A program made the position numbers and the translations under genes. A stretch of 64,000 nt of DNA, from positions 104,496 through 168,495 of the forward strand of contig CALRDH010000003.1 in NCBI GenBank assembly GCA_943354835.1, read 5' to 3'. This stretch comes from a candidate division WWE3 bacterium (GTDB lineage Bacteria; Patescibacteriota; WWE3; 2-01-FULL-39-13). Every line of letters starts with the position of its first letter. Positions within the stretch are counted from its first letter, which is position 1. This document shows, piece by piece, positions 1-64,000 of the stretch. The notes under the pieces were generated by a model. That model saw nothing but the letters and a program-made list of their open reading frames with translations. It had not been told where the DNA came from and did no database searches.

Positions 1-1027
1 ACATTCTTGTCATTGCACCAAGGTTTATAAAAGCTTGAACACATATCCATGTAATTATTCCCGAAACTAGAAGTGAAGAAAATGGATCTGCGGCTTTTTG
101 TGCGATTTTAAGTCCTCTTAAAATCAATGCACAAAAAGCCGCAACAACAAGAACAGTTCCTATGAATCCGAATTCTTCACCAATAATCGCAAATATAGAA
201 TCTGTCATGACCTCTGGCAAATATGCATATTTTTGACGTGAATGTCCAAGTCCTAGACCAAAAAATCCTCCAGATCCTAAAGAAATCATAATCTGTCTTA
301 TATGATATCCAGCACCCATCTTATCCATACTTTCGGGATTAAATAGCGTTTGAATTCTATCCATACGATATTTTGCAGACATGGCATATAAAGTTCCAAA
401 AAGAGCAATTAAAGGTCCAGAAATAAGAAAATACATAAGACCTCCACCCGAAACGTAATACATAACGATTAAGATAATTACCAAAATAAAAGCAGTCGTA
501 AAATCCGGTTCTATGAATATTAAACCTGTAGCGATCAACATAACGATATTGAATTTAATAATTGCTCGCCACAGGCTATTTTCTTTATATCTTGCTGAAG
601 TTAAAAACGATGCAAAAAATATAATACTCGCGAGTTTTGCAAGCTCGCTTGGTTGAAAACTGATTCTTCCTATAAATGGAATTGCAGGAAGTGGTGATGG
701 ATTAAGCACAAACCATCTTTTTGCTCCGTATACAGAAGGTGCAAACCAAGTTGGAAGTAAAATAAAAGCAAGTAATAACAGCGAAAAAATAAAAAGATGC
801 GGTGCATATTTCTTTACTAACTTCAAGTCAATTCTGGATAAAAAAAACATGCCGGTAAAACCTATAAACATCCATCCAAATTGAAGAATCAAAAAATGAT
901 ATTTTCCACCAAATGTTTCAGATGCATAAACAACAGAGGCCTCATAAACCATGAGAAGTCCAAAAACCGCAATGGCTAAAATAATTCCAAGGAAAACTCT
1001 ATCAAATGGGCGGATTTTTAAAATCAT
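1..1027 (-). CDS. ftsW: FtsW/RodA SEDS-family peptidoglycan glycosyltransferase (3' part; C-terminus lies beyond the window start)
   Basis: Minus-strand translation from ATG at ~1025-1027 gives MILKIRPFDRVFLGIILAIAVFGLLMVYEAS..., then ...GAGYHIRQIMISLGSGGFFGLGLGHSRQKYAYLPEVMTDSIFAIIGEEFGFIG, the canonical SEDS signature. The start overlaps the upstream gene's stop (ATGA). The ORF runs off the window edge. Confidence 0.85.
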   Translation of the reverse strand, partial: MILKIRPFDRVFLGIILAIAVFGLLMVYEASVVYASETFGGKYHFLILQFGWMFIGFTGMFFLSRIDLKLVKKYAPHLFIFSLLLLAFILLPTWFAPSVYGAKRWFVLNPSPLPAIPFIGRISFQPSELAKLASIIFFASFLTSARYKENSLWRAIIKFNIVMLIATGLIFIEPDFTTAFILVIILIVMYYVSGGGLMYFLISGPLIALFGTLYAMSAKYRMDRIQTLFNPESMDKMGAGYHIRQIMISLGSGGFFGLGLGHSRQKYAYLPEVMTDSIFAIIGEEFGFIGTVLVVAAFCALILRGLKIAQKAADPFSSLLVSGIITWICVQAFINLGAMTRM

Positions 1028-2211
1028 TTTTTAGAAATATCTATGTTTAATGACTTTAAATTATCTACTAAATACGGCATGTAATCAGATATAACATCAA
1101 AACCAGATATTTTGCTATTTCCTGAATAACAACACGCAAAAGACAAAACTGCAGACCCAACAGAAAGATCATTCACATCATTTTTTACCGATGAAAATGC
1201 ACTTGGAGGCTTTATCGTTATTAAAGAAAATCCTTTTTTGCCTTCTTCTACTTCAATTCGACAACCCATTATATTTAAATCTGTAATCAACGGATCAAGA
1301 TTTGGATACGAAACTGTAATAATTTTAGTTGTCTTCTTTGTTGTTTTTGCTAATAACAAAACTAGATGAGCAATGCTATTAAATGATTGTGATGACCAAT
1401 CAATTATTGGCTTTTCGGGAGCACCAACGTACCAAATCTTAATTGAATCTTGAATAACTTCATATCTAAAGCCAATTGAATCAATTGATAAAAGAAAATT
1501 TAAAGACTCTGAAAGGTCAAAATTATGCAAAGAAACCTCACCATTTGAAAAGCTGGCTATACTAGCATAAAGATTAAATTCCACTTGACTATATGAAGCC
1601 TTATATTCGTCTAAAACACCTTCGGTATAGAAATTAAACCTTGCATCATTCTTATCGTAATCAATCGATAAATTCTTAAATAAATAAGATATAAAAAGTC
1701 TTGATGCAACTAAGTAAGGATCAGCATATATAAGATTAAAATTTTTCTTGATTTCGAAATCGGCATCAAGTGGAAGTTTTAGATTCAGGATATTGTAATT
1801 CGACTTGACCAAGACTCCTAATTCTCTAAAAAATTTAACTTCAGTCCTTAATTCTGGATGTACTTCACACTCTCTATTTCTTCGTAAAAGTATGGGAATC
1901 AATATTTGCGCAAAACCATACTCGTTACCTTCAAATAGACCGACAAGATTTTCTCTAAGTTCCCCCGTGCCATCAACCGTAATAACTGATTCATCTTCCC
2001 AATCTACTGAGATTCCAAGCTTTTCAATGCTTGATAGAAAATCTAAAAATAATTTACATCTAGGAACATTTCGTATCCTCGCTTTTTTGGCGTGAAATAA
2101 TGCAAGACATATATAAAAAATCGATGACAATGGATCGCCTGATAAATACACATTTCCATGTAATATCGAATGGCCTTTTATTTTTACAGAATCTGTTTTT
2201 ATTTCTGACAT
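1024..2211 (-). CDS. MurA-like enolpyruvyl transferase (EPSP-synthase fold), divergent
   Basis: 395 aa. The N-terminus KIKGHSILHGNVYLSGDPLSS...ARIRNVP aligns by eye to MurA ISGAKNAALPIL...IQNVP. A Cys sits in an RNRECEV loop where the MurA Cys115 loop lies, and a C-terminal ISGFDVISDY motif resembles the MurA C-terminus. The canonical Lys of GAKNAA is replaced (GDPLSS). It lies within the dcw operon between ftsI and ftsW. Confidence 0.55.
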   Translation of the reverse strand: MSEIKTDSVKIKGHSILHGNVYLSGDPLSSIFYICLALFHAKKARIRNVPRCKLFLDFLSSIEKLGISVDWEDESVITVDGTGELRENLVGLFEGNEYGFAQILIPILLRRNRECEVHPELRTEVKFFRELGVLVKSNYNILNLKLPLDADFEIKKNFNLIYADPYLVASRLFISYLFKNLSIDYDKNDARFNFYTEGVLDEYKASYSQVEFNLYASIASFSNGEVSLHNFDLSESLNFLLSIDSIGFRYEVIQDSIKIWYVGAPEKPIIDWSSQSFNSIAHLVLLLAKTTKKTTKIITVSYPNLDPLITDLNIMGCRIEVEEGKKGFSLITIKPPSAFSSVKNDVNDLSVGSAVLSFACCYSGNSKISGFDVISDYMPYLVDNLKSLNIDISKK

Positions 2212-2212
2212 T

Positions 2213-3910
2213 TTATTTTGGTTCTATATCGCTTGCTAAACTGTAATAACTCGCGAGCTTCTCTGCAATCCTCATCCAGAGTGGAACGGCTGTTTCCGAA
2301 GAATAACCGCTTGGGAATTTTGGCTCAACTAACCTTACAAGCATAACAAAATTTCTGTAAGTCGGGAAAAAGCCAACAAACGTTGCATTGGTTAAGTTTT
2401 CATCGTACCCGCCCTTAATTGCAATCTGCGCTGTACCTGTTTTTCCAGCTACTTTAAATTTTTTAGAAACAAAAAATTTGCTTTCGCCACCTGATACGGC
2501 TTGTGTAAGCATATCTACCATAGTTTCAGCAGAATTCTCGGAAATTGCCCGATTAAGTATAACTGGTTTTATATTAACTTCCTTATCGTCTTGTACAATT
2601 CTTTTTACAATGTATGGCCTCATTACGATTCCCTTATTTGCAATTGCTGAAAAGGCTACTGTGACCTGCAGGGGAGTTGCTGATACACCTTGTCCAAATG
2701 ATGCATTCACAAGCTCGATATCTTTTAGTGGAAATTGACTGTACAAAAGTCCCTTTTCTTCACCCATAAGATCAATTCCCGTATAGTTACCAAAAGAAAA
2801 ACTCGAAAAATATTCCATTAAAGGCTTGCCACCTACTTGCGTTCCAACCCAAGCCGCACCAAGATTATTTGAGTGTTGAAGGACAGAAATCATTGTTTCT
2901 ATACCATGATGCTTTCCATCCCAATTATCAACCTTGTATCCAGAAAACCACATAGGTCCGGCATCATTATATGTACTTTGCGGCTCAACTTTTGATAAAT
3001 CTATAGCAGATGCCATTGTGATTCCTTTAATTACAGATCCTGGTTCATACGTTGTTGAGATCGCACTATTTCGAACAGCAAATTCATCTTTATATGCTTC
3101 TTTGTAATCACTCGGATTGAAATCAGGATAATTCGCCATTGCAAGAACGCCTCCAGTTGAAGGATCAAGTATAACAACGCTTCCAGATTTTGCATTATAA
3201 CGTTCTACGCCATCTTTTAGCATTGCTTCGGAGACAAATTGAACATACCGATCTATGGTTAATTCAAGATCGCTACCATTTTTTGGTTCAATCTTATTAC
3301 TACCTGCCCATATTATTGGATCTCCACTTGCTGATCTTTCTTGAAGTAGCCAACCAGGTTGTCCACTTAAATCACCATCATAATATTGTTCTAACCCATA
3401 ATATCCAATGTCAGAACCACTATCATCTTTACCAACAAAACCTAGAACATGACTTAACATATTTTGTTCTGGATAATATCTTGTATAAAGTTCTTTAAAT
3501 GACAGTGCTTTTTTTAACTTTTCGGAATCAATAGTTTCAAGTGCTTTTTTATTTTCATAAGTTATAGGGTTTTTTAATGTTAGCCAAGTCCTTTCGTTTA
3601 ATTGCGCGTCTGAAATCGCTTTGCGATCTAGATTCTCGATATAAGGTGAGAGTGTTTTATATATATCAATTTCGGTTCCTATTTCTTTTAAATTTAAAAT
3701 TAATTCGTATCTTACTTGTGAAGATGCCACAGGATATCCATCGGTGGTATAAATATTTCCTCTTCTCGCATAAAGTTGATATTCTTGCCACTGCTGTTCA
3801 CGAGCAAGTGATTTATATCTTGAAGCATTTAGAACCTGAATTTGGAATAAACGTGAAATGGTTAATAAAGCAAAGATGATAATAAAATATCTAAAGAGAT
3901 TAAAGCGCAT
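2213..3910 (-). CDS. ftsI: Penicillin-binding protein 2/3 class transpeptidase (FtsI-type)
   Basis: 565 aa with an N-terminal TM helix. Transpeptidase motifs are visible: SVIK (SxxK), HSNN (SxN), KTGTA (KTG). Position follows rsmH/ftsL. Confidence 0.9.
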   Translation of the reverse strand: MRFNLFRYFIIIFALLTISRLFQIQVLNASRYKSLAREQQWQEYQLYARRGNIYTTDGYPVASSQVRYELILNLKEIGTEIDIYKTLSPYIENLDRKAISDAQLNERTWLTLKNPITYENKKALETIDSEKLKKALSFKELYTRYYPEQNMLSHVLGFVGKDDSGSDIGYYGLEQYYDGDLSGQPGWLLQERSASGDPIIWAGSNKIEPKNGSDLELTIDRYVQFVSEAMLKDGVERYNAKSGSVVILDPSTGGVLAMANYPDFNPSDYKEAYKDEFAVRNSAISTTYEPGSVIKGITMASAIDLSKVEPQSTYNDAGPMWFSGYKVDNWDGKHHGIETMISVLQHSNNLGAAWVGTQVGGKPLMEYFSSFSFGNYTGIDLMGEEKGLLYSQFPLKDIELVNASFGQGVSATPLQVTVAFSAIANKGIVMRPYIVKRIVQDDKEVNIKPVILNRAISENSAETMVDMLTQAVSGGESKFFVSKKFKVAGKTGTAQIAIKGGYDENLTNATFVGFFPTYRNFVMLVRLVEPKFPSGYSSETAVPLWMRIAEKLASYYSLASDIEPK

Positions 3911-3917
3911 GATACCT

Positions 3918-4217
3918 TTATCTTAATGCTAAATCTGGAGAAGTATAGAATTCAGATTGTGAATCTGTAAAACCATTTTCTTGTGCTAGTTTTGTTAAAT
4001 TTGACATTGATGCAGCCTGCGAATATTTATTTTGAAGATTTTCACTTTCTAAAGTTAATTCTTTAATTTGAGATTCAACAATTGCTAAATCATTCCCAGC
4101 AACAGAAGCCTTATCAGACATATACAAATTAACAAATAACGAACAGACAATTGATATTATTACTAATATATTTATTTTTTTGCAGACGTTATTTATATTC
4201 ATATTATTTTCTTTCAA
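3918..4217 (-). CDS. Small bitopic membrane protein, FtsL-like division protein
   Basis: 99 aa, with one N-terminal TM (ILVIISIVCSLFVNLYM) followed by a coiled-coil-like region. It occupies the canonical ftsL slot between rsmH and ftsI. Confidence 0.5.
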   Translation of the reverse strand: MKENNMNINNVCKKINILVIISIVCSLFVNLYMSDKASVAGNDLAIVESQIKELTLESENLQNKYSQAASMSNLTKLAQENGFTDSQSEFYTSPDLALR

Positions 4218-5076
4218 AAACTCTCATTTTTGCGCTTCTTGAAGATGGATTCATTTCAACTTCAAGATTTGTCGGAACTAAAGTCTCTACAATTTGAATC
4301 AAATCAGGGTGCGACCCCGCTATCTCTTTTACGATGTCTTCTTCAAGCGAGTGAAAGCTTATTACTACAAGCCTCCCCTTACTACAAAGAAGCGGGGTCG
4401 CCCTTTCAATTGACAGCCTAAGGTTTTCGAGTTCGCTATTTACCGCAATCCTTAAGGCTTGAAACACTCTCGTTGCAGGATGTATCCTGCTGTGCGAATA
4501 TCTTGATGATTTTTTTATTAGGTCTGCAAGCTCGCTTGCAAGAAGCTTCTTTCCAGAAGCTTTAACAGCGTCTTTCATTACCTTTGCATATTTTCTTGCT
4601 TGAGGTTCTTCGCCAAAAGCCAAAATCAATTTCTCGATTTCTTTTTCTGAAAGAACAACCAAAAGGTCATATGCGCAAACAGAAAGTGAATTATCCATTC
4701 TCATGTCTAATTCAGTTCTGTCATCAAAGCTAAATCCTTTTTTCTCTTCTTTTAACTGAAATGTACTTGTGCCAAGGTCATATAAAATACCTGACACGCT
4801 TCCTTCTTCCAAATCATTTTCTTTCGCAACTTCGGCAATATCTTTGAAGTTACGATTTGCGATTTTTAATAAACCGCCTTCTATTTCTTTGCTAAATCTT
4901 TCCTTACAATGTTTTATTGCATTTTCGTCAACATCAAATGCCAAAACATTGCCACCTTGTTTTAATATTTCCGCGGTATGTCCTCCACCGCCGAGGTTAC
5001 AATCTATATAATTTTTGCCTTCTTCAATATTTAAGGCCTCTATTGCTTCTTTCAACATTACTGGCGTGTGATACAT
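4204..5076 (-). CDS. rsmH: 16S rRNA (cytosine1402-N4)-methyltransferase RsmH (MraW)
   Basis: Begins MYHTPVMLKEAIEAL...DCNLGGGGHTAEIL...AFDVDENAI, the textbook RsmH N-terminus and SAM-binding motif. Confidence 0.92.
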   Translation of the reverse strand: MYHTPVMLKEAIEALNIEEGKNYIDCNLGGGGHTAEILKQGGNVLAFDVDENAIKHCKERFSKEIEGGLLKIANRNFKDIAEVAKENDLEEGSVSGILYDLGTSTFQLKEEKKGFSFDDRTELDMRMDNSLSVCAYDLLVVLSEKEIEKLILAFGEEPQARKYAKVMKDAVKASGKKLLASELADLIKKSSRYSHSRIHPATRVFQALRIAVNSELENLRLSIERATPLLCSKGRLVVISFHSLEEDIVKEIAGSHPDLIQIVETLVPTNLEVEMNPSSRSAKMRVFERK

Positions 5077-5489
5077 AGTTTTTCTCCAATTACGGAACTT
5101 GTTTTTTCAACATCAGTTTTTTTCTTACTCCATTTTTCTTGTCCCCATAGCTCGACCCATCGTCCAAGTCCTAAAAAAACGCCTTCAGAATCTAGTTCTG
5201 AATATTCTTTTAAATACGTTGGAACAACAAATCTTCCTTGAGAATCAAGCTCAATTTCTGATGCCGAAGCTAACAAAAAACGACTCGTGTCTCGAATAAG
5301 ACCTGAGACGAAAGGGCCTGATACGGAATCAGAAACCATTTCCTCCCATTGGGCAGGTGACATAATTACAAGACATCCTTCGTAGCCTTTTGTCATAATC
5401 AGTTTATTTCCAAGTTCTTCACGGAATTTTTTTGGAAAAGCTATTCTATTTTTATCTCCTAGTTTTTGTTGATATTCGCCTATAATCAT
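5058..5489 (-). CDS. mraZ: Transcriptional regulator MraZ
   Basis: MIIGEYQQKLGDKNRIAFPKKFREELG... shows the duplicated MraZ domain. The track ORF starts at a GTG (MEPSVHSH) inside the operator repeats, so I place the start at the ATG at ~5487-5489. Confidence 0.88.
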   Translation of the reverse strand: MIIGEYQQKLGDKNRIAFPKKFREELGNKLIMTKGYEGCLVIMSPAQWEEMVSDSVSGPFVSGLIRDTSRFLLASASEIELDSQGRFVVPTYLKEYSELDSEGVFLGLGRWVELWGQEKWSKKKTDVEKTSSVIGEKLCITRQ

Positions 5490-5506
5490 ATGTGAATGTA
5501 CTGATG

Positions 5507-5533
5507 GCTCCACCTATCACCACTAATCACCAC
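5507..5533 (-). promoter_or_regulatory. MraZ-operator-like array: three direct repeats (GTGGTGA, GTGGTGA, GTGGAGC on the minus strand) at exact 10-bp phasing
   Basis: Plus strand has tCACCAC at 5517-5523 and 5527-5533 and CtCCAC at 5508-5513. On the coding (minus) strand this reads GGTGGTGATT AGTGGTGATA GGTGGAGCC, immediately 5' of the mraZ ATG. Confidence 0.5.
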
Positions 5534-5540
5534 CATAATC

Positions 5541-5571
5541 TATATAGTACATTTGACATAGGGATTTGCAA
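5541..5571 (-). promoter_or_regulatory. Candidate sigma70-type promoter for the mraZ operon
   Basis: Minus-strand TTGCAA (plus 5566-5571) and TATATA (plus 5541-5546) with a ~19-nt spacer, directly upstream of the GTGG repeat array. Confidence 0.3.
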
Positions 5572-5663
5572 CGCGAATTACACCCGAAAAGGCTATGATA
5601 TATGGAAATTTAAAAATGGATTACCGAATGTTGCCTAATATTGCCAGATACTGCCGAATCTAA

Positions 5664-8600
5664 TTACTCCGTCGTGAAAGTATAGTATGCGTCGTAGGTG
5701 TAATTTTTGCCTTGACTCATAACTTCAAAGAAATATTCTTTTTGGGGTTCTAGATTTGTCAGCTTTGCCTCGTGGTATTTAGCTTTTGCTATTGAAAACA
5801 CTTCGTTTCCGTATTGTGTTGACTCTCCGTAGTTAACTTTGTTGTTGTATGTGTAATGATTTGTTTGCCAACTTACTATTGCGTAATCATCTCCAATCTC
5901 TTTGACCTTTACCTTTGTTATCTGTGTTGGGTTTTTGTCAAACACAAACGCGAAAAGGTTCACAACACTTACTTTTGCATCATATAAAAATCCTGGATTA
6001 TCACCAACGTATACGTATACTTTTTCTTTGTCATCTTTTTTAAATGGTTGGGCTAAAAAGTTTCCTGCGTTTTTAATACCGCCAATTGACCACCAGTAGA
6101 TATTGGCAAACATTTTCCCTGACCGACTAAGTAGCCCTTCTTTTTTAGGTTCTTGTTTTTCTACTTGTGAGGTTACTTCTTCTACTGTTGGAGTAATTTC
6201 TTGGACTTCATCTTGAATTTCAGTTGTTTTCTCTGTTTCAACGATAACCTCATCTTGTTTAATCTCGGGAGTAATCACTTGTGTAGGTATTTCATTTACT
6301 ACTACATCTAACTTTTGTGCTAGTAGCTTTATATCTATTTCAAATTGATATTTATCTCCTGTATTTTCTAGATTATCTATGGCTTCTAATGAAACGATGT
6401 ATGTTTTTCCTGTTTTTAAATTTTTTAATGTGGTTGAGATTTCTCCATTGTCTGTGGTTTTCGTGCCTGTTTCTATTACCTTGTCAGCAAAAAATCCTTT
6501 TTCTATAACTTCTATTTCTATCTTGTCTACGCCGCTTTCAGAATCGTCTTTATTTGGGTCATCTGCAATTATTTTTAGTGTTGGTGTCAAATTATTAAGT
6601 GAGTAGGCTGAGTCGTTTGATATTTCTTTTCCATCTATTGATACCTTCGCTATTTCTGGTCCTGTTTGATCTATATAAAATGTTCTTTCATCACTTTGCT
6701 CTTCGTTATTTACATCATCTACTGCTATTACATACCATGTGTGTTTCCCTTCGTCTGCGTCGTATTCATACTGCGTATCTGTTGTTGTTTTTATTAAATT
6801 ATCATCCAAATAGAGCTTATATTCTTTGACTCCGCTTGTTGCATCTGTTGATGCTTTCCACTTGAAATTTATATTGTCATCATTGAAATATTTTTTATCA
6901 TCAGGACTATTTAGCTCTGCCTGGGTTGGAACAGTTGTGTCTACAGAAAATGCGTCAGAGGAATTGCTAGAAATATTGCTTGCATTGTCTGTGGCACGAA
7001 CATAAATAGTATGTGATCCATCAGACAATGCGGTGGTGACAGCACAGGTAAAGGCTTCGGAGGCAGAATTAAAACTTCCATCATTAGCAGTACAACTTGA
7101 CCAACTTCCACTTGTACTATCCATTTGAAACTGCACGGTGGCAACGGTACCAGTGACATCGGTTGCTGTGCCTGTTAAGGTTGGTGTTGTGTCTGTTCCT
7201 GGGTCGGGTGAAATCGCAGTGAGGGAAATAGTAGAGGAAACGGTATCAATAGTAAATGTATCTGACGTCTCGCTTCCACTTCCTGTTGTGTTACTGAGTG
7301 AATCTGTAGCGCGGACATACATGGTGTGCGATCCGTCTGAGAGTGCAGATGTAACAGTACAGGTAAAAGCTTCAGAATTACTATTGAATGTTCCATCGTT
7401 TGCAGTACATGCAGTCCAACTCCCTCCTGTTCCATCCATCTGAAATTGAACTGCAGAAACAGTGCTTCTAGCATCTATTGCTGTTCCACTGAGTGTTGGA
7501 GTGCTGTCACTGTTTGGATCGGGAGTTAATGCAGTTAAAGAAATTACGGGCGCAGTTGTATCAAATGCTGTGTAATTTATGGCGACATCTGAAAATATTG
7601 GTGTTGCCGAGGTATCACTTGTTGCAAGGGTGACCTCGTATTGTATATACCTATGACCATCTGTTATACAACTATTTGCGCTTATGTCAGCTCCACTTGT
7701 AATAGTTGTACAAGAAGCAAACGCAGTTGCACCACTCATCCCGCTGTCATTGCTAGTTCTTGCTTTAACCGTGGCTGTCGTATTTGTTGGTGTAGTTGCC
7801 GAATAACTTAAACTCCCCCACTCCGAAAGCTGAGCTGTATCAAAGATGTTTGAGGTAAATGTACCTGAAGAAGAATACCCTATAACCCCTGTGCCGTAAG
7901 TTGGCGAAGTCGTGCCAGAAATGGCGTTTGGTGAATATATTGCGATACGACCAACACCACCAGCACCTCCGTGACCATAACCAGCAGGAGCTGTTGCCCC
8001 AGTCGCACCGGAGGCTGTAATTAAAGAAGAACCTAAAGTTGCGGTGTTAGTTGATACGAATATTGAACCTCCAGCTCCTCCACCACCAGCACTTTGACCA
8101 CATGAACCTGCCCCGCCAGTTGTTCCACTTGCATTTATAGTTCCAGTAACAGAGATTGTTGATGATCTAATGAATACTACTCCCCCTCCATTACCACCAA
8201 AAGCGGATGGACAGCCACCACTACCGGCACCACTACCATAATATAATTGTGTAAGCGCTGCTAAACCATAAGTCCCACCGCCACCGCCACTACCTCCATA
8301 AAAGATACTAGGATTACTGGCATCTCCTCCAGCTCCACCACTTATTCCCGATCCGATTGCCCCAGCCGTTCCACCTGCACCACCATAGCGTACTCCACCT
8401 GAACCTACATCGCCATAACCACCGCCACCACCGCCAGCATAGCTTAGTTCTCCAGGTCCACCACCTCCACCACCGACAGTACCTGCTGCCCCAGTTCCTC
8501 CAGATGCACCACCACCACCACCTCCACCCTGACCAGTAGCCCCATTTGTACTACTAGCTCCTCCTACTCCACCGGCTCCGTTATAAGTCATTCCACCTGC

Positions 8601-9326
8601 TCTGCTTGTTGCTCCTCCCTCATACCCTTTTCCACTTGCCGAAATTGTTCCGCCAGAGTCAACTGTCACCGTGCCATTTGCCTTAAAGAAGAGCACTCCA
8701 CCTTTACCAGTTGTATTGTTGTAAGCCGCGACGGTGAGAGTACCGCCACTACTTACTGTGGCATTGGTATATTGAGGTACTCGTTGCACCATGATTTTTT
8801 GGGTGGTGCCATCGTAGGTATTGGCAAGAGCGTTATCAAGAGTGAGGGTATTGGTGGCTATGCTTGTTATGTATCTGGTTTCATATTTACCGACATTGGA
8901 ATAGTCGCTTGATGTCCCTCGCAGATTGATTATCAATATCTCATCTCCCACCACCAGTCCATTTGGTGTTGCACCTACATTAATAGTCATCGCTCCAGCG
9001 GCGAGGGAAGAAGATATATTAAAATTCACTGCATCGGCGTAGGTTCTTCCTGTGGCAACCGTATCGGTATCAATGGTTTTGGTTGAGGAAACAGTAATTG
9101 CGCCGTCTGCTCCCGTACCAACATTTAACCCCAAAGTCACCTGACCTGCTGTAGTAGTCGCATCGATATTTGATCCGCTTGAGTATTGATTTGTGGTCGA
9201 TGCTCCAACGCCAGAGCTCCAGTTTGTTTGGTTCCAAGAGGTAGCGGCGTAAACAGGAGAAACAAAGAACAAAAGATTTTGTAGAAGTAAAGAAACAATT
9301 AAAAGAAGACTTAATATTTTTTTCAT
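5664..9326 (-). CDS. Large secreted/surface protein: signal peptide, Gly-rich beta-helix-like region, two tandem Ig-like repeats, FN3-like domains
   Basis: 1220 aa. Signal peptide MKKILSLLLIVSLLLQNLLFFVSPVYA. A ~230-aa run of GGxGG/GxGxxG repeats. Two ~95-aa tandem repeats (…ISLTA(L/I)(T/S)PDP…VQFQMD…SCTANDG(T/S)FNS…SEAFTC…ALSDGSHT(M/I)YVRATD). The C-terminal …YFFEVMSQGKNYTYDAYYTFTT is FN3-like. Confidence 0.8.
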   Translation of the reverse strand: MKKILSLLLIVSLLLQNLLFFVSPVYAATSWNQTNWSSGVGASTTNQYSSGSNIDATTTAGQVTLGLNVGTGADGAITVSSTKTIDTDTVATGRTYADAVNFNISSSLAAGAMTINVGATPNGLVVGDEILIINLRGTSSDYSNVGKYETRYITSIATNTLTLDNALANTYDGTTQKIMVQRVPQYTNATVSSGGTLTVAAYNNTTGKGGVLFFKANGTVTVDSGGTISASGKGYEGGATSRAGGMTYNGAGGVGGASSTNGATGQGGGGGGGASGGTGAAGTVGGGGGGPGELSYAGGGGGGYGDVGSGGVRYGGAGGTAGAIGSGISGGAGGDASNPSIFYGGSGGGGGTYGLAALTQLYYGSGAGSGGCPSAFGGNGGGVVFIRSSTISVTGTINASGTTGGAGSCGQSAGGGGAGGSIFVSTNTATLGSSLITASGATGATAPAGYGHGGAGGVGRIAIYSPNAISGTTSPTYGTGVIGYSSSGTFTSNIFDTAQLSEWGSLSYSATTPTNTTATVKARTSNDSGMSGATAFASCTTITSGADISANSCITDGHRYIQYEVTLATSDTSATPIFSDVAINYTAFDTTAPVISLTALTPDPNSDSTPTLSGTAIDARSTVSAVQFQMDGTGGSWTACTANDGTFNSNSEAFTCTVTSALSDGSHTMYVRATDSLSNTTGSGSETSDTFTIDTVSSTISLTAISPDPGTDTTPTLTGTATDVTGTVATVQFQMDSTSGSWSSCTANDGSFNSASEAFTCAVTTALSDGSHTIYVRATDNASNISSNSSDAFSVDTTVPTQAELNSPDDKKYFNDDNINFKWKASTDATSGVKEYKLYLDDNLIKTTTDTQYEYDADEGKHTWYVIAVDDVNNEEQSDERTFYIDQTGPEIAKVSIDGKEISNDSAYSLNNLTPTLKIIADDPNKDDSESGVDKIEIEVIEKGFFADKVIETGTKTTDNGEISTTLKNLKTGKTYIVSLEAIDNLENTGDKYQFEIDIKLLAQKLDVVVNEIPTQVITPEIKQDEVIVETEKTTEIQDEVQEITPTVEEVTSQVEKQEPKKEGLLSRSGKMFANIYWWSIGGIKNAGNFLAQPFKKDDKEKVYVYVGDNPGFLYDAKVSVVNLFAFVFDKNPTQITKVKVKEIGDDYAIVSWQTNHYTYNNKVNYGESTQYGNEVFSIAKAKYHEAKLTNLEPQKEYFFEVMSQGKNYTYDAYYTFTTE
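6990..7560. repeat. Intragenic tandem direct repeat (~2 x ~290 bp, roughly 75% identical) encoding the two Ig-like repeats
   Basis: The segment from ~7001 (catagtatgtgatccatcagacaatgcggtggtgacagcacaggtaaaggcttc...) parallels the segment from ~7321 (catggtgtgcgatccgtctgagagtgcagatgtaacagtacaggtaaaagcttc...) along their whole length. Confidence 0.7.
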
Positions 9327-10150
9327 TTTAGTTTCATAAATGTTGCACTACCCAATAACGATTTCATCTGAACAATGGCTATTTCATTCAGTTGAATTAG
9401 ACGTTCTGGTTGTGACAATCCTTGGCGAATCAACTCGGCATTCATTCCTTCCAAATTGGCCAAAACCACAAGTTGAGTCACATCAGAATAATCACGGATG
9501 TTCCCTTCTTTGTTTGGATTTTCATCTCTCCACTCCTTTGCTGTTTTCCCAAATAAGGCGACATTGAGCACATCAGCTTCATTTGCGTACACCATATTTA
9601 CTTTGTTTTTAGAGATACTTTCAGGAATCAAGTGTTTTTTGATTGCATCTGTATGAATTTTGTAGTTAATCTTGGTAAGAGTCCGCTTTACATCCCAACC
9701 AAGTGCAAGTTTCTGGCTTTCCACTTCTTTGAGTCTTTGAAATTCCTTGATTAAATAAAGCTTAAACTCTGGCGAAAGCCATGTTGCAAATTCAAAAGCA
9801 ATGTCTTTGTGGGCATAGGTTCCACCATATCTACCTGCACTGGATTTGATACCAATTGCATCTGTTTGTTTAATCCAAAATGACGAAGAAACGATAAATC
9901 CATTTGATCCTGCCTCATTTCTAATCTTATTGAATTCCATAAGATTAAAATTAGAATTGTGAACTTGTTCCCAAGCACCCATAAATTGAATTGTGTACTT
10001 TGTTGAAAGCCAATTGGCAATGACCACTCCGCTATCATATGACTTGAACTTTGCCATATCCGTCAAAGAGATATAGTCCAGCTCATTATACTTAAGTGTG
10101 ACTACTTCAATACCTTGAACAATTATTTTTTGTGATTTTCGATTAGTCAT
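9323..10150 (-). CDS. KilA-N domain DNA-binding protein
   Basis: ...NELDYISLTDMAKFKS... and ...GGTYAHKDIAFEFATWLSPEFKLYLIKEF match the KilA-N/APSES-type pattern (pattern recall). A 4-nt overlap with the surface-protein gene start implies co-transcription. Confidence 0.6.
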   Translation of the reverse strand: MTNRKSQKIIVQGIEVVTLKYNELDYISLTDMAKFKSYDSGVVIANWLSTKYTIQFMGAWEQVHNSNFNLMEFNKIRNEAGSNGFIVSSSFWIKQTDAIGIKSSAGRYGGTYAHKDIAFEFATWLSPEFKLYLIKEFQRLKEVESQKLALGWDVKRTLTKINYKIHTDAIKKHLIPESISKNKVNMVYANEADVLNVALFGKTAKEWRDENPNKEGNIRDYSDVTQLVVLANLEGMNAELIRQGLSQPERLIQLNEIAIVQMKSLLGSATFMKLK

Positions 10151-11018
10151 AATTTTTAAACTGTTTTTGGTTTTCAGGTTCTTTCAGATAATTTTTACTC
10201 GAAACAACAGACCTACCAAGCCGTTTTTCAAGCTTTTTTCTTGCAACTCCCGCTATATCACCACCATCTTTTGCATCTTTTTGAAGTTTATCAAGACCTT
10301 TTGAATCTTCAGTTATGTGAATCTCTGTTGTTGCGCGCTCGCCAAGCATTGTAAAAATAAGTTCGAAATCATTCATATGATCACGAAGATTTTCTCTTTT
10401 CAAACCTTTCAGATTTTTATACTCGCTTGGAGTTATTCCAAACGTTGCTTTGGATATTTCGGCAGTTAAAATCTCGTAATCTTTTTGCTCCCGCGCACCT
10501 CGCTTTTGCCATTCATCTGTAAGCTCTTCCCTAATTGCAATTCCACGAACTCTTTTTTCGATCCAAGCATCAGAATAGCCCTTTGCTTTATACAAAGCCC
10601 TTGTTCTTTTTGTTGCAAGCTCAGGATCCTCGATTTCCTGAACTCTTTCATAACCAACTTTAGCCAACCATCTTTTAAAAGGTTCTGCCTTTGGGGAAGG
10701 GATAGATTGGATAATGCGGAAAATTCCTTCTGTATTAGAGCAATCAGTTTCACGCATCTTGCCATCGGATGCAACTAATTTCAACCGTACGATTTTTTCG
10801 TACACTTCAACTGCCCCCTCTTCTTTTAATTTAATTTTAAGATCACTCCAATAGCGCTTTGGAATATTACTATCAGTTAAGGCCTCTATCACATCAATCA
10901 CCGAAAACCACCACTCATTTTCGTGTATTATTTTTCTAATCTCTTTTCCTTTGAATATAGAAATTCGAGTATTTTCAATCATGCACCTTATATTAGAATA
11001 TGATTTATATCGAGACAA
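10143..11018 (-). CDS. Bro-N domain protein, DinD-like (DNA-damage-inducible protein D family)
   Basis: N-terminal ISIFKGKEIRKIIHENEWWFSVIDVIEALTDS is a Bro-N motif. The C-terminal ...KRWLAKVGYERVQEIEDPELA...KGYSDAWIEKRVRGIAIREELTDEW resembles DinD-family proteins (recall, not searched). Confidence 0.6.
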   Translation of the reverse strand: MSRYKSYSNIRCMIENTRISIFKGKEIRKIIHENEWWFSVIDVIEALTDSNIPKRYWSDLKIKLKEEGAVEVYEKIVRLKLVASDGKMRETDCSNTEGIFRIIQSIPSPKAEPFKRWLAKVGYERVQEIEDPELATKRTRALYKAKGYSDAWIEKRVRGIAIREELTDEWQKRGAREQKDYEILTAEISKATFGITPSEYKNLKGLKRENLRDHMNDFELIFTMLGERATTEIHITEDSKGLDKLQKDAKDGGDIAGVARKKLEKRLGRSVVSSKNYLKEPENQKQFKNYD

Positions 11019-11036
11019 GGATGACAGAAAGAGACA

Positions 11037-11669
11037 TTACGGGGCTATGCTATCTACAATCAACGAGCTCCACACTTCCATTTCACCTTTTATTAATTTC
11101 AATTCTTCTAATGTTTTCCACTCAAATCCTTCATGCGTATCTTCATTTCCTACTACGTCTTGTCCATCAAGTTCAACAATTACCACAATTCCTGCATGAA
11201 CTTTTCCAACAGGATTACTATTGTCACTTATCAGACCGATATATTCATTACCAATAACCTGCGAGTTTATTTTAAGTTCTTCTCTAATCTAACGCTCCAT
11301 CCAGCTGTCAAACGGCTTATTTTCAATATCTTCAGCCCTAACATGTCCTCCAAAGCCGATTAAACCCATACCATGGAGCCTACTTTCACCACCTTTGCTA
11401 GTTCTTCTTGCAAATAAAAATCTATCACCGCATTTTAGTAAGGGATATGTAATTAATTGTTTATATGCTTCATCGCATTCAAGTTGAGGATTTCTGGTTT
11501 TATATTGGCCGTTAGAAACGATAAGATTCTTGAGCTCCTCTTCCGTCATATGAATCAAACCCTCTTGGCCTTCTAAAGAATTTACAGGAATTACCAAGAT
11601 CTTTTCTGACAAATCCTCGGAGATTTCCACTAAAGAAATAACATTAGACATTCTCTTTAATCTCCTCAA
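11037..11669 (-). pseudogene. NUDIX hydrolase gene interrupted by an in-frame TAG at the catalytic Glu of the Nudix box
   Basis: The track ORF 11289..11669 ends ...GFGGHVRAEDIENKPFDSWMER*. The same frame continues IREELKINSQVIGNEYIGLISDNSNPVGKVHAGIVVIVELDG...SLIVDSIAP to a TAA at ~11037. Aligned to the Nudix box GX5EX7REUXEEXGU, the TAG (11289-11291) sits where the conserved Glu (GAG) should be: R-*-I-R-E-E-L-K-I versus R-E-L-Q-E-E-V-G-I of MutT. Confidence 0.55.
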
Positions 11670-12987
11670 TCTTCACTCTTATCTGCTTTGTTGTGTCTCT
11701 GTCTCTTATTGTTACTGTTCCGTCTTCTAGCGTTTGGTAATCGACTGTAATACATTTCGGAGTTCCTATCTCGTCTTGTGAATAGTAACGCTTTCCAACG
11801 TTTCCACGGTCATCCCACGCAACCACAAATCCAGCTTTTACAAGATTTTCATAAACCTCTTTGGCCTTTGCAACAACTTCTGGCTTATTTTTTACTAATG
11901 GAAAAACAGCAACGCGATAAGGTGCTATCCTTGGATCTAATTTTAAGACGACCCTATCACCATCTTCTGAATACGCGTTATCTAACATTGCATATAAAGT
12001 TCGGTTAATACCAATCGAGATTTCAATAACATTAGGCATAAATTCTTTGCCCGATTCATTGTCTTTATACATAAACTTCTCACCACTATATTCTTGATGA
12101 CGGCTTAAATCATAATCTCCACGATGATTTAATGGAGACAGTTCAAACCATTTTCCGCTTGATGATTCAAATTCAAAATCATTTTGGATTTTTGCATAGT
12201 GTGACATTTCCTCTTTTGGAATTTCCCTAAATCTAAATTTATCTCTTGGCATACCAAGCTCATTTACAAACCAATTGAGCATAAATTCTTTCCAAAATTC
12301 ATACCACTTCAAACCTTCATCAGGCTCGATAAAATATTCAAGCTCCATCTGCTCAAACTCCCGTGTTCTATATATAAAATCTTTAGTTGTAATTTCATTT
12401 CTAAATGCTTTACCAATCTGCGCAATACCAAAAGGTGGCCTTAGTCTCATCGATTGCATTACATTTAAATATTGAAGAAAAATTACTTGACAAGTTTCTC
12501 CACGAAGATACGCCTTTTCTTTAGTTTCATCAGTACTTCCAAGTTCTGCGGAAACCAAAAGATTAAATGATTTTAATTTCGTAAGTTCATTTCCATCAGG
12601 GCTTTTAATATTATTATCATCCAAAATCTTTTGCATTTCAGGGAAAGTCATCTTTGAAGTATCAACATTCAATTTTTCCTCGATTAAGTGATCAGCTCTA
12701 TATCTAACATGCGTTTTTTTATCTTCAACTAATGGATCATTAAACGATGCAACATGTCCACTTGCCTCCCATGTTTTTGGATGACAGAAAATTGCACCAT
12801 CAAGTCCAACGACATCAGTTTTAGTCTCAACAAAAGATTTCCACCATGAATTTTTAATATTCTTAAGCATTTGGGCGCCGAGTGGACCATAATCATAAGT
12901 CGAAGAAAATCCTCCATAAATTTCTGATGAAGGAAATACAAATCCGCGTCTTTTACAAAGTGAAATTATTTTTTGTGAGTTATCCAT
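11644..12987 (-). CDS. glyQS: Glycine--tRNA ligase, single-chain alpha2 type
   Basis: ...CKRRGFVFPSSEIYGGFSSTYDYGPLGAQMLKNIKNSWWKSFV... is the diagnostic class-II GlyRS N-terminus. 447 aa. Confidence 0.92.
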   Translation of the reverse strand: MDNSQKIISLCKRRGFVFPSSEIYGGFSSTYDYGPLGAQMLKNIKNSWWKSFVETKTDVVGLDGAIFCHPKTWEASGHVASFNDPLVEDKKTHVRYRADHLIEEKLNVDTSKMTFPEMQKILDDNNIKSPDGNELTKLKSFNLLVSAELGSTDETKEKAYLRGETCQVIFLQYLNVMQSMRLRPPFGIAQIGKAFRNEITTKDFIYRTREFEQMELEYFIEPDEGLKWYEFWKEFMLNWFVNELGMPRDKFRFREIPKEEMSHYAKIQNDFEFESSSGKWFELSPLNHRGDYDLSRHQEYSGEKFMYKDNESGKEFMPNVIEISIGINRTLYAMLDNAYSEDGDRVVLKLDPRIAPYRVAVFPLVKNKPEVVAKAKEVYENLVKAGFVVAWDDRGNVGKRYYSQDEIGTPKCITVDYQTLEDGTVTIRDRDTTKQIRVKIEEIKENV

Positions 12988-13018
12988 ATTGGGTAAATGA
13001 TATCAGTTTTATAGTATA

Positions 13019-13663
13019 GTGGGAACTGTGATGAATCAAAGATTTTTAAATACCGAAGGAATAATATTAAAACGAATAAATTATAAGGATGCAGACAAGA
13101 TCTTAACAATATATACAAAAGATGCAGGCAAAATTTCAGCAATTGCAAAAGGGATCAGAAAAATAAATTCAAAAAGGAAAAGCCATTTGGAACTCTTAAA
13201 TCATGTGAAAATGCATTTAATTAAAAGTGGCAATATGTACATAGTCGCGCAAACAGAAGTGATTTCAACGAACCCAATGATTCGTGGCGATCTAGAAAAA
13301 ACAACTCTCGCTTACTACATAACAGAAATATTCGAAAAAATAATTGTAGATGAAGATCAAAACGACATTCTATTTAATTTCCTTAAAAAAACATTAAAAA
13401 TCTTAAATGAGTCATCTGACATTACATTTGTGAATGGATTTAATTTGAAATTACTTAAGCTAACTGGTTTTTATAGTAAAGACAAAATTAAAACTTTCCC
13501 AAATGAAATCAAAGAATACTTTAAACAATTAGAAATAATGAAATATGAAGACGTTTTGAATATAAAGCCAGACTATATGCTCGCAAAAACATCGCATGAA
13601 ATACTAAAATCTCTAACAGAAGAGATCTTAGAAAAATCACTCAAAGTAAAGCTTTTTATCTGA
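13019..13663 (+). CDS. recO: DNA repair protein RecO
   Basis: GIILKRINYKDADKILTIYTKDAGKISAIAKGIRK is the RecO N-terminal OB-fold signature. The true start may be the ATG at ~13031 (MNQRF). Confidence 0.7.
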   Translation: MGTVMNQRFLNTEGIILKRINYKDADKILTIYTKDAGKISAIAKGIRKINSKRKSHLELLNHVKMHLIKSGNMYIVAQTEVISTNPMIRGDLEKTTLAYYITEIFEKIIVDEDQNDILFNFLKKTLKILNESSDITFVNGFNLKLLKLTGFYSKDKIKTFPNEIKEYFKQLEIMKYEDVLNIKPDYMLAKTSHEILKSLTEEILEKSLKVKLFI

Positions 13664-15634
13664 ATTCAAAAGTATCTTCTGGCTTACTCCATTTACGCCA
13701 ATCGTATAATCGTCAATGCTTGTTCCAGATTGTCTTTGAATTAAAACATTATAGTTGTCCATATTCACAGACTCTGGTAATTCATATGTGTACGTTATTG
13801 TTAAATCAGTTTCCTTTAACTGTCTTGTAAATGATTCAAAGAATGTTTTTTCAAGTTCCATATCAGCATATTCAGCTCCATTTGTTTCTTGGCCGTCAGA
13901 TGCTGTTATAGAAATCATCTTTGACCCGAGCGGAACATAGACTCTTAAATATGCATTATAGAAACAGCATGGATCGATATTGTACCAATCTGGTCTTTTT
14001 GGATTATGAACTGTTACCTCAACAGTTCCAATCTTTTTACCATCAACAATACTTACGTCCTTTTTAACTGATTGAGTTACAAAACCTTCCTTTGACCAAT
14101 CAGCCTTACCTGCTCCAAAATTACTTCTATTAACATGAAGATAGTCAAAACCTACTGGCGTTTTATCTACCTCGCCAGAGTATCCTAAGTTTTCAAAAGC
14201 TGTCTGTACCGGTACATCAAACGAATAAAGCAGAACATCTTTTTTACTTAATGAATCAAGCATTACTTTCGTTATATTCAAAAGATTTGTAGCCTCTGAT
14301 GTAAAAACTTTTTCAAGCATAGATTGACCAAGGAACTTAATAATCTCTTTGCGGCCAATCGTTTGTGCAAGCTTTCCACCTGCAATATTTTCGAGCTCAT
14401 TTATAACGTTCTCAGAATTAAATTCTGTGAAAGGAACCGTTATATAAGTGCCACTATCAGTTTTAATCGAATACTTTTCAGTATTAACGGCTCCTACAAC
14501 TCTTAACATATCAACAACGACATCGTTATTTATTTGAATAACTCCATCTATTTTTTGTGGAAGACTTCTATCCTTTCTCCAAAAACCTGTTAACAAATTA
14601 TCGGCAGCCTTTGGAAAATCAGGACTTATACTTGTCGCATCTCTTGCGTATAACCTATAAGTATTGCCTTTTAAATACAAATAATTCTGCAAGAAGTAAG
14701 GAACATTTCGATTAACGAGAAATGACGAACCTGTTCGATCACCTTCATCTATAAAATAGGTGTCGATTGAATATGTAATTTGAGGAATACCTTTGTTAAA
14801 TTCAACGGCTACTATGTATGTGTTGAATCCGCCTGACATTCGAAGCTCATAGTTATTTGCCATCAATATCAAATATTTTTTAGGTTCATTCAAACCCATA
14901 AATTGGGGGAATGCGTTAAACATTGCTTCAAATTGAGGTGCTTTATCAGAGACATCCTTTGTAACAGCCTGCAATGTAGAAATTTGAGATCTTAAATCTG
15001 TATTTGGATCAATACCAAAGTACTTAACAAAAAATGGAAGCGATTTTGGATATCTTGAAACATCAATTTGAGCTAATTCATCATTAATTTTTCCGATTTT
15101 TTCTGAAATTTCAGTTACCTTTGGTGAAAATTGAGGCATAAGGCTCATTAGCTTTACAACTCTTTCTTGTGCTGGAACGCTTTCCGGAACTACACCATTT
15201 GTTGAAAAACCAAGATCAGCTGCATATGGTTCTAATATTGTTACGGCAAGTTCACCAAGTTCAATACCTTGAGTAACTGTTGTTAATAAATGTTGACTAT
15301 CTTGATAATAAATTTCTGTATTTGGAAATTTTCTTATCAAAGACATATTGTCTTCGTAGACAGTTTCAAACTTAGTAACTCCTTTTTTAGTAATTTCAAG
15401 GCCTTCTTTTACTTCAGTAAAATTTAATTCACGAAGTCCAGTTGTAATTTGCGTTGCACTATTTTTTAAAACCTTTGCCTCATTAGCTATTGCTAAAACC
15501 GGTCTTATTAAAAGAAAGTAAACAATTACAAAAACAATAACAAAGAAAATAAGAATCCCGAGAATTATCTTTAAGAACAACTTGCCGTTAAAGGGAATCT
15601 TTGGTAGGGAAAATCTTTTTGGAAATTCAGGCAT
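13637..15634 (-). CDS. Membrane-anchored protein with a large extracytoplasmic domain (hypothetical); last gene of the minus-strand glycan operon
   Basis: 665 aa, with a single N-terminal TM (KIILGILIFFVIVFVIVYFLLI) and the rest predicted outside. No motif I can name confidently. Confidence 0.55.
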   Translation of the reverse strand: MPEFPKRFSLPKIPFNGKLFLKIILGILIFFVIVFVIVYFLLIRPVLAIANEAKVLKNSATQITTGLRELNFTEVKEGLEITKKGVTKFETVYEDNMSLIRKFPNTEIYYQDSQHLLTTVTQGIELGELAVTILEPYAADLGFSTNGVVPESVPAQERVVKLMSLMPQFSPKVTEISEKIGKINDELAQIDVSRYPKSLPFFVKYFGIDPNTDLRSQISTLQAVTKDVSDKAPQFEAMFNAFPQFMGLNEPKKYLILMANNYELRMSGGFNTYIVAVEFNKGIPQITYSIDTYFIDEGDRTGSSFLVNRNVPYFLQNYLYLKGNTYRLYARDATSISPDFPKAADNLLTGFWRKDRSLPQKIDGVIQINNDVVVDMLRVVGAVNTEKYSIKTDSGTYITVPFTEFNSENVINELENIAGGKLAQTIGRKEIIKFLGQSMLEKVFTSEATNLLNITKVMLDSLSKKDVLLYSFDVPVQTAFENLGYSGEVDKTPVGFDYLHVNRSNFGAGKADWSKEGFVTQSVKKDVSIVDGKKIGTVEVTVHNPKRPDWYNIDPCCFYNAYLRVYVPLGSKMISITASDGQETNGAEYADMELEKTFFESFTRQLKETDLTITYTYELPESVNMDNYNVLIQRQSGTSIDDYTIGVNGVSQKILLNSDKKLYFE

Positions 15635-15664
15635 AAAAAAAGAATATCATATCAACTATGTAAT

Positions 15665-16291
15665 TCAATACGCTCCTTCACCCTTTAATACTGCGAAAGG
15701 CGTCTTTAATAATATCACAATATCAAGCAAAATCGATTTCTTTTTCGCATAACTACATTCCAAATCAATTCTTTGATCAAAATTAATATTTGATCTTCCA
15801 CTAACTTGCCAAAGCCCAGTTATACCGGGCTTTACAGTAATCATGATATTTAACTTCTTTTCATTTTCTTTATTTCGACCTTTATATTCATCAAATTCGT
15901 CTGGTCTTAAAGCACGTGGACCAATAAAACTCATGTCGGAAAGAAGAACGTTAAAAACTTGGGGAAATTCATCTATAGAATATTTTCTGATGAATTTCCC
16001 GATTGGAGTTACCCTTGGGTCATCCTCAACTTTGTTATTCCCACTTCTCATCTTCTTGTACAATTCCTTGTTTTTAAAAAGAATGTCATCAGCATTTACA
16101 ACCATTGATCTAAATTTCCAAAACTCAAATAATTTACCGTTTAAACCGACTCTTTTGTGATGATAAAAAGGGAAATTCCCATCATATGCCCAAACAGCAA
16201 TCGCTGTAAACACAAAAACTGGTGAAAAAACAATCAAAAATATTGTAGCTAAAACTAAATCTATAGTGCGGTTTACTAGTTTTGATATCAT
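15665..16291 (-). CDS. Polyprenyl-phosphate hexose-1-phosphate transferase (monotopic priming phosphoglycosyltransferase, WbaP/PglC/EpsL family)
   Basis: 208 aa. Bacterial sugar-transferase hallmarks: a reentrant N-terminal helix, KFRSM, and DEFPQ...SFIGPRA motifs. Confidence 0.85.
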   Translation of the reverse strand: MISKLVNRTIDLVLATIFLIVFSPVFVFTAIAVWAYDGNFPFYHHKRVGLNGKLFEFWKFRSMVVNADDILFKNKELYKKMRSGNNKVEDDPRVTPIGKFIRKYSIDEFPQVFNVLLSDMSFIGPRALRPDEFDEYKGRNKENEKKLNIMITVKPGITGLWQVSGRSNINFDQRIDLECSYAKKKSILLDIVILLKTPFAVLKGEGAY

Positions 16292-16301
16292 ATTAATTCG
16301 A

Positions 16302-17459
16302 CTATTTTACAGACTCTTTGTAAGCTTGCAACGTCTGCTCTGCCATTTTTTTCCAAGAGAATCGTCTAACATTTTCATTTCCTTTTTTAATCAAGTCAGA
16401 TCTTAAATTTTCGTCAGTCAAGATTCTAGAAAGACATTCAGTTATTTCAATAACACTTTCAGGATTAAAATATAATACTGAATCTTTAAAAATTTCCTTA
16501 TGTGTTGATATATCTGATAGAACAACGGGGATAGAAAAAGCCTGCGCTTCAAGTGGAGTAATACTAAAACCTTCACTTAACGATGGAAATACATATGCTG
16601 CGGCATTTTTATATAAAATGGCTAAATCCTCTTCTTTAACATATTCGTTTTCAGAATACCTTGCAGGGAATATAACTTTGCCGTCTAACTTTAGTGCATG
16701 GGCAAAACCCGCAAGTCTTTGTGAAAAATTGTCTATCTTTCCTGCAATAACAAGATGTAAATTAGTCGCCGACTTTTCTAGAAAATCACGATAAGCAATC
16801 AAAAGTATATTCAAATTTTTATGAACGTATGAACTTCCAACATACAAAATATATTTGTTTGTGATTTTCATTTCTTCAAGTCTTACTGCAGAACTTTTTG
16901 AATCTGCTGGAGATAATTTTAATAGAGAATCATCAACGCCTTCATATGTAACAATTATTTTTTTCGAATCAAGACCACCATAAAAACTTAGGATATCGTT
17001 TTTAACAGTTTCTGAAGGAACAATAATCTTTACTGCTCTTCTTGTTGCAAAAATAGTTACCAATTTATATGCAATGTTTTTAAAAAAATATGATGGAGCA
17101 GGAAGTGTTGTAGCTTTTTTGCCGGAAAATTTATGCATGATTAAATCATGAATTGTTACTATCATTTTTCGATGGTACAAAATTGGAATATTAAAATGAG
17201 GAACGTGCAAAAGATCAAGTCTTGCCTGTATTAAATCACGCAGAAATAATGTTTGCTCTTCTGAAGAATATACTTTGTAATCTGAAATCCATTTTTTAAA
17301 TCTTGGATTTGCAGGCTTATACAGTTTGCTGCCGGCCCCGGTTACAAAAATTATATAGTCGTTTTCAACATCGATTTGTTCAAGCTCTTTGATTAAGTTG
17401 CGTATATACCGGCCGGGGCCGGCAGCCTCATAAAGTCTTGCGTCAATTCCTATTAGCAT
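16302..17459 (-). CDS. Glycosyltransferase family 4 (GT-B)
   Basis: 385 aa. The C-terminal SLSEGFSITPLEAQAFSIPVVLSDISTHKE is the GT4 EX7E region. Confidence 0.8.
   Translation of the reverse strand: MLIGIDARLYEAAGPGRYIRNLIKELEQIDVENDYIIFVTGAGSKLYKPANPRFKKWISDYKVYSSEEQTLFLRDLIQARLDLLHVPHFNIPILYHRKMIVTIHDLIMHKFSGKKATTLPAPSYFFKNIAYKLVTIFATRRAVKIIVPSETVKNDILSFYGGLDSKKIIVTYEGVDDSLLKLSPADSKSSAVRLEEMKITNKYILYVGSSYVHKNLNILLIAYRDFLEKSATNLHLVIAGKIDNFSQRLAGFAHALKLDGKVIFPARYSENEYVKEEDLAILYKNAAAYVFPSLSEGFSITPLEAQAFSIPVVLSDISTHKEIFKDSVLYFNPESVIEITECLSRILTDENLRSDLIKKGNENVRRFSWKKMAEQTLQAYKESVK
17328..17426. repeat. Perfect 14-bp GC-rich inverted repeat (GCTGCCGGCCCCGG ... CCGGGGCCGGCAGC) with a ~71-nt spacer inside the 5' coding region of the GT4 gene
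   Basis: Arm 1 at ~17328-17341 and arm 2 at ~17413-17426. Both lie in the first ~130 nt of the minus-strand GT4 ORF and encode FVTGAGS and EAAGPGR. Confidence 0.5.
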
Positions 17460-18330
17460 TTCTTATTTTTCCTAAAATTTCTATACCAAATAAAACAATG
17501 GATGTAACAAAACTTGGATATACATTTTTATAATGTTTCTCATAAAAAAGCTTCATTGCGCGAGTTGTTTCACTACTCATTTTAACTTTTGTTTCTTTTG
17601 AAGCAGTTGTAATATCTGTACTTTCTTTTCTTGTCCCAACACTTGCACCTTTATAATGAATTGCTTCAAACATTGGCAAATACATTATTTTATATCCAAC
17701 CTTTTTAACCCTAAAACAAAAATCAACATCTTCACCATATACAAAATAATCTTCGTCCCAAAGGCCAGTATATTCAAAAACAGATCTTCTAACCATCATA
17801 AAATGAGAAATACATAAATCAATTTCGTGAGGTTTTGTAAGATCTTTATCGCCTAAAAAATAGCTGTTAAATATTTTTGACTTTGGAAAAAGCTTTCCAA
17901 GTCCACTAAAATGAGAAATAGCGGTCCATGGCGTTGGAAAACCACGATGAGCATCTAAATCAATCTCTCCGTTTCTTAAAATAAGTTTACATGTTGCAAT
18001 TCCAATACTTTGATCATCCGCTAAAACACTGACCATACCATCTAATGTGCGCTCTTTTGGAAATGCATCGGATCCTAAAAACAAAACATAATTCCCTGCC
18101 GAATTTTTTAAGCCCACGTTATAGCCTTTTGCTAAACCGACATTTTCACCAGCAATAAGTTTAATACTTGGAAACTCCTGTTTAACCATTTCCGCCGAAT
18201 TGTCGCTTGATCCATTGTCAACAACAACAACCTCATAATCAAGATGAACACTTAAACTTTGTATGTTTTTAATGCAATCTCTAAGGATATCTTTAGTATT
18301 AAAATTTACGATGATGATGGACAAATCCAT
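17443..18330 (-). CDS. Glycosyltransferase family 2 (GT-A)
   Basis: MDLSIIIVNFNTKDIL...VVVVDNGSSD and ...YGEDVDFCFR are GT2 motifs. Confidence 0.85.
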   Translation of the reverse strand: MDLSIIIVNFNTKDILRDCIKNIQSLSVHLDYEVVVVDNGSSDNSAEMVKQEFPSIKLIAGENVGLAKGYNVGLKNSAGNYVLFLGSDAFPKERTLDGMVSVLADDQSIGIATCKLILRNGEIDLDAHRGFPTPWTAISHFSGLGKLFPKSKIFNSYFLGDKDLTKPHEIDLCISHFMMVRRSVFEYTGLWDEDYFVYGEDVDFCFRVKKVGYKIMYLPMFEAIHYKGASVGTRKESTDITTASKETKVKMSSETTRAMKLFYEKHYKNVYPSFVTSIVLFGIEILGKIRNANRN

Positions 18331-18346
18331 ATTAAAAATTAGTATA

Positions 18347-19343
18347 TCACCTAGGTTTGAGTATAGAGAAAATCTCCCGCATTAATTTTTTGCTGTCATG
18401 CCTTAACAAACTTCTTTTGACACGGTCACCTTTTATTGGATTTACTTCAACAGCTTTTAATAAGTCAGCGCGCATGACTCTGTTATCTTCTGCCAAATCG
18501 TCTAAAACCGCATATGACTTTTCTAGTTCATATTTTTGGAGTGAACTTTTTGGAAGTTTTTTATTGTTCATTAATATATAGTCAATTTTTCGACCTATAT
18601 ATTTTTCAATCTCGTAAACATAATCAGACGCTTTAAATCCATGCGTTTGTCCCCACTTCGAAACTATATTAGGTATAAATATAATTTTTGGCGTGCGATT
18701 TTTTGATGGCATCACTTACTCCATCAACAACAATATTGGCGAGTAAACTTGTATATAAATCTCCGGGACCCATAATTATATAGTCGGCTTCACTTATCGC
18801 CTCTTTAGATTTATCAAATATCTTTGCTTTTGGTTGTACCCAAAGTCGTGAAATTCGCATAGTCCCATCGTGTGAAGATTCAGGTTCATCAATCATAGAT
18901 TCGCCGAATGCAACGGACCCATTTTCATATTGCGCAATCAATTGGATATCATCAAAGGTTATAGGGAAAACTCTTCCTTGAATATTTAGAATTCTTGAAG
19001 CTTTTCTAAATGCTTCTTCTTCACTTCCTAATATTTCAGTTAAAGCTGTAATAAGTAAATTTCCAAAATTATGTCCTTCTAAACCAGGACCTCCTTTTGA
19101 AAATCTGTATTCAAAAAGTCTACGCAAAATGTTATTGCCATTACCATCTTCAGAAAGCGCAACCAAACATTGCCTAAAATCTCCGACAGGAAGTTTTCCA
19201 AATTCATCGCGCAAAACGCCAGTACTTCCACCGCTATCGGCAGACGACACAATCGCAGTTATATCAATATTTTCGATATGTTTTATGGCAGAAAGTACTG
19301 TATAAGTTCCAGTGCCTCCGCCGATTACAACTATTCGTTTCAT
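18347..19343 (-). pseudogene. YvcK/CofD-like (UPF0052, gluconeogenesis-factor family) gene split by a +1/-1 frameshift in a poly-A run
   Basis: ORF 18669..19388 (…MKRIVVIGGGTGTYTVLSA…GPGDLYTSLLANIVVDGVSDAIKKSHAKNYIYT*) and ORF 18347..18715 (MMPSKNRTPKIIFIPNIVSKWGQTHGFKASDYV…) are the N- and C-terminal parts of one YvcK-like protein in different frames. They overlap at ~18669-18715, where the coding strand reads GCCAAAAATTATATTT. The start is probably the MKRIVV Met at ~19343. Confidence 0.6.
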
Positions 19344-19372
19344 ATATAATTTAGTAGTATCATAAACTATAA

Positions 19373-20644
19373 ATGAAGAATTTTCCAAATAAATTAATTG
19401 AAATATATAAAGGGAATTTTATTTTAAGTAGATCATCTATAGTTATTGTCTCGTCTCTTTTTGGGAGTGTTTTTTCATACCTATTTCAGTTTTTATCAGC
19501 ACGAAGTTTAAGTGTTGAAGAATATTCAGAACTTGTTTCGCTTTTCTCATTAAGCGTAATAATTGGCACAATCATGCTGGTTTTTACAAACGGAACGACA
19601 AAGCTTGTTGCTGAAATAAAATCAATTAATTATCCAATTAGAATTTCAAATTTTTTCTTCTCTTTAATGAAGCTTGTTTTATTAACAACTATAATCGTTT
19701 TTATAGGCATGGTAGTTTTCCAAAATCAAATTGGATCATATCTAAATATTTCAAATAAAAGTCTAATTTATATATTTGCAATCGCCGTCATTCTTGGAAA
19801 TATAAACTCTGCATTAGGGCCGATTTTGCAAGGACTTCAACGATTCAAAGCATTTTCGTTTTACAACATATTTAATTCATTTGCGAAATTTCTAGTTGCT
19901 GTAATAGTTTTATATTTTGGACTTACTGTAATAGAAACATTTTGGGGCTTGGTAATTTCAACAGTCGTAAGTATTGCGGTAGGAGCTGTTTTGTTAAAAA
20001 AGAATTTACGTCTAAATTTAAAAGCATTTGATAATGAGGATATAAAAACTTTAGCAAAGTATTCAATCGGAAGCATCTTAATTTTGGCGGGCTTAAATTT
20101 CTTACAAAATAACGACATAATTTTGGTAAAACATTACTTTGATGCAAACCTTGCAGGCATATATGCATCTCTAACAGTTATTGGCAGAATTGTCTTTTTT
20201 GCAGCGTCGCCAGTTGCAATAGTTATGCTTCCAATTTGCGCCGAAAGATATAAACATGGCGGAGATGTTGTAAAACCATTTTTAATTTCGATTTCAATTT
20301 CAGCATTAATTGCGTCATCAGTTTCTTTGGCCTATTGGCTTTTCCCAAAACTAATAATTGGAATTCTATTTGGTGAAAAATACATACAGTCAGCTCCATA
20401 CTTACCATTATTTGGTTTATTTATGCTTTTTTACACAGTCTTATATGTCGTTGGAATGTTTTTTATATCCATATCAAAATTCAAGCAAGGATCACTAATG
20501 TTAATCGGTGCAGTAATACAAATCGTCGGGATTTACTATTTTCACGAAAATTTATATCAAGTTATATGGGCGTCAATAATAGGAACAATCACATCACTAA
20601 TTGCTCTAACGCCATTTCTAATTGCTGATATTAGAAAGAAGTGA
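19373..20644 (+). CDS. Wzx-like oligosaccharide flippase / polysaccharide biosynthesis protein (MOP superfamily)
   Basis: 423 aa, about 12 predicted TM helices, in the size and arrangement typical of Wzx. Adjacent to GT genes. Confidence 0.55.
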   Translation: MKNFPNKLIEIYKGNFILSRSSIVIVSSLFGSVFSYLFQFLSARSLSVEEYSELVSLFSLSVIIGTIMLVFTNGTTKLVAEIKSINYPIRISNFFFSLMKLVLLTTIIVFIGMVVFQNQIGSYLNISNKSLIYIFAIAVILGNINSALGPILQGLQRFKAFSFYNIFNSFAKFLVAVIVLYFGLTVIETFWGLVISTVVSIAVGAVLLKKNLRLNLKAFDNEDIKTLAKYSIGSILILAGLNFLQNNDIILVKHYFDANLAGIYASLTVIGRIVFFAASPVAIVMLPICAERYKHGGDVVKPFLISISISALIASSVSLAYWLFPKLIIGILFGEKYIQSAPYLPLFGLFMLFYTVLYVVGMFFISISKFKQGSLMLIGAVIQIVGIYYFHENLYQVIWASIIGTITSLIALTPFLIADIRKK

Positions 20645-22450
20645 GGAAGCCGCTTGATTGTTTGGATCTGCAATCATTATTTGAAGCAATATTTCCCTAG
20701 CCTCGGAAATCTTACCTATCTTTGAATATATCAAAGCAAGATTATAAGCAAGCTCAACCGATTGGTTCTTTGAAAAAGCCTGCTCCATATATAGTGCAGC
20801 CTTTTCAAAATCTCCGCTATTAAAATAGATACCTGCAAGATTCTGGAATGATTGCCAAATGTTTGAATTTATTTCAATTGCTTTTTGATAATCGTTTATT
20901 GCGCTATCCATATCACCTTTGCTTTGATGCGCCGAACCTCTGTTGTGATATGCATCGGCATAATTTGGATTAATTTCAATTGCTAGGGAAAATTCTTTAA
21001 TCGCATTATCAATATCGCCGCTTCTTGAATAAACATCCCCCATATTATTGTGCGTATTTGGGCTAGAAGGTGAGGTTTTCGCGGTTGCGACCCATAGAGT
21101 ATCTTCGCTTTTCCAGTCTTCGTTTCGCACAATAGTACGGATCGAAAGCGCGACAATCGCAACCGCGAAAACCGTATATACAAAAACCCTCAAACCTTCC
21201 TTTCTACAAAGTCTCTCGAGAAAAAATCCTACCATTGCAAAAATCCCAACTGACCCTAAATAAACATACCTTTCAGCAACAATCCAGGCTAAACCAAGTG
21301 GCGCTAACGTTACAGCTATTGAAATGAAAAAGAAACTTCCCCAAAAGAAAATAAATCCCCAGATATTATTTACATTTCTATTTTTCAAAAACTTAAAAAA
21401 GGCATAAATAATAATTCCAGCAAAAATTATGAAAATTAAAGACCGAATTACATATTGTCCATTCGAGAAACTCATTTCCGAATGATACAAAGTTAATCCA
21501 GTTGGCCAAAAGATCATTCTCAAATATTCTGAGGTCGCAATTGGAATTTGCGCTAAAGGACTAATCATGTCATTTCCTCTTGAATAATAATCTTGCTGTA
21601 AACCAACTTTTCGTTCACCAATCTTTCCTAAAAATAAAAGAGAGAAGAAAACGGTTACTAATATATGTGGAATATATGTTCGGGTTTTTGAAAATCCGCC
21701 TCTAAATATAAAATCATATATCGGATAAATTATGATAAGCGGAGCGGCTTTTTCATTCGTAAATATCGATAGTAAAAAGAAGAACGCCGAAAAAAGGAGG
21801 TTCCTTAAATTTCTTGGATAAAATATGTAAAGTGCAAAAGATACCAAAAAGAAGAATGTATATTTATCGTAGGGGCCCCCTGATATCCAAGTAACAGATT
21901 CAACTAATATCGGATGCACAGCAAATAAGCTTGCAACAAAAATCCCTAAATCTCTTGAATGTTTCTTGTGAAAAATCAAATAAATGAGCAAAACCGATCC
22001 AATGTGAAATATAAGATTTACCAATCTAAACATAATCGGATTTGGCCCACCAAGTTTATAAAGAAGAAAATACGAAAGGGAAGTTACTAATCCGTTGAGT
22101 TGATCAATTCGGAAAGTCCTTAAATTGGGGTTATTTAAAATAGATCCAATATCATCAGAAACCAAGCCACTGTTAAGTCCATTTGCATATACAAAAAAAG
22201 TTAATAGTAAAAGCCCTATTAAAATTTTCTTTTCAGCTTTTATCCAATTTACAAAATTAAATTCTTCACCACGTTTATTATCCGGCGCAAGTCCGCGAAC
22301 ATACTTTTCATATTTTTCTTTTTTCCAAATTTCTTTAAGGTACAAAAGGACCTCTTGTTGCAAAAGCCCAGCACCTTGCGAAAGTTGAGGCAAATTCAAT
22401 TTGTTAATATTCTTCTTAATGAATTTTTTTTGCGTGTGTGTTAAAGCCAC
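20618..22450 (-). CDS. Polytopic membrane protein with C-terminal TPR repeats (GT-C/PMT-like N-domain + TPR)
   Basis: 610 aa. The N-terminal ~450 aa is multi-TM. The C-terminus carries at least 3 TPR repeats (AIKEFSLAIEINPNYADAYHNRGSAHQSKGDMDSAINDYQKAIEINSN...). Confidence 0.55.
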   Translation of the reverse strand: MALTHTQKKFIKKNINKLNLPQLSQGAGLLQQEVLLYLKEIWKKEKYEKYVRGLAPDNKRGEEFNFVNWIKAEKKILIGLLLLTFFVYANGLNSGLVSDDIGSILNNPNLRTFRIDQLNGLVTSLSYFLLYKLGGPNPIMFRLVNLIFHIGSVLLIYLIFHKKHSRDLGIFVASLFAVHPILVESVTWISGGPYDKYTFFFLVSFALYIFYPRNLRNLLFSAFFFLLSIFTNEKAAPLIIIYPIYDFIFRGGFSKTRTYIPHILVTVFFSLLFLGKIGERKVGLQQDYYSRGNDMISPLAQIPIATSEYLRMIFWPTGLTLYHSEMSFSNGQYVIRSLIFIIFAGIIIYAFFKFLKNRNVNNIWGFIFFWGSFFFISIAVTLAPLGLAWIVAERYVYLGSVGIFAMVGFFLERLCRKEGLRVFVYTVFAVAIVALSIRTIVRNEDWKSEDTLWVATAKTSPSSPNTHNNMGDVYSRSGDIDNAIKEFSLAIEINPNYADAYHNRGSAHQSKGDMDSAINDYQKAIEINSNIWQSFQNLAGIYFNSGDFEKAALYMEQAFSKNQSVELAYNLALIYSKIGKISEAREILLQIMIADPNNQAASSLLSNISN

Positions 22451-22491
22451 ATAAAGATTTTAGCAAGAATTGGTGATAAAATTTAAACCAA

Positions 22492-23331
22492 ATGGAAATA
22501 AGCTTACTATCCGTAATTGTTCCTATATATAAACAAGAAAAGACAATTAAGGAAGATTTATTATCGATTCACGCAACCCTTTCAAAAACACCATACAATT
22601 TCGAAATTATTGGAGTTGTTGACGGAACGGCGCTAGATAGTTCACTTTCCGAAGCAAAAAAAGTTAAAAAAGATAACGTTAAAATCTTTGGATATAAAAA
22701 TAATAAAGGCAAAGGCCAAGCTGTTAGATTCGGAATGCAAAAGGCATCAGGGGACGTGATTAGTTTTATTGATTCAGGAATGGATATTGCGCCAGCCGGA
22801 ATCGTAATGTTACTCGAGCATATGAAGTGGTATAACGCCGACATTATTATAGGGAGCAAACTTCATCCAGCCAGTATTGTTAAAAATTATCCAACTAAAA
22901 GAAAGTTTTTGACTTATTGCTACTATATTATGGTTAAAGTTCTTTTTGGACTTAAGGTTCGTGATACACAAACTGGCCTTAAAGCATATAAAAGAAAAGT
23001 TTTAGAAAAAGTTTTGGATCTTTTGGTTGTTAAAACATTTGCCTTTGATATTGAACTTTTAGCAGTTGCGAATAAATTAGGATTTAAAAAGATTTATGAT
23101 GCTCCAGTTATTGTTAATTGGGAACCTACAAATACTTCTCTTGGCAAAGTTTTTAGAAGCGGAATTATTAGGGATTTTATGATGGATACTTTAGCAGTTT
23201 GGTATCGAATGAATATTTTGAAATATTATTATAATGGAAGAAGCCGCGTTAAAGTTTTTGACGAAGATTTAGGTATGAATATAAATACAGGTGCAATGTA
23301 TGAAAGAAAAAGACACAATGCAAGACACTAA
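22492..23331 (+). CDS. Glycosyltransferase family 2 (Dpm1/ArnC-like)
   Basis: LSVIVPIYKQEK...VVDGTALDS...FIDSGMDIAP is the GT2 fold pattern. Confidence 0.75.
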   Translation: MEISLLSVIVPIYKQEKTIKEDLLSIHATLSKTPYNFEIIGVVDGTALDSSLSEAKKVKKDNVKIFGYKNNKGKGQAVRFGMQKASGDVISFIDSGMDIAPAGIVMLLEHMKWYNADIIIGSKLHPASIVKNYPTKRKFLTYCYYIMVKVLFGLKVRDTQTGLKAYKRKVLEKVLDLLVVKTFAFDIELLAVANKLGFKKIYDAPVIVNWEPTNTSLGKVFRSGIIRDFMMDTLAVWYRMNILKYYYNGRSRVKVFDEDLGMNINTGAMYERKRHNARH

Positions 23332-24394
23332 ACCATTGGTTTCTATTATTATAATTTGCGAAACGTGGAATAATTTTCTTTCTGAAGCACTTCCCTATTA
23401 TTCAAAGCTAGATTATGCAAATTTTGAGGTTTTTGTGTTTATGACAGAAAAGCCTTCAAAAGATGTCGCCAATAAATACCACAAGATTAAATTCATAGCT
23501 TCCCCTGAAACAAAAAATAAACCTGCTGAAAAAAGAGACTTGGCAATTAAATACGCGAAAGGCGAATTTTTCGCTTTTATAGATGACGATGCATTCCCAC
23601 ATAAAGATTGGCTTAAAAATGCCGTTGAGATTTTGCAAGATGAAAGCGTTGTTGCAGTAGGAGGTCCTGGCGTAACACCACAGGGACTGGCCCGAAAGGG
23701 CCTAGGCCGTGAAGGGCCAGGCCCTACAGCGATGGAACATGCCTCGGGATTTGTTTCTGCAAGTCCACTTGGTGGATTTGGCTCTACATATAGATTTATT
23801 CCACAAGAAAGACGCGAAGTTGATGATTTTCCTTCAATGAATCTTATTGTTCGCTCAGAGGATTTTAAAAATGTCGGTGGCTTTGATTCTTCTTTTTATC
23901 CAGGAGAAGATACAAAACTTTGTTTAGACTTAACTCAAAAACTCAATAAAAAAATAATCTATGATCCAGGAGTTCTTGTTTATCACCACAAGCGTCCACT
24001 TTTCAAAAAGCATTTAATTCAAAACGGAAGATATGGTCTTCACCGAGGACACTTCGCAAGAATTCTTCCAAAAACTTCACGAAGATGGTTTTACTTTATT
24101 CCTTCAATATTTGCAATTGGAGTAATAACGGGAAACATTGCAACGTTAATTTCGCAGTACACAAAATCGCCTGCTTTTATCAACTTATATGCGACTATTT
24201 TTCAATTCTTTTTCGGAATTTATATCTTCATGCTTTTTATAAACGCCATTTGGGTATATCAAAAATCAAAAAACATATACGTCTCACTTCTAACAATCCC
24301 CGGGGTCTTTCTAACTCACCTTTGGTATGGAATAAAATTCATACAAGGATTCATAAAGCCAAAAATGGAAGACAAATACGGAAGAACGGAATAA
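23291..24394 (+). CDS. Glycosyltransferase family 2 with C-terminal TM segments
   Basis: PLVSIIIICETWN...FAFIDDDAFP...GEDTKLCLDL, with a C-terminal hydrophobic region. The start may be the internal Met at ~23318. Confidence 0.7.
   Translation: MQCMKEKDTMQDTKPLVSIIIICETWNNFLSEALPYYSKLDYANFEVFVFMTEKPSKDVANKYHKIKFIASPETKNKPAEKRDLAIKYAKGEFFAFIDDDAFPHKDWLKNAVEILQDESVVAVGGPGVTPQGLARKGLGREGPGPTAMEHASGFVSASPLGGFGSTYRFIPQERREVDDFPSMNLIVRSEDFKNVGGFDSSFYPGEDTKLCLDLTQKLNKKIIYDPGVLVYHHKRPLFKKHLIQNGRYGLHRGHFARILPKTSRRWFYFIPSIFAIGVITGNIATLISQYTKSPAFINLYATIFQFFFGIYIFMLFINAIWVYQKSKNIYVSLLTIPGVFLTHLWYGIKFIQGFIKPKMEDKYGRTE
23684..23730. repeat. GC-rich palindromic mini-insertion inside AT-rich coding DNA (GGCCC-GAAA-GGGCC hairpin, CCTAGG, GGCCnnGGCC)
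   Basis: cagggactGGCCCGAAAGGGCCtaGGCCgtgaagGGCCaGGCCctacagcg at ~23684-23730. It is in frame and encodes GLARKGLGREGPGPT. Confidence 0.5.
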
Positions 24395-24459
24395 GAGATG
24401 ATACCCTACTCCCTCAACTCCTCCTTGACTCTGCGCCTTTATTATTTTCTAATGGTGTC

Positions 24460-24708
24460 ATGTCAGATAATGTTCAAACACTAACTAAGGATAGTATTGA
24501 GATTCGAGTTCATAGAGATATGTGCATTAGTGCTGGGCCTTGCACTGTTTATGCTCCTAATACTTTTGATATTGATGATTCCGGAATCGCATTTATTAAA
24601 GCTGGCGATTGGGATTCTTTTGAAAAGATTTTTGAAGCAGCTAAAAGTTGCCCTGTTTTAGCAATTGAAGTTTATAAAGATGGTAAAAAGGTTTATCCTG
24701 AAAATTAA
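24460..24708 (+). CDS. Small single-cluster ferredoxin
   Basis: MSDNVQTL...VHRDMCISAGPCTVYAPNTFDIDDSGIAFIKAG...AAKSCPVLAIEV shows a CxxxGxC...CP ferredoxin pattern. The track ORF 24085..24708 has a spurious 125-aa N-terminal extension overlapping the preceding gene. Confidence 0.55.
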   Translation: MSDNVQTLTKDSIEIRVHRDMCISAGPCTVYAPNTFDIDDSGIAFIKAGDWDSFEKIFEAAKSCPVLAIEVYKDGKKVYPEN

Positions 24709-24711
24709 TAT

Positions 24712-26364
24712 ATGAAAAAAGAAAAGTCCGACGTAACAATCGTAGTTGGTTATCCTCCAATCGAAACAGAAAAAGGTACACCACTTTTAAGCCAAAATAG
24801 ACAATTTCAATATTTCAATTCTCCAACTTATATTTACCCAATGGTACCAGCATATGCTGCAAGTAACCTAAAAGACAAAGGCTACACAGTTTATTGGATG
24901 GACGGGATTTCAGAAGGCAAAAAATATGATCAATGGGTTGATGAATTAACAGCAACAGCGCCAGATTTTTTGATGATGGAAACAAAATCGCCAGTCGTTA
25001 AAGCTCACTGGAAAATAATTGATGATATAAAATCAAAAATTCCAGCTCTAAAAATCGTAATTGTAGGAGACCATGTAACAGCATTCCCTGAAGAAACTTT
25101 AGAAAATTGTAGCGTTGATTACATTATAAAAGGTGGCGATTATGATTTTGTAATTGTGAACCTTTTAAATCATATTTATACAGGTGAAGAATTAGAAGGT
25201 GGCGTTTACTGGAGATTCGGTAATAAAGATATTAAAGCAAAACCAAAACAAACAATTGGAAAGTTTCACAATTCTGGACCAACCGCTTTAAGGCACAAAC
25301 TTGATGATTTACCATTTGTTGACCGCGATTTAACAAAATGGGAACTTTATGCTTACGAAAACGGAAACTACAAATATACTCCAGCAACATACATGTATAG
25401 CGGAAGAGACTGCTGGTGGAACAGGTGCACTTTTTGCGTTTGGGATCACACAATAAATCCAATTGGATCATACAGAAGTTTTTCACCAGAACGACTTTTT
25501 GCTGAAGTAAAACATGTTGTCGATAATTATGGAGTTCGTGAAATTTTTGACGATGCCGGAACTTTATTTATTGGTCCAAAACTTAAAAAATTCTGTGAAC
25601 TTTTAATCGAAAGCGGATACAACAAAAAAGTTGTATATGGATGCAACATGCGATTCAACGCATTAAATCAGGAATATTACGATCTAATGGCAAAAGCTGG
25701 TTTTAGATTCATCTTATACGGTATGGAATCTGGAAATCAAAAGACTTTAGATAAATTAGACAAAGGAACAAAAGAAGAAGACACAATAAACGGTTCCAGA
25801 ATGGCAAGCAAGGCAGGTCTTGAGCCACACGCAACAATAATGCTTGGTTATCCATGGGAATCATACGAAGACGCAAAACGCACTATAGAGGTTGCAAAGT
25901 ACTGCTTCAAAAAAGGCTACTTTAATACAATGCAAGCAACAATTGTTATTCCCTACCCTGCAACACCACTTTGGAAAGAATGTAAAGAAAAAGGCTGGCT
26001 TTTAACAGAAGACTACGATGATTACGATATGCGTGGTGCAGTTATGAAAATTGGCTTCTCCGAAGAGAAGCTAATGGCTCTAACACAAGACTTATATTCA
26101 GCATTTTTGTCGCCTCAATATATGCTTAGAAAAGTTATAAGCATAAGAAATATTGATGACATTAAATTCTTCTACATGGCTGGCAAAAAACTAATGGGAC
26201 ACTTACTAGACTTTGACCCAAGCCAAACAGATGTGAACTTTAAATCTATGAAATTCTGGAAAAATGCTAGTAAAAAACTAATGAGCCAATTCACAAGAAA
26301 TAAAACTACAGTAGATTCTGAAAAAGATATGGTTAAGCTAGAAGACAGCGCTGTTGCAAGATAA
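24712..26364 (+). CDS. B12-binding-domain radical SAM enzyme (class B rSAM)
   Basis: 550 aa. The N-terminal Rossmann-like B12-binding pattern is (...APDFLMMETKSPVV...LKIVIVGDHVTAFPEE...DYIIKGGDYD). The Cys cluster GRDCWWNRCTFC has Cx4Cx2C spacing, followed by a TIM-barrel-like region. Confidence 0.65.
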   Translation: MKKEKSDVTIVVGYPPIETEKGTPLLSQNRQFQYFNSPTYIYPMVPAYAASNLKDKGYTVYWMDGISEGKKYDQWVDELTATAPDFLMMETKSPVVKAHWKIIDDIKSKIPALKIVIVGDHVTAFPEETLENCSVDYIIKGGDYDFVIVNLLNHIYTGEELEGGVYWRFGNKDIKAKPKQTIGKFHNSGPTALRHKLDDLPFVDRDLTKWELYAYENGNYKYTPATYMYSGRDCWWNRCTFCVWDHTINPIGSYRSFSPERLFAEVKHVVDNYGVREIFDDAGTLFIGPKLKKFCELLIESGYNKKVVYGCNMRFNALNQEYYDLMAKAGFRFILYGMESGNQKTLDKLDKGTKEEDTINGSRMASKAGLEPHATIMLGYPWESYEDAKRTIEVAKYCFKKGYFNTMQATIVIPYPATPLWKECKEKGWLLTEDYDDYDMRGAVMKIGFSEEKLMALTQDLYSAFLSPQYMLRKVISIRNIDDIKFFYMAGKKLMGHLLDFDPSQTDVNFKSMKFWKNASKKLMSQFTRNKTTVDSEKDMVKLEDSAVAR

Positions 26365-26857
26365 TATGGAAGTATCAGAAAAAGTTTGCATACCATCGGT
26401 TTCAAAAACGCTAAAACACGAGCTTGTACATTTAATAGTCTCTATAGGTGTAGCCATTTTTATACATGTGACATACGGCGATATTTTAGTCTCTATATTC
26501 ACATTTGCACTCGCAATGTTCTTGGACGCTGACCACCTATTTGATTATTGCTTACATCTATACAAAAACGAAGGCGGAATTTCGGGACTTTTTAAATTCT
26601 CCGCAAAGGAATTTTTAAGCGGAGCCTACTTTCAAAAATGGCAAAAATTCATAACACCGCTTCATGCATGGGAAATTGCAATCGGCTCATTATTACTATA
26701 TTTTTTCTGGCTTCCCTACCCTATCTTTATGTCAATCGCACTTGCACTTTCATCACACTACTTAGTTGACTACGCAACAAACGACGTCAACAAAAAAGCA
26801 TACTTCATAATGTATCGTGCGAAAAATGGATTCGTAAAAAAAGCGATTAGTAGATAA
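26354..26857 (+). CDS. Small polytopic membrane protein (hypothetical; possible metal-dependent membrane hydrolase-like)
   Basis: 167 aa, about 4 TM helices, with His/Asp-rich loops (LDADHLFDY). Confidence 0.35.
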   Translation: MQDNMEVSEKVCIPSVSKTLKHELVHLIVSIGVAIFIHVTYGDILVSIFTFALAMFLDADHLFDYCLHLYKNEGGISGLFKFSAKEFLSGAYFQKWQKFITPLHAWEIAIGSLLLYFFWLPYPIFMSIALALSSHYLVDYATNDVNKKAYFIMYRAKNGFVKKAISR

Positions 26858-26879
26858 GTTTTTCTGATAGAATCCAGTT

Positions 26880-27911
26880 ATGCCAAAAACGTGGCCCTTA
26901 ATTTCGATAATTACACCAACTTTAAATGCAGGGAAAGTTTTAGAAACAGAACTTGAATCAATCCGCTCCCAAGATTACCCACAAGATAAAATCGAAATAA
27001 TAATTGCAGATGGCGGATCAACCGATTCCACTTTAGAAATTGCTAAAAAATATAACGCAAAAGTTTTTCCGAATCCATTAAAAACTGGCGAAGCTGGAAA
27101 AGCAGTCGCTGTTAAAAAAGCCGAGGGTAAATATATTGCTTTGATTGATTCTGACAATATCCTTCCGGATAATTCCTGGCTAAAAGAAATGATCGAGCCG
27201 TTAGAACAAAACCCAGACATCGCCGGATCAGAGCCTTGGGCTTTCATATATAGAAAAGAAGCTGGCTTTATTGAAAGATATTGTGCACTTATTGGTGCAA
27301 ACGATCCCATTGTTTTATGGTACAAAAATTATGACCGTGTAAATACTGTTTCCGAAAAGTGGACGGAATCAAACGTAATACAAAATGACATCGGAAGTTA
27401 TATAGCGGTAACCTTAAAAAAAGGTCACGAAGTCCCAACAATCGGTGCGAACGGAACAATTTTTAGATCAGACTTTTTACAAAGCGCAAATATTGGTGAC
27501 TATCTTTTCGATATCGACATTCTTCTGTCCGAAGTAAAAAGATTGGGTGAAGTGAAATTCGCGAAAGTTAAAACTAGCATTATTCATACGTACTGCGAAT
27601 CAAATATTAAAAAATTCGCACGCAAACAAAAAAGGCGCGTTCTCGATTACTATTTTTATCAATCTCTTGGACTTAGAAATACCGATTGGGAATCTAAAGG
27701 TTCGAAATACGCAATCTTAAAATTCGCTGTAGAAACAGCTCTAATATTTCCAAATGTTTTCTACGCAATTAAGGGGCTTCTAAAAAAACCAGACATTGCG
27801 TGGTTTTTTCATCCAATTGCTTGTCTGATAACACTATACCAATACGCAATCGGAACCATTTCATTTAAAATAAATAAAGCTACAATTAAAAGAGATGATT
27901 GGAAACAGTAA
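26880..27911 (+). CDS. Glycosyltransferase family 2
   Basis: LISIITPTLNAGKVLE...IIADGGSTDST...IALIDSDNI. Confidence 0.8.
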   Translation: MPKTWPLISIITPTLNAGKVLETELESIRSQDYPQDKIEIIIADGGSTDSTLEIAKKYNAKVFPNPLKTGEAGKAVAVKKAEGKYIALIDSDNILPDNSWLKEMIEPLEQNPDIAGSEPWAFIYRKEAGFIERYCALIGANDPIVLWYKNYDRVNTVSEKWTESNVIQNDIGSYIAVTLKKGHEVPTIGANGTIFRSDFLQSANIGDYLFDIDILLSEVKRLGEVKFAKVKTSIIHTYCESNIKKFARKQKRRVLDYYFYQSLGLRNTDWESKGSKYAILKFAVETALIFPNVFYAIKGLLKKPDIAWFFHPIACLITLYQYAIGTISFKINKATIKRDDWKQ

Positions 27912-30288
27912 AAAATTCTCAATTTGGAATATAGAAATTTACATATTTGCGTTGAAAGTTGCATTAGCCTTTATTGCATTAATTCTATTTACGAGAAGAA
28001 CCTGGGCTGGCGAAGACGCGTTTATATTTTTCAGATATATAGACAATCTAGTAAATGGGAGGGGGTTAGTTTTTAATATTGGCGAAAGAGTTGAAGGATT
28101 TACTTCTCCTTTATGGATATTCTTTCTATCATCAATAAGCCTATTTACATCTCTCGGACTTAGACAAATCGCTATAATCGCAGGACTGTTTTTATCAACC
28201 TTGTCTATTTTGATAATTTTGTTCTTTGACAGTAGTAAAAAATTGTTTTTCCCAATCGGTGTAATTTTACTAATCACAAATTCTGCATTTAGGGATTTTG
28301 CGACAAGTGGATTTGAGACTTCACTAACGTATTTATTATTAACAACTATTGCGATTTTGGTGAAAAAGAATCAAATATGGAAACATCCAATTCAATTAGG
28401 GATTTTATCATCACTTTTGGTTCTAAATAGACCAGAAGCCTTACTGTTTGTTTTCTATATTTTCTTGGTTATCTGTATAAATGGCTTAATATTAATACGT
28501 ACTAAAGTAGTTTCACTTGATACCCTCATTAGCAAATTAATTTACTTTTCATTCCCTGTAATTTTAATAGTAGGCGGTTATCAAATCTTTCGAATGGGAT
28601 ATTTCGCATCTATCCTACCAAATACATTTTATGCAAAAAAAGGTGGCGAATTCTATATGTCGCAAGGACTTTTTTATCTCAAAGATTTCGTTTCTGCATA
28701 TTGGTTTTCATTCGCAATTATATTTCTTGGAATTACAATCTTGACAAGATCAAAGCTCCCTTTTAAACTCTCAAAAATATTTTTTGACGGCGAAGTTCAC
28801 GTATTTGTAATGTCACTGCTTCCACTTTTATACGTTTTATATTCTGGAGGAGACTACATGCACGGAAGATCATTATTAATGACTTTTTTATTAATTTGCA
28901 TCGCGATAAATAGTGTTTTTGAGAAATATACAAAACCTTCATTTTTATCCCTTTTTTACTCGGCAGTTTCTATCGCAATTATTTGTCTAATATCTGTTTC
29001 ACAAATCCCAATCACATCTGTTGCAGGTAAACAAATAAATGGAATTAAAGACGAAAGATTTCACTTCGGGTTTGGATATAACAAAGGAAAATTTAAAGAA
29101 TATTTTGATGAAAGAATCACAGGGCAATTTAACTGGGCAAACAGAGGCTATTATTATAAAGAATTAAGTGATGCGCTAAGAATACCAATTAGCGTTGTTA
29201 TGGGTAACATCGGGTTTTTTGGATACGCAGCAGAAGAAAATGTTAATGTGATGGGAAGTTCACTTTCTGACCCATATCTTTCAAGATTCCCTGTCAGAAT
29301 ACGTGGAACGATTGGACATGAAGGCGAAGCTCACAACGACTATGTATTTTCGAGGAAACCTAATTTCGCGTATACACCATATGTAATTTGGAATGAAGCT
29401 GGGCATTTTAAATATGATAAAGCAGAACATTCAACGGCAATTGTAGGAGATGGTGACGGAAGTTTTATACCAGTTTTTGATTTATCAAATAAGGAATTTT
29501 TGCAAAAATTTTCAACGCTCACAGGTCATGATGTAAAAGTAGAGCTGGACGCATCAATAATGAAATATTTACAAGATGTATCAAAACAAAAACCACTAAA
29601 AAACTTCGAAGATACAACTGATTTTTTTGGATTTTTAGCTACATATTGGGCACCATATGCAAATCAAAAAGATAAAACTTTTTTTGACGACATGAGAAAT
29701 AACTTATGGGGAAATCATGTCTTAAGCGAATATGAGGTTTTTAATTTAAAGCTAAAGAATAAGTCAGAAAGTTTCTTGTCCCATGCAACATCAAAACTCA
29801 ATTCAAAATCTTTTGTGGAAAATATGAAATTTGCCATTCAAAATATCAGCAAAAACACAAACGATTACGACTACATACTATCAATCAATGATGAAAAAGA
29901 TTTAACCCAAAAAGGAGTAACAACATCAGACAGCATTATTTTCGACAAAGTTTATGGAATATTTTATGTTACACCAGGACCCCAAATAGGAGATATTAAG
30001 TTAAGCGTGAATCCAGAAAAATATACTAGGGAAAGTTATGTTTTAAAGATAATCTACAGAATTGCAAAATTTGAAAATTCATTGTCTGTTGCTTGTGAAA
30101 AATGTTCTGATAAACGAATAATATATAAACACGATCCAACTATTTTAGGTGAAAGTCAAGATAAAGTTGAAATACATCTAGACATTACAAAGGAAATATC
30201 AGAAACTGGAGAAATTACTGTACAATTAGATAGACCACAAGGCCCAGCAGCTTTTGAAGTAGGAGTAATTTCAATTGAGTTATTTTAA
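27895..30288 (+). CDS. Large polytopic membrane protein, GT-C-like glycosyltransferase candidate with a ~400-aa C-terminal soluble domain
   Basis: 797 aa. The N-terminal ~400 aa has about 11 TM helices, with an acidic motif AGEDAFIFFRY in the first loop. Confidence 0.45.
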   Translation: MIGNSKKFSIWNIEIYIFALKVALAFIALILFTRRTWAGEDAFIFFRYIDNLVNGRGLVFNIGERVEGFTSPLWIFFLSSISLFTSLGLRQIAIIAGLFLSTLSILIILFFDSSKKLFFPIGVILLITNSAFRDFATSGFETSLTYLLLTTIAILVKKNQIWKHPIQLGILSSLLVLNRPEALLFVFYIFLVICINGLILIRTKVVSLDTLISKLIYFSFPVILIVGGYQIFRMGYFASILPNTFYAKKGGEFYMSQGLFYLKDFVSAYWFSFAIIFLGITILTRSKLPFKLSKIFFDGEVHVFVMSLLPLLYVLYSGGDYMHGRSLLMTFLLICIAINSVFEKYTKPSFLSLFYSAVSIAIICLISVSQIPITSVAGKQINGIKDERFHFGFGYNKGKFKEYFDERITGQFNWANRGYYYKELSDALRIPISVVMGNIGFFGYAAEENVNVMGSSLSDPYLSRFPVRIRGTIGHEGEAHNDYVFSRKPNFAYTPYVIWNEAGHFKYDKAEHSTAIVGDGDGSFIPVFDLSNKEFLQKFSTLTGHDVKVELDASIMKYLQDVSKQKPLKNFEDTTDFFGFLATYWAPYANQKDKTFFDDMRNNLWGNHVLSEYEVFNLKLKNKSESFLSHATSKLNSKSFVENMKFAIQNISKNTNDYDYILSINDEKDLTQKGVTTSDSIIFDKVYGIFYVTPGPQIGDIKLSVNPEKYTRESYVLKIIYRIAKFENSLSVACEKCSDKRIIYKHDPTILGESQDKVEIHLDITKEISETGEITVQLDRPQGPAAFEVGVISIELF

Positions 30289-30296
30289 TAATTAAT

Positions 30297-31043
30297 ATGC
30301 CAAGTGAATTTGCGGTTTCACTATCAGTGGGCACACAGGAGCTAGCACCACAAGTAAATAAAATTATAGAAATCTGCGAACAAAGGGACGTAAGCCCAAT
30401 TGTTATTCTCGCAGGACATTTAACACTTGACCCGCTTGGATCGGGGAATGCAATTCAAACAGCCCAACAGTATCCATATGGAGTTGTTGTCCCAGTATTA
30501 GCAGAAGAAGGAACTTTTTCAATGGCATATTTAAAAGGTTGGAAAACAGGGGCAGAATTGGCCCAAAATGTAATCAGTCTTGATGCAGATGGATCGCATG
30601 ATCCAATGCAAATCTTAGAATTTATCGATGCACTAAGAACTGGTTCCAAAGCCGTACTAGGAAGTAGAAATATGCCAGGATCAAAAAATAATTATCCATT
30701 ACAACGAAGAATAATATCTGGATTAGGCACTATGGTCGCAAGTACAATATTAAATCCAACTGGTCCAAGATTAACTGATTTTACTAGTGAATTCGAGGGA
30801 ATAAATTCGCAAACGATAAAAGAAATGTTCCATCAAACGCCAGCAAACTCATGGATAAGTGCAACACATGGTCCATATCACTTACAAAACACAGAGTTAA
30901 GAATGAGGTTATTACAAACAGGAATACAAATAGATGAATTACCAATAGAATATGGGACTAATCGTATAGGTAAAAAACTAAAAATGGATTACCTATTCAA
31001 AGCTTTATATGGATTCACACTCCTTATAAAGAACAATATTTAA
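30297..31043 (+). CDS. GT2-like glycosyltransferase (polyprenol-phosphate sugar synthase-like), atypical N-terminus
   Basis: ...VISLDADGSHDP...AVLGSRNMPGS...RIISGLGTMVAS resembles the DPM1/ArnC catalytic core. Confidence 0.5.
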   Translation: MPSEFAVSLSVGTQELAPQVNKIIEICEQRDVSPIVILAGHLTLDPLGSGNAIQTAQQYPYGVVVPVLAEEGTFSMAYLKGWKTGAELAQNVISLDADGSHDPMQILEFIDALRTGSKAVLGSRNMPGSKNNYPLQRRIISGLGTMVASTILNPTGPRLTDFTSEFEGINSQTIKEMFHQTPANSWISATHGPYHLQNTELRMRLLQTGIQIDELPIEYGTNRIGKKLKMDYLFKALYGFTLLIKNNI

Positions 31044-31092
31044 ATTTAGAGTTGTGATTTTTGTTAGATTTTATTATAGTAAAGGAACGATT

Positions 31093-32031
31093 ATGCAAAA
31101 AGATTCTAAAATTTATATAGCAGGACACGCGGGTTTGATGGGGGCTGCTATTATAAGAAGGCTTAAGGCAGATGGCTATACGAATTTGGTTTATAAAACT
31201 CACAGTGAGCTTGAGTTAATGGACGATGTTGCAGTTGATAATTTTTTCAAAAATGAACAACCAGAGTATGTGTTCTTATTTGCCGCTAAAGTTGGAGGAA
31301 TTATTTCAAATCGCGACCATCCAGCAGAATTCCTTTATGAAAATTTAAAGATTGAACTTAATGTGATAGGAAATGCGCATAAATATAAAGTTAAGAAGTT
31401 AATGATGCCAGGATCTACTTGCATATATCCAAAACTTGCAGAGCAACCACTTAAGGAGGAAAGTTTATTGGCTGGCCTTCTAGAACCAACTAACGAAGCA
31501 TATGCAATAGCAAAGATTTCAGGAATAAAACTTTGCCAATCTTTTAATAAACAATATGGCACGAATTTCATATCAGTAATGCCAACAAGTATTTATGGAC
31601 CAAATGATAATTTTGATCCTGCCGAATCACACGTTATTCCAGCGCTTATAAGAAGATTCCATGATGCGAAAATTAACAAACTTGAATCTGTTGTAATGTG
31701 GGGAACGGGAACTCCAAGACGCGAATTTATGCATGTAGACGATATGGCCGATGCACTTGTTTATCTTATGAATAACTATGATGGGTCTGAACTTATAAAT
31801 ATTGGTATGGGCAATGATATTCCAATTAACGATTTAGCATCGGGAATAGCAAAGGTCATCGGATATGAAGGCAAAATTGAGCATGATTTAACAAAACCAG
31901 ATGGAACGCCAAGAAAACTTGTCGATACAAGTAAACTAGATGAAACTGGATGGAAGCCAAAAGTAACACTCGAAGATGGGCTCAAAGAAACATACAAATG
32001 GTTTTTGGGGAATATTGTAAACAAAGAATAA
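31093..32031 (+). CDS. fcl: GDP-L-fucose synthase-type GDP-4-keto-6-deoxymannose 3,5-epimerase/4-reductase (Fcl/ColC family)
   Basis: KIYIAGHAGLMGAAIIRRL...VFLFAAKVGGIISNRDHPAEFLYENLKIELNVI...PGSTCIYPK is the classic Fcl signature. The track ORF starts earlier, at 31054. Confidence 0.85.
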   Translation: MQKDSKIYIAGHAGLMGAAIIRRLKADGYTNLVYKTHSELELMDDVAVDNFFKNEQPEYVFLFAAKVGGIISNRDHPAEFLYENLKIELNVIGNAHKYKVKKLMMPGSTCIYPKLAEQPLKEESLLAGLLEPTNEAYAIAKISGIKLCQSFNKQYGTNFISVMPTSIYGPNDNFDPAESHVIPALIRRFHDAKINKLESVVMWGTGTPRREFMHVDDMADALVYLMNNYDGSELINIGMGNDIPINDLASGIAKVIGYEGKIEHDLTKPDGTPRKLVDTSKLDETGWKPKVTLEDGLKETYKWFLGNIVNKE

Positions 32032-32032
32032 G

Positions 32033-32527
32033 CTAAATCGATTTTAATATCTTCTGAATTATCTTCGTTGAAGAAATATTATCATACTGATCCGGACATT
32101 TCCTTTCCATAATAACCATTTCAACCTTGTATTTATCAATAATTCCACGTCTAAGATCCATATTAAAACCATCAGAATTAACCGCGTAAATGTCTGGTCT
32201 AAGAATACTTAATGCAACGTCAAGCGAACTTAACGGAACATTGAACTCCCCAAGAGTGTCTATGTATGCATAATCAACAGGCTTAAGCGAACTTATCATT
32301 TTCACCCTTAAATATTCATTAAGAATAGGCCTCCCTTCACCTTTATTATATTTAATAATTGCATCACTACCCACACCAACAATAAGTATGTCTCCGAGTT
32401 TTTTTGAATCTTCTAAAAAAAGGATATGACCTGCATGAGTTAAATCAAATGATCCTGTACACAAAATAATTCTCTGATTATAATGTCTCGATCTTATATT
32501 AGGTAAATCTTTTGGATCAATAATCAC
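32033..32527 (-). CDS. Cytidylyltransferase-like nucleotidyltransferase (RfaE domain II / TagD-like)
   Basis: 164 aa. ...IILCTGSFDLTHAGHILFLEDSKKLGDILIVGVGSD is the HxGH nucleotidyltransferase motif. Confidence 0.65.
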   Translation of the reverse strand: MIIDPKDLPNIRSRHYNQRIILCTGSFDLTHAGHILFLEDSKKLGDILIVGVGSDAIIKYNKGEGRPILNEYLRVKMISSLKPVDYAYIDTLGEFNVPLSSLDVALSILRPDIYAVNSDGFNMDLRRGIIDKYKVEMVIMERKCPDQYDNISSTKIIQKILKSI

Positions 32528-32545
32528 AAGACAAGTTTACAACAT

Positions 32546-33391
32546 CTAGCCAATCCTGTTTTTAATCTCACGATCTACGATCTCTGGCAGTTCGTATGGC
32601 TCAAAAACTGTCATTTCAGGGTTTCTGTCTAAAATTACATCAGTCAAAAGTTCTTGTATTCTAGTACTGCATTCTTCCTGGGCTTGAGAAGTCGTTCTGC
32701 CACCATAAAATCTTCTACCGTCTTCATCTTCTTTAGCATATCGTATTCTATTCCCTGCTAATCTTTGATTTAAAGCATTGCTCATACTTCCGCCTTCATT
32801 ACGAACAACTCCAGGAACCCATTTAGATCCATCAGTATAATCATCAATATAATGTTGCACTAAAAATGCTATTTTGACATCGTGGTCAGACGTAAGGCCA
32901 ACTTCGTTGGCTTTAATTAATTCATTCAAGACATCTTCTGAAGCTAAAACACCTTGAGCTCCAGATGCACTTGCAATAAATTTCGCTTTAGATGAAATTG
33001 AAGCTTGCTCTTTTAGAATTTCAGCGCTCAAACCTGTAACTGTATTCTGTTTTTCTTCTGGAGTTCCATCAACCTCACCACTTCTAATTGATGTAATTTC
33101 CTGCTTTTTTCTAAAATCATGAACACCAGCAGCTACCATTGCATTATGCTTTAAATCTGGGGGAAACCCGAGTAAATCAGCAAATATCTCTGCTCTCGCA
33201 GCTTCTACCAAACAATGTTCCGTAACATTCCCCCATCCTCTTTTTATATGCTCACCCTTGAACTCCTCAGAGTCATAATGCCCATGTTCTACGTGCAAAT
33301 CAATTGCGGGATGAATACGCCTTCCAATATTTGCAAAATAGATTGATTTTCTATTTTCGAAATCAGATTTAAGTTCTAAATCTTCAGACAT
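32546..33391 (-). CDS. Hypothetical protein, possible HD-domain phosphohydrolase
   Basis: 281 aa. An H...HD arrangement (TEHCL...AAGVHDF). No stronger assignment possible by eye. Confidence 0.3.
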   Translation of the reverse strand: MSEDLELKSDFENRKSIYFANIGRRIHPAIDLHVEHGHYDSEEFKGEHIKRGWGNVTEHCLVEAARAEIFADLLGFPPDLKHNAMVAAGVHDFRKKQEITSIRSGEVDGTPEEKQNTVTGLSAEILKEQASISSKAKFIASASGAQGVLASEDVLNELIKANEVGLTSDHDVKIAFLVQHYIDDYTDGSKWVPGVVRNEGGSMSNALNQRLAGNRIRYAKEDEDGRRFYGGRTTSQAQEECSTRIQELLTDVILDRNPEMTVFEPYELPEIVDREIKNRIG

Positions 33392-33465
33392 AATAGCGTA
33401 GTATTAACACATTGAATTCAAAAATCAAAAAAACTAAGCACATCATTCTATAACAATCACAGTAT

Positions 33466-34197
33466 GTGATAGTATTTGAATTATTAATGGTAGCAATTAA
33501 TTCAATACTAGAAGATTTAGGTTCAAAATCAATGCAAGATGAACCATTTCTATATCATCGAGATCATTCACATTCTTTAGATTCGATACAAAATATAGGA
33601 ATGCCAAAAGGTGGAAGAGGACTTGCTGAATACGAAGCGACATTAAATTTTAATAGAGATGAATTACAAAATAAAACAGTACTAGATCTAGGGGCAGGCC
33701 CCAGATTAAAACTATATAACGAATTAAAAGACATTGGCGCGCACGTAATTTCAATGAGCCCCGATTTTTCAAACCCAGTACATGCAATTAGAGCACGAAT
33801 ATCGACTGATTTACGAGGCAAAGACAACATGGTCGCAGCCGTCGGACAAAGGATTCAATTTCAAGACGAAACATTTGATGCAGTGTTTGCATTGAATTGC
33901 CATATACCATTTGGAACAACAATACTCAGGGCGACACTATCAGAAATGGCCAGAATTCTTAAAAAGGGTGGTACGGCAAGAATTGGACCTTTTTATGAAG
34001 TCCCACATCATCCAAATCTTTTCAGAAAATTTATAGAAATGGATCCAAACATGACTGAGGTGCTCAATCATTACAGAGTCCAAACAGTTGCTGAAGCAAT
34101 TCCTACCAGCATAGTACCAATGATGCTAGTGTCAGATGATGATGGCGATAAAGCGATGGAACCATCTTTTAAAATTGTAATGCGGAAATCTATTTAG
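33466..34197 (+). CDS. Class I SAM-dependent methyltransferase
   Basis: VLDLGAGPRLKLYNEL (motif I) and ...DAVFALNCHIPF. Confidence 0.6.
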   Translation: MIVFELLMVAINSILEDLGSKSMQDEPFLYHRDHSHSLDSIQNIGMPKGGRGLAEYEATLNFNRDELQNKTVLDLGAGPRLKLYNELKDIGAHVISMSPDFSNPVHAIRARISTDLRGKDNMVAAVGQRIQFQDETFDAVFALNCHIPFGTTILRATLSEMARILKKGGTARIGPFYEVPHHPNLFRKFIEMDPNMTEVLNHYRVQTVAEAIPTSIVPMMLVSDDDGDKAMEPSFKIVMRKSI

Positions 34198-34229
34198 CTG
34201 TTATTTGCGACTTCCATAAAATATAAAAT

Positions 34230-35327
34230 GTGGTTATTATCATGTGTATGAAACAGGACAAGACAAAAAAAGCACTTATATCAGGCATCAGCGGTCAAGA
34301 TGGTTCATATTTAGCCGAACTTCTTTTACAAAAAGGTTATGAGGTTCACGGAATCAGACGAAGGACAAGCCTTTTTAATTCGGCACGATTTGATCATCTA
34401 TTTGATCATCTATACGAAGAAGCACAAGACCCCGACGCTAAATTGCATCTTCACTATGGCGATCTATCAGATTCATCTTCATTATATAAAATTGTTTCCG
34501 ACGTAAAACCCGATGAAATTTATAATCTTGGGGCCCAAAGTCATGTCGGAGTAAGTTTTAATATTCCAGAATATACAGGTGACGTAGTAGGACTTGGAGT
34601 TGTAAGACTTCTTGAAGCAATAAAACAATCAGGCTGTAATGCAAAATTCTACCAAGCATCTTCAAGTGAAATGTTTGGAAAAGTTCTAGAAACACCACAA
34701 AAAGAAACAACACCATTTTATCCAAGATCACCATATGGTGTCGCAAAAGTTTATGCATACTGGATAACAAAAAACTATAGAGAAAGTTATGGGATGTTCA
34801 CGTGTAACGGCATTTTATTTAACCATGAATCTCCACGTAGAGGAAGAACATTTGTAACAAGAAAAATCACACGTGCAGTTGCTTTGATATTACAAGGTAA
34901 GTTGGAAACGCTTTACTTGGGCAATTTAGACTCATCACGCGACTGGGGCCACGCAAAAGACTATGTAAATGCTATGTGGCTCATGATGCAACACAAAATC
35001 CCAGACGATTACGTTGTCGCTTCTGGTGAAACACACACTGTAAGAGAATTTGTAGAAAAAGCGTTTAAATACGTAAATATAGATATCGTTTGGCATGGCA
35101 AAGGGGTGGATGAAATTGGAATAGACAAAAAAACAAAAAAAACACTGGTAAAAAGCGACCCAATATACTTTAGGCCAGCAGAAGTCGAATTATTACTCGG
35201 AGATCCGACTAAAGCAAAAAAAGAGCTTAAATGGAAAATGCAATATACTTTCGATGAAATGATAAATGAAATGATGGAATTTGACCTTACAAACGAAGCG
35301 AAAAAAAACGGATATTTAGATTATTAA
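34230..35327 (+). CDS. gmd: GDP-mannose 4,6-dehydratase
   Basis: [21 protein letters not shown]...[12 protein letters not shown]...[13 protein letters not shown]...[10 protein letters not shown]...[10 protein letters not shown] is the unmistakable Gmd pattern. Confidence 0.9.
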
Positions 35328-35341
35328 TTGCAAATACGAAT

Positions 35342-36205
35342 ATGACAAAAGTTAAAGTGATTGATCTTCAAATCAAAGGGACTAGAATCCGTCGTGATGT
35401 TATTGACTTAGTAACAAGATCCCGCGATGGTCATATTCCATCTGCACAATCAATGGTAGAAATTTTATCCGTCCTTTATTATCACATTCTCAACGTAGAC
35501 CCGAAAAACCCAAATAAACCTGATAGAGATAGATTTATACTTAGTAAAGGGCATGGATGTGCTTCACTATATGCAGTATTGGCAGACTTGGGGTTTTTCC
35601 CACGATCTGAATTAGAAAAATACGCAACAATGAGTGGTATATTGGGTGGTCACCCAGAAATGCAAAAAGTTCCTGGAATCGAAGTTTCAACAGGATCACT
35701 CGGGCATGGATTTCCAATGGGGGTTGGCATGGCAATGTCAGCAAAACTAAATAATCAAAAGCACAAAGTATATTGCGTAGTTGGCGATGGCGAATGCAAC
35801 GAAGGAACTATATGGGAAGCTGCTAATATCTCCGCACATTTTAAACTTGATAACCTTGTTGTGATTGTTGATCACAACAAGCAACAAGCTAGTGGTGACG
35901 TTTTTGAAATAATGAATCCACACCTACTTTCTGAAAAGTGGAAATCATTTGGATGGGAAACTATTGAGTTAGATGGACACAACATAGAAAGCCTACATAA
36001 AGCTTTTACATCACTTCCATTTAAATCTGGAAAACCTTCAGCAATAATTGCAAATACCATAAAAGGAAAAGGCATTTCATTTATGGAAAACGAAAGAAGA
36101 TGGCATACAGCAATTCCAAACGAAGAAGAATTTAAATTAGCAATGGCAGAACTAGATGAACAAGAAAAACAACTAACGAAGATAAAAGGAGGCAGTAAAA
36201 AATGA
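35342..36205 (+). CDS. Transketolase, N-terminal (ThDP/PP-domain) subunit of a split enzyme
   Basis: ...ILSKGHGCASLYAVLADLGF...GSLGHGFPMGVGMA...VVGDGECNEGTIWEAANISAHFKLDNLVVIVDHNKQQ. Confidence 0.85.
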   Translation: MTKVKVIDLQIKGTRIRRDVIDLVTRSRDGHIPSAQSMVEILSVLYYHILNVDPKNPNKPDRDRFILSKGHGCASLYAVLADLGFFPRSELEKYATMSGILGGHPEMQKVPGIEVSTGSLGHGFPMGVGMAMSAKLNNQKHKVYCVVGDGECNEGTIWEAANISAHFKLDNLVVIVDHNKQQASGDVFEIMNPHLLSEKWKSFGWETIELDGHNIESLHKAFTSLPFKSGKPSAIIANTIKGKGISFMENERRWHTAIPNEEEFKLAMAELDEQEKQLTKIKGGSKK

Positions 36206-37134
36206 GAAAAGCATTTGTGGAAGCGATATCAGAGATCCTAGACACTAACGACAAAGCATTGCTTCTGATTGGAGATATTGGTGCATACCTTCTAAAAGAT
36301 ATTAGTGCAAAACATCCAAATAGAGTAATAAACATGGGCATTGCAGAAGCTGGAATGATGAGTGCAGCAGTAGGTCTTGCACTAGAAGGGTGGATTCCAT
36401 TTGTTTATACAATAACGCCGTTTGTAACCGCAAGAGCGTACGATCAAATTAGAGCGGGTGTTGGATATCATGAAGCCAATGTAAAAATAGTTGGTATCGG
36501 AAGTGGCCTTTCATATAGTGCACTTGGTGGAACACACCATTCAATAGAAGACATAGCAATGATGAGATCAATACCTGGAATGACAATCATTTCCCCATCA
36601 GATGGACCAGAAACAATACAGGCAACAAAAGCTACAGCAAATCATTTTGGACCTGTTTACCTTAGACTAATGTTAAATGTTGAACCATTAGCTATTGATA
36701 TTAAACGCAAAGAATTCAAAATAGGACAAGCTAAAAAACTTTCGAATGGCAAAGATTTAACAATAATTGCAACTGGAGAACTCGTGAAAGAAGCTTTGGA
36801 CGTTTCCGCTATGTTGCAAAAAGATAAAATATACGCAAGCATAATAAATATGAGCACGATTAAACCAATCGATAAAAAAACTATCGAATCTGAAGTTATA
36901 TCCGCACCTATTATATTCACACTCGAAGAGCACAATGTTATTGGTGGATTAGGATCAGGAGTAGCAGAAGTTATTTCTGAATCAAAGCTAAAATCAAAAC
37001 CACGATTAGTGCGACTCGGAATTCAAGATAAATTCACAAATAAATATGGCCATAAAAGCGAACTCTACGAATATCTGAATCTTGACGCGAAAAGTTTATA
37101 TAAAAGGGTTAAAAAGGAAATTAAAAATGGATAA
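36202..37134 (+). CDS. Transketolase, C-terminal (Pyr-domain + C-terminal domain) subunit
   Basis: ...INMGIAEAGMMSAAVGLALEGWIPFVYTITPFVTARAYDQIR.... 4-nt overlap with the N-terminal subunit gene. Confidence 0.85.
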   Translation: MRKAFVEAISEILDTNDKALLLIGDIGAYLLKDISAKHPNRVINMGIAEAGMMSAAVGLALEGWIPFVYTITPFVTARAYDQIRAGVGYHEANVKIVGIGSGLSYSALGGTHHSIEDIAMMRSIPGMTIISPSDGPETIQATKATANHFGPVYLRLMLNVEPLAIDIKRKEFKIGQAKKLSNGKDLTIIATGELVKEALDVSAMLQKDKIYASIINMSTIKPIDKKTIESEVISAPIIFTLEEHNVIGGLGSGVAEVISESKLKSKPRLVRLGIQDKFTNKYGHKSELYEYLNLDAKSLYKRVKKEIKNG

Positions 37135-38200
37135 ACATCTTGGAATTATATATTCGGATATAAAAGAAATAGCTCACGAAATCTCAAATATTTCAAATAA
37201 ACTTTCAGGATCAACAATAGTTATTACAGGTCCAAATGGTCTTTTAGCAAGCTACATCGTTGACACAATAGCATACTTAAATTCCGAAAAAATTCTAGAA
37301 AAACCATGCAAGGTAATCGGCCTTCAAAGGTCGGAAATAGACAAAAATAGCAGACTTGGACATTTATTAAAACGAAAAGATATAAAACTCATCCAACATG
37401 ACGTTATTGAACCATATAAATTCGCAGAAAAAATCGACTACATAATTCATTCGGCAGGAAGATCAGCCCCTGCAACTTTTCAAAGCGACCCACTTGGAAC
37501 AATTGATGTAAACGTTAAAGGTGTTAGATGGCTTCTTGATTTCGCAAAAGAAAATCCTGTAAAAAGCTTTTTATATATGAGTTCGGGTGAAACATATGGA
37601 AATCCAACACCTGAAAATATTCCAACCCCAGAAACATATGCAGGAAATGTATCAACATTCGCACCACGAGCATGCTACACAGAATCAAAAAGGCTTTCAG
37701 AAACGTTGTGCAATGTGTATTTCCAGCAGTATCAAATTCCAGTAAAAATAGCTCGTCCATTCATAGTATATGGACCCGGACTTCCAATTACTGACAGAAG
37801 AGTCATGGCCGATTTTATGAGGCTTGGGATCGAGGGAAAACCGATAGAAATGCTTTCAGAAGGCTTAGATAAACGGTCTTATTGTTATATCTTGGATGCA
37901 ACAGTGTTATTTTTCAACATGCTCCTTTCGGATTATAACGGTGAAGCTTTCAACGTCGCAAACGACACAGAAGAAATAAGCATTAGAGACTTAGCAGAAA
38001 ACATACATAATATTTGCGGAATTAAAAGTCCCGTTACTGTAAAAAAGACAGAAGACACTAAATTCATATCAGATGCTCCTAAACGCGTTTTGCCTGATAT
38101 TTCAAAAGCTAAAAAACTACTTGGATACAAACCAGAGATTGGGATTCGTGAAGGACTTAAAAGAACAATTGAATGGAACCGGGCTTTTTTCAAAAAATAA
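37127..38200 (+). CDS. NAD-dependent epimerase/dehydratase, UDP-glucuronate decarboxylase (UXS/ArnA-CTD)-like SDR
   Basis: IVITGPNGLLASYIV (Rossmann) and ...YGNPTPENIPTPETYAGNVSTFAPRACYTESKRLSE (the UXS-type YxxxK region). The start is at the ATG overlapping the previous stop. Confidence 0.75.
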   Translation: MDKHLGIIYSDIKEIAHEISNISNKLSGSTIVITGPNGLLASYIVDTIAYLNSEKILEKPCKVIGLQRSEIDKNSRLGHLLKRKDIKLIQHDVIEPYKFAEKIDYIIHSAGRSAPATFQSDPLGTIDVNVKGVRWLLDFAKENPVKSFLYMSSGETYGNPTPENIPTPETYAGNVSTFAPRACYTESKRLSETLCNVYFQQYQIPVKIARPFIVYGPGLPITDRRVMADFMRLGIEGKPIEMLSEGLDKRSYCYILDATVLFFNMLLSDYNGEAFNVANDTEEISIRDLAENIHNICGIKSPVTVKKTEDTKFISDAPKRVLPDISKAKKLLGYKPEIGIREGLKRTIEWNRAFFKK

Positions 38201-38201
38201 T

Positions 38202-39143
38202 ATGTCTGACATAATTGATATTCTAGCTTGCCCAGTATGTGGAAACCCGATAACTAAAACGAACAACAAACTCTCATGTTCAAATAATGATTGCAAGAAA
38301 TCATATAGCCTCCTTTTTGATAACATATTTTCATTTTTAGACAATGACCAATCAGATGATACTGAACTTTCAATTGAAAAATGGAATGAATTTTATTCTG
38401 ACAAAACAAAATTTGATGATTATGAAAAGCGATATCAATTATACCTATCTGATAATTATGATAATGTGTATAGACAAATTTCCGAAAATAAAAAATTTGA
38501 CGAGAAAACAACAATCCTTTTAGAAATAGGATGTGGCCCAATGTTTTTAGCCCGTGCACTTTCTGATAAATGTAAATTGGTTGTCGGTATAGATTTTTCC
38601 ATAAAAGCATTAAAAACTGCAAAAGCAATGCTCGAAAAAAACAAGATAAAAAACTACATACTAATACATGGTGACATAAAAAATATGCCAATTAAAGATG
38701 GCTCGATTGACATTATCTACGGTGGTGGCGTTATAGAGCATTTCACAGATACATATACAGCAATCCAGGAACTTTATCGGGTTCTAAAACCAAGCGGGAT
38801 TTCTTTTAATACCGTTCCACATTTGAATATCGGATCATTAACCTATCGTCAAGTTTGGGGAAATATTCCTAATTTCCCAGTTTTAAAACAGATTGCAGAA
38901 TTCATACATATAAAATTACTAAAATCAAAACATATGACGTTTGGTTATGAATTATCTTTTTTAGCTACACATCTAAAGTATCTTCATAGTAAAGCTGGTT
39001 TCAAAAAGGTAGAAGCTAAAAAGTTCGAAACAAAATTAATGTTTGAATTTATTCCGACAAAAATTCTAAAAAACAGTATGTCTTGGCTAGCAAATAACAG
39101 CCCATTATTTTGGCCAATGATTAAAGTTATAGGGACCAAATAA
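38202..39143 (+). CDS. Class I SAM-dependent methyltransferase with N-terminal Trm112-like zinc ribbon
   Basis: MSDIIDILACPVCGNPI...LSCSNNDC and ...LLEIGCGPMFLARAL...VVGIDFS...GGGVIEHF. Confidence 0.7.
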   Translation: MSDIIDILACPVCGNPITKTNNKLSCSNNDCKKSYSLLFDNIFSFLDNDQSDDTELSIEKWNEFYSDKTKFDDYEKRYQLYLSDNYDNVYRQISENKKFDEKTTILLEIGCGPMFLARALSDKCKLVVGIDFSIKALKTAKAMLEKNKIKNYILIHGDIKNMPIKDGSIDIIYGGGVIEHFTDTYTAIQELYRVLKPSGISFNTVPHLNIGSLTYRQVWGNIPNFPVLKQIAEFIHIKLLKSKHMTFGYELSFLATHLKYLHSKAGFKKVEAKKFETKLMFEFIPTKILKNSMSWLANNSPLFWPMIKVIGTK

Positions 39144-39144
39144 A

Positions 39145-40941
39145 ATGTGCGGCATAGCAGGAATCATTAACGGAAATAAAAACTCAAAAAAAACTTTGCA
39201 AAAAATGATGCATTCTATAAAGCATAGAGGCCCCGACGACAATGGAACATTTTGCGATGAACATGCTGGTGTATATTTCGGATCGCAAAGATTAAGCATC
39301 AACGACTTAAGCCCTAAAGGTAAAATGCCAATGTTTAGTGAAGATAAATCGATTACAGTATGCCAAAATGGAGAAATATATAATTATCACGAATTGAAAA
39401 ACGAACTTTCGACACATGGCCACAAATTTATTTCAGGATCAGATACAGAAGTTATCGTACACGGGTATGAACAATGGGGAACAAATATTTTTAAAAAACT
39501 CCAAGGCATGTTTGCAATCGCAATTTATGACATTAAAAATCATACAGTAATACTCGCAAGAGATAGAATTGGCATAAAGCCTTTGTACTATTTAAGACAT
39601 AAAGATTCAATGTATTTTTCATCTGAAGCTAAATCATTTTCTTCAATTAATGATTTTTCATTTGGAAACAATATTGACTATGAGAATATTAATTTAATGT
39701 TGGGATTCATGTTTCTACCTAAATCCGATGAAACAATAGTCAAAGGAATAAAAAAATTAGAACCAGGTCATTTCATGAAAATTGACCTTAAAAAAAGCTC
39801 ATCGGGAGACATAAGCATACACAAATACTGGGATATAGAAAATTCAAGTAATAAATTAATCTCAAAAGACTTAAGTTTCGAGGATGCAGTAAATGAACTC
39901 GACAAACTGTTACAAAAAACCGTTTCATCACATTTAATGTCAGATGTTCCACTTGGAGTTATGTTATCTGGTGGTCTTGATTCATCATTAATCACGGCCT
40001 TAGTAAAAAAGCTGTCTACATCAGAAACATTAACATTCACTGCAAAATTTGCACATAAACTTAATGAAAGCGAAAACGCAAGAAGTATTGCAAATTACCT
40101 TAAGACGAATCATAAAGAAATTTTAATCGATACAAAAGACGTAAGCGCAAACATAGAAAAGCATATAAGAAATTATGATGACCTAACAACTTTTGATGGT
40201 GGACTTATAACAACAAAAATACTATGTGATGAGATAAAAAAACTTGGCGTGACGGTTCTACTTTTAGGGGAAGGCGCGGATGAAATATTCGGGGGTTATT
40301 CCTGGTTTGGGATTTCGCAACTCCCCTACTCTTTCTTGCCAGATATATTTAAATCTGCAATTTATTATTACGCAATCTCAAGAAACGTAACATTTAATCC
40401 TCAAACATATTATTCCTATTGGAACAAAATGTTCAAATCAATGCACAATTCGGACACATTCAAAAATGTCAGTAACCTGGAATTAAAAGCTCAACTTCCG
40501 AATCATTTGTTAATGAAAGTAGACAAAGCAACAATGGCAGCTTCCGTAGAAGCAAGAGTTCCATTTTTGGATCACAAAGTAGTAGAGTTTGCATATAATC
40601 TTCCTCGTGAATATAAACTTAAAGGAAATATGTACAATTTCAACTCTTCAAATGAAAAATATATATTAAGAAAAGTCGCTGAAAGATATCTTCCACAAGA
40701 AGCCGTATGGAGAAAAAAACGAGGATTCATGCTTCCAATGGGACAAGTACTTGATTCAGACATATCAAAAGTCAAAGATTACATGTTCTCGAAAGACTCA
40801 ATTTCATCAAAACTATTATCAAAGAAACAAGTAGAGAATTTATTTATAGAATCACCTATTGGGATTATGAAAATGCAAAAAGAATATCTAATCTGGAGAT
40901 TATTCCTTCTTGAAGTTTGGAAAAAGGAATATGCAAGATAA
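39145..40941 (+). CDS. asnB: Asparagine synthetase B-type glutamine amidotransferase
   Basis: MCGIAGII (Ntn Cys2), ...RGPDD..., and the PP-loop LSGGLDSS. Confidence 0.88.
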   Translation: MCGIAGIINGNKNSKKTLQKMMHSIKHRGPDDNGTFCDEHAGVYFGSQRLSINDLSPKGKMPMFSEDKSITVCQNGEIYNYHELKNELSTHGHKFISGSDTEVIVHGYEQWGTNIFKKLQGMFAIAIYDIKNHTVILARDRIGIKPLYYLRHKDSMYFSSEAKSFSSINDFSFGNNIDYENINLMLGFMFLPKSDETIVKGIKKLEPGHFMKIDLKKSSSGDISIHKYWDIENSSNKLISKDLSFEDAVNELDKLLQKTVSSHLMSDVPLGVMLSGGLDSSLITALVKKLSTSETLTFTAKFAHKLNESENARSIANYLKTNHKEILIDTKDVSANIEKHIRNYDDLTTFDGGLITTKILCDEIKKLGVTVLLLGEGADEIFGGYSWFGISQLPYSFLPDIFKSAIYYYAISRNVTFNPQTYYSYWNKMFKSMHNSDTFKNVSNLELKAQLPNHLLMKVDKATMAASVEARVPFLDHKVVEFAYNLPREYKLKGNMYNFNSSNEKYILRKVAERYLPQEAVWRKKRGFMLPMGQVLDSDISKVKDYMFSKDSISSKLLSKKQVENLFIESPIGIMKMQKEYLIWRLFLLEVWKKEYAR

Positions 40942-42049
40942 AAATGTATTATTTTTGGTTCACCGAATATTTAATAATGATATTGTAAAAAGAGGCGGAG
41001 CGGACTACATTACAGACTTTTTAATTTCAAAAGGATATTCAATAATAACAATCGAACACCCATTAAATGGTTCGCACGAGTCATATATTAAAACCAATAA
41101 AAGCGCAAAGACATTTAAACTCTTTGGGAAAGGCCCAATAAGGTGGATTCAAGAAATTATATTCAACTTTATAAATGCTCCACGTACGCATGTTAAATTA
41201 ATCATCTCCGTAGACCCTCTTAATTTTTTATCGGCATACTTAATAAAAATAGTTAACAAGAAAAAGTTAAAAATATTGTTTCATTCAATAGACTACTCTG
41301 AAAGTAGGTTTGGAAGCTCTATGCTTGATTACGTATACAATTCACTATATTCGTTTGCTGTTAGAAATGCAGACATTGTTACATATGTAAGCGAACTCAT
41401 GGGAGATAAAATTAAAGAGATAATAAAACTAAATGCAAAAACTGAAAATATCTTATTTCACCTTCCCAATTCACCCGAATTTAAAAAAATTCCTAAAATC
41501 GATATTTCCAAAAAAAATAAGTATTCAATTGTATACAGTAAGTCGTTTATATCAAAAGAGGAATTAATATTATTAGAAAATATAGTAACCATATTAAAAA
41601 AGAAATTCCCAGATATTGTTCTAAACATTGTGGGAAAAATTGATGGGACAACTTATATTATAAGTCCCAAAATAAAAAACAATATAATGGCACATGGATT
41701 AGTCCCTTATGAAAGAAACCTAGAAATAATAAGCGGTTCATACCTCGGGCTTGGTTGGTACGAAAATAAATTTTCATTTGAAAAATATAATGATTCATTA
41801 AAACTTAGAGAATATGCCGCTTCTGGAATTCCTGCGGTTTGTAATGATAAGACATCAACAGCAATTGAAATGGAAAAAGAAGAAGCAGGAATTGTCGCGA
41901 ATACAGAGGCGGAAATCGCTACTGCGATTTCCGCCTTAATTGAAAATCCAAAGAAGTATTCTGAAATGAGAAAGAATGCTTTGTATTGGGCAAAAAAGAA
42001 TGATAAAGCTAAATTACTCGAAAGGTTACTTAACAAATTGAGTCTATGA
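40931..42049 (+). CDS. GT-B glycosyltransferase (GT4-like)
   Basis: The C-terminal ...EYAASGIPAVCNDKTSTAIEMEKEEAGIV... is a GT4-like nucleotide-sugar pocket. Confidence 0.6.
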   Translation: MQDKNVLFLVHRIFNNDIVKRGGADYITDFLISKGYSIITIEHPLNGSHESYIKTNKSAKTFKLFGKGPIRWIQEIIFNFINAPRTHVKLIISVDPLNFLSAYLIKIVNKKKLKILFHSIDYSESRFGSSMLDYVYNSLYSFAVRNADIVTYVSELMGDKIKEIIKLNAKTENILFHLPNSPEFKKIPKIDISKKNKYSIVYSKSFISKEELILLENIVTILKKKFPDIVLNIVGKIDGTTYIISPKIKNNIMAHGLVPYERNLEIISGSYLGLGWYENKFSFEKYNDSLKLREYAASGIPAVCNDKTSTAIEMEKEEAGIVANTEAEIATAISALIENPKKYSEMRKNALYWAKKNDKAKLLERLLNKLSL

Positions 42050-42069
42050 TAAAAACCCTCAAAAAACTT

Positions 42070-42831
42070 TCACTTGTTTTTGATTTTTTGAGCTACTATA
42101 AATATGGATGTCCCTATTGGTAAATTAATAAAGTTAAGTAAATAGTTTTCGAAATACATAACTTTAGTTAATATTTTATTTATAATAGGATTAGCTTTAC
42201 TAACATCATCTTCGGCTTTTTTTGACGATAATAAATAGTACATTTTATTTACTATTTTATAAATAACTAATAGTGGGAAAAGTAAAAATACCCTGTAGCT
42301 ACCTTTTATTATTTTATAGTTATGCGATTCTAAGTCTTCAATCAGCTCATTTAGCATAAACCTTTTTTTTACATGCCAACTAACATCATGATTTGAAAAT
42401 AAAAATGGCAAAGCGGCTGTGTTGATAATTAGATATCCATTTAGTCTAGTGCATCTTGTGAATTCATTTAGCGCTAAAATGTATTCTTTTGGCGAAAGGC
42501 ACGCCAATACATCCATACAGCATATACAGTCAAAAGATGAGTTTTTATAAGGTAGCTTTGATATGTTTGCTTTCAAAACGTCAGTAATTCCTCTTTGTTT
42601 GCAAAATTGAATTGCTACATCTGATGCATCAAATCCGCATACATTATAATTTTCAGATCTTAAAAATTGCAGGTTTTCTCCAGTTCCACACCCTGCATCA
42701 AGAATTACTTTAACATTCGTAGATTTTATATATGAGATTAATAAGTTTCTTAGTCCAAGGTACCACCAATGGCTATGTTCATTTTCATACATATTTTCGT
42801 AAACTTTATTTTCTAGTTGCAATTTTTTCAC
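42070..42831 (-). CDS. Class I SAM-dependent methyltransferase
   Basis: VKVILDAGCGTGENLQFL...VCGFDASDVAIQ. Confidence 0.75.
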   Translation of the reverse strand: MKKLQLENKVYENMYENEHSHWWYLGLRNLLISYIKSTNVKVILDAGCGTGENLQFLRSENYNVCGFDASDVAIQFCKQRGITDVLKANISKLPYKNSSFDCICCMDVLACLSPKEYILALNEFTRCTRLNGYLIINTAALPFLFSNHDVSWHVKKRFMLNELIEDLESHNYKIIKGSYRVFLLFPLLVIYKIVNKMYYLLSSKKAEDDVSKANPIINKILTKVMYFENYLLNFINLPIGTSIFIVAQKIKNK

Positions 42832-45190
42832 TTCAATTTTTTAATAAGAATTAAGCTTACGATAAATGAAATTATGGAGATTATCATCCCTAAGTATAAT
42901 AATTTTGGCACATATATAAATTCGACATCATGTTTTCCATTCGTCAAAAGTATCCCCCTTGAGGTTAAATTGGTTTTATAAATTTTTGTCGGTTTTCCAT
43001 CTATATAAGCTTGCCAACCAGGATAGTAAGTATTACTTAGTACAAGCAATGAATCATCAATACTTTTTACATCAATTTTGACTTTACTGTTACTATAATG
43101 ATAAATATTTGCGTAAGAACCAGGTTTTTGATTGTCAAATAGTGGCAGATTGGAATCAGAGATTACAACTGCGGTTCTTCTTAAATCTAGTGAGCTCATC
43201 TTTTCTAATGCTTCTTTCGATGTTTTTACCTTTAATATATTTTCTGTAATAAAAGCCATTGGAAGTCTATCAGTATTTTCGTAGACGTAGATTGGTGTTC
43301 CAACTGGAAGTACAGTACCAGTTCTTAAAATGAATTTACCTGAATCTTCCTCACGAATAGGTACCGCTTCAATTAGATCAAGACCATTCGGGAGTTTCTC
43401 TGCAAATGGCTTGCTAGTAAAAATGTATTGGACTGCTAATATATCAAATAATTGCGAGTCTGGACTTACACTCCAATCAGCTTCCTGAAAGTGGTTGTAT
43501 AGTAGGTTGTAATCTTTTAATGTAAGGCCATGGAAACCTTCTGTTTGATATATTTCAGAACTTGCGGTATTAAATCTATTTGTTTCCTCGAAAAAATATG
43601 CACGTGTTAAGTTATTTCTCATTTCAGTTGAGTATTTCTTGGTTATCGTATTTTCACTATAGAAAACCCTTGGATCTTGTGTTGAATTTATAAACGCAGA
43701 CTTGGAAATTAAAGTGAATAAGTCAAGAAGGATTAAAACAACCAGTGAGAATTTAAAAATACTTGGGTTTATATATTTTTTAAACCGGAACAGTATATAG
43801 GTTGGTATAAAAAATACAAAAAATAAACTCAAACCATCAGTAATATTATTTATATCCACAGGGTTCCCCCCTATAGCCTTAAGTATTAATCCGACAAAAA
43901 TCGATATAAAATAAATGAGTATAAAAAGCAATGTTAAGGCTTTTAACCATGTAGCTACGCTTTTCGGGAATTCGTGCTCTAATAAATATGTATATCCATA
44001 ACCTGCTAAGACGGCAAGGCTAAAGGCTGTGTATATATGTATGAATGTTAGGAATCTGAAATATCCGTAAAAAGGGATAAATAAATATGCGAATTGATGT
44101 AAAAAAGTAATATTCCCAAGCGATAAAAGTGTAAATACAAACGCCGATATGAAAAAGAAACTAACTGCTTTTATTTTGATCAGTTTTAAACCTATGGCAA
44201 CCAATATTAGTCCAGCTGTGCTTATATAACCTATTACTGCTGGACCTGTCTGTGCACCATAATAGTACGGTAATAAATAATTAAGCAGACCTCTTAATTC
44301 CATTGAAGCACTTGCAGATCCTGTGATATTTAAATGTTCCCGTATTGCAATATTTTGAAGCTCAAAGGCTGGTAAAAAAGTAACAGCAGAAATTGATATC
44401 CCGATTGCACAAGCAATTAAAAGGCTTTTAATGATTCTGCCTAATGATTTTATATCTTTTGCGAAAAAGAAAATGACTAAAAATGCGATAAATAAATTAT
44501 TATGGAGAAAAAATGCTGTATATCCACCAAGAAGGAGACAAGATGAGACTAATCCTGAAAAAATAGCTTGCCTGTAAGATCTGTTTGTATCGATTTATAC
44601 ATGAAGTAGAGTTGTAGCGGCATTAAAGCTGGTCCACTAATTGGATTTGAAAATATTCCTACATATATCATGCTACCGCTTAGGCCAAATATAATCCCAG
44701 AAATGAATGCGGGAAATGGTTTGAACATCAGACATTTTCTTAGAAAGATATATGTGAATAGGCTTGCCAGTGATAGATGAAATACTGAATAGTATGTAGC
44801 AAGAAAAACTAATAAATTTTGCGGACTAAGGAGTGAAACTAAGTAGAAAATAAACCGGACTGGATAAAATATCGATACTCTGTCTAACCCTCCAATTAAT
44901 GGAAATCCAGTGAAATTATAGGGATCCCAAAGAGAATCAGTAGCATTTTTAATAGATAATATCGCTCTGGTTGCAGAAACGCCTTGCAGAAAATCTGGGT
45001 AGTAATACCCTAAAAAATCGACATGAAAATACACAGTATTAAATCCAGTAATATCAAAATTTCTCCAAAATCCAATGATTGGTAATATGAAAAATAATAG
45101 AATCCATATAATGTTTTTATTCGCTTGTAATTTCTGAATGATTTGGTCTACGAGTTGATAGATTTTTCCCAACACCAAAAGATTATACAT
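42828..45190 (-). pseudogene. YfhO-like polytopic membrane glycosyltransferase-family gene, apparently split by a -1 frameshift in a T6 (plus-strand A6) homopolymer
   Basis: ORF 44549..45190 (213 aa, multi-TM) ends ...GKLFFQD*. Another frame runs open, without a Met, from just downstream of that stop (…LVSSCLLLGGYTAFFLHNNLFIAFLVIFFFAKDIKSLGR…SASASMELRGLLNY…) into ORF 42828..44303 (491 aa). Adding one T to the T6 run (plus A6 ~44558-44563) fuses them into a ~785-aa protein. A C-terminal extracytoplasmic domain plus terminal TM (…DVEFIYVPKLLYLGMIISIISFIVSLIL) is YfhO-like. Confidence 0.5.
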
Positions 45191-45248
45191 ACGTTAATAG
45201 TCGATAGCCAATAGGTATAATAATCATGTTCCATATTGAACTTCAAAA

Positions 45249-45277
45249 CTGTCAAAATCAAAATTTATAAGTATAAT
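45249..45277 (+). promoter_or_regulatory. Candidate promoter (CTGTCA -35, 17 bp spacer, TATAAT -10), giving a near-leaderless transcript for the GT2-GtrA gene
   Basis: ctgtca at 45249-45254 and tataat at 45272-45277. The ATG is at 45287, only ~10 nt past the -10, with no SD. Confidence 0.25.
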
Positions 45278-45286
45278 TAATGATAA

Positions 45287-46504
45287 ATGAATCTACGGCT
45301 TTCTTCTTTGACCATATTTTTTCCGTTTTATAATGATGCTGGCACAGTCAAAAAAATGCTTGACCAAGCATATGAATATGGATCTCTCGTAACAAATGAT
45401 CTTGAGGTAATCGCACTAAACGGTGGAAATTCAAAAGACAATACATATCAAGAAATTCTAAAATTTCAAAAATTAAATCCTTCGGTAAAAATTGTAAATA
45501 AAAAAGATAATGTCGAAGGCTATGCCGTCATAAAACATGGGCTATACTCTTCCACAAAGGATTTTGTTTTTTATACTGACGGCGACGCACAATATAGCCT
45601 AAAATCTGATTTCTTAAATCTTATCAAAAAACAAAACGATACAAATGCGGATGTAGTAAATGGACACAAAAAAGACAGAAAGGATAATATTTTCAGGATT
45701 TTATTCGGTTTTTTATACGCCACTTTTAGCAGAGTGATTTTTAAATCACCAATTACGGATATTGACTGTGACTTCAGATTGATACGGACATCTATTCTAA
45801 AAAGATTTAAGCTAGAAAGTCACGATGCATCAATCCTGCCAGAGCTTGTTCTTAAGCTAAAACTAAATGGTGCGAATTTCTCCGAAATTCCCGTCAGCCA
45901 TTTTCCAAGAGAATATGGCAAATCAAATTACACTGCATTTTCACTATTTAAAGAGAAGCTGGCTGGTGATTTTAAGTTATACATAAAGATGAGAAAAGAA
46001 ATAAAAAATATTGACATCAATTTATTCGAATTTACATTGTCATATTTAAAAAACAGCGAGAATTTCATATCAAGCTTTTTACGTATAGATAACTTTAAAT
46101 TTATTAAATTCGGCTTAGTTGGAGTTAGTAGTGTCATATTGCATTTTATATTTTTTAATATATTTATGTTATTAACTAATTTAAACACAGGATTAATAAC
46201 GATCGTATCAGACCAATTACCGATATTGACGTCGTATATTTTGAACAATAACTATACATTTAAGAAAATCAAAGATGTATCAAGTAATCGAAAACATCCG
46301 ACTAGGTTTATAAAGTACTGGTCAATAATAATGATTTCAACTGTGATACACAGTATCATTATTACATCAGGAATTTATATTTTCGGTGATACGATTTTAA
46401 TTGCGAATATATTCTTTATTGCTGGAGTAATAATTGCCATGATTTGGAATTATTATTTTCACAGTACATTGATTTGGAAAGCTTCTATAGAAAAAGGAAG
46501 ATAA
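45287..46504 (+). CDS. GT2 glycosyltransferase fused to a C-terminal GtrA-like 4-TM domain (CsbB/GtrB-like polyprenol-phosphate sugar synthase)
   Basis: N-terminal GT2 (LTIFFPFYNDAGTV...FYTDGDAQY). C-terminal FIKFGLVGVSSVILHFIFFNIF...IAMIWNYYFHSTLIWK is GtrA-family. Confidence 0.75.
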   Translation: MNLRLSSLTIFFPFYNDAGTVKKMLDQAYEYGSLVTNDLEVIALNGGNSKDNTYQEILKFQKLNPSVKIVNKKDNVEGYAVIKHGLYSSTKDFVFYTDGDAQYSLKSDFLNLIKKQNDTNADVVNGHKKDRKDNIFRILFGFLYATFSRVIFKSPITDIDCDFRLIRTSILKRFKLESHDASILPELVLKLKLNGANFSEIPVSHFPREYGKSNYTAFSLFKEKLAGDFKLYIKMRKEIKNIDINLFEFTLSYLKNSENFISSFLRIDNFKFIKFGLVGVSSVILHFIFFNIFMLLTNLNTGLITIVSDQLPILTSYILNNNYTFKKIKDVSSNRKHPTRFIKYWSIIMISTVIHSIIITSGIYIFGDTILIANIFFIAGVIIAMIWNYYFHSTLIWKASIEKGR

Positions 46505-46592
46505 CTTTGCTGGTTTACCTAGAAAGAGAATATTTCGATTTTGCATTTTTTCTGCTATGGTTTTGATAAAGTCATTTAGTATGATTAATTAA

Positions 46593-47210
46593 ATGAAAAA
46601 AAACGAGAAAATTATAGTAAACCTAGGGTGTAGCGGATCAAGGATTCCTGGCTCTATTGGGGTAGACGTCATACCAAGAGAAGGTACTGTTGATATAGTT
46701 CATAATCTAAATAAATACCCATACCCCTTTAAAGAAAATTACGCTGATGAAATCCATTTATACCATGTACTTGAACATTTAGATGATTCAATCAAAACAA
46801 TTGAAGAAATTTACAGGATACTAAAACCAGATGGAATTTTATATTTGAGAGTTCCACATTTCAGCAGTTTATACGCCTGGGGTGATATAACGCATAAAAA
46901 AGCTTTTTCAATTTATGCGTTCGATATTTTCGACGCAAATAGAGATTATAAAAAATGGGGATATACCAAAGCTAAATTCGAAATTCTAACCAGAAAAATC
47001 AGATATTTTTATACATGGCCAAACGAAGACTGGTACATGAAATACATAGTCAAGCCAGACTGGCCATTTGGGGCCGGAATAATATTGAAACCAATTATTA
47101 CTTTACTAAATTTTCTAATCAATTTGTCACCAGAAATATTCGAAAGATTTTGGTGCTATTGGGTTGGTGGCGCTGCTGAAATATACTTAATCATGAAAGC
47201 TAAAAAATAA
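46593..47210 (+). CDS. Class I SAM-dependent methyltransferase (Methyltransf_11/23-like)
   Basis: VNLGCSGSRIPGSIGVDV...YHVLEHLDD...LKPDGILYL. Confidence 0.55.
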   Translation: MKKNEKIIVNLGCSGSRIPGSIGVDVIPREGTVDIVHNLNKYPYPFKENYADEIHLYHVLEHLDDSIKTIEEIYRILKPDGILYLRVPHFSSLYAWGDITHKKAFSIYAFDIFDANRDYKKWGYTKAKFEILTRKIRYFYTWPNEDWYMKYIVKPDWPFGAGIILKPIITLLNFLINLSPEIFERFWCYWVGGAAEIYLIMKAKK

Positions 47211-47266
47211 TGGGCTTGTTAGACACAAAGAATATCATGTAGAATGCAATATAGTTCACGAAGTTA

Positions 47267-48481
47267 ATGCGGAAAGGAAAATTTAAAGTGGAAGATTTAA
47301 AAGTAAAATTAATAAAAGATACTTTCTACAACGAAGCACAAACAAAAAAAGAATTATGTGATTTCATAATGAAAACAGATCGTTTGAGTATGTGGACAGA
47401 GTGTAGAAAGTTTGAAGATAATTTCGCAAAGCACCAGGGAGCAAAAAACTGCTCCATGTTCACAAGCGGAAGTACCGCAAACCTAGCATTAATTCAATCA
47501 CTTATAAATCTAAAAAGATTAGAAAAAGGAGATACAGTTGCGTTTTCCGCTGTCACCTGGTCTACAAATGTAATGCCAATGCTACAACTTGGATTAAATA
47601 TTCATCCGGTTGATGTTGAAGTTGATACCTTAAATAGTTCAGCTGAATTATTCGAAAAAGCATTAGAAGAAAATCCGTCAATAAAGGCTTTCTTTATAAC
47701 CAACGTTTTGGGATTTTGTTCTGACATAGATAAAATTGCTGATATATGCAAAAGTCGAGGAATTATCCTTATAGAAGATAATTGCGAATCTTTAGGAACT
47801 ATTTATAAAGGTAAAAAACTTGGATCATATGGACTTGCGGGAACATTCTCTTTTTACGTAGGCCATCACATGTCTACAATTGAAGGCGGGGCATTATGTA
47901 CCGACGATGCAGAATTAGATACCATGGTTAAAATGGTTCGGTCACACGGAATGGATAGAAACTTAGACGAAGACAAAAAAATAAAAGTCAGAGAAAAATT
48001 CAAACTTGATGATTTCTATTCGCGATATACATTCTATACTCTTGGTTATAATTTAAGACCAAATGAAATCAACGGCTTTTTGGGAAACAATCAACTTCAA
48101 TACATTGACGAAATCTTTAGAATTAGAAATGAAAATTTCATGAAATTTATATCTGCCGTAAACAAAAATGATATTGTACCAATCCGATATAATCATATAG
48201 ATTTTGTTTCTAATTTCGCATTTCCAGTTATCTGCAAAAACAAAACTATTTTGAATAAATATATAAAGGTATTCGAAAATGCAGGAATAGAAATTCGCCC
48301 AGTCGTTAGCGGAAATATGATGAATCAAATATTCATAAAAGATTACGTAGGTAGTAAAAAGTTCGACCTACCAGGCGCACAAAAAATACACGAAGATGGA
48401 TTTTACTTCGGGAATAATCCCGACATGACAAAAAAAGAGATCAATATAGTTATAAAAGCGTTTAAAGATGCCAGTAAGTAA
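47267..48481 (+). CDS. DegT/DnrJ/EryC1/StrS-family PLP enzyme with His at the Schiff-base Lys position (sugar 3-dehydratase candidate, ColD/E1-like)
   Basis: The fold-type I sugar aminotransferase pattern is (...MFTSGSTANLALIQSLI...). The conserved SFxxxKxxxxGEGG is FSFYVGHHMSTIEGG here, so His replaces the Lys that sits 6 residues before EGG. Confidence 0.7.
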   Translation: MRKGKFKVEDLKVKLIKDTFYNEAQTKKELCDFIMKTDRLSMWTECRKFEDNFAKHQGAKNCSMFTSGSTANLALIQSLINLKRLEKGDTVAFSAVTWSTNVMPMLQLGLNIHPVDVEVDTLNSSAELFEKALEENPSIKAFFITNVLGFCSDIDKIADICKSRGIILIEDNCESLGTIYKGKKLGSYGLAGTFSFYVGHHMSTIEGGALCTDDAELDTMVKMVRSHGMDRNLDEDKKIKVREKFKLDDFYSRYTFYTLGYNLRPNEINGFLGNNQLQYIDEIFRIRNENFMKFISAVNKNDIVPIRYNHIDFVSNFAFPVICKNKTILNKYIKVFENAGIEIRPVVSGNMMNQIFIKDYVGSKKFDLPGAQKIHEDGFYFGNNPDMTKKEINIVIKAFKDASK

Positions 48482-49301
48482 AGTTACAAATATATCAAAA
48501 AAAGAGTTCTGCAAAAATTTTGGCATAGAAGAAATTGACCTAGTTGATTTAGGTATATTTAATGAAAATGACTTTAAAGAGCTAGAGGAAGTATTTGGAT
48601 ATTTAAAAGGCAGTAAGCGACTTTCACATTTAGTTAATGGCATACCATACCTGATCTCACACTTCTTTGAATTGTTAGCAATCGCAGATCAGATAATATC
48701 AAATCAACTCAAGGACATAAAAAAATATTCAACAGATCAAAAGATCAAGCTAAAGGATAGATATCCAATATCGGACTATATAATAAAGGCTAGTATTATT
48801 TCGGGATTTAAGCCAAAAAATATTTTAGAAATAGGAACATATTATGGCTGGGGAACGGCTTCTATCAAAGCAGCTTCGCCAAAATCGACAGTTTACACAA
48901 TGAATCCGAAAGAGAATGAAAATGCGAATAATCCAATAAATGAAAATGACATAGGCAAAATTTATAGGAAAAAGAACCTAGATGCAAAGCAAATCTGGGC
49001 AGACAGCACAAAATATGACTATAAAAAATTACCAGAAATAGACGTCACATATATAGACGGAAATCATGAACATGATTTTGTATATTCAGATCTTGTAAAT
49101 ACATCAAAGATAACTAAAAAGGCAATAGTACTAGATGACTATATACCATCAAAAGATAGTCCGCGAGGTGACGTCAGAGCTTATGGAGAATGGAATAAAT
49201 CTGTTGTATCAGCTGTAGATAGCTTTTTAAATAAAAATGGTAAATTATTTAAGTATGCATATTGGATAGAAGAGACACCTATTTGTGTACTAATTAAATA
49301 A
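48468..49301 (+). CDS. Methyltransferase-like protein (class I, Methyltransf_24/CmcI-like)
   Basis: ...ILEIGTYYGWGTASI...TYIDGNHEHDFVYSDL...IVLDDY. Confidence 0.45.
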   Translation: MPVSKVTNISKKEFCKNFGIEEIDLVDLGIFNENDFKELEEVFGYLKGSKRLSHLVNGIPYLISHFFELLAIADQIISNQLKDIKKYSTDQKIKLKDRYPISDYIIKASIISGFKPKNILEIGTYYGWGTASIKAASPKSTVYTMNPKENENANNPINENDIGKIYRKKNLDAKQIWADSTKYDYKKLPEIDVTYIDGNHEHDFVYSDLVNTSKITKKAIVLDDYIPSKDSPRGDVRAYGEWNKSVVSAVDSFLNKNGKLFKYAYWIEETPICVLIK

Positions 49302-49303
49302 AT

Positions 49304-50269
49304 ATGGAAATAAATGCAAGCCAGTCTAAAAACTTTTTATATAATCTTTTAAAAATTCGTCTAGTCGATGAATATATTGCTGACGTGTATCCAACAGATG
49401 TTATCAAGTGCCCAATACACTTAAGTATCGGATCTGAAGCAGTTTCGGTTGGAATATGCTCTGCGCTCAAGAAAACTGATATGGTAATAGGCGGGCATCG
49501 TGGACACGGAATATACTTAGCAAAAGGTGGAGATCTTAATGAATTTATGGCTGAAATGTATGGTAGAGAAACTGGATGCTCTGGTGGAAAAGGCGGATCT
49601 ATGCATTTAATTTCACTCGAAAACGGCCTTTTGGGCACAACACCAATACTTGGATCGACAATACCAATTGGAGTTGGCGCAGCACTATCATCAAAATTGA
49701 AAAAAAATGGCAAATTAACTGCAATATTTTTTGGCGACGGAGCATCAGAAGAAGGCGTCTATTATGAAAGTTTAAACCTAGCCGCTCTATACAAACTCCC
49801 AGTAATTTTTGTATGCGAAAATAATAAATACTCGATATTTCAGGATCTAAAAGCGAGACAGCCTGTCGATAATTTATATAAAAAAGGAGAGGCGTTTGGT
49901 ATTTCCGGAGAAAGAGTCGATGGAAATAATGTTGAGGACGTCTTTTTAGCCGCAAAACGAGCAGTTAAAGTAGCTAAATCAGGAAAACCATATTTAATAG
50001 AATGTGTCACAAATAGATGGAGGCAGCATGTTGGCCCATTTTATGACCATGAAATTGGATTTGGAACTAAAGAAGAAATTGAGAAAATTATGTTAAATGA
50101 AGACCCAATTGCAAATTTATTAAAGAAGGCTAAAAAGGCGGGTTTTTTCGACGATAAATTTGTCGAAAAAACCCGCAAACGAATTATTAAAGAAGTTACT
50201 AATTCAATCGAATTTGCAAACAAAAGCCCACTTCCGAGTGTCGAAAAGTTGTATAGTCATATATATTAA
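49304..50269 (+). CDS. ThDP-dependent 2-oxoacid dehydrogenase E1 component alpha subunit-like
   Basis: ...CPIHLSIGSEAVSVGICSALKKTDMVIGGHRGHGIYLAKGGDL...GKGGSMHL...FFGDGASEEG...FVCENNKYS. Confidence 0.85.
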   Translation: MEINASQSKNFLYNLLKIRLVDEYIADVYPTDVIKCPIHLSIGSEAVSVGICSALKKTDMVIGGHRGHGIYLAKGGDLNEFMAEMYGRETGCSGGKGGSMHLISLENGLLGTTPILGSTIPIGVGAALSSKLKKNGKLTAIFFGDGASEEGVYYESLNLAALYKLPVIFVCENNKYSIFQDLKARQPVDNLYKKGEAFGISGERVDGNNVEDVFLAAKRAVKVAKSGKPYLIECVTNRWRQHVGPFYDHEIGFGTKEEIEKIMLNEDPIANLLKKAKKAGFFDDKFVEKTRKRIIKEVTNSIEFANKSPLPSVEKLYSHIY

Positions 50270-50271
50270 TT

Positions 50272-51327
50272 ATGAGAGAATTATCCTACGGAGAAGCTAT
50301 AAAAGAAGCAACTTTTCAGATGATGGAAAAAGATCCATCTATAATTGTAATGGGAGAAGGTGTAAATGATCCTACTGGGATGTTTGGATCAACTTCAGAT
50401 TTATATAAAACATTCGGGAAAGAAAGATTAATAGATGTTCCAAATAGCGAAAATGCGTTTACTGGAATGGCAATTGGTGCTGCTATGACAGGAATGCGAC
50501 CGATTATCGTTCATCAAAGAAATGATTTTTTACTGTTAGCTATGGATCAGATGGCAAGTCAAGCAGCGAAATGGTCATATATGTTTTCAGGTAAAGCACA
50601 TGTCCCGATTGTAATAAGGGCTGTTGTAGGGCGCGGATGGGGACAAGGAGCACAACACTCCCAAAGTTTACAAAGTTTATTTATGCATTTTCCGGGATTA
50701 AAAGTTGTCATGCCAGCCAATGCATATGATGCCAAAGGCCTTCTTGTATCAGCACTCTCTGAAGAAAATAGCCCGATAATTATTATTGAACATAGATGGT
50801 TATACAAAGCTAAATGCGACGTTCCAGAAAAGATTTATTCAGTCCCGATTGGTAAAGCTAGTATCGCAAGAAAAGGTAAAGACGTAACGATTATCGCTAC
50901 CTCTCTAGCAGTTGCAGATTCTTTAGTTGCATCAGAAAAACTTATAGAATTAGGCGTTTCTGCAGAAGTTATAGATCTAAGAACTGTACGCCCACTGGAC
51001 CTTGATATGATTAAAAAATCAGTAATCAAAACTCAAAACCTTGTAATTGTCGATTCTGGTTGGAAAACCTGTGGTGTATCCGCCGAGGTTGCAGCAGTGA
51101 TAGCAGAAGATCCAAAATCATTTCGAGCTTTAAAATCACCAATTAAACGAGTGGCATGGGCCGAGACACCGGCACCAACTACATATGCGCTTGAAAATAT
51201 CTTCTACCCTACAGTTGAAACTATTGTGTCAGCAACATTAGAAGTTATAAAAGGCGAAACTATCAATATGGAATCAAAATACGAAGAACAAAAATTTACA
51301 AAGAAACAATTTACTGGATCCTTTTAG
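50272..51327 (+). CDS. ThDP-dependent 2-oxoacid dehydrogenase E1 component beta subunit-like
   Basis: MRELSYGEAIKEA...IVMGEGV...ERLIDVPNSENAFTGMAIGAAMTGMRPI.... Directly follows the alpha gene. Confidence 0.85.
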   Translation: MRELSYGEAIKEATFQMMEKDPSIIVMGEGVNDPTGMFGSTSDLYKTFGKERLIDVPNSENAFTGMAIGAAMTGMRPIIVHQRNDFLLLAMDQMASQAAKWSYMFSGKAHVPIVIRAVVGRGWGQGAQHSQSLQSLFMHFPGLKVVMPANAYDAKGLLVSALSEENSPIIIIEHRWLYKAKCDVPEKIYSVPIGKASIARKGKDVTIIATSLAVADSLVASEKLIELGVSAEVIDLRTVRPLDLDMIKKSVIKTQNLVIVDSGWKTCGVSAEVAAVIAEDPKSFRALKSPIKRVAWAETPAPTTYALENIFYPTVETIVSATLEVIKGETINMESKYEEQKFTKKQFTGSF

Positions 51328-51333
51328 AACCAA

Positions 51334-52419
51334 ATGAAATCAGCACAGGACGTAATATCACAAGACATAAAAAAAATAATAAGAGAATTAAAAGGCGAAT
51401 TGAAACAATTTTCTGGAAAAACATTATTGATCACTGGCTCAAACGGACTTCTTGGGAGCTATATTGTTGACACAATAAAATACTTAAACGACACCAAGAG
51501 TTTGAGCAGTCCCTGCAAAGTAATTGGTATTAACAGATCAAAAATAATAAATTCATCTAGAAATTTCCACGCACTAGAAGATAAAAATTTTAGATTCATC
51601 GAACACGACGTATCAATCCCACTACCTATAAATACTAAAATTGACTATATAATCCATTCAGCAGGATCATCAAGTCCGGCTGTGTTTCAAAAATACCCGA
51701 TAAATACAATCGACGTAAATGTTAATGGAACAAGATGGCTTTTAGAACTTGCTAAGGAACAAAAAATAGGAAGTATGCTTTATTTAAGTAGCGGTGAGAT
51801 ATACGGCAACCCAAACAAAAACAATACACCAACACCAGAAACATATAATGGAAATTCTTCCACACTTGATAAAAGATCGTGTTATATAGAATCAAAAAGG
51901 TTAGCTGAAACACTCTGCAAGATCTATAACGAGAATTTTAACGTCCCCGTAAAAATAGCCAGACCATTTGTAATTTATGGTCCAGGAGTGAAAACTGCCG
52001 ACGGCAAGGTCTTATCTGATTTCATGAAGTATGCGATAGAAAATAAGCCAATCGAAATGCTAAGCGAAGGGAATGACTTAAGGTCTGATTGTTATATCTC
52101 GGATGCCACGGTTGCATTCCTAAAAATCCTATTATCAAATAAAAATGGCGAGGTATATAATGTTGGAAGTGATAAAGAAGAATTTACGATAAAACAGTTA
52201 GCCGAAAAGATTCATAAAATCTGCAAAATAGAAACAAGTCCGGTTTATAAAGGGGCACCCATTCCAGCTCATTTAAAAAGTGCTCCGAAACGGTTTTCAG
52301 CTGATATAACCAAAATCAGAAAAGACTTTGATTTCATGCCAAAAGTTAATCTAGAAATAGGCCTTAAAAATACAATTGAGTGGAATAAATTATTTATGAA
52401 ACAAAGACATGAAAGATAG
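51334..52419 (+). CDS. NAD-dependent epimerase/dehydratase, UXS-like SDR (paralog of 37127..38200)
   Basis: LLITGSNGLLGSYIVDTIKYLN...YGNPNKNNTPTPETYNGNSSTLDKRSCYIESKRLAE is collinear with the other SDR. Confidence 0.75.
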   Translation: MKSAQDVISQDIKKIIRELKGELKQFSGKTLLITGSNGLLGSYIVDTIKYLNDTKSLSSPCKVIGINRSKIINSSRNFHALEDKNFRFIEHDVSIPLPINTKIDYIIHSAGSSSPAVFQKYPINTIDVNVNGTRWLLELAKEQKIGSMLYLSSGEIYGNPNKNNTPTPETYNGNSSTLDKRSCYIESKRLAETLCKIYNENFNVPVKIARPFVIYGPGVKTADGKVLSDFMKYAIENKPIEMLSEGNDLRSDCYISDATVAFLKILLSNKNGEVYNVGSDKEEFTIKQLAEKIHKICKIETSPVYKGAPIPAHLKSAPKRFSADITKIRKDFDFMPKVNLEIGLKNTIEWNKLFMKQRHER

Positions 52420-53560
52420 AATCCCTGATACATTTATGGTCTCATGTGCAATATTGTGTAAAAAAGAAGGTATGGCGGAATACTTTAAAAAAAGATGCGA
52501 GAATTTCGTTTTAATTACGGTTATTCCTAAATACGCAAAAGGACAAAAGCCGAAATGTGAGATTTTTGAAAGCGGAAATCTAATAAATTCTTTTGACTTA
52601 ATCACTATACCAGATTTCGTATCTGACAAAAGCAAATACTTTGTACACTTAGGATACGTATTTTCTATAATTTACGCGGCTTTTAAATTAAGAAAAAGAT
52701 TCGAACTCTTCATAGGAGAAGGCCATATTTATTCATCAGCAGGAATTATCCTAAAATACTTAGGTTTTTTCAAAAAAATAATATACTCCAGCGGTGATTA
52801 TTTTGTTGACGTAAAATCGTTTCAAATAATTGATAAATTCTTAAGTAAGCACGTTGATGCTATATGGTCTGCATCTGATCGCATGTGCAAAGAAAGACTC
52901 AAAAACGTAGTGATAATAAACCCTAATGGAATACAACTAACAATGCCACTAGGAGTTGAGATGAAAAAAAACATAATCAAAGAAAACAAATTAGATACTA
53001 AAAATATATTATTTATAGGAAACATACAAGAACACCAAGGCCTAGATTTATTCATAGACTCAATGCCTGAACTTATTCAGAAATTTCCAGATATGAAGCT
53101 CGATGTTATTGGAACTGGAATGCATCAAAATAACATAAAAGAAAAAGTATCAAAATTAGATCTTATTAATTATGTAACATTTCATGGATTTATTGAATGT
53201 CAAGACAAGACCGATGAAATATTTTCAAAATGCGTTTGCGGAATTGCCTTATATATCCCTGAACTTTCCGGATTTACAAAACTATCCGATCCTGGAAAAA
53301 TTAAGGACTATTTATCAGCAGGGCTACCAGTAATAACAACAAAAGTTTTTAACTTCTCAAAAGAGATCAAAAAATGCGAGGCTGGAGAAGTAATTGATTA
53401 CGATAAGGATCAACTAATTGAATCAGTTTCAAAGATATTAAAAAATCAAAGTACTTTACAATCTTATTCTAAAAAAGCTGTAAAACTTGCAGAAAAATAT
53501 GAATGGTACAAAGTCCTAGACAAAGTCTACACACAAACTTCTGATTTCTGGAATCAATAA
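52409..53560 (+). CDS. Glycosyltransferase family 4 (GT-B)
   Basis: ...ILFIGNIQEHQGLDLFI...LDVIGTG...GLPVITTKV.... Confidence 0.7.
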   Translation: MKDRIPDTFMVSCAILCKKEGMAEYFKKRCENFVLITVIPKYAKGQKPKCEIFESGNLINSFDLITIPDFVSDKSKYFVHLGYVFSIIYAAFKLRKRFELFIGEGHIYSSAGIILKYLGFFKKIIYSSGDYFVDVKSFQIIDKFLSKHVDAIWSASDRMCKERLKNVVIINPNGIQLTMPLGVEMKKNIIKENKLDTKNILFIGNIQEHQGLDLFIDSMPELIQKFPDMKLDVIGTGMHQNNIKEKVSKLDLINYVTFHGFIECQDKTDEIFSKCVCGIALYIPELSGFTKLSDPGKIKDYLSAGLPVITTKVFNFSKEIKKCEAGEVIDYDKDQLIESVSKILKNQSTLQSYSKKAVKLAEKYEWYKVLDKVYTQTSDFWNQ

Positions 53561-53564
53561 CAAT

Positions 53565-54791
53565 ATGCAAAAATTAATAAAAGTTCTTTATATTGTAAAC
53601 TTTTATGGAAGTCCACCTTTAAATTATTTTGAAAAGTATACGAAGGAATTGAATTTAGCAGAGATATACATACTTAAATTACCAGCGGTCAGACTAACAA
53701 AAGGAAGGCTTTTTGTTGATGCATTCATTATTGACGTAAATGGTAAAAAGTATGAAACAAATGTCGATATAAATTTTCCGTTTCCACCAGCGGTAATATT
53801 TCTTACACAATATATTCTTAATTTCATATTGCTATTCACGCTCCTTAAAAAAATTAAAGTGAATAAATTCGACATATGTATCGGAGAAACGTCATTTGGT
53901 AGTGCATGTGCATACCTCCTAAAAAAGTTACAAAAGGTTAATTATTCAATTTACATGAACGGTGATATTTTGCCAAATAGAAAAAGTAACGAAACATATT
54001 ATTTTAATAATAAAATAGCTGATTCAATAATGATAAGCGGACAAATGTTGCTAAGAAAATTAGGCAGTAAATGCGATCTAATTTGGTATGTTACCCATAA
54101 GATACATGAGTGGGATATCAAAAATGGTATAAATACTAAGAATTATTTTTTTGCGGAAGCTGCTACCATTGACTTCAAAGAATTCCAAAATTATTCAAAA
54201 ATTCCAAAACAAAAAAATGTACTTGGATATATCGGCAGACTAGACGAATTTGCTGGGCTAGACATTTCGATTGAAAGCATAAAGTATATAAAAAAGAATA
54301 TTTCTGATATAAGATTCGATATTGTAGGAGGAGGAAGCGCATCTGTAGAGCATTATAAAGAAATAGCTAAATCACATGGGGTTTTAGACAACGTAAAATT
54401 CTATGGATATATACCTGAAATGAGCGACGCCTTTGATATACTATCAAAGGCGTCGCTAGGTATGGCTTTATACAAACCAGATAAATCAAATGTCTCTCTT
54501 GCTACAGATGTTTCGAAAGTTAAAGAATATATAAAAGTCGGTCTACCCGTGGTAATCACAAAAGGTGGACCAGCTGTTGAAAAGGAAATTATAAAATATA
54601 ATTCAGGTATAGTTGTAGATTATAACGCTAAAAAAATTGCGGAAGCAATTGTTAACATTTTAGATGAAAACAATAAATCCGAATATATGGAGCTCCAAGG
54701 AGGGTTGAAAAACCATGCGAAAAACTTAGATTATAAAAAACATTTCAAATATGTTTGGGAACAAATTCTAAAATTTTATGAGAATTCTTAA
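53565..54791 (+). CDS. Glycosyltransferase family 4 (GT-B), paralog of the preceding gene
   Basis: ...VLGYIGRLDEFAGLDISI...FDIVGGG...GLPVVITKG... is collinear with 52409..53560. Confidence 0.7.
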   Translation: MQKLIKVLYIVNFYGSPPLNYFEKYTKELNLAEIYILKLPAVRLTKGRLFVDAFIIDVNGKKYETNVDINFPFPPAVIFLTQYILNFILLFTLLKKIKVNKFDICIGETSFGSACAYLLKKLQKVNYSIYMNGDILPNRKSNETYYFNNKIADSIMISGQMLLRKLGSKCDLIWYVTHKIHEWDIKNGINTKNYFFAEAATIDFKEFQNYSKIPKQKNVLGYIGRLDEFAGLDISIESIKYIKKNISDIRFDIVGGGSASVEHYKEIAKSHGVLDNVKFYGYIPEMSDAFDILSKASLGMALYKPDKSNVSLATDVSKVKEYIKVGLPVVITKGGPAVEKEIIKYNSGIVVDYNAKKIAEAIVNILDENNKSEYMELQGGLKNHAKNLDYKKHFKYVWEQILKFYENS

Positions 54792-57700
54792 TCTACTAGT
54801 AAATTTATATGCAAAGGAAAAATTAAAAAGAATAGCTGATTCTAAATTATTTTATCTAATTTCTCTAGGCTTATTAGGTTTAACACCACTATTTTGGTTT
54901 TATAAGGACTTTATTATTCGCCCTGAAGAACTTAGCTACATAAACTATTCATTTTTATTTGAAAAATATCTATATGCTTGGTCTACTCATACATCAAATG
55001 GATTACCAACTACTTACTCAAATCAACTAATACTTTTTCCAGTTGGTTTGTTGTATGCATTTTTCGAAAAAATACAAATCTCGGAGCAACTTGCGCAAAA
55101 GATAATCCTTGTATTTTTCTACGAATCAACACTGATTTCTTCATACTTACTTTTTTTGAAACTATCAAAAAGTAACAAGTCTTCATTTTTGTCATCTATC
55201 TTTTATTCATTTAATTTCTATACTCTTTCCATCCCTTTTTATACAGCAAAGATGATACAGATGGCTATATTCCCAATAATTTTTCAAACTACATTAAATT
55301 ATATGGAAACAAAAAGGATTAAATATATCTTTCTTAATTTTATAACTCTATTTATATTTCAAGGTATCTTTTCCAACATCGCTAATGCCACATCTACAAT
55401 GATAGCTTACCTATTGGCAATTTCTTATTATCTTTATATAACTCGACCAAAAAGCAATCCGATAAAACATATTAAACACTTAACGACGTATTTCCTGGCA
55501 ATACTTCCAATATTTGTAAACATTGGTTTAATCTTCTATTACTCCGTATTGAATACTAATCTGTACATAAAATTAAGAGAAACAAACGGATTCGCACATA
55601 CCTTTCTATCAACATCAATTGCAAAAATATTCATAATATTTCATGGAGCATGGTGGGAAGACTCTGAAGTGTACAATACATTATTCACGCATTTTAACAA
55701 TCCCTTCGTAATTATTTCGTCGGTTGGACTTTTCGCATTTCTTGTCTTTGGATTCCTAACTATAGATAAAAAGAAGCAAAATAGAAAATCTTACGTTTTT
55801 TGGTTTTTCTTTTTCTGTATTTTCATATTTTTTGTAAAAGGAATAAATCAACCTTTTGGCACAGTATATAAATTGATGTTCTTTACTGTCCCTGGATTTT
55901 TTGTTTTCCGCGAACCATGGGCAAAATTCACTCCATTACTAATTTTTTCAGGGAGTATAGTTTTTCTCTACGTTTTCGAATCGATTTCAAAATATAGATA
56001 TTTGCCAAAACTTATATTCATAATGATTTTACTAATCGCTTTACCATTTCTGACTGGAAATGCTATAGATCATTCTGGATCTGGATATTCAGACACCGAT
56101 ATCTTAATTCCTAGTTACTGGAAGGACTTTCATGAATGGTCAAAAAACAAGGAAATTCAAAACCTTAATATTTTCGCAACGCCAGTAATATACGGAACCC
56201 AAGAATATTATAATTGGCAAGGTTATGAAAAGGGAAATTTAACAGGGTCATTCGTATACACTTATCTTTATAGCAATTCAATTAACAAACTAGATGATCC
56301 AACTGGCATACACTACGAGTATCTAAAAACATACAGCCCAAATTTATTTCAAATATTCAACGTCGATTATGTTTTAAGTCAAAATGATGTTGTTAACGTT
56401 GCCGCGAACAAGGACTATTCGATTAAAAATCTTTCGAATGAAAATATTATAGAAAAAGAACCATTTCTGAAATTTGGCAAATTAGCATTATACAATCTAC
56501 AACCAAAATATAAATCTCAAAGGATATACATACCACAAAATGTATACAAATATAGTAGTAACGATGAAGCAATATTTCCAACGATATTAAATATATTTCC
56601 AGAAGAAACATCACACGCATATATTTCAATACATGAAAAGGATAACTCTTACGATATAATATCTAATTCCGCAGTCACTGTAGCAAATAAAGTCAATTCG
56701 AATATACAGACGTTAGGGCAATGGGATAACGGATGGACCTGGCCTATAGAAGCAAGCGTGTCCCCAAAATCCACGAAATATAAACTAGTAAGATTCTCTG
56801 AATATATAGAACAAAAAACAACTCAAAATCAGCTAGATAAAATTGACCTTGACCTTTGGTATGCAGGAAAACGGATTGAGGAAATCCAGAGATTTGATTT
56901 AAATTCACTTGAAAAAAAGGACCTGCTTGAAGACTTCACAAAGAAAATATCATACATATCAGAAACTTTACGAAACTTTCCAAAAAACCATCAAGACGAG
57001 AAATACTGGGGAACTGTAAAAAAATCTCAAATGTATATTAAAAGGTTTATACAAACAGGAACTTTAGCGAAAACCATATATCTGGAGAAAAATCTTAACG
57101 AGTTAAATTCTTTTCAGTCATGGATAAATGAAAAAGTAAACCCGTATTGTAAAAAGCAATGTTACGAAATCAAAGCGACAGAGACAGGAACTCACCAAAT
57201 TTTTATCAAAAATTCAGAACTAAGAAAGATTTGGCCGAACAAAGATGAACTAAATAATTACCATGACGGAATTATTACCTTAATAGTAAAAGCAAATGAA
57301 TTTAATTCAATCTCTCCACAAATACTATCGGTTGAACCTTTATATATTGAAGATATAAATTCTCCAATAAAAATTGGGCAAGTAAATTTGCAAAAAGATG
57401 AAATATACTACATCGATCTTTCATTTTTAGATGATATAAACATCGTAAATAAGGGGTTATGGCAGACGCCAGATATTAATAAACAATCAGACTATGAAAT
57501 TGAATTTACACCTCTATCAGTTGTAAACGGATATACATCTGAAGACGGCGAGGAGGTAAGAATATGGAACAATACAATAAAATTCAAAGAACTTTCCGGA
57601 TGGGTGCCAAATACCCCATATAAGCTATCATTCAAATACAAAATCAATGATGGCAGACTTGGAATTTTAATCTCGGAAAGCATATACGATATATCGAACA

Positions 57701-58728
57701 TATCAGAAGGAAAAATTGGCAATAACTTTGAGAAAATAGATAATTCATCCTTAGTACAAAAAACCGCACTGAAAGAGTTAATCGATGCAAAATGCAATTA
57801 CGATTTAGATAATGAAAACTGCTGGATTAAATATGAAAAGACTATTAATCCAAATAGTTTATCAGTTGGGGCATCGATATATTTCTATGCAACTCCTGAT
57901 TCTAATAACTTCTCGAAAGTTTTGGTTAGCGAGATAAAGATAGAACCGATAACGGACCTAAAACCAATTCTCGTGCTAAATAAAGATGTAAATACGAGTA
58001 TCACTAGACCAGACATAAAATATAATATGATAAATCCAACTAAATATTCTATAGAAATCCGAAATGCAGTATCACCATATATTATTGTGTTTAGTCAAAC
58101 TTTTCATAAAGGTTGGAAACTTTATCTTAACAATCAAGAAATTGGCAAAACACAACATGAAATTGCAAACGGATTTGCAAACGCTTGGCAAATAAGCCCA
58201 GGCGAAGTAGGAAACCAAAGTAATTACACATTAACACTAGAGTATTATCCTCAAAGAATACTTTACTATACATGGTACGCGACAATATTAGTATTTATAG
58301 CATCAATCCTTTATGTATTATTTGAAATTTTATTAAATAAAAATTATTCTTTAACAGAATCAAATCAAAAAGCACCATCTTCACAAAAACCCCAACTACT
58401 TGGATTATTAACAAAAAGGGTAAAGAAACTTAAAAAACCAATCTTTATTGGGGGCATCATAACTATATTGTTTTATGAATTAAGTAGCTTGCAAACAATA
58501 TCCGATTTTGTAATTTTCCTAATAATAATATTTGCAATAATAGTTATAAAATTAGCTAAGATTAGTAGTAAAAATTTAATCTATACATCACTTTCACTTA
58601 TCATAATTATGATAATTTTAATATTATTTAAGAATGATACCTATTCTGAAATCTTTGCTATTTTCGCACTGACCTTAATTGCGGTAACCTCATTTATAGA
58701 ATTTACTAGAAAGAATATTGATGACTGA
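54778..58728 (+). CDS. Giant (1316 aa) polytopic membrane protein: N-terminal ~430-aa multi-TM GT-C-like domain, ~750-aa extracytoplasmic domain, C-terminal TM bundle (AftD/DUF3367-like architecture)
   Basis: Hydrophobicity layout read from the translation: about 12 N-terminal TM helices, a long soluble middle, and about 4-5 C-terminal TM helices (…YYTWYATILVFIASILYVLF…, …IFLIIIFAIIVI…, …LIIIMIILILF…). Confidence 0.5.
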   Translation: MRILNLLVNLYAKEKLKRIADSKLFYLISLGLLGLTPLFWFYKDFIIRPEELSYINYSFLFEKYLYAWSTHTSNGLPTTYSNQLILFPVGLLYAFFEKIQISEQLAQKIILVFFYESTLISSYLLFLKLSKSNKSSFLSSIFYSFNFYTLSIPFYTAKMIQMAIFPIIFQTTLNYMETKRIKYIFLNFITLFIFQGIFSNIANATSTMIAYLLAISYYLYITRPKSNPIKHIKHLTTYFLAILPIFVNIGLIFYYSVLNTNLYIKLRETNGFAHTFLSTSIAKIFIIFHGAWWEDSEVYNTLFTHFNNPFVIISSVGLFAFLVFGFLTIDKKKQNRKSYVFWFFFFCIFIFFVKGINQPFGTVYKLMFFTVPGFFVFREPWAKFTPLLIFSGSIVFLYVFESISKYRYLPKLIFIMILLIALPFLTGNAIDHSGSGYSDTDILIPSYWKDFHEWSKNKEIQNLNIFATPVIYGTQEYYNWQGYEKGNLTGSFVYTYLYSNSINKLDDPTGIHYEYLKTYSPNLFQIFNVDYVLSQNDVVNVAANKDYSIKNLSNENIIEKEPFLKFGKLALYNLQPKYKSQRIYIPQNVYKYSSNDEAIFPTILNIFPEETSHAYISIHEKDNSYDIISNSAVTVANKVNSNIQTLGQWDNGWTWPIEASVSPKSTKYKLVRFSEYIEQKTTQNQLDKIDLDLWYAGKRIEEIQRFDLNSLEKKDLLEDFTKKISYISETLRNFPKNHQDEKYWGTVKKSQMYIKRFIQTGTLAKTIYLEKNLNELNSFQSWINEKVNPYCKKQCYEIKATETGTHQIFIKNSELRKIWPNKDELNNYHDGIITLIVKANEFNSISPQILSVEPLYIEDINSPIKIGQVNLQKDEIYYIDLSFLDDINIVNKGLWQTPDINKQSDYEIEFTPLSVVNGYTSEDGEEVRIWNNTIKFKELSGWVPNTPYKLSFKYKINDGRLGILISESIYDISNISEGKIGNNFEKIDNSSLVQKTALKELIDAKCNYDLDNENCWIKYEKTINPNSLSVGASIYFYATPDSNNFSKVLVSEIKIEPITDLKPILVLNKDVNTSITRPDIKYNMINPTKYSIEIRNAVSPYIIVFSQTFHKGWKLYLNNQEIGKTQHEIANGFANAWQISPGEVGNQSNYTLTLEYYPQRILYYTWYATILVFIASILYVLFEILLNKNYSLTESNQKAPSSQKPQLLGLLTKRVKKLKKPIFIGGIITILFYELSSLQTISDFVIFLIIIFAIIVIKLAKISSKNLIYTSLSLIIIMIILILFKNDTYSEIFAIFALTLIAVTSFIEFTRKNIDD

Positions 58729-60487
58729 TTTATTGATATACTCAAATTTCTTTGGTGATAACATCGGAAATATTATTAATGTTTCAAATGCAAACACACA
58801 TGTAGCGATTAATATTATTTTACTTTTTGTGGTATTACTAATTATCTTTTATTATCGCAAATTGCAAATTCTTAAAAAGAACTATCTAATTGGATTATCT
58901 CTTGTTTCGATTCTAATTCTCTCCCCTCTTCGCATTCGTTATTCTATGGAATGGCCGAATCATGCTAATTGGGCTTGGATTATTTTTTATTTTGCTTCCT
59001 TGTTGCCTTTCTTGAAAAATCCTGTTTCTTGCAAGTTTAGATATCCACTTTTGGCTGGAGCTTTCTTTTTTGTGGCATTAATAGAAAATGCATATCATGG
59101 AGTTGAGCTACTATTTATGTCAATTCCTATATTTCTTTTTTCGATTTATTTTCACAGCGCAGAGATATTCAAAAAAGAAGATCTACATAAAGTCTTAAAA
59201 AGATTTCTAGTATTTAGCATTATTGTTCTTTCCGCAATTTATTACCAATACTATCTATTTAGTAAACCAATTCAATATGGAAATAATGCTTTAACAACAG
59301 TCATCTCCTCTGCCACCCGCTCCCCTTCTGACCGCTTTGCTTTTTCTGCAAGACCATGGAATTATTTGATTCCGGATATTGATCATCCTGTTTTGGGTGA
59401 TTTAGCCGTACGTGCAAATTATTGGATCTGGCAACACCCTCCTTATTATTTAACTGAACCGTTTTTCCCGAAGGAACATACTTTATTTTTGGGCTATACA
59501 CTTATGGCTTTATCAATTTATACAATTTGGCAAACTTTTGTTAAAAAAAATATTACAGGAGACCAAAAATTTAATGTCACCTTCTTTTTGATTATTGCCG
59601 TTTCTGCTTTTATTTTCAGCATGCCACCATACATTGCCATAAATAATTTTAAAATCTACTTCCCTTCTCACTTTATATACGACTTCTTGCCTCAATTTAG
59701 AGCATACGCAAGATATGGCGTTTTCGTATTTATAGGAAATATAGTAATCGCAATGATCGGATTAAACTATTTGATTTCTAAATCATTCTTAAACAAACCA
59801 AAACAAAAACTTAAACAAAATTTGCTGATAATCGCGATCTCCGCACTCGCAATTTTTGAATTTATACCCGGAAAACATTTAATCTCTATCAAGCCAACTC
59901 CACCATACGAATGGCTTCGTGAACAAGGCACCATGCAACAAACACCAATTAAATATATAGAAATCCCGGAAAGGGCCGATTACACCGACCATCTATATAC
60001 ATACGATGCAAATATAGAAATAATAAACCCATACCTTGTAACAAGAGGCGATGCAAAACTTTTGGAAGACATAATATTAAAGCGTGAAAATTCTCAAGAA
60101 CAATTATTCTGCACTCTTTCTAACAAACTTGATGTCAAATACCTCTTCTATCACGAAAAGGAGTTAAATAGACAAAAGTATGTTAAAGAATTCATGGAAA
60201 CTGGAGTCGTTACACCTCAATTAAAAGTCGCCATGGCGGAAAGTTGGGGTTCACCAGTATTTGGAAATCATGTGCCTAAAACTGACGAAGATCTGGCAAA
60301 AGAACAAATTACTAAAAATATGAAAAACTTTTTATTAAACGATCCTAAACTAACTTTAATAAAAGAATATACAAATGATGAAATAATTCAAAGTAGACCA
60401 AACAAGAACTTCTCTGCTGATAAATTTGATGCCGTTACAATATTTGAAATCAATAGAGACTACTGCAGCTCACTTATTAACCCTTAA
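58718..60487 (+). CDS. Polytopic membrane protein (about 10 TM) with a ~200-aa C-terminal soluble domain; GT-C-like/polymerase candidate
   Basis: 589 aa with multiple TM helices through ~370 aa, then a hydrophilic tail. Overlaps the preceding gene by 11 nt. Confidence 0.4.
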   Translation: MMTDLLIYSNFFGDNIGNIINVSNANTHVAINIILLFVVLLIIFYYRKLQILKKNYLIGLSLVSILILSPLRIRYSMEWPNHANWAWIIFYFASLLPFLKNPVSCKFRYPLLAGAFFFVALIENAYHGVELLFMSIPIFLFSIYFHSAEIFKKEDLHKVLKRFLVFSIIVLSAIYYQYYLFSKPIQYGNNALTTVISSATRSPSDRFAFSARPWNYLIPDIDHPVLGDLAVRANYWIWQHPPYYLTEPFFPKEHTLFLGYTLMALSIYTIWQTFVKKNITGDQKFNVTFFLIIAVSAFIFSMPPYIAINNFKIYFPSHFIYDFLPQFRAYARYGVFVFIGNIVIAMIGLNYLISKSFLNKPKQKLKQNLLIIAISALAIFEFIPGKHLISIKPTPPYEWLREQGTMQQTPIKYIEIPERADYTDHLYTYDANIEIINPYLVTRGDAKLLEDIILKRENSQEQLFCTLSNKLDVKYLFYHEKELNRQKYVKEFMETGVVTPQLKVAMAESWGSPVFGNHVPKTDEDLAKEQITKNMKNFLLNDPKLTLIKEYTNDEIIQSRPNKNFSADKFDAVTIFEINRDYCSSLINP

Positions 60488-62577
60488 TCAAAAACCGACA
60501 TCATGTATTCGCCACTTATTAAGAAGTTTTTGCCGTGTTGGTAGCTTGGGCCGACTAAGGTTACCTTTTCAACCAGATTTTTCTTGCCTAGAATAATCAT
60601 CTTTGGAGCATTCATGATAAGCGTATCTCTGTCATTAAAAACATTAACATTACATGTTCTTAAGAAATACTCGCCATCTTTCTTCTCAAAAACATCGCAA
60701 TAAAAACCGACTAAAGGCAGATCAACACTTGAATCGATCCAAACTGAAGCATTTTCAAATAGCATACGATTTGAAGCAAGTTCTGAAAGGAATGCTAAAT
60801 CATAATTATGTGAATTGCTTTTATGATACAAATTTGCCGAAATTAAAGCCGAAGAAAAAGAAGCAACAAGAACTATAAAATAAACCAAAGCATTATTTAT
60901 TCCAACCTTAAATTTAATAAACTTAACGACAAAAGATAATATTACTAAAACAACAAAACACACAAACCATTTTGTTGAAATATAGACTCCGGGAACAAAT
61001 ACATTTATTAAATTTAAAACAATTGCGGTCGAAATTAAGGTCCTTTGACTTGTATTAAACTTCTTAAAAATTCCAAATAATAATATAGTGCTTCCAAAAT
61101 AAAATATTAATGAAAAAATTCTTCCCGTGAATGAAAAATTTCCAAAAATATATCTAAACAAATCAAATAGTACATAATTTTTTTCTGAATAAATTATTAA
61201 CATTTCATCATATGTAACGGGAGACATCATATAGAAAAGCGGTAATAAAAATGACAATCCAATAAACGAATAAATTAAAAAAGAATAAAACGAAGATAAA
61301 CTAAATGACGGCAGTTTTAAATCAATATTTTTGAAGTGATACGTTACATAAGCACATGCGATCACGACATAAATCCAAAAGAATTCAGATTTATAGGAAT
61401 ACATAACTCCGCCTACTAAAAATGAAATTATACCTGCAAAAAAACCAATTGAAATAAGATTCGGGGTCTTTGCCGAAACCGATCTATATAACATATAGAG
61501 AAGCAAAGCCCAAAACAAAATAAAACAAATTAATGAAAAAACACCGGTTTCGGCAAAGACCTCAAGCCATAAATTGTGAAGTGGCAATTTGTAACTTAAG
61601 GCCGCTTTATCTATATAGTAATATGCGTTTGCCCACTTTGATGTATGAAAGTAAGCATGAAATGAATTCGTTCCTATTCCAAACAAAAAGTTTTCAAGTC
61701 CAACATTAATTCCAACTTTCATCAAAAACAGATGTGAGAAAAATGAAACTGATCGATATAAAAACGACTGCCTAATTACATCCTGAAATAGATACAAAGT
61801 AACCAAAGGTAAAGTAACAAAAGCCGTTGCGATTCCAATCCAAGAAAAGGTTCCAATTTTAAATTTAATTTTTCTATAAATTCCTACATATATTGCCAAA
61901 AAAGATACGAGTCCAAACCCAAATCCTATGGTTGCACTTCTTGAGCTTGTAAAATAAAGTGAAATTAAAATTAAAACAATCAAAATAGAATCAATATATT
62001 TTTCTGCTTTCTTTTTACCAGATAATAAACTCGAAAGAACTACAAAAAATAAAGACGATAAATATGCTGCAAAATGATTTACATCCCAAAACACAGAACC
62101 ATATCTGGTTGGATATCCAGGTACAGGCCAAACTCCTCCAGTTGCAATACCTTTTGTTTCTTGCAAATACATTTGATAAATTAAAAACGCAAATACAAAT
62201 AAAAATGTGTATTTATAAATATCTATAAGTTTTTTTATACTTCCCTTCTGCTCATCAATGTAAAATTTAAACGTAGGATATGAAAACACAACGGCAACTT
62301 GAAACGCAATCATTCTAGCTGAATTCATAACATCTTTACTTTGAATTAAACTCAATACTTGAAAAAGTACAATTGTAAAAAGAAACACAAACAGTTTATC
62401 TTTCACTAAGTCCTTATAATTTTTTATAAAATAAAAAACTCCAAATAATGAAACCAAAACCAAAATAAATTTAGAGATTACTAAATCTGGATCAAAAATT
62501 GAAAACATTTCCTTATGCGTAAAGGGGATTGAGATTACTAACAAATAAATTAAATATTTAGAAATTTTATTTAACAT
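60484..62577 (-). CDS. O-antigen ligase/Wzy_C-like polytopic membrane protein (polymerase or ligase)
   Basis: 697 aa, more than 12 TM helices. ...YFTSSRSATIGFGFGLVSFLAIYV... resembles the Wzy_C/O-antigen-ligase SR(G/S)A motif region. Confidence 0.5.
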   Translation of the reverse strand: MLNKISKYLIYLLVISIPFTHKEMFSIFDPDLVISKFILVLVSLFGVFYFIKNYKDLVKDKLFVFLFTIVLFQVLSLIQSKDVMNSARMIAFQVAVVFSYPTFKFYIDEQKGSIKKLIDIYKYTFLFVFAFLIYQMYLQETKGIATGGVWPVPGYPTRYGSVFWDVNHFAAYLSSLFFVVLSSLLSGKKKAEKYIDSILIVLILISLYFTSSRSATIGFGFGLVSFLAIYVGIYRKIKFKIGTFSWIGIATAFVTLPLVTLYLFQDVIRQSFLYRSVSFFSHLFLMKVGINVGLENFLFGIGTNSFHAYFHTSKWANAYYYIDKAALSYKLPLHNLWLEVFAETGVFSLICFILFWALLLYMLYRSVSAKTPNLISIGFFAGIISFLVGGVMYSYKSEFFWIYVVIACAYVTYHFKNIDLKLPSFSLSSFYSFLIYSFIGLSFLLPLFYMMSPVTYDEMLIIYSEKNYVLFDLFRYIFGNFSFTGRIFSLIFYFGSTILLFGIFKKFNTSQRTLISTAIVLNLINVFVPGVYISTKWFVCFVVLVILSFVVKFIKFKVGINNALVYFIVLVASFSSALISANLYHKSNSHNYDLAFLSELASNRMLFENASVWIDSSVDLPLVGFYCDVFEKKDGEYFLRTCNVNVFNDRDTLIMNAPKMIILGKKNLVEKVTLVGPSYQHGKNFLISGEYMMSVFD

Positions 62578-64000
62578 AAAGAGGATCTTCTATAGGGTCT
62601 GGCGGATACCCATAATTCGTAAGCTTTGACGATACATCAGCGATTTCTACTGTTACCTTATCAAACTCTATCCTTTCTAGAATTGTTAATTTTTCGCCCA
62701 ATATCAACTTATCAATAAATGTCATACGTCTTAACATTAGCGTTTCAAGTTGAGATCTCAATAACTCTACTCTAGAAACTGATTGTAGCAAAACCCAACC
62801 TCCAGACGTACCTTTAATATCTAAAACTAGTGGAGCCTTAATCGTGCCTCCATTATTTTGCAATTTATAATAGACCGAATCTGGAACCAAAAAGCTATAG
62901 TTTTCTAAAGGCCCGGCATCGTCTATCATTCTTAAAATAGTTGGCTCATCAACTGACTTAACAACATGATCGCTATAAAAATGCAACACAGGAGGTTCAA
63001 TTCTACTGAAATATAATTTTCGATCTGGATAGTCTTCAATTGGATAATTCCTATTATTTATATCTACCAATGCAACCTTATCTTTATTAAAATCCGGATA
63101 ATAAACTTTATCTCGGATAATTACTACATAGAAAATGGCAACTAAAGAAGCGCTAAATACCAGTAAAATTCTTAAATATTTATTATCAAACCTTATTTCA
63201 CTTCTTAAAAATGAATTAAGAATATATATAGATCTTTCTATAAAGCGTGCAGATAAAATGGCAATGAATGGATAGATAGGCATTATATACCACTGCAATT
63301 TATCTTTTGAAATTGAGAAGAAAATTAGAACAAAGAAAGTAGAAATCAGAAGAAGATAATACTGCCTTCTATCCTTATCAAAAAATGGAAGCAAAATCAA
63401 AGCACCAAAAAGTGGCAAAATCCAAATTCTAAATGAAGTCCTTATTACATCTAAAAACCACAAAACTGGTCTCTCGTGACCAAAACCCGAAAGTCCACGT
63501 CCAATCATGTGATCAATAAAATATGTATCCCAAAAATCATTTCCATACTTAATTAATGAATAAATGTGCCAAGGTCCAGCTATTAATAAAATCCCAGATC
63601 CCATAATTAAAAATGGTTTTATATAACTCTTAAAATTTTTAATATCTAAAATTAACAAATAAATGAAAATTATTGGCAGTGGTATAAAACCAATAATTCC
63701 CTTTGTCATAACAGCAAAGCCGACAAAAAGTCCTGTTATAAACCATTTCTTTGAATAAAAGAAATAAATTGACAACACTATAAAAAATGTAGCTGTAACA
63801 TCTAACATTCCATTTCGTGAATAGTACAAATAATGAGCGGTTGATAACAAAATTAACGATGCAGTAATACCTGTTAGTTTGTTGTAAAGCTTATTTCCAA
63901 GTTTGTACGTTGCGATAATTCCAAGTAAACCGAAAATTGCTGAAATTATTCTTGCACCAAATGAATTAAATCCTGTAAGTTTAAAAGCCAAAGCAGTTAA
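62567..64000 (-). CDS. ArnT/PMT-family GT-C glycosyltransferase (polyprenol-phosphate sugar-dependent), 5' end beyond the window
   Basis: ...RIISAIFGLLGIIATYKLGNKLYNKLTGITASLILLSTAHYLYYSRNGMLDVTATFFIVLSIYFFY... is the typical ArnT/PMT first-loop region. The frame is open to base 64000 (the track start is a TTG), so the N-terminus is missing. Confidence 0.65.
   Translation of the reverse strand, partial: LTALAFKLTGFNSFGARIISAIFGLLGIIATYKLGNKLYNKLTGITASLILLSTAHYLYYSRNGMLDVTATFFIVLSIYFFYSKKWFITGLFVGFAVMTKGIIGFIPLPIIFIYLLILDIKNFKSYIKPFLIMGSGILLIAGPWHIYSLIKYGNDFWDTYFIDHMIGRGLSGFGHERPVLWFLDVIRTSFRIWILPLFGALILLPFFDKDRRQYYLLLISTFFVLIFFSISKDKLQWYIMPIYPFIAILSARFIERSIYILNSFLRSEIRFDNKYLRILLVFSASLVAIFYVVIIRDKVYYPDFNKDKVALVDINNRNYPIEDYPDRKLYFSRIEPPVLHFYSDHVVKSVDEPTILRMIDDAGPLENYSFLVPDSVYYKLQNNGGTIKAPLVLDIKGTSGGWVLLQSVSRVELLRSQLETLMLRRMTFIDKLILGEKLTILERIEFDKVTVEIADVSSKLTNYGYPPDPIEDPLYVK

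Follow-up and report, generated by a model that had tools for sequence, protein, structure and literature searches.

A ColD-like 3-dehydratase gene linked to a putative thiamine-dependent enzyme pair in a WWE3 cell-surface glycan locus

Background

In yersiniose biosynthesis, 3-deoxygenation by E1 comes first; YerE then attaches the branch in a thiamine diphosphate (ThDP)-dependent step, and YerF carries out the reduction (PMC9306805). The yersiniose A system is CDP-linked and employs the Fe-S enzyme E1 with E3, the single-chain YerE, which is an AHAS-type ThDP flavoenzyme, and the YerF reductase (PMC9306805, PMC5399914). NDP-4-keto sugars also receive a pyruvate-derived C2 branch from PDH-E1-like pairs: the alpha-KADH2-type enzymes Plm8/Plm9 (Pau11/12), AviB1/B2, EvdU5/EvdS3 and KbDH-alpha/beta, found in actinomycete antibiotic secondary-metabolite clusters with dTDP or UDP sugars, have been proposed or shown to place this unit on a keto sugar (PMC4802897, PMC10338323, PMC12247030). 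Hydroxyacetyl branching has been proposed for the split-gene transketolases of miharamycin and amipurimycin; a review counts 13 predicted split-transketolase branching cases, every one of them in Streptomycetes, with no characterised example (PMC12247030).

The closest described dehydratase is ColD (WbdK) of Escherichia coli O55 and Yersinia pseudotuberculosis (structures 2gms, 2r0t, 3b8x and 3gr9). The C3-dehydratases of Campylobacter jejuni HS:5/HS:11, which act on GDP-6-deoxy-4-keto-heptose, resemble the enzyme studied here in belonging to the ColD family and in acting on GDP-4-keto sugars, as is predicted for it, but their products are epimerised and reduced and remain unbranched (PMC10440746). 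Their 62-67% identity to E. coli ColD places them in the canonical clade.

Here, we analysed a 64-kb stretch of DNA (the window) from a bacterium of the WWE3 lineage (Patescibacteria), where a ColD-like gene forms part of a cell-surface glycan locus. A first-pass annotation had read gmd, an fcl/colC-like gene and a DegT-family gene as one module for a colitose-like or related deoxysugar.

Results

All three ORFs of that reading are present at the positions originally given, and they are listed with their neighbours in Table 1.

Table 1 Features of the glycan locus (positions within the window)
Feature	Position	Strand	Description and basis
Fcl-type GDP-L-fucose synthase (3,5-epimerase/4-reductase)	31093..32031	+	NCBIfam, homology, alignment
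gmd, GDP-mannose 4,6-dehydratase	34230..35327	+	TIGR01472 548 bits, PF16363 499 bits
Split transketolase pair	35342..37134	+	TktN 35342..36205, TktC 36202..37134; Pfam, NCBIfam
SDR1, extended SDR, SDR2 paralogue	37127..38200	+	PF01370 129 bits
Class I methyltransferase, AsnB-type glutamine amidotransferase, GT1-family glycosyltransferase trio	38073..42049	+	Pfam; TIGR01536
Small methyltransferase-like protein	46593..47210	+	Pfam Methyltransf_23/11; immediately 5' of ColD-like gene
DegT-family ColD-type gene	47267..48481	+	404 aa; putative PMP-dependent sugar 3-dehydratase, His200 in place of Schiff-base Lys
Methyltransf_24-family SAM methyltransferase (MT24)	48468..49301	+	PF13578 33.5 bits
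PDH-E1-like thiamine-diphosphate enzyme	49304..51327	+	alpha (E1a) 49304..50269, beta (E1b) 50272..51327
SDR2, extended SDR	51334..52419	+	similarity to human UDP-glucuronate decarboxylase
Two GT4-type glycosyltransferases, extending ColD-like operon	52409..54791	+	PF00534 68 and 67 bits

The DegT-family protein has the DegT fold (203 bits on PF01041 in the Pfam profile search), and its residues 194-208 read FSFYVGHHMSTIEGG. It had been proposed to carry a histidine at the PLP-lysine position, and the alignments bear this out: HMMER paired His200 with E. coli ColD His188 with no gaps across the motif, and MAFFT placed His200, E1 His220 and Lys189 of a lysine-type DegT aminotransferase (FSFYPTKNLGALGDAG, L090:4132-5229) in one column. 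The protein has no lysine within or adjoining the motif, so the histidine is not a product of a lysine shifted by an indel. The VGHH motif was unchanged in 84 of 84 related loci, mostly of Patescibacteria, and throughout a 21-sequence alignment. ColD His188 is the position mutated in the H188K and H188N crystal structures 2r0t and 3b8x.

In HMMER comparisons with the protein, E. coli ColD scored 214 bits, ahead of E1 (141 bits) and of the aminotransferases, none of which exceeded 82 bits; its identity to E. coli O55 ColD is 35% over 356 aa. Like ColD, it keeps D159, E162, S183, H188, the second histidine H189, R219, N248, R250 and R331 and has gmd in its locus; the sole change among the ColD active-site residues checked is S187 to Gly. 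The cysteine insert of E1 (DCYCAPGCDNTC, the 2Fe-2S cluster motif) is missing from the alignments of the protein, and the predicted structure (AF2, pLDDT 86.5) retrieved ColD chains as all of its top 12 Foldseek matches. These comparisons confirm the gene product as a His-type, ColD-like sugar 3-dehydratase homologue. The earlier label "ColD/E1-type" holds in its ColD half only: the protein is ColD-type, with PMP/glutamate chemistry, a GDP-sugar context and no Fe-S cluster predicted.

Unlike ColD itself, the protein groups in a clade of its own, made up largely of Patescibacteria sequences, whose members share about 55-60% identity. Among related Patescibacteria loci, an orthologue of Gmd (≥50% identity) lies within 10 kb of the ColD-like gene in 11, directly upstream in 5 of them, while an Fcl/ColC-like SDR lies directly downstream in ~24. 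In Patescibacteria other than this lineage, the ColD-like gene usually has a distinct ColC-like SDR right behind it, and gmd, the colD-like gene and a ColC-like SDR is a frequent order. In the window lineage, the slot 3' of the ColD-like gene is instead occupied by a methyltransferase, a PDH-E1-like pair and an SDR, with no ColC-like gene. The small methyltransferase-like protein on the 5' side keeps its position in relatives (88-97% identity).

The genes from 47267 to 60487 are separated by -14 to +6 bp, so that the ColD-like gene is translationally packed with its 3' neighbours: the first 14 bp of MT24 lie within the end of the ColD-like gene, and the glycosyltransferases follow at -11 and +4 bp. 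The PDH-E1-like pair (TIGR03182 299 bits, PRK09212 322 bits) contains the ThDP motif GDG-X26-NN, and a Glu and a His of E1b line up with those of human PDH E1. Profile searches of the 64-kb window revealed no genes for E2/E3 partners. The best solved relative of SDR2 is human UDP-glucuronate decarboxylase (133 bits), with Ser/Glu/Tyr/Lys/Arg aligned; its orthologue in L090 has Ala where the catalytic Glu stands.

Another question is whether this association recurs elsewhere. The order ColD, (MT24), E1a, E1b, SDR, GT is kept in L001-L004 and L088/L089; MT24 is present in L003, L088, L089 and L090 and missing from L001/L002. The window E1-beta falls inside a clade with 100/100 bootstrap support, of whose sampled members 14 of 16 adjoin a His-type 3-dehydratase, whereas the E1-beta proteins encoded next to E2/E3 group elsewhere in the tree. 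The linkage occurs in WWE3, in Wildermuthbacteria (L038), in Alphaproteobacteria including Azospirillum thiophilum, where the partner is a canonical SHH ColD, and in Solidesulfovibrio, where E1a/E1b on S. magneticus pDMC1 adjoin an E1-like His-type enzyme. The cassette SDRs of the different lineages are not orthologous. A clade member on Streptomyces plasmid pSGRIFU1 has an NRPS context without sugar genes, and in L090 (E1-beta 69% identical) the ColD slot is filled by a lysine-type aminotransferase, while Fcl adjoins E1-alpha. The L090 arrangement indicates that the thiamine enzyme is not strictly dependent on a 3-dehydratase partner.

The gmd gene had been called unambiguous, and its TIGR01472 score lies over the cut-off of 415; Gmd is canonical by this measure and predicted to supply GDP-4-keto-6-deoxy-D-mannose. 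Translation may really begin at one of the ATG codons at 34242 and 34248. For the fcl-like gene, the program-made ORF list gives 31054..32031 with a GTG start, and the start already chosen at 31093 (ATG, MQKDSKIYIAGH) agrees with the N-termini of solved GDP-fucose synthases. The protein shares 54% identity with E. coli Fcl versus 41% with E. coli O55 ColC, so the Fcl half of the name fcl/colC-like is the stronger. It scores 375 bits against solved GDP-fucose synthases and 470 bits on NCBIfam GDPFucSynFcl, under the cut-off of 500, and its Cys and His, as read from the sequence, line up with the catalytic pair of E. coli GFS. We class it as a true Fcl orthologue. The gene lies 15 kb from the ColD-like gene in another transcription unit, and in the close relative L001 its orthologue (87%) overlaps gmd like a classical GDP-fucose pair. 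A single Gmd/Fcl/DegT colitose module is thus not well supported; together with the methyltransferase, thiamine enzyme and SDR in the slot, these features make "related deoxysugar" the better half of the earlier reading. GDP-L-fucose is probably also made, separately, by Gmd and Fcl. Fcl-type genes recur next to E1-beta clade members (L090, L165, L038), so the window Fcl may join the branching pathway.

Upstream, gmd, a split transketolase and SDR1 (54% identical to SDR2) form a cassette parallel to ColD/E1a/E1b/SDR2. TktN (Transketolase_N 175 bits) and TktC (Transket_pyr 115 bits, Transketolase_C 85 bits) score 287 and 207 bits on the NCBIfam transketolase model and are packed right behind gmd, with gmd/TktN/TktC spacings of +14 and -4 bp. 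L001/L002 have no transketolase cassette between gmd and the methyltransferase. The listed SDR1 ORF starts at 37082 (TTG). The trio that follows is kept in L001-L004 and L090; its methyltransferase likely starts at 38202, its AsnB-type protein spans 39145..40941 (TIGR01536 466 bits) and its glycosyltransferase 40910..42049.

Discussion

The operon partners, namely the PDH-E1-like pair, the methyltransferase, the SDR and the glycosyltransferases, suggest that the ColD product feeds a two-carbon branching enzyme. We see about even chances that the ColD-type enzyme and thiamine-dependent branching at C-4 lead to a GDP-linked branched 3,6-dideoxy sugar and not to plain colitose. The Gmd product would form a PMP-sugar Schiff base on the ColD-like enzyme, His200 would take the C4' proton, the 3-OH would leave, and hydrolysis would give GDP-4-keto-3,6-dideoxy-D-mannose and ammonia, with glutamate regenerating PMP. 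Instead of simple reduction to colitose, this 4-keto product would be taken by the co-transcribed PDH-E1-like alpha/beta enzyme, which would decarboxylate pyruvate and add the hydroxyethyl-ThDP carbanion at C-4, creating a 4-C-acetyl branch. SDR2 would reduce the branch ketone, the Methyltransf_24 enzyme may add a methyl group to the sugar, and the glycosyltransferases encoded downstream would install it. The end product is likely a C-branched 3,6-dideoxyhexose, and the predicted form is a GDP-linked yersiniose analogue, 3,6-dideoxy-4-C-(1-hydroxyethyl)hexose. The sequences show the family membership, the His/Lys column, the missing Fe-S motif, the operon packing and the gene linkage that recurs across phyla; which nucleotide the substrate carries (taken from context), the C-C coupling, what SDR2 does and which sugar results are inferred from sequence and gene context.

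The proposed order, from a 4-keto-3,6-dideoxyhexose through a ThDP-dependent pyruvate C2 branch at C-4 to NAD(P)H reduction, is that of yersiniose A (PMC9306805, PMC5399914), but the window has a ColD-type dehydratase, a GDP-sugar context and a heterodimeric PDH-E1-like pair. By description, this pair resembles the alpha-KADH2-type enzymes, which likewise have no E2/E3 and have nucleotide-sugar genes nearby, while differing in its cell-surface glycan locus in a CPR bacterium and its tie to a ColD-type dehydratase.

Could the sugar still be colitose? Gmd and the ColD-like enzyme would then be followed by the Fcl-like protein acting as ColC (C-5 epimerase/4-reductase) to give GDP-L-colitose, with the thiamine enzyme serving another substrate. 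The three genes do share one glycan locus, Fcl is a homologue of ColC, and in most Patescibacteria the ColD-like gene is part of a gmd, colD and ColC-like SDR arrangement, but we regard this route as unlikely, given the greater closeness of the protein to Fcl, the distance of its gene and its coupling to gmd in L001, the replacement of the typical ColC-like gene by MT24, E1a, E1b and SDR2, and the recurrence of the ColD-E1 linkage across phyla. Rather improbable is a eurekanate-like scheme in which SDR2, and SDR1 by paralogy, would be a UXS/ArnA-like 4-oxidase/decarboxylase making the NDP-4-keto acceptor of the thiamine enzyme, with the ColD-like enzyme either working towards another deoxysugar or altering that keto sugar itself. 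The decarboxylase catalytic residues retained in SDR2 would fit 4-keto-sugar generation over branch reduction, and the UDP-4-keto-xylose used by the PDH-like ThDP enzyme in everninomicin/avilamycin comes from a glucuronate decarboxylase (PMC10338323). Against this, profile searches found no UDP-glucose dehydrogenase in the 64-kb window, the catalytic Glu is lost in L090, other lineages have unrelated SDRs in the cassette, and a 4-keto-sugar producer already stands 5' of each thiamine enzyme (gmd before the transketolase pair, ColD before E1a-E1b).

The remaining alternatives concern the His-type enzyme itself. It might act after branching or in the manner of an aminotransferase, for example on the branch ketone, and not as a 3-dehydratase of the Gmd product; the aminotransferase in the ColD slot of L090 and the transamination of branch ketones in kibdelomycin (PMC12247030) speak for this. 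We consider it very unlikely, since His for Lys is the defining change of 3-dehydratases, wild-type ColD and E1 are without transferase activity under conditions in which SpnQ has it (PMC8987622), and the ColD residues checked are kept, bar S187. An E1/RfbH-type CDP-sugar 3-dehydrase dependent on an E3 reductase could be imagined because RfbH is the best NCBIfam model and some homologues are annotated as "CDP-6-deoxy-D-xylo-4-hexulose-3-dehydrase" in their sources; however, the RfbH score of 206 bits is far under the cut-off of 423, the 2Fe-2S motif is missing, ColD beats E1 in sequence and fold scores, and the 64-kb window showed neither CDP-glucose pathway genes nor an E3-like reductase, making this reading extremely improbable.

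If the branching pathway is right, its product would probably be a new GDP-linked branched dideoxy sugar. The upstream TktN/TktC pair, which may have a housekeeping pentose-phosphate role, resembles the miharamycin/amipurimycin transketolases in being split and in its setting, with the keto-sugar producer gmd on one side and an SDR gene on the other, but occurs in WWE3, unlike the Streptomycetes cases. The related cassettes L038, L162 and L165 contain HddA-like kinase and nucleotidyltransferase genes, which suggests heptose substrates there.

Identity of the ColD-like 3-dehydratase

The three genes from which the first-pass annotation had proposed a 3,6-dideoxyhexose (colitose-like) or related deoxysugar, i.e. 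gmd, an fcl/colC-like gene and a DegT-family gene, were all found as open reading frames at the coordinates given there (see the table). The DegT-family product matches PF01041 with 203 bits, as expected of a fold-type I (DegT/AAT) PLP/PMP enzyme, and its closest solved relatives by bit score are E. coli ColD (214 bits, E = 2.6e-62), Yersinia E1, a CDP-sugar 3-dehydrase (141 bits), a putative NDP-4-keto-6-deoxyglucose 3-dehydratase (120 bits) and sugar aminotransferases (82 bits or less for the best). Residues 35 to 238 align to ColD without gaps, with FSFYVGHHMSTIEGG opposite FSSFYSHHIATMEGG; His188 of ColD is fixed as the first histidine of the pair by the crystal mutants H188K, H188N and S187N/H188K. 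MAFFT sets four residues in one column: His200 of the window protein, His188 of ColD, His220 of E1 and, from a DegT aminotransferase of the lysine type encoded at a related locus (FSFYPTKNLGALGDAG), Lys189. This alignment contains no lysine in or near the window motif. Thus, histidine fills the lysine column of the SF(Y/H)xxK motif, the ungapped ColD alignment and the MAFFT column bear out the replacement of lysine by histidine, and the reading as an aminotransferase with a shifted lysine is rejected.

According to a review (PMC8987622), this replacement is what chiefly sets 3-dehydratases apart from aminotransferases, and a four-cysteine 2Fe-2S motif is present in E1 and SpnQ but missing from ColD. 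The E1 insert DCYCAPGCDNTC, which carries this motif, has no counterpart in the window protein, where MDRNLDEDKKIKV is found. With this motif missing and the NCBIfam RfbH model reaching 206 bits against a cut-off of 423, the E1/RfbH/DdhC type of CDP-sugar 3-dehydrase was also discarded. The AF2 model (pLDDT 86.5, pTM 0.88) agrees with the sequence comparison: the best 12 Foldseek matches are all ColD chains (TM 0.79-0.84), with any aminotransferase or E1 ranking below them. Residues D171, E174, S195, H200, H201, R231, N262, R264 and R344 correspond to D159, E162, S183, H188, H189, R219, N248, R250 and R331 of ColD, which we take to be active-site and substrate-region positions, and the sole mismatch among the residues compared is glycine in place of S187. 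With the genomic ColD of E. coli O55, the window protein shares 35% identity across 356 residues. The gene product is thus very probably a 3-dehydratase, as the annotation had suggested, and its assignment to the ColD type in particular is well supported.

Coordinates of the features discussed
Feature	Position	Strand	Remarks
Ig-like/fn3 region	5664..11018	-	protein of 1220 aa
Glycyl-tRNA synthetase	11644..12987	-
CofD-like gene	18347..19388	-	overlapping ORFs 18347..18715 and 18669..19388
B12-binding radical SAM	24712..26364	+	HpnJ-like, 165 bits
fcl-like gene	31093..32031	+
Opposite-strand insert	32033..33391	-	cytidylyltransferase-like gene and 281-aa protein
gmd	34230..35327	+
Split-transketolase/SDR1 cassette	35342..38200
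Split transketolase (TktN/TktC)	35342..37134
SDR1	37127..38200
YfhO-like membrane protein	42828..45190	-	two pieces, 42828..44303 and 44549..45190
ColD-like gene	47267..48481	+	404 aa
MT24 (Methyltransf_24)	48468..49301
E1a	49304..50269
E1b	50272..51327
SDR2	51334..52419

Family context and the fcl-like gene

More than 5,000 homologues of the ColD-like protein were scored, 530 genome loci were found, and 84 of these were read. The nearest homologues are four metagenomic proteins (84-91% identity), followed by a broad plateau at 53-65% identity that consists mainly of Patescibacteria MAGs (Levy-, Gottesman-, Roizman-, Woese- and Pacebacteria, Saccharibacteria). The VGHH motif is kept in 84 of the 84 loci read and throughout alignment A1. 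The neighbouring genes in the family usually resemble a colitose cluster: 11 of the 84 loci have a Gmd orthologue within 10 kb, directly upstream in five, and in about 24 an SDR of the Fcl/ColC superfamily directly follows the ColD-like gene, scoring only 150-286 bits on the Fcl model. These neighbours tie the clade to GDP-4-keto-6-deoxymannose chemistry, and the predicted activity is C-3 deoxygenation of this sugar with glutamate-dependent PMP regeneration. In one Patescibacteria genome (L042), an E1-type homologue (cysteine-rich, PAHQ) and one of the ColD type (7578..8807 and 9998..11173) lie ~1.2 kb apart, with one glycosyltransferase gene between them and a split transketolase upstream.

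In comparison with ColC, ColD and Fcl of E. coli O55:H7 CB9615, the fcl-like product of the window has 54% identity (358 bits) to Fcl versus 41% (243 bits) to ColC; solved GDP-fucose synthases reach 375 bits, and the Fcl equivalog model gives 470 bits, slightly below its cut-off of 500. In the close-relative locus L001, the orthologue (87%) overlaps gmd as a classical GDP-fucose pair, while three genes are inserted between the two in the window. Its greater closeness to Fcl and the overlap with gmd in L001 make Fcl the best reading, and the ColC reading was rejected, although the enzyme may have a ColC-like side activity. The 3-dehydratase part of the original proposal stands, while colitose itself is a less likely end product. 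Neither manB nor manC was found in the 64 kb window. An opposite-strand insert, with a cytidylyltransferase-like gene (RfaE domain II-like, 82 bits) and a 281-aa protein without a family match, separates fcl from gmd, which adjoin in L001.

The thiamine enzyme encoded beside the dehydratase

Gene spacing is -14 to +6 bp between 47267 and 60487, where the ColD-like gene is followed by MT24, E1a, E1b, SDR2, two GT4 glycosyltransferase genes and genes for large membrane proteins. E1a and E1b match the PDH E1 models with 299 and 322 bits, respectively; E1a possesses the GDG-X26-NN thiamine motif, and E1b shares with human PDH E1, by alignment, the cofactor-activating Glu (in SEN) and the active-site His (in AQHSQ). 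No E2 or E3 gene (lipoyl acyltransferase, dihydrolipoamide dehydrogenase) was found in the 64 kb window, and the pair is encoded among genes for keto-sugar formation. The same gene order is present in the close-relative loci L001-L004 and L088/L089, with the methyltransferase optional. The Glu of the SSGE motif in SDR1 and SDR2 is replaced by Ala in the orthologue from L090, a relative with a lysine-type aminotransferase; since it is not conserved there, this residue was dropped as a marker of decarboxylase or dehydratase function.

These data raise the question of how widely the dehydratase and the thiamine enzyme are linked. A search from the ColD side revealed linkage in one of 80 distant Patescibacteria loci, that of a Wildermuthbacteria genome (L038), with the order ColD-like gene, 4,6-dehydratase, E1a, E1b and Fcl-like SDR, then HddA-like kinase, RmlC-like epimerase and GmhB/nucleotidyltransferase. 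From the E1-beta side, metagenomes yielded two informative groups, L090 and a group of high GC content in which E1a, E1b, ColD and SDR follow one another and the ColD is canonical (YSFFFSHHISTMEGG); an alphaproteobacterial genome of 4.96 Mb and Azospirillum thiophilum both carry the latter cassette too. A plasmid search added pDMC1 of Solidesulfovibrio magneticus RS-1 (radical SAM, NUDIX, kinase, E1a, E1b, 'GDP-L-fucose synthase', DegT, SDR, nucleotidyltransferase), where the DegT protein combines His in the lysine column with a cysteine-rich E1-like segment (YVAHIISTIEGG; GCSCPSC).

In a neighbour-joining tree of 72 E1-beta sequences (100 bootstrap replicates), a clade of exactly 16 was recovered in 100/100 replicates. 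Besides the window clade, it holds the sequences of L090 and L038, the alphaproteobacterial group, the S. magneticus sequence and a single gene from a Streptomyces plasmid. The E1-beta sequences adjoining E2/E3 genes (Aminobacter acetoin dehydrogenase, Agrobacterium) fall outside together with ~50 others, a comparison based on annotated plasmid examples; a regular-expression search, itself insensitive, for lipoyl E2 beside E1-beta in the metagenome loci gave one match. A His-type 3-dehydratase, of one of three subtypes, adjoins 14 of the 16 clade members, and the case for joint action of the dehydratase with the thiamine enzyme is built mainly on this adjacency. The two exceptions are the Streptomyces plasmid gene, which lies in an NRPS context and is the closest cultured relative found of the window E1 enzyme (52.5% identity), and L090 (4132..10107; E1-beta 69% identical), where a lysine-type DegT aminotransferase occupies the ColD slot and an Fcl orthologue (64%) directly precedes E1-alpha. 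The thiamine enzyme can thus work without a 3-dehydratase, and L090 looks like a module variant whose product is probably an amino-branched or differently processed sugar. Fcl-type genes recur beside this E1 clade in L090, L038 and the S. magneticus locus.

The cassettes outside WWE3 (L038, L162, L163 and L165) share an HddA-like GHMP kinase (57% identity between L038 and L165), a nucleotidyltransferase, NUDIX and an orthologous 315-aa SDR, which suggests a heptose-type or otherwise kinase-activated substrate instead of GDP-mannose. Radical SAM genes lie near the E1a-E1b-dehydratase cassettes of the alphaproteobacterium (L162, 12541..14031) and S. magneticus (L165, 4885..6390), and the window encodes a B12-binding radical SAM protein within its glycan locus; these genes may indicate that the sugar is C-methylated or undergoes some other radical reaction.

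Proposed branched-sugar pathway

Alpha-KADH2 enzymes are PDH-E1-like heterodimers without E2/E3 that transfer a pyruvate-derived C2 unit to the carbonyl of an NDP-keto sugar; they are known from paulomycin, avilamycin/everninomicin, aldgamycin, kosinostatin and kibdelomycin biosynthesis, and C2 attachment by KbDH was demonstrated in vitro on ketone analogues (PMC4802897, PMC10338323, PMC12247030). E1a and E1b resemble them in their separate subunits, ThDP motif, lack of E2/E3 and position amid keto-sugar genes, and are predicted to form a C-C bond on an NDP-4-keto sugar in a pyruvate-dependent reaction. Gmd, the ColD-type dehydratase, the alpha-KADH2 pair and an SDR would then act in this order to yield a GDP-linked 3,6-dideoxy-4-C-(1-hydroxyethyl)hexose, which may also be methylated. 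The logic is shared with yersiniose A, which is formed by E1/E3 3-deoxygenation, ThDP-dependent acetyl addition at C-4 by YerE and reduction by YerF (PMC9306805), although the parts differ. The full pathway is about as likely to hold as to fail.

The role of SDR2 in this scheme has a rival. As in the eurekanate precedent, where an SDR makes the acceptor, SDR2 could produce the keto acceptor for the thiamine enzyme, which fits its resemblance to UDP-glucuronate decarboxylase with the catalytic residues retained. Against this, the catalytic Glu of SDR2 is the residue replaced in L090, a UDP-glucose dehydrogenase was not found in the window, and the SDRs found in the cassettes of other lineages are unrelated.

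A second ThDP enzyme is encoded directly after gmd, where the split transketolase and SDR1 lie between gmd and a methyltransferase. SDR1 and SDR2 are paralogues (54% identity), and the three-gene cassette, missing at this position in L001 and L002, thus has the character of an accessory module. A split transketolase pair is also found beside SDR genes in further glycan loci of CPR bacteria (L042, L068 and L011). Split transketolases were proposed, though never demonstrated, to add hydroxyacetyl to keto sugars in miharamycin and amipurimycin, and the predicted cases are all Streptomycete (PMC12247030); the window cassette likewise places a split transketolase by a keto-sugar producer, but its host is a WWE3 bacterium. 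The twofold arrangement of keto-sugar producer, ThDP enzyme and paralogous SDR points to another branched sugar, derived from the product of Gmd. The cassette may thus be a second branching module that adds hydroxyacetyl, a weaker proposal than the one for E1a/E1b, and TktN/TktC may instead have a housekeeping transketolase role.

We tentatively propose a route to GDP-linked C-branched sugars that would be undescribed so far and conserved across phyla, in which a 3-dehydratase of the His type would pass a 4-keto-3,6-dideoxy sugar to a dedicated clade of E2-less PDH-E1-like enzymes, with the split-transketolase cassette of this WWE3 genome putting hydroxyacetyl on the Gmd product. The dehydratase is ColD-like in CPR, of the canonical ColD type in Alphaproteobacteria and E1-like in Solidesulfovibrio. 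This combined proposal has somewhat less than an even prospect of being correct.

Novelty and significance

Acyl-branched sugars are known from two settings, as CDP-linked LPS sugars made via YerE-type enzymes and as dTDP/UDP-linked antibiotic sugars made via PDH-E1-like enzymes. To our knowledge, the surface glycans of Patescibacteria are essentially uncharacterised. A ColD homologue alone is ordinary; what is new is its conserved coupling to a dedicated thiamine-enzyme clade, together with the second, transketolase cassette. In the literature we found no report of GDP/ColD-coupled acyl branching or of any such Patescibacteria pathway, and nothing relevant on GDP-linked yersiniose-like sugars, although Krug et al. 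2024 (~120 alpha-KADH2 clusters) may already catalogue Gram-negative/CPR cassettes. If the combined proposal is true, candidate-phyla bacteria would decorate their surfaces with two unknown branched deoxysugars. The gene set constitutes a four-enzyme pathway open to direct test (Gmd, ColD-like, E1a/E1b and SDR2), and the presence of the same E1 clade in the cultured A. thiophilum and S. magneticus makes the prediction testable in growing organisms. Moreover, the gene set would open a new supply of ThDP carboligases that accept ketones, enzymes wanted as tertiary-alcohol biocatalysts.

Other features of the window

The window is chromosomal (GC ~0.33); its glycyl-tRNA synthetase is 91% identical to a candidate division WWE3 counterpart, and the further relatives are all from Patescibacteria, which marks the DNA as that of a CPR bacterium of the WWE3/Katanobacteria type. 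From ~13.6 kb to its end, the window is one large surface-glycan locus with an initiating sugar transferase, a Wzx-like flippase, many GT2 and GT4 genes, GT-C/PMT-like and Wzy_C-like membrane proteins, methyltransferases, an AsnB-type amidotransferase and the B12-binding radical SAM protein. An Rfam scan of the window gave no match. The CofD-like gene (2-phospho-L-lactate transferase family) is split by either a frameshift or a sequencing error. The YfhO-like membrane protein is in two pieces beside a minus-strand methyltransferase, and because L001 and L003 carry a plus-strand gene of 1003-1110 aa at this site, the locus has been rearranged there. The gene for the Ig-like/fn3 protein has a GC content of ~0.44 and is followed by KilA-N and Bro-N domain genes; the region looks like a mobile or phage-derived insert between dcw genes and glyS.

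What the first reader, a model, noticed from the sequence alone, without database searches (positions are those of the whole stretch)
35342..51327. Two ThDP-dependent enzyme pairs (split transketolase; E1 alpha/beta without E2/E3) embedded in the sugar locus
A split transketolase (35342..37134) and an E1 alpha/beta pair (49304..51327) sit between Gmd/SDR/DegT/methyltransferase/GT genes. No dihydrolipoyl acyltransferase or dehydrogenase lies nearby. In glycan loci such enzymes are known to do two things. One is to generate sedoheptulose-7-P for heptose pathways; a cytidylyltransferase-like RfaE-domain-II gene is at 32033..32527. The other is to transfer two-carbon ketol or hydroxyethyl units onto keto-sugars, as in branched-chain sugars of the yersiniose type. 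Two distinct ThDP systems in one glycan cluster is rare and suggests branched or chain-extended sugars.
Basis: inference. Interest (0 to 1): 0.7.

Follow-up and report, generated by a model that had tools for sequence, protein, structure and literature searches.

The report
Two sugar-branching thiamine enzyme cassettes
A surface-sugar gene cluster of an uncultured, probably Patescibacteria (CPR), bacterium carries two thiamine-dependent enzyme pairs that most likely add two-carbon side branches to activated keto-sugars, a chemistry so far described for these enzyme classes only in antibiotic-producing actinomycetes.

Summary
A split transketolase-like pair (35342-37134) and an E1 alpha/beta pair (49304-51327) lie in a 45-kb glycan locus. 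No E2 or E3 gene occurs anywhere in the 64-kb window.

Neither pair looks like central metabolism. The E1 alpha falls in a clade of 35 sequences from many phyla (196/200 NJ bootstraps). None of those loci has an E2/lipoyl gene, and 27 of the 35 sit among nucleotide-sugar genes. Outside the clade, 34 of 44 have an adjacent E2.

The transketolase C-subunit keeps its cofactor and catalytic residues. It has lost the sugar-phosphate site: E. coli Ser385, His461, Asp469 and Arg520 become loop change, Gly, Leu and Leu. About 105 of its 120 closest homologues share this signature, mostly in sugar-nucleotide loci. Supplying sedoheptulose-7-P is therefore unlikely.

The two pairs sit in parallel cassettes. 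Each is followed by an SDR, and the two SDRs are 54% identical. The upstream genes are a genuine Gmd and a ColD-type 3-dehydratase.

Most likely the E1 pair adds an acetyl unit from pyruvate (yersiniose-like) and the transketolase-like pair adds a hydroxyacetyl unit, both onto GDP-4-keto-deoxyhexoses. Both enzyme classes are known, but have been described only in actinomycete secondary metabolism. No biochemistry was done.

The parts
33466..34197 (+). Class I SAM methyltransferase, first gene of operon A
   Evidence: Methyltransf_11/25.
34230..35327 (+). GDP-mannose 4,6-dehydratase (Gmd). It makes GDP-4-keto-6-deoxy-D-mannose, the presumed ketone acceptor.
   Evidence: Pfam GDP_Man_Dehyd 1e-149. 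NCBIfam TIGR01472 equivalog, 548 bits against a cut-off of 415.
35342..36205 (+). Transketolase-like ThDP enzyme, N-terminal (PP-domain) subunit. His31, His71, His104 and His255 correspond to E. coli His26/66/100/261. GDG at 148-150 and Asn179 form the ThDP motif.
   Evidence: Pfam. Best solved relative is the 6yak split transketolase, 1e-79. Residue numbering.
36202..37134 (+). Transketolase-like C-terminal (Pyr plus C domain) subunit with a non-canonical acceptor site. Arg2 and Glu49 are kept. E. coli Ser385 falls in a changed loop (GDIGAY). His461 becomes Gly100, Asp469 becomes Leu108, Gln474 becomes His113 and Arg520 becomes Leu158.
37082..38200 (+). Extended SDR, paralogue 1. The likely true start is the ATG at 37127. 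Proposed NADPH-dependent reductase acting after branching.
   Evidence: Pfam Epimerase/3Beta_HSD/NAD_binding_4. 54% identical over 357 aa to the SDR that follows E1 beta. The same position is conserved after the TK C-half in L007 and L009.
38073..39143 (+). Class I SAM methyltransferase. The likely true start is near 38202.
   Evidence: Pfam, translation. Conserved after the SDR in L002, L007 and L009.
39145..40941 (+). AsnB-type glutamine amidotransferase. Its role in the glycan is unknown.
   Evidence: Pfam, TIGR01536 466 bits. Conserved in the cassette in relatives.
40910..42049 (+). GT-B (GT1-like) glycosyltransferase, last gene of operon A
   Evidence: Pfam.
45287..46504 (+). GT2 plus GtrA-domain polyprenyl-phosphate glycosyltransferase, first gene of operon B
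   Evidence: Pfam. Promoter-like sites lie just upstream at 45194-45277 (consensus matches only).
46593..47210 (+). SAM methyltransferase
   Evidence: Pfam.
47267..48481 (+). ColD-type PMP-dependent GDP-4-keto-6-deoxymannose 3-dehydratase. His200 stands in place of the aminotransferase Lys.
   Evidence: Best solved relative is ColD/WbdK (2gms), 2.6e-62. The ColD His188 position is His.
48468..49301 (+). Methyltransf_24-family methyltransferase. It precedes the ThDP pair.
   Evidence: Pfam. 48% identical to the methyltransferase that precedes the TK N-half in relative L007.
49304..50269 (+). E1 alpha-like ThDP subunit (alpha-KADH2 class). GDG at 144-146, Asn173/174 and His242. Carries the sugar-clade signature Pro37, Gly244, Pro245.
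50272..51327 (+). E1 beta-like subunit. Glu60 and His129 are conserved.
51334..52419 (+). Extended SDR, paralogue 2. Proposed branch or keto reductase.
   Evidence: An orthologous SDR is fused to a GT1 in L001.
52409..54791 (+). Two GT1-family glycosyltransferases (52409-53560 and 53565-54791)
   Evidence: Pfam. A GT follows the SDR in relatives too.
31054..32031 (+). GDP-L-fucose synthase-like SDR (Fcl or ColC type). It could divert the Gmd or ColD products to fucose or colitose.
   Evidence: NF047922, 470 bits against a cut-off of 500.
32033..32527 (-). Small cytidylyltransferase-like protein that weakly resembles RfaE domain II
   Evidence: Pfam CTP_transf_like 1.6e-16. rfaE_dom_II 82 bits against a cut-off of 181.5.

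Best explanation
Both ThDP pairs are sugar-tailoring carboligases, not central-metabolism enzymes. Each sits in its own operon, in a cassette of the form [keto-sugar maker] - [ThDP heterodimer] - [SDR] - [glycosyltransferases].

Operon B (inferred pathway):
1. Gmd makes GDP-4-keto-6-deoxy-D-mannose.
2. The ColD-type dehydratase removes the 3-OH, giving GDP-4-keto-3,6-dideoxymannose.
3. The E1 alpha/beta pair decarboxylates pyruvate to hydroxyethyl-ThDP and adds it to the C-4 ketone. The product is a 4-C-acetyl tertiary alcohol.
4. The downstream SDR reduces a carbonyl, most plausibly the branch, to give a 4-C-(1-hydroxyethyl)-3,6-dideoxyhexose. This would be a GDP-linked yersiniose-type sugar.
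5. The two GT1 enzymes then transfer it.

Operon A (inferred pathway):
1. The transketolase-like pair forms dihydroxyethyl-ThDP from a ketol donor, such as hydroxypyruvate or a non-phosphorylated ketose.
2. It adds this unit to the C-4 ketone of the Gmd product, giving a 4-C-hydroxyacetyl (glycolyl) branch.
3. The paralogous SDR, a methyltransferase and the AsnB-like enzyme process the product further.

What is shown:
- gene identities and operon layout;
- the lost phosphate site in the transketolase-like C-subunit;
- a separate E1 clade with no E2;
- the conserved cassette, the paralogous SDRs and the ColD-type His.

What is inferred: donors, acceptors, regiochemistry, order of steps and final sugar structures.
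For: **E1 pair**
- The window has no E2/E3.
- All five contigs examined that carry homologues at 45-80% identity (two CPR, Nitrospirae, Omnitrophica, one JGI metagenome contig) place the pair among sugar genes, without E2/E3.
- In a tree of 79 E1 alpha sequences from 80 genome loci, a clade of 35 that includes the window has 196/200 bootstrap support. It holds 27 loci with at least two sugar genes nearby, 4 with one and 4 with none, and no E2. Outside the clade, 34 of 44 have an E2/lipoyl neighbour.
- All 120 best database hits carry the clade signature Pro37/Gly244, apart from two that lack the Pro37 position. No E2-linked sequence carries it.
- E1 alpha scores below the PDH equivalog cut-off: 299 bits against 394.

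**Transketolase-like pair**
- The catalytic His residues and ThDP motif are kept.
- E. coli Ser385, His461, Asp469 and Arg520 are replaced.
- About 105 of 120 homologues share this signature. The remaining 15 have the canonical RSSEHEDHQR pattern of the characterised split transketolase 6yaj.
- Of 55 loci of at least 5 kb that carry a transketolase-like C-half, mostly metagenome contigs, 38 have at least two nucleotide-sugar genes within 7 kb.

**Parallel cassettes**
- The two SDRs are 54% identical.
- The Methyltransf_24 gene before E1 alpha is 48% identical to the one before the TK N-half in L007.
- The two ThDP beta/C subunits share only 24% identity.
- The cassette is conserved in CPR relatives.
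- In one relative the SDR is fused to a GT1.

**Substrate supply**
- Gmd is a true equivalog.
- The DegT-family gene is ColD-type, with His at the ColD His188 position.
- ColD-type genes recur beside E1 pairs (L019, L020, L025) and beside TK pairs (L094, L095, L099, L109, L131, L141).

**Precedent**
- E1-type alpha-KADH2 enzymes add acetyl from pyruvate to keto-sugars. KbDH was characterised in vitro. AviB1/B2 and Plm8/9 have genetic support.
- Split-gene transketolases have been proposed for hydroxyacetyl transfer in miharamycin and amipurimycin biosynthesis.
- YerE/YerF perform the same logic on CDP-4-keto-3,6-dideoxyglucose.
- Sources: PMC12247030, PMC9306805, PMC4802897, PMC10338323.
Against: - There is no biochemistry. 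Every substrate and product is inferred.
- The function of the split transketolase class is unproven even in Streptomyces.
- I could not obtain the actinomycete enzymes (AviB1/B2, KbDH, or the miharamycin and amipurimycin transketolases), so I could not test whether they cluster with the window's enzymes.
- The SDR's closest solved relative is UDP-glucuronate decarboxylase. It might therefore make a 4-keto-pentose acceptor upstream of branching, as EvdS6 and AviE2 do, rather than reduce the branch.
- Gmd, ColD and the Fcl-like gene could simply make fucose or colitose.
- A large transketolase subclade is followed by an APH-like kinase and a HAD-like protein. That hints at free sugars or sugar phosphates as substrates in that subclade.
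- The window contains no mannose-1-P guanylyltransferase.
- The tree is neighbour-joining on one subunit. Context labels come from my own seed searches and crude ORF calling.
Confidence: 0.62

Rival explanations
1. The split transketolase is the organism's ordinary pentose-phosphate transketolase. Alternatively, it supplies sedoheptulose-7-P for a heptose pathway and merely happens to lie in the glycan locus.
For: - Its best solved relative is a genuine split transketolase, 6yak/6yaj, at 1e-79 and 5e-52.
- The N-half catalytic His residues are intact.
- An RfaE-domain-II-like gene lies nearby.
- HldE- and GmhA-like genes accompany many homologous pairs.
Against: - Three of the four phosphate-binding residues and the acceptor-reading Asp are replaced (Gly100, Leu108, Leu158, changed Ser385 loop). 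The canonical split transketolases found in the same search keep all of them.
- The pair is translationally coupled inside the conserved cassette Gmd/SDR - MT24 - TK - SDR - MT - AsnB in relatives.
- The window has no GmhA, HddA or GmhB. The RfaE-II match is weak.
Confidence: 0.07
2. The E1 alpha/beta pair is the E1 component of a pyruvate, acetoin or branched-chain 2-oxoacid dehydrogenase complex whose E2 and E3 are encoded elsewhere.
For: - Its best solved relatives are PDH E1 alpha and beta, at 8e-50 and 2e-68.
- The catalytic His242 (alpha) and His129 (beta) are conserved.
- E1 beta just reaches the NF006667 subfamily cut-off, 321.7 against 321.
- Some database sources name homologues acetoin:DCPIP oxidoreductase.
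Against: - No E2/E3 lies within 49 kb upstream or 12 kb downstream.
- The pair belongs to a clade with 196/200 support in which none of 35 loci has an E2, while 34 of 44 outside it do.
- E1 alpha is below the PDH equivalog cut-off.
- The pair is tightly packed between the ColD-type gene, the MT24 gene, an SDR and GTs.
Confidence: 0.05
3. One or both ThDP enzymes act on small, non-nucleotide substrates. Examples would be building an unusual ketose or hydroxy-ketone from free aldehydes or keto acids. The product would then be phosphorylated, nucleotide-activated or amide-linked (via AsnB) and attached to the glycan as a substituent, rather than forming a C-branch on an NDP-keto-sugar.
For: - A large transketolase-like subclade is always followed by an APH-like kinase and a HAD-like protein.
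- A small cytidylyltransferase-like gene lies in the window.
- An AsnB-type amidotransferase is conserved in the transketolase cassette.
- Another sister subclade lies beside an FGGY sugar kinase.
- One homologue is named apulose-4-phosphate transketolase by its source.
Against: - The window's own subclade lacks the kinase and HAD genes. It is flanked directly by Gmd or other 4,6-dehydratase-type SDRs and by an SDR.
- ColD-type dehydratases, which act only on NDP-4-keto sugars, recur next to both enzyme types.
- Published precedent is for NDP-keto-sugar acceptors.
Confidence: 0.18
4. The SDRs next to the ThDP pairs are UXS/ArnA-like NDP-glucuronate decarboxylases. They would supply an NDP-4-keto-pentose acceptor, so the products would be branched pentoses of the eurekanate type rather than branched 6-deoxyhexoses.
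For: - The best solved relative of the SDR is UDP-glucuronate decarboxylase, 9e-38, well ahead of the next hit.
- The catalytic Ser-x-Glu and YxxxK motifs are present.
- There is precedent in avilamycin and everninomicin biosynthesis (AviE2/EvdS6 with AviB1/B2).
Against: - The window has no UDP-glucose dehydrogenase.
- A Gmd or other 4,6-dehydratase-type SDR lies directly upstream of the transketolase-like pair here and in relatives (L007, L009), and a ColD-type dehydratase lies just upstream of the E1 pair here and in L002/L003.
- The end of beta-strand 2 reads INRS/LQRS, with Arg and no Asp. This suggests exchangeable NADP(H), not tightly bound NAD+ (sequence; inference from SDR cofactor rules).
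- Fusion of the SDR to a GT in L001 suggests it acts last.
Confidence: 0.08

Closest known systems
alpha-KADH2-type sugar-branching enzymes (AviB1/AviB2 of avilamycin, Plm8/Plm9 = Pau11/Pau12 of paulomycin, EvdU5/EvdS3, aldgamycin and kosinostatin enzymes, KbDH-alpha/beta of kibdelomycin)
   Same: All are E1 alpha plus E1 beta heterodimers encoded by adjacent genes with no E2/E3 partner. All are embedded among NDP-sugar genes next to the enzyme that makes the keto-sugar. The expected chemistry is also the same: an acetyl unit from pyruvate is added to a sugar ketone and the branch is then modified.
   Different: The known examples are all in actinomycete secondary-metabolite clusters. This one is in a cell-envelope glycan locus of a CPR-like bacterium, and its clade spans many phyla. 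The nucleotide carrier is probably GDP, not dTDP or UDP. Sequence relatedness to the actinomycete enzymes was not tested.
[quoted passage not shown]
   Same: Both are split N and C subunits placed beside a keto-sugar-forming enzyme in a sugar pathway. Both imply a ketone rather than an aldose phosphate as acceptor.
   Different: According to the 2025 review, the known examples all come from Streptomycetes and none has been characterised. Here the class appears in glycan loci of CPR, Nitrospirae, Brocadiaceae, Pelagibacter and many metagenome contigs. This analysis also defines an active-site signature for it (His461Gly, Asp469Leu, Gln474His, changed Ser385 loop).
YerE/YerF of yersiniose A biosynthesis, and the ErwE and MygE homologues in LPS
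   Same: The pathway logic is the same. A 4,6-dehydratase and then a PMP-dependent 3-dehydratase give an NDP-4-keto-3,6-dideoxyhexose. A ThDP enzyme adds an acyl branch at C-4 and a reductase reduces the branch. The product goes into a surface glycan.
   Different: YerE is a single-chain enzyme of the acetolactate-synthase (DC) fold, described as a ThDP-dependent flavoprotein in the title of the 1998 paper, and not an E1 or TK heterodimer. The carrier is CDP, not GDP. YerE-like genes do co-occur with E1 or TK pairs in some related loci (L005, L021, L032, L156), but none is in this window.
Canonical split transketolase (Carboxydothermus hydrogenoformans, PDB 6yak/6yaj)
   Same: It is the closest solved structure. 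It has the same two-gene architecture, ThDP motif and catalytic histidines.
   Different: The canonical enzyme keeps Ser385, His461, Asp469 and Arg520 (E. coli numbering) for sugar phosphates. The window's enzyme has a changed loop, Gly, Leu and Leu at those positions.
ColD (GDP-4-keto-6-deoxy-D-mannose 3-dehydratase, E. coli O55 WbdK)
   Same: It is the best solved relative of 47267-48481 (2.6e-62). The diagnostic active-site His replacing the aminotransferase Lys is conserved.
   Different: In colitose biosynthesis ColD is followed by ColC. Here it is followed by a methyltransferase, the E1 pair and an SDR.

Membership tests
2-oxoacid dehydrogenase complex E1 (PDH, acetoin DH, BCKDH) | A cognate lipoyl-bearing E2 (usually with E3) is encoded with or near the E1 genes | tested here: not met
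   No E2/E3 domain or motif occurs in the 64-kb window. None of 35 loci in its clade has an E2-like ORF, against 34 of 44 outside it.
2-oxoacid dehydrogenase complex E1 (PDH, acetoin DH, BCKDH) | Groups phylogenetically with E2-linked E1 alpha sequences, or passes the curated equivalog score | tested here: not met
   It falls in a separate clade with 196/200 NJ bootstraps. TIGR03182 scores 299 bits against a cut-off of 394. E1 beta is borderline on a subfamily model, 321.7 against 321.
2-oxoacid dehydrogenase complex E1 (PDH, acetoin DH, BCKDH) | ThDP-binding GDG...NN motif, cofactor-activating Glu in beta, and the catalytic His residues of alpha and beta | tested here: met
   GDG144-146, Asn173/174 and His242 in alpha. 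Glu60 and His129 in beta. The E1 fold and ThDP chemistry are intact.
alpha-KADH2 sugar-branching carboligases (AviB1/B2, Plm8/9, KbDH) | An adjacent alpha/beta gene pair without E2/E3, inside an NDP-sugar pathway, next to an enzyme that forms a keto-sugar | tested here: met
   The order ColD-type dehydratase, MT24, E1 alpha, E1 beta, SDR, GT, GT is tightly packed. The same layout occurs in relatives.
alpha-KADH2 sugar-branching carboligases (AviB1/B2, Plm8/9, KbDH) | Sequence clustering with the characterised actinomycete members | not tested
Krug et al. 2024 is not held.
alpha-KADH2 sugar-branching carboligases (AviB1/B2, Plm8/9, KbDH) | Pyruvate-dependent acetyl transfer to a sugar ketone | not testable with these tools
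   This needs an enzyme assay.
Canonical transketolase (EC 2.2.1.1) | ThDP motif plus catalytic histidines (E. coli His26, His66, His100, His261, His473) and Glu411 | tested here: met
   His31, His71, His104, His255, GDG148-150 and Asn179 in the N-half. Glu49 and His112 in the C-half.
Canonical transketolase (EC 2.2.1.1) | Sugar-phosphate binding site (Arg358, Ser385, His461, Arg520) and the Asp469 that reads the acceptor's C2-OH | tested here: not met
   Only Arg358 (Arg2) is kept. The others become the GDIGAY loop, Gly100, Leu158 and Leu108. Canonical split transketolases in the same search keep all of them.
Split-gene transketolases proposed for keto-sugar hydroxyacetylation (miharamycin/amipurimycin type) | Two-gene transketolase located in a sugar-tailoring cluster beside a keto-sugar-forming enzyme | tested here: met
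   The order is Gmd, TK N-half, TK C-half, SDR. Of 55 transketolase-like loci of at least 5 kb, mostly metagenome contigs, 38 have at least two sugar-nucleotide genes nearby.
Split-gene transketolases proposed for keto-sugar hydroxyacetylation (miharamycin/amipurimycin type) | Sequence relatedness to the Streptomyces members, and demonstrated hydroxyacetyl transfer | not tested
The one Streptomyces plasmid hit examined (L174) has a different signature and no sugar context.
YerE-type (DC/acetolactate-synthase fold) branching enzymes | Single chain with TPP_enzyme_N/M/C domains | tested here: not met
   Both pairs have the TK/E1 fold instead. The window's enzymes would work like YerE without being members of its family.
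ColD/E1-type PMP-dependent 3-dehydratases | DegT fold with His in place of the Schiff-base Lys | tested here: met
   FYVGHH aligns with ColD FYSHH, placing His200 at the His188 position. The ColD mutant chains in the same search (3b8x, 2r0t) differ at that residue, which fixes the position. It groups with the 12 His-type sequences among 40 neighbouring DegT genes.

The most novel reading that the evidence does not exclude
The transketolase-like clade defined here (His461Gly, Asp469Leu, Gln474His, altered Ser385 loop) is a large, cross-phylum family of ketone-accepting hydroxyacetyl transferases acting on NDP-4-keto sugars.

Together with a sister clade of E2-less E1 alpha/beta enzymes, these would be interchangeable modules. 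They share a dedicated SDR and methyltransferase, and would give CPR and many other uncultured bacteria surface glycans bearing two different C2-branched deoxysugars: a 4-C-(1-hydroxyethyl) sugar and a 4-C-glycolyl or 1,2-dihydroxyethyl sugar.

The second sugar type has never been reported in a cell-surface glycan. It would also provide the first tractable enzymes for transketolase-catalysed formation of tertiary alcohols.
Probability: 0.35. Interest if true: 0.72.

Novelty: new member of a known kind. Interest (0 to 1): 0.55.

Why it matters
- **Gap in the field.** C-branched sugars in bacterial surface glycans have so far been attributed to YerE-type enzymes. The E1-type and split-transketolase-type branching enzymes were described only in actinomycete antibiotic pathways. 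The transketolase type has never been characterised, and a 2025 review stated that all known candidates come from Streptomycetes.
- **Wider distribution.** This window and its relatives indicate that both classes are common in envelope-glycan loci across many phyla. These include CPR, Nitrospirae, Omnitrophota, Brocadiaceae, Elusimicrobia, Pelagibacter, Legionellaceae, cyanobacteria and Azospirillum plasmids.
- **Better annotation.** The work yields sequence signatures that separate these enzymes from housekeeping PDH and transketolase. Those signatures could correct widespread misannotation and prevent false metabolic reconstructions, such as inferring a PDH or a pentose-phosphate transketolase in CPR genomes.
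- **Experimental targets.** The locus supplies compact, co-linear candidate sets (Gmd, ColD, ThDP pair, SDR) for testing ketone-accepting carboligation. This reaction is of interest in biocatalysis for making chiral tertiary alcohols.

Tried and rejected
- **Literature searches.** Searches for transketolase genes in O-antigen, capsule or Leptospira rfb clusters found nothing relevant.
- **Papers not held.** Krug et al. 2024 (Angew e202403535), Romo et al. 2019 (PMC6774755) and the apiose-catabolism paper (PubMed id 29867142) are not in the library. I therefore could not read the in-silico survey of alpha-KADH2 and transketolase gene clusters. The apulose-4-phosphate transketolase link rests only on one source's protein name and my own recollection.
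- **Source organism.** The look-up of encoding contigs and the listing of cluster members did not return the NCBI record of the 443-kb source contig. The organism is inferred to be Patescibacteria from its homologues' names and gene content. I could not search the rest of the genome for a second transketolase, E2/E3, or gmhA/hddA/gmhB.
- **ORF calling.** My first greedy ORF caller mislabelled high-GC loci. I replaced it with label-first ORF selection.
- **E2 detection.** The E2 regex alone missed some E2 genes. A homology search with a lipoyl-E2 representative fixed this.
- **Promoter and terminator scan.** The scan gave fewer matches than shuffled sequence and carries no information.
- **Unknown ORFs.** Pfam at a relaxed threshold gave nothing for 26354-26857, 27895-30288, 44549-45190 and 58718-60487, and only marginal matches (E about 0.04) for 30297-31043 and 32546-33391.
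- **Plasmid hit.** The Streptomyces plasmid transketolase hit L174 belongs to a different, probably catabolic, subclade.
- **Rejected idea.** I considered the transketolase-like enzyme as a DXS-like pyruvate user. The N-half scores 287 bits against transketolase but only 43 against DXS, and it keeps the His residues that bind the donor's C1-OH.

Full report
**1. What is in the window**

The window has low GC content, about 0.33. Its gene content is typical of Patescibacteria (CPR): mraZ/mraW/PBP, DUF4012 and DUF5667. The closest homologues of its genes that carry a name are annotated as Patescibacteria.

From about 15.6 kb to the end of the window it is one long glycan locus. This locus includes a Bac_transf initiating transferase, many GT1/GT2 enzymes, a Wzx-like flippase, YfhO, a Wzy_C-like protein, PMT_2 and a B12-radical-SAM enzyme.

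- 35342-36205: Transketolase_N.
- 36202-37134: Transket_pyr plus Transketolase_C.
- 49304-50269: E1_dh.
- 50272-51327: Transket_pyr plus Transketolase_C.

No lipoyl, 2-oxoacid_dh or Pyr_redox domain was found in any ORF of at least 150 aa. No E2 or E3 sequence motif was found in any ORF of at least 80 aa.

**2. Two parallel operons**

Operon A (33466-42049, + strand) reads: MT, Gmd, TK N-half, TK C-half, SDR, MT, AsnB-like, GT.

Operon B (45287 onward, + strand) reads: GT2-GtrA, MT, DegT-family gene, Methyltransf_24, E1 alpha, E1 beta, SDR, GT1, GT1, then large unknown ORFs.

Genes within each operon overlap or are separated by a few bases. Three minus-strand genes separate the two operons.

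Gmd is a true GDP-mannose 4,6-dehydratase: TIGR01472 scores 548 bits against a cut-off of 415. The closest solved relative of the DegT-family gene is ColD, the GDP-4-keto-6-deoxymannose 3-dehydratase (2.6e-62). It carries His at the position of ColD His188, where aminotransferases have Lys.

The two SDRs that follow the two ThDP pairs are 54% identical over their full length. The ThDP beta/C subunits themselves share only 24% identity. The Methyltransf_24 gene that precedes E1 alpha here is 48% identical to the one that precedes the TK N-half in a CPR relative.

The locus therefore contains two versions of one cassette. They differ mainly in which ThDP heterodimer they use.

**3. The E1 pair is not part of a dehydrogenase complex**

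The closest solved relatives are PDH E1 alpha and beta, and the catalytic residues are intact. However, E1 alpha scores below the PDH equivalog threshold, 299 bits against 394.

I examined five contigs carrying homologues at 45-80% identity: two CPR contigs, Nitrospirae, Omnitrophica and one JGI metagenome contig. All five place the pair among SDRs, DegT genes, radical-SAM enzymes, nucleotidyltransferases, GmhA/HldE-like genes and GTs. None has E2/E3 nearby.

I then fetched 80 loci from named genomes using an alignment of these homologues. I labelled their neighbours with seed searches and E2/E3 motifs and built a neighbour-joining tree of 79 E1 alpha sequences.

| Group | n | Neighbour context | E2/lipoyl-like ORF in the locus |
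|---|---|---|---|
| Clade containing the window (196/200 bootstraps) | 35 | 27 with at least 2 sugar genes, 4 with one, 4 with none | 0 |
| Outside the clade | 44 | not tallied | 34 have one |

Clade-specific residues Pro37 and Gly244 (usually followed by Pro245) are present in all 120 best hits from the 5.8-billion-protein search, apart from two that lack the Pro37 position. They are absent from every E2-linked sequence.

It places the pair outside the central-metabolism clades.

Two recurring sub-patterns appear inside the clade:
- Bac_transf, E1 alpha, E1 beta, DegT.
- HldE/GmhA/SDR, E1 alpha, E1 beta, SDR or radical-SAM.

Cultured carriers include Pelagibacter sp. Uisw_136 (L020) and Azospirillum plasmids.

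**4. The transketolase-like pair is not a sugar-phosphate transketolase**

Its closest solved relative is the genuine split transketolase of Carboxydothermus hydrogenoformans. The N-half keeps the ThDP motif and all four catalytic or donor-binding histidines, which are E. coli His26, His66, His100 and His261.

In the C-half, Arg358, Glu411 and His473 are kept. The rest of the substrate site is changed:

| E. coli residue | Residue in the window's C-half |
|---|---|
| Ser385 | loop replaced and one residue shorter (GDIGAY) |
| His461 | Gly100 |
| Asp469 | Leu108 |
| Gln474 | His113 |
| Arg520 | Leu158 |

In established transketolase enzymology, Arg358, Ser385, His461 and Arg520 bind the substrate phosphate, and Asp469 reads the acceptor's C2 hydroxyl.

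Among the 120 best C-half homologues, about 105 share the Gly/Leu/His-His signature. The remaining 15 have exactly the canonical RSSEHEDHQR pattern of the characterised split transketolase.

A metagenome scan with an alignment of the non-canonical type gave 80 further loci. I pooled these with the transketolase-like loci already fetched and the window. Of the 55 that are at least 5 kb long, 38 have at least two nucleotide-sugar genes within 7 kb. The typical pattern is SDR, SDR, TK N-half, TK C-half, accompanied by nucleotidyltransferase, GmhA/HldE-like, DegT, C-methyltransferase or radical-SAM genes.

Loci without such context are enriched for other signatures. One example, RVSES.LHHR, lies beside an FGGY kinase and is probably catabolic.

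In CPR relatives the cassette SDR/Gmd, MT24, TK N-half, TK C-half, SDR, MT, AsnB, GT is conserved. Supplying sedoheptulose-7-P, or a housekeeping role, is therefore unlikely.

**5. What the literature says**

A 2025 review (PMC12247030) lists three ThDP classes that branch keto-sugars:
- YerE-like decarboxylase-fold enzymes, found in LPS pathways (yersiniose, erwiniose, caryophyllose).
- alpha-KADH2, meaning E1 alpha/beta heterodimers, found in secondary metabolites (aldgamycin, avilamycin, kosinostatin, paulomycin, trioxacarcin, kibdelomycin). KbDH-alpha/beta was shown in vitro to use only pyruvate as donor and to accept ketones.
- Split-gene transketolases, proposed to transfer hydroxyacetyl to a keto-sugar in miharamycin and amipurimycin biosynthesis. 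The review counts 13 predicted sequences, 'all from Streptomycetes', with none characterised.

Genetic support for the E1 class comes from work on paulomycin and avilamycin. The hypothesis for everninomicin is given. The YerE/YerF scheme, in which a 4-keto-3,6-dideoxyhexose is acylated by a ThDP enzyme and the branch is then reduced, is described.

Both of the window's pairs therefore belong to known functional classes. They occur in a setting (envelope glycan loci) and in lineages where those classes had not been described in the sources I could read.

**6. Most likely mechanism**

*Operon B.* These steps are inferred:
1. Gmd makes GDP-4-keto-6-deoxymannose.
2. The ColD-type enzyme makes GDP-4-keto-3,6-dideoxymannose. 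This is the GDP analogue of YerE's acceptor.
3. E1 alpha/beta decarboxylates pyruvate and adds the hydroxyethyl-ThDP carbanion to C-4, giving a 4-C-acetyl sugar.
4. The SDR reduces it, giving a yersiniose-type 4-C-(1-hydroxyethyl)-3,6-dideoxyhexose.
5. The Methyltransf_24 enzyme may O-methylate it, and the two GT1 enzymes transfer it.

*Operon A.* The transketolase-like pair keeps the histidines that bind the donor's C1 hydroxyl. It therefore probably forms dihydroxyethyl-ThDP from a ketol donor. The donor could be hydroxypyruvate or a non-phosphorylated ketose, given the lost phosphate site. The enzyme would add this unit to the Gmd product, giving a 4-C-hydroxyacetyl branch. The paralogous SDR, a methyltransferase and the AsnB-like enzyme would then act on the product.

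*Role of the SDRs.* This is the least certain part. Their closest solved relative is UDP-glucuronate decarboxylase, so they might supply a 4-keto-pentose acceptor instead. Three points argue against that:
- The window contains no UDP-glucose dehydrogenase.
- The residues at the end of beta-strand 2 (Arg, no Asp) suggest NADP(H).
- In one relative the SDR is fused to the following GT, which suggests it acts last.

ColD-type dehydratases recur next to both enzyme types in unrelated loci. This supports NDP-4-keto-deoxysugars as the acceptors.

**7. Co-occurrence and rarity**

Both pairs occur together in several other places:
- CPR relatives: the JGI contig with P0010 and P0251. P0121, P0243 and P0362 all list a longest contig of 111,776 bp, which suggests one shared contig.
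- A Nitrospirae MAG (L004).
- Pelagibacter sp. Uisw_136 (L020).
- A metagenome contig (L105).

YerE-like genes join them in several loci. Multiple ThDP branching systems in one sugar locus are therefore recurrent, not unique. Retention of both cassettes in relatives at 62-80% identity suggests that they are not redundant.

**8. Limits**

- Nothing here is biochemical.
- Context labels rest on my own ORF calling and seed searches.
- The tree is neighbour-joining on one subunit.
- The actinomycete reference enzymes could not be included.
- The rest of the source genome could not be searched.
- Part of the transketolase-like family (the subclade with a kinase and a HAD-like protein) may act on non-nucleotide substrates.

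**9. Verdict**

The enzymes are best filed as new members of two known but poorly characterised classes of sugar-branching ThDP enzymes. For the transketolase class, no member has been characterised at all. The window extends both classes to the envelope glycans of CPR and many other phyla.

Noticed in passing
window 5664-11018: This stretch has GC 0.40-0.44 against about 0.33 elsewhere. It holds a 1220-aa Big_13/fn3 surface-type protein followed by KilA-N and Bro-N domain genes. It looks like a mobile or phage-derived island.
   Followed up: no
window 24712-26364; also L004, L005, L007, L009, L012, L016, L028, L139: A B12-binding radical-SAM enzyme (HpnJ-like, 165 bits) heads the locus here and in CPR relatives. 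B12 radical-SAM genes recur right beside E1 or transketolase-like pairs in other phyla. They might C-methylate the sugar or its branch.
   Followed up: partly
L005, L021, L032, L039, L046, L115, L146, L156: A third ThDP class, with the acetolactate-synthase/YerE-like fold, co-occurs with E1 alpha/beta or transketolase-like pairs in the same sugar loci. Up to three ThDP enzyme types can be present in one locus.
   Followed up: partly
L104, L105, L115, L123-L125, L133, L136-L138, L151, L154, L156, L157 and others: A transketolase-like subclade with signature R-NEGELHHK is regularly followed by an APH-like kinase (22 members in 21 loci) and a 203-aa HAD-like protein (20 loci), often with C-methyltransferases. 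This is a distinct, uncharacterised pathway.
   Followed up: partly
L126, L147, L150, L155, L158, L159, L174: A further transketolase-like subclade has Ser at the His461 position, Leu at the Asp469 position, and keeps Ser385 and Arg520. It lacks sugar-nucleotide context. It lies beside an FGGY kinase in L147 and occurs on a Streptomyces plasmid. It is probably catabolic. One related protein (P0282) is named apulose-4-phosphate transketolase subunit B by its source.
   Followed up: partly
L001 2969-5176, and the same gene on the JGI contig of P0010: The SDR that follows E1 beta is fused to a GT1 glycosyltransferase in a single 735-aa protein.
   Followed up: no
L173 (Azospirillum ramasamyi plasmid NZ_CP029835, 41425-46084); also A. 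lipoferum 4B NC_016588: Cultured Azospirillum strains carry the gene order HAD-IIIA hydrolase, NAD(P) oxidoreductase, E1 alpha, E1 beta, DegT on plasmids, with no E2/E3 annotated within the 19-kb stretch examined. These are usable hosts for testing the function of the sugar-type E1 clade.
   Followed up: partly
window 26354-26857, 27895-30288, 30297-31043, 32546-33391 (-), 44549-45190 (-): These five ORFs inside the glycan locus have no significant family match, even at relaxed thresholds. One of them is 797 aa. ORFs of matching length (169, 797 and 252 aa) lie in the same order in relatives L007 and L008; their sequences were not compared.
   Followed up: partly
window 54778-60487: A 1316-aa ORF (weak DUF5667 match) and a 589-aa ORF with no family follow the glycosyltransferases. 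Similar giant ORFs of 1110-1170 aa follow the GTs in L002 and L009.
   Followed up: no
window 18669-19388 (-): A YvcK/CofD-related protein (UDP-GlcNAc-binding family, 229 bits) lies inside the glycan locus between GT genes and the flippase.
   Followed up: no
window 1024-2211 (-): This 395-aa ORF matches only a short part of the EPSP_synthase/MurA family (residues 6-82). It is either highly divergent or degenerate.
   Followed up: no

Follow-up and report, generated by a model that had tools for sequence, protein, structure and literature searches.

A predicted GT-A/GT-C surface-glycosylation module in a Patescibacteria bacterium, with a YfhO-family gene probably broken by a recent one-base deletion outside its T6 run

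Background

The pairing of a GT-A with a GT-C glycosyltransferase is textbook for envelope glycosylation. The general mechanism and the definition of three-component glycosylation systems are given in PMC8035078, and one such system, CsbB-GtcA-YfhO, carries out teichoic-acid GlcNAc glycosylation in Bacillus subtilis, Staphylococcus aureus and Listeria monocytogenes (PMC8035078, PMC5836110). When YfhO is lost in Bacillus while CsbB is kept, undecaprenyl phosphate becomes trapped (PMC11081497). A second point of comparison is the DPMS of P. furiosus (5MLZ, 5MM1, 9EP0), for whose GtrA-like domain a flipping role has been proposed (PMC5526996, PMC12992685). It is a type-III DPMS, a class restricted to archaea and defined by a DADxQHPP motif, Dol-P-binding residues and a pocket formed by Asn248, Asn277 and Phe338 (PMC12992685).

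Here we describe a related locus from an uncultured Patescibacteria (CPR) bacterium, in which the YfhO-family gene is split. It lies in a 64,000-nucleotide stretch of DNA, called the window below.

Results

The locus consists of a YfhO-family gene and a divergent, intact gene for a GT2-GtrA fusion, with a methyltransferase gene downstream of the former (Table 1). A GT-A lipid-sugar synthase, a flippase-type element and a GT-C transferase are all found within 3.7 kb, which is the linkage that defines a three-component glycosylation system. The methyltransferase gene is probably co-transcribed with the YfhO-family gene because its start codon overlaps the YfhO stop codon. Other genes of the same island encode Wzx-like (Polysacc_synt) and Wzy_C-domain proteins, and the neighbours include aminotransferase, dehydratase/epimerase, methyltransferase and thiamine-dependent enzyme genes.

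Table 1. Coordinates of the features of the locus, counted from the first nucleotide of the window
Feature	Position	Strand	Remarks
Class I SAM-dependent methyltransferase, 253 aa	42070..42831	-	GTG start overlaps YfhO stop by 4 nt
Downstream frame of YfhO-family gene	42828..44594	-	Restored residues ~205-787
Pfam YfhO model match	42876..43106	-	Restored residues 696-772, YYPGW motif included
N-terminal fragment, YfhO-family GT-C gene	44549..45190	-	213-aa ORF; frame assigned by homology; ends ...TGKLFFQD, then stop TAG 44551..44549
A6 (+) / T6 (coding strand) run	44558..44563	.	Site blamed by the earlier note; not the lesion
Inferred one-base deletion	44584..44586	.	Insertion scoring against orthologs; nucleotide alignment to L004
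Divergent intergenic region, 96 bp	45191..45286	.	Separates YfhO-family and GT2-GtrA genes
GT2 + GtrA-like fusion, intact, 405 aa	45287..46504	+	PF00535 and PF04138; predicted polyprenyl-phosphate glycosyltransferase
GT2 domain of 405-aa protein	45311..45802	+	DXD = D98-G-D100
4-helix GtrA/DPMS domain of 405-aa protein	46106..46477	+	Invariant polar N291, D309, N320, N374, N388

With its frame restored, the YfhO-family protein matches intact Patescibacteria homologs of 750-800 aa, the best of them a 783-aa protein (66% identity, 98% of length), at a level well above chance. We found 50 homologs; the full-length ones are intact and roughly 710-850 aa long, and PF09586 is annotated in 46, that is, in all those with precomputed Pfam results. 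An HMM search with PF09586, suggested as a check in an earlier note on this DNA, places the restored protein itself in the YfhO family (49.7 bits vs a gathering score of 28.5). The alignment covers only the C-terminal 77 residues (profile positions 758-835 of 835), and the NCBIfam models PgfM1 and PgfM2 match the same end of the protein; the membrane domain is a putative YfhO domain by virtue of its homologs and predicted fold.

The AlphaFold model of the restored protein (pLDDT 88.7, pTM 0.90) shows the multi-helix membrane domain and the acidic first external loop of a GT-C fold, followed by a large external domain near the C terminus, beta-rich at residues ~530-760, with a terminal membrane helix (763-782) after it. 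All 18 best matches in a Foldseek search of the PDB are GT-C enzymes (AftD, STT3, PglB, ArnT), and a PDB sequence search with a 30-sequence family profile returned noise only (E of 0.02 or worse). Family-wide conservation extends to an aspartate or glutamate at position 58 with YP after it; within the close clade, D46 and D66 do not vary. The restored protein is thus predicted from its model to be a GT-C glycosyltransferase that would move sugar from a C55-P-sugar to an envelope acceptor.

Its partner, the 405-aa protein, combines PF00535 (52.4 bits) and PF04138 (49.3 bits) in one chain, the composition of bifunctional GT2/GtrA proteins (~370-400 aa). It holds all 71 family-invariant columns, its D98-G-D100 is invariant, and its GT2 (GT-A) domain is akin to polyprenyl-phosphate enzymes, with sequence matches in the PDB to ArnC and GtrB. 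The predicted model matches P. furiosus DPMS best, from end to end (E about 1e-17), with ArnC and GtrB next, and the protein is likely, on these predictions, to be a polyprenyl-phosphate glycosyltransferase. Among the 120 best of more than 4,000 matches, about 75 have both domains; some are named bifunctional GT2/GtrA family protein at NCBI, and the scores against NCBIfam ArnC, PgfS and AglJ are far below cut-off.

The locus resembles CsbB-GtcA-YfhO in linking a polyprenyl-phosphate GT2, a GtrA-type membrane element and a YfhO-family GT-C. It differs in that GT2 and GtrA-like element share one chain, whereas GtcA is a protein of its own, that the GT2 has four C-terminal helices matching PF04138 instead of the two-helix CsbB/GtrB tail, that the YfhO membrane domain is too diverged for Pfam alignment, and that the GT-C gene, in a Patescibacteria host and probably co-transcribed with a methyltransferase gene, is frameshifted. 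The earlier description of a GT2 fused to a GtrA-like 4-TM domain and transcribed divergently stands; the protein is not of the CsbB/GtrB type with its two C-terminal helices but a DPMS-like GT2 with a four-helix GtrA domain. As in P. furiosus DPMS, a GT-A and a four-helix GtrA-like domain form one chain with polar residues conserved inside the membrane helices, at about 17% sequence identity; at the metal/diphosphate motif the window protein has YTDGDAQY in place of DADxQHPP and so falls outside the type-III definition.

Similarity to the ArnC/ArnT aminoarabinose pathway and to GtrB, known from Gram-negative bacteria and cyanobacteria, lies in the division of labor, a lipid-linked modified sugar being made inside and transferred outside by a GT-C enzyme. 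ArnC is the best sequence-level PDB and NCBIfam match for the GT2 domain, and loci of distant relatives carry formyltransferase, DegT and small GT2 genes like those of the Arn pathway. However, the ArnC equivalog score is 46 vs 529 bits and the GT-C here is YfhO-type, not ArnT/PMT_2-type; the likeness does not extend to lipid A or aminoarabinose. The YfhO-family PgfM1 and PgfM2 and the GT2 PgfS of the Streptococcus mutans Pgf protein-glycosylation system are among the weak best NCBIfam matches (tens of bits vs cut-offs of 500-1500). The likeness does not extend to the adhesin substrates of Pgf; it shows that protein acceptors occur for YfhO-family enzymes.

The module is conserved in the closest ortholog. 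At the ortholog locus L004 the YfhO, methyltransferase and GT2-GtrA genes are adjacent and follow one another in this order, the first two as in the window, and the window methyltransferase matches the L009 neighbour with an E of 2e-100. In two more distant Patescibacteria relatives (P0007 and P0006) a small GT2 gene lies about 3 kb away, and the closest GT2-GtrA homolog adjoins a PMT_2 GT-C gene. Only 8 of 80 distant YfhO-like loci have a GT2 within 6 kb that single-sequence phmmer detects, and a GT2-GtrA fusion near YfhO was seen in the closest ortholog only, so adjacency is a feature of close relatives rather than of the family. Together with the Pfam matches and the folds, the gene order at L004 supports the two-partner, CsbB-YfhO-type logic first proposed in the earlier note, that is, a GT-A/GT-C extracytoplasmic glycosylation module in a large surface-glycan island.

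The YfhO-family ORF is interrupted after ...GKLFFQD and goes on in another frame, as had been reported, and both ORFs were confirmed. Residues 1 to ~204 of the 213-aa fragment are authentic, including the first external loop, which carries conserved acidic residues (D46, D58 and D66); the last ~9 (TDLTGKLFFQD) are out of frame. In the second minus-strand frame, which begins to be open at 44594 and ends with a stop at 42828, the first ATG, GTG or TTG is the ATG at 44303, which begins a 491-aa ORF (P0002), so that residues ~205-296 are in no start-initiated ORF. These residues form four predicted helices in the AlphaFold model and retain seven family-invariant residues (G223, Y224, F228, S268, P274, R284 and G291). 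A Shine-Dalgarno motif was sought before ATG 44303, and no gene of the region shows one. An alternative genetic code was rejected because all three stop codons are in use.

It might be argued that the gene works in two pieces, a 213-aa and a 491-aa chain joining to form an active GT-C, given that gene calling reports both ORFs for every assembly. However, the downstream frame, open from 44594, has no start codon before 44303, which means that the four helices and their seven clade-invariant residues would be missing, and no split homolog exists among the 50. We consider this the least credible of the explanations weighed here.

One added base yields a single 787-aa ORF, in good agreement with the ~785 aa predicted earlier. 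Any single-base insertion within 44552-44594 has this effect, and a T added to the T6 run, which was found exactly where the earlier note had put it (A6 on the plus strand, ~44558-44563), suffices. The T6 run is nevertheless not the site of the lesion. Among all single-base insertions tried, the best summed score against nine orthologs was obtained with an extra A in the coding sequence CAAAC (TTT on the plus strand), ~25 nt upstream of T6, and this repair outscored the one in the T run with each of the nine, by margins of +10 to +38 BLOSUM62 units. In a MAFFT nucleotide alignment to L004 the sole gap falls at 'ata-caaac' and the T6 run is gap-free. T6 is also present in the closest ortholog, where the downstream frame passes through it (GCA ATT TTT TCT GGA = AIFSG), and that frame already reads NRSYRQAIFSG upstream of T6 in the window vs NKSYKYAIFSG in the ortholog. 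Since the run has the same length and is in frame in the ortholog, the change must have occurred elsewhere. The ortholog comparison that had been recommended thus upheld the restored ORF, in that orthologs are unsplit, and spoke against the homopolymer site; repair at T6 restores the ORF but is ruled out as the true lesion by the comparison and the scoring, which place the deletion in a run of three to four A. Most likely the intact gene had CAAAAC at codon ~205, where the restored reading would be ...YKSIQNRSYRQAIFSG...

This position bears directly on phase variation, in which slipped-strand mispairing in a homopolymer would toggle the GT-C. Phase variation commonly targets surface-glycan genes, and T6 lies inside the 43-nt zone in which a one-base gain restores the frame. 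But the T6 length is the same in the ortholog, the deletion maps to an A3/A4 run, all homopolymers of the window fall short of 9 for A/T and of 7 for G/C, and contigs of three other records (see below) show no length variation; the locus lacks a long, length-varying simple repeat. T6 is itself unremarkable because the YfhO-family gene has 12 homopolymer runs (six or more T/A, five or more G/C), T6 among them. The phase-variable option raised earlier therefore appears very improbable.

Is the deletion real? The same split occurs in 100% identical DNA over 3.5-9.5 kb in contigs of three other records, namely Logan assemblies of runs ERR5863117 and ERR3719140 and the ENA/NCBI contig ERZ27280224 (MEGAHIT-style), although the Logan contigs possibly derive from the deposited genome's own read sets, which leaves some probability of a systematic error or a mixed population. 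No intact near-identical allele was found among 5.8 billion protein clusters or in a protein-guided scan of JGI metagenomes, and an exact-pattern scan of JGI metagenomes for either allele gave no match. Protein-guided scans of JGI metagenomes and GTDB genomes returned nothing nearer than the 66% ortholog, the GTDB matches not including the window's own genome.

The gene might instead be intact and one consensus base have been dropped in sequencing or assembly, possibly through systematic error. A single lesion in a gene otherwise conserved, startless stretch included, is what such an artefact would leave. Against it, Logan assembled the same sequence independently from both runs, ERZ27280224 carries it as well, the deletion site is a run of three to four bases rather than a long homopolymer, and none of the collections searched holds an intact allele. 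The sequencing indel envisaged before is unlikely because the three contigs are 100% identical. We take the deletion to be recent because the 2.36 kb show no other lesion and invariant residues have survived even where no start codon gives access to them; the YfhO-family gene is thus most likely a recent, strain-specific pseudogene.

Finally, a -1 ribosomal or transcriptional slip on U6 could still provide some full-length enzyme with a substituted 9-residue loop. UUU UUU lies inside the overlap of the two frames (44552-44594), and one tRNA-Phe could re-pair one base back. However, the heptamer A UUU UUU is not the canonical X XXY YYZ, RNA downstream of T6 folds no better than shuffled sequence (z = +1.48), and U6 is short for efficient transcriptional slippage. 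The protein is in one frame in all relatives, so recoding is not a conserved device, and the hallmarks of programmed -1 frameshifting (heptamer, downstream structure, conservation) are lacking. We find recoding scarcely credible; the same holds for its variant in which rare slips of tRNA-Phe on U6 throttle translation to a little full-length GT-C. Were the throttle true, surface glycosylation of a CPR bacterium would be tuned by recoding.

The number of promoter and terminator consensus sites between 41900 and 46700 was not above that of shuffled sequence, tRNA and Rfam scans of the whole window gave no matches, and a paralog search of the window with the restored YfhO-family protein retrieved its own two fragments only. 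A 797-aa ORF at 27895 was considered as a relative, and profile comparison showed no relation.

Discussion

The explanation that we favor, with a good degree of confidence, is that the locus is a GT-A/GT-C surface-decoration module whose outer-face enzyme has been broken by a real and recent deletion, present in the sampled population and distinct from a slip in T6. The module would add sugar outside the membrane, to a surface polymer or perhaps to a protein. At the cytoplasmic face the GT2 domain would move sugar from a nucleotide-sugar to polyprenyl (undecaprenyl) phosphate, the donor sugar presumably being supplied by the neighbouring aminotransferase, dehydratase/epimerase, methyltransferase and thiamine-dependent enzymes. 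The four-helix GtrA-like domain would hold the enzyme in the membrane, and flipping of the lipid-linked sugar may be its second role. A fusion that both makes and flips its product, by analogy with the proposal for archaeal DPMS, is a tentative idea that we think somewhat doubtful. At the outer face the YfhO-family GT-C would transfer the sugar to an acceptor, for which the Wzx-like and Wzy_C-domain genes of the island suggest a polysaccharide as a candidate.

It is this last step that appears to be genetically broken in the strain. The change from CAAAAC to CAAAC at codon ~205 would part the catalytic first external loop, left on the 213-aa fragment, from the remainder of the enzyme and leave ~90 residues without a start, with probable loss of function.

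There is little new in the components, as many Patescibacteria genomes already have annotated YfhO-family and bifunctional GT2/GtrA proteins. The lesson is rather that a frameshift is easily mis-assigned to the nearest homopolymer; here ortholog comparison shifted the lesion by 25 nt, which removed the case for phase variation. Given the trapping of undecaprenyl phosphate in Bacillus, an intact GT2-GtrA gene beside a dead GT-C gene raises the question of whether another GT-C of the island uses the lipid-linked sugar. Taken as a whole, the island gives this CPR bacterium, small as its genome is, an elaborate surface-glycan repertoire with multiple GT-C enzymes.

Reading frames and position of the lesion

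The YfhO-like gene is divided between two reading frames (see table). The 213-aa ORF that forms its 5' part ends ...TGKLFFQD* at a TAG, and the first ATG, GTG or TTG of the downstream frame, at 44303, yields a 491-aa ORF. The two frames share positions 44552-44594, and any single base added within this overlap restores one ORF of 787 aa. A spacer of 96 bp separates the gene from the divergent ORF of its GT2-GtrA partner. The earlier note's ORF-level observation is borne out by the ORF map of the window; the coordinates, the peptide and the A6/T6 run (44558-44563) that it gives are right, as is its approximate length for the restored protein.

Coordinates of the split gene, its neighbours and other features of the window
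Feature	Position	Strand	Remark
213-aa ORF, 5' part of split gene	45190..44549	-	ends at TAG
Second frame of split gene	44594 to 42828	-	open to stop; frame differs from 213-aa ORF
GT2-GtrA partner, 405 aa	45287..46504	+	Pfam Glycos_transf_2, 52.4 bits; GtrA/DPMS membrane domain, 49.3 bits
Methyltransferase gene	42070..42831	as split gene	overlaps stop of split gene by 4 nt
Transketolase N/C halves	35342..37134
E1 alpha/beta	49304..51327
Stretch with the transketolase halves	34230..37134
Stretch with E1 alpha/beta	47267..51327
Epimerase/dehydratase paralogs	37082..38200; 51334..52419	+	54% identical over 357 residues
GT2 gene	26880..27911	+	overlaps next gene by 17 nt
797-aa membrane protein gene	27895..30288	+
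Wzy_C and PMT_2/ArnT-like genes	60484..63991	-	listed PMT_2 ORF begins 63991
B12-binding radical SAM protein, 550 aa	24712..26364	+	amid glycosyltransferase genes
1220-aa ORF	5664..9326	-	Ig-like Big_13 and fn3 domains
1316-aa ORF	54778..58728	+	weak DUF5667 match only

The same note had placed the lesion in the T6 run, but comparison with relatives puts it elsewhere. Among intact relatives P0001 (783 aa) comes closest, at 66% identity to the restored protein, and its gene also carries the T6 run, read ATT TTT TCT (I F S) as in the downstream frame of the window. On the 5' side of the run this frame encodes NRSYRQAIFSG, against NKSYKYAIFSG in the ortholog, and the upstream frame resembles no relative beyond YKSIQ. 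We made each single-base insertion over the frame overlap and scored the products against nine orthologs. The top-scoring insertion was an extra A in CAAAC (plus-strand TTT at 44584-44586), which outscored repair in the T run in all nine orthologs by margins of 10-38 BLOSUM62 units. The sole gap in the MAFFT nucleotide alignment of the window with the ortholog is at 'ata-caaac', and ATTTTTTCxGGATTAG is gap-free in the same alignment. Ortholog frames, insertion scores and alignment gap agree that the gene has lost one base ~25 nt upstream of the homopolymer, most simply by a change from A4 to A3.

Recoding on the U6 run, by which both frames would be joined during translation, is highly improbable, as the heptamer is non-canonical, no structure lies downstream and relatives do not conserve the frame split.

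The lesion across assemblies

Whether the lesion is real was judged from assembled contigs. The 491-aa and 213-aa products are recorded in NCBI, ENA and Logan. Three more contigs carry both ORFs and match the window at 100% identity, over 9476 bases for the 33-kb Logan contig of run ERR5863117, over 4169 bases for the 4.2-kb contig of ERZ27280224 and over 3490 bases for the 3.5-kb Logan contig of run ERR3719140. No full-length near-identical protein was found among 5.8 billion clusters, and in JGI metagenomes neither allele was found, nor any relative closer than 66%. The agreement of accurate-read assemblies of two runs at a run of three bases argues against a consensus error. The possibility that the gene is intact and the split an artefact, which had been entertained earlier, is weakened by these identical contigs from other assemblies and appears unlikely. 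Phase variation, also proposed earlier, is very unlikely, as the tracts are short, the contigs do not vary and the lesion lies outside the T6 run.

Age of the damage and probable loss of function

The damage is indicated to be recent, because there is a single lesion in 2.36 kb of AT-rich gene and the clade-invariant residues G223, Y224, F228, S268, P274, R284 and G291 are kept in the stretch without a usable start codon. The first external loop, predicted to be catalytic, falls within the 213-aa fragment; of the loop residues, D46 and D66 do not vary within the close clade, and D58 is a D/E position conserved family-wide. As sequenced, residues ~205-296, with four predicted helices, would go untranslated. 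Given this placement of the loop and the untranslated residues, a working two-chain enzyme is unlikely. That the split gene is functional as it stands is barely credible, with ~90 residues lacking a start codon.

Predicted functions of the pair

Against the Pfam YfhO model the restored protein scores above the cut-off, with an alignment limited to its last ~77 residues, and it has weak C-terminal NCBIfam matches to YfhO-family PgfM1/PgfM2. Its full-length homologs, of roughly 710-850 aa, are intact and nearly all have PF09586; those that are named belong to Patescibacteria or Roizmanbacteria. The family profile matched no solved structure at the sequence level. An AlphaFold model built from 30 sequences is confident (pLDDT 88.7, pTM 0.90); it shows an external domain rich in beta structure and ends in a membrane helix. 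Its best 18 Foldseek PDB matches are all GT-C glycosyltransferases (AftD, STT3, PglB, ArnT), followed by Emb and Pmt4.

The partner matches ArnC and GtrB in sequence. The best match of its model (pLDDT 85.7), over the full length, is the dolichyl-phosphate mannose synthase of P. furiosus, followed by ArnC and GtrB, all of which glycosylate polyprenyl phosphates. Invariant polar residues in its membrane helices (N291, D309, N320, N374, N388) are compatible with a role in flipping, as has been proposed for the DPMS domain. GT2/GtrA fusions are common, and the name 'bifunctional glycosyltransferase family 2/GtrA family protein' already exists for them. A strict type-III DPMS was considered and rejected, as the partner has YTDGDAQY and not the type-III motif DADxQHPP (PMC12992685).

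The family and pathway reading of the earlier note thus holds in outline, through the YfhO Pfam match, the GT-C fold and a partner resembling polyprenyl-phosphate glycosyltransferases. On the best-supported reading the pair belongs to an extracytoplasmic glycosylation module of the three-component type (PMC8035078), with its GT-C step probably knocked out in this strain. The kind of module is known, the member of the host lineage that carries it is new, and the frameshift is strain-specific. An intact GT2-GtrA next to a dead GT-C may be costly unless another GT-C of the island uses the product, since undecaprenyl phosphate becomes trapped in B. subtilis when CsbB is present without YfhO (PMC11081497).

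Gene order in relatives

In the ortholog's locus (L004), YfhO, methyltransferase and GT2-GtrA genes lie in this order on a single strand (8001..12271), whereas the YfhO-methyltransferase block of the window (42070..45190) is inverted. The DegT, Methyltransf_24, E1 alpha/beta and epimerase genes come next, in the same order in both. Two more distant patescibacterial relatives, P0006 and P0007 (36-39% identity), neighbour aminotransferase, oxidoreductase, formyltransferase and small GT2 genes, and a further one, P0004, has no GT2 within 6 kb. Few of 80 distant YfhO-like loci have a detectable GT2 within that distance. The closest GT2-GtrA homolog is paired with a PMT_2 GT-C gene.

The L004 genome has two YfhO-family paralogs (3490..5856 and 8001..10352; 788 and 783 aa) ~2 kb apart, one of them with a divergent small GT2 (234 aa), whereas the window has a single, broken copy.

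The surrounding glycan island

From ~16 kb on, the window is occupied by a large glycan island with a Wzx-like protein, a Wzy_C protein, several GT1 and GT2, GDP-mannose dehydratase, thiamine-dependent enzymes and two further GT-C candidates. No recognisable Shine-Dalgarno motif was seen in the 25 nt upstream of any of 11 gene starts examined between 38000 and 52000.

The 697-aa Wzy_C protein (O-antigen ligase/polymerase-like) is encoded immediately downstream of a PMT_2/ArnT-like GT-C gene that apparently runs past the window end. As in locus L089, the lipid-linked sugar made by GT2-GtrA might instead be used by this PMT_2 enzyme. The 797-aa protein has ~10 hydrophobic segments in its first 380 residues, no Pfam match and a sub-threshold NCBIfam match to a mycobacterial terminal beta-(1->2)-arabinofuranosyltransferase (AftB-like GT-C; E 3e-29, 101.6 bits against a cut-off of 1050). 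With the overlapping GT2 gene it may form a second, poorly described GT-A/GT-C pair of the same island.

The island has two sets of split thiamine-dependent enzymes, the transketolase halves and E1 alpha/beta. They are accompanied by an RfbH-like DegT aminotransferase/dehydrase and by GDP-mannose 4,6-dehydratase, a combination that hints at synthesis of branched-chain or deoxy-amino sugars; the B12-binding radical SAM protein could act as a sugar C-methylase or a related enzyme. Local GC reaches 0.44 at 8-10 kb, around the 1220-aa ORF, and the product of this or the 1316-aa ORF could be a surface protein and candidate glycosylation acceptor.
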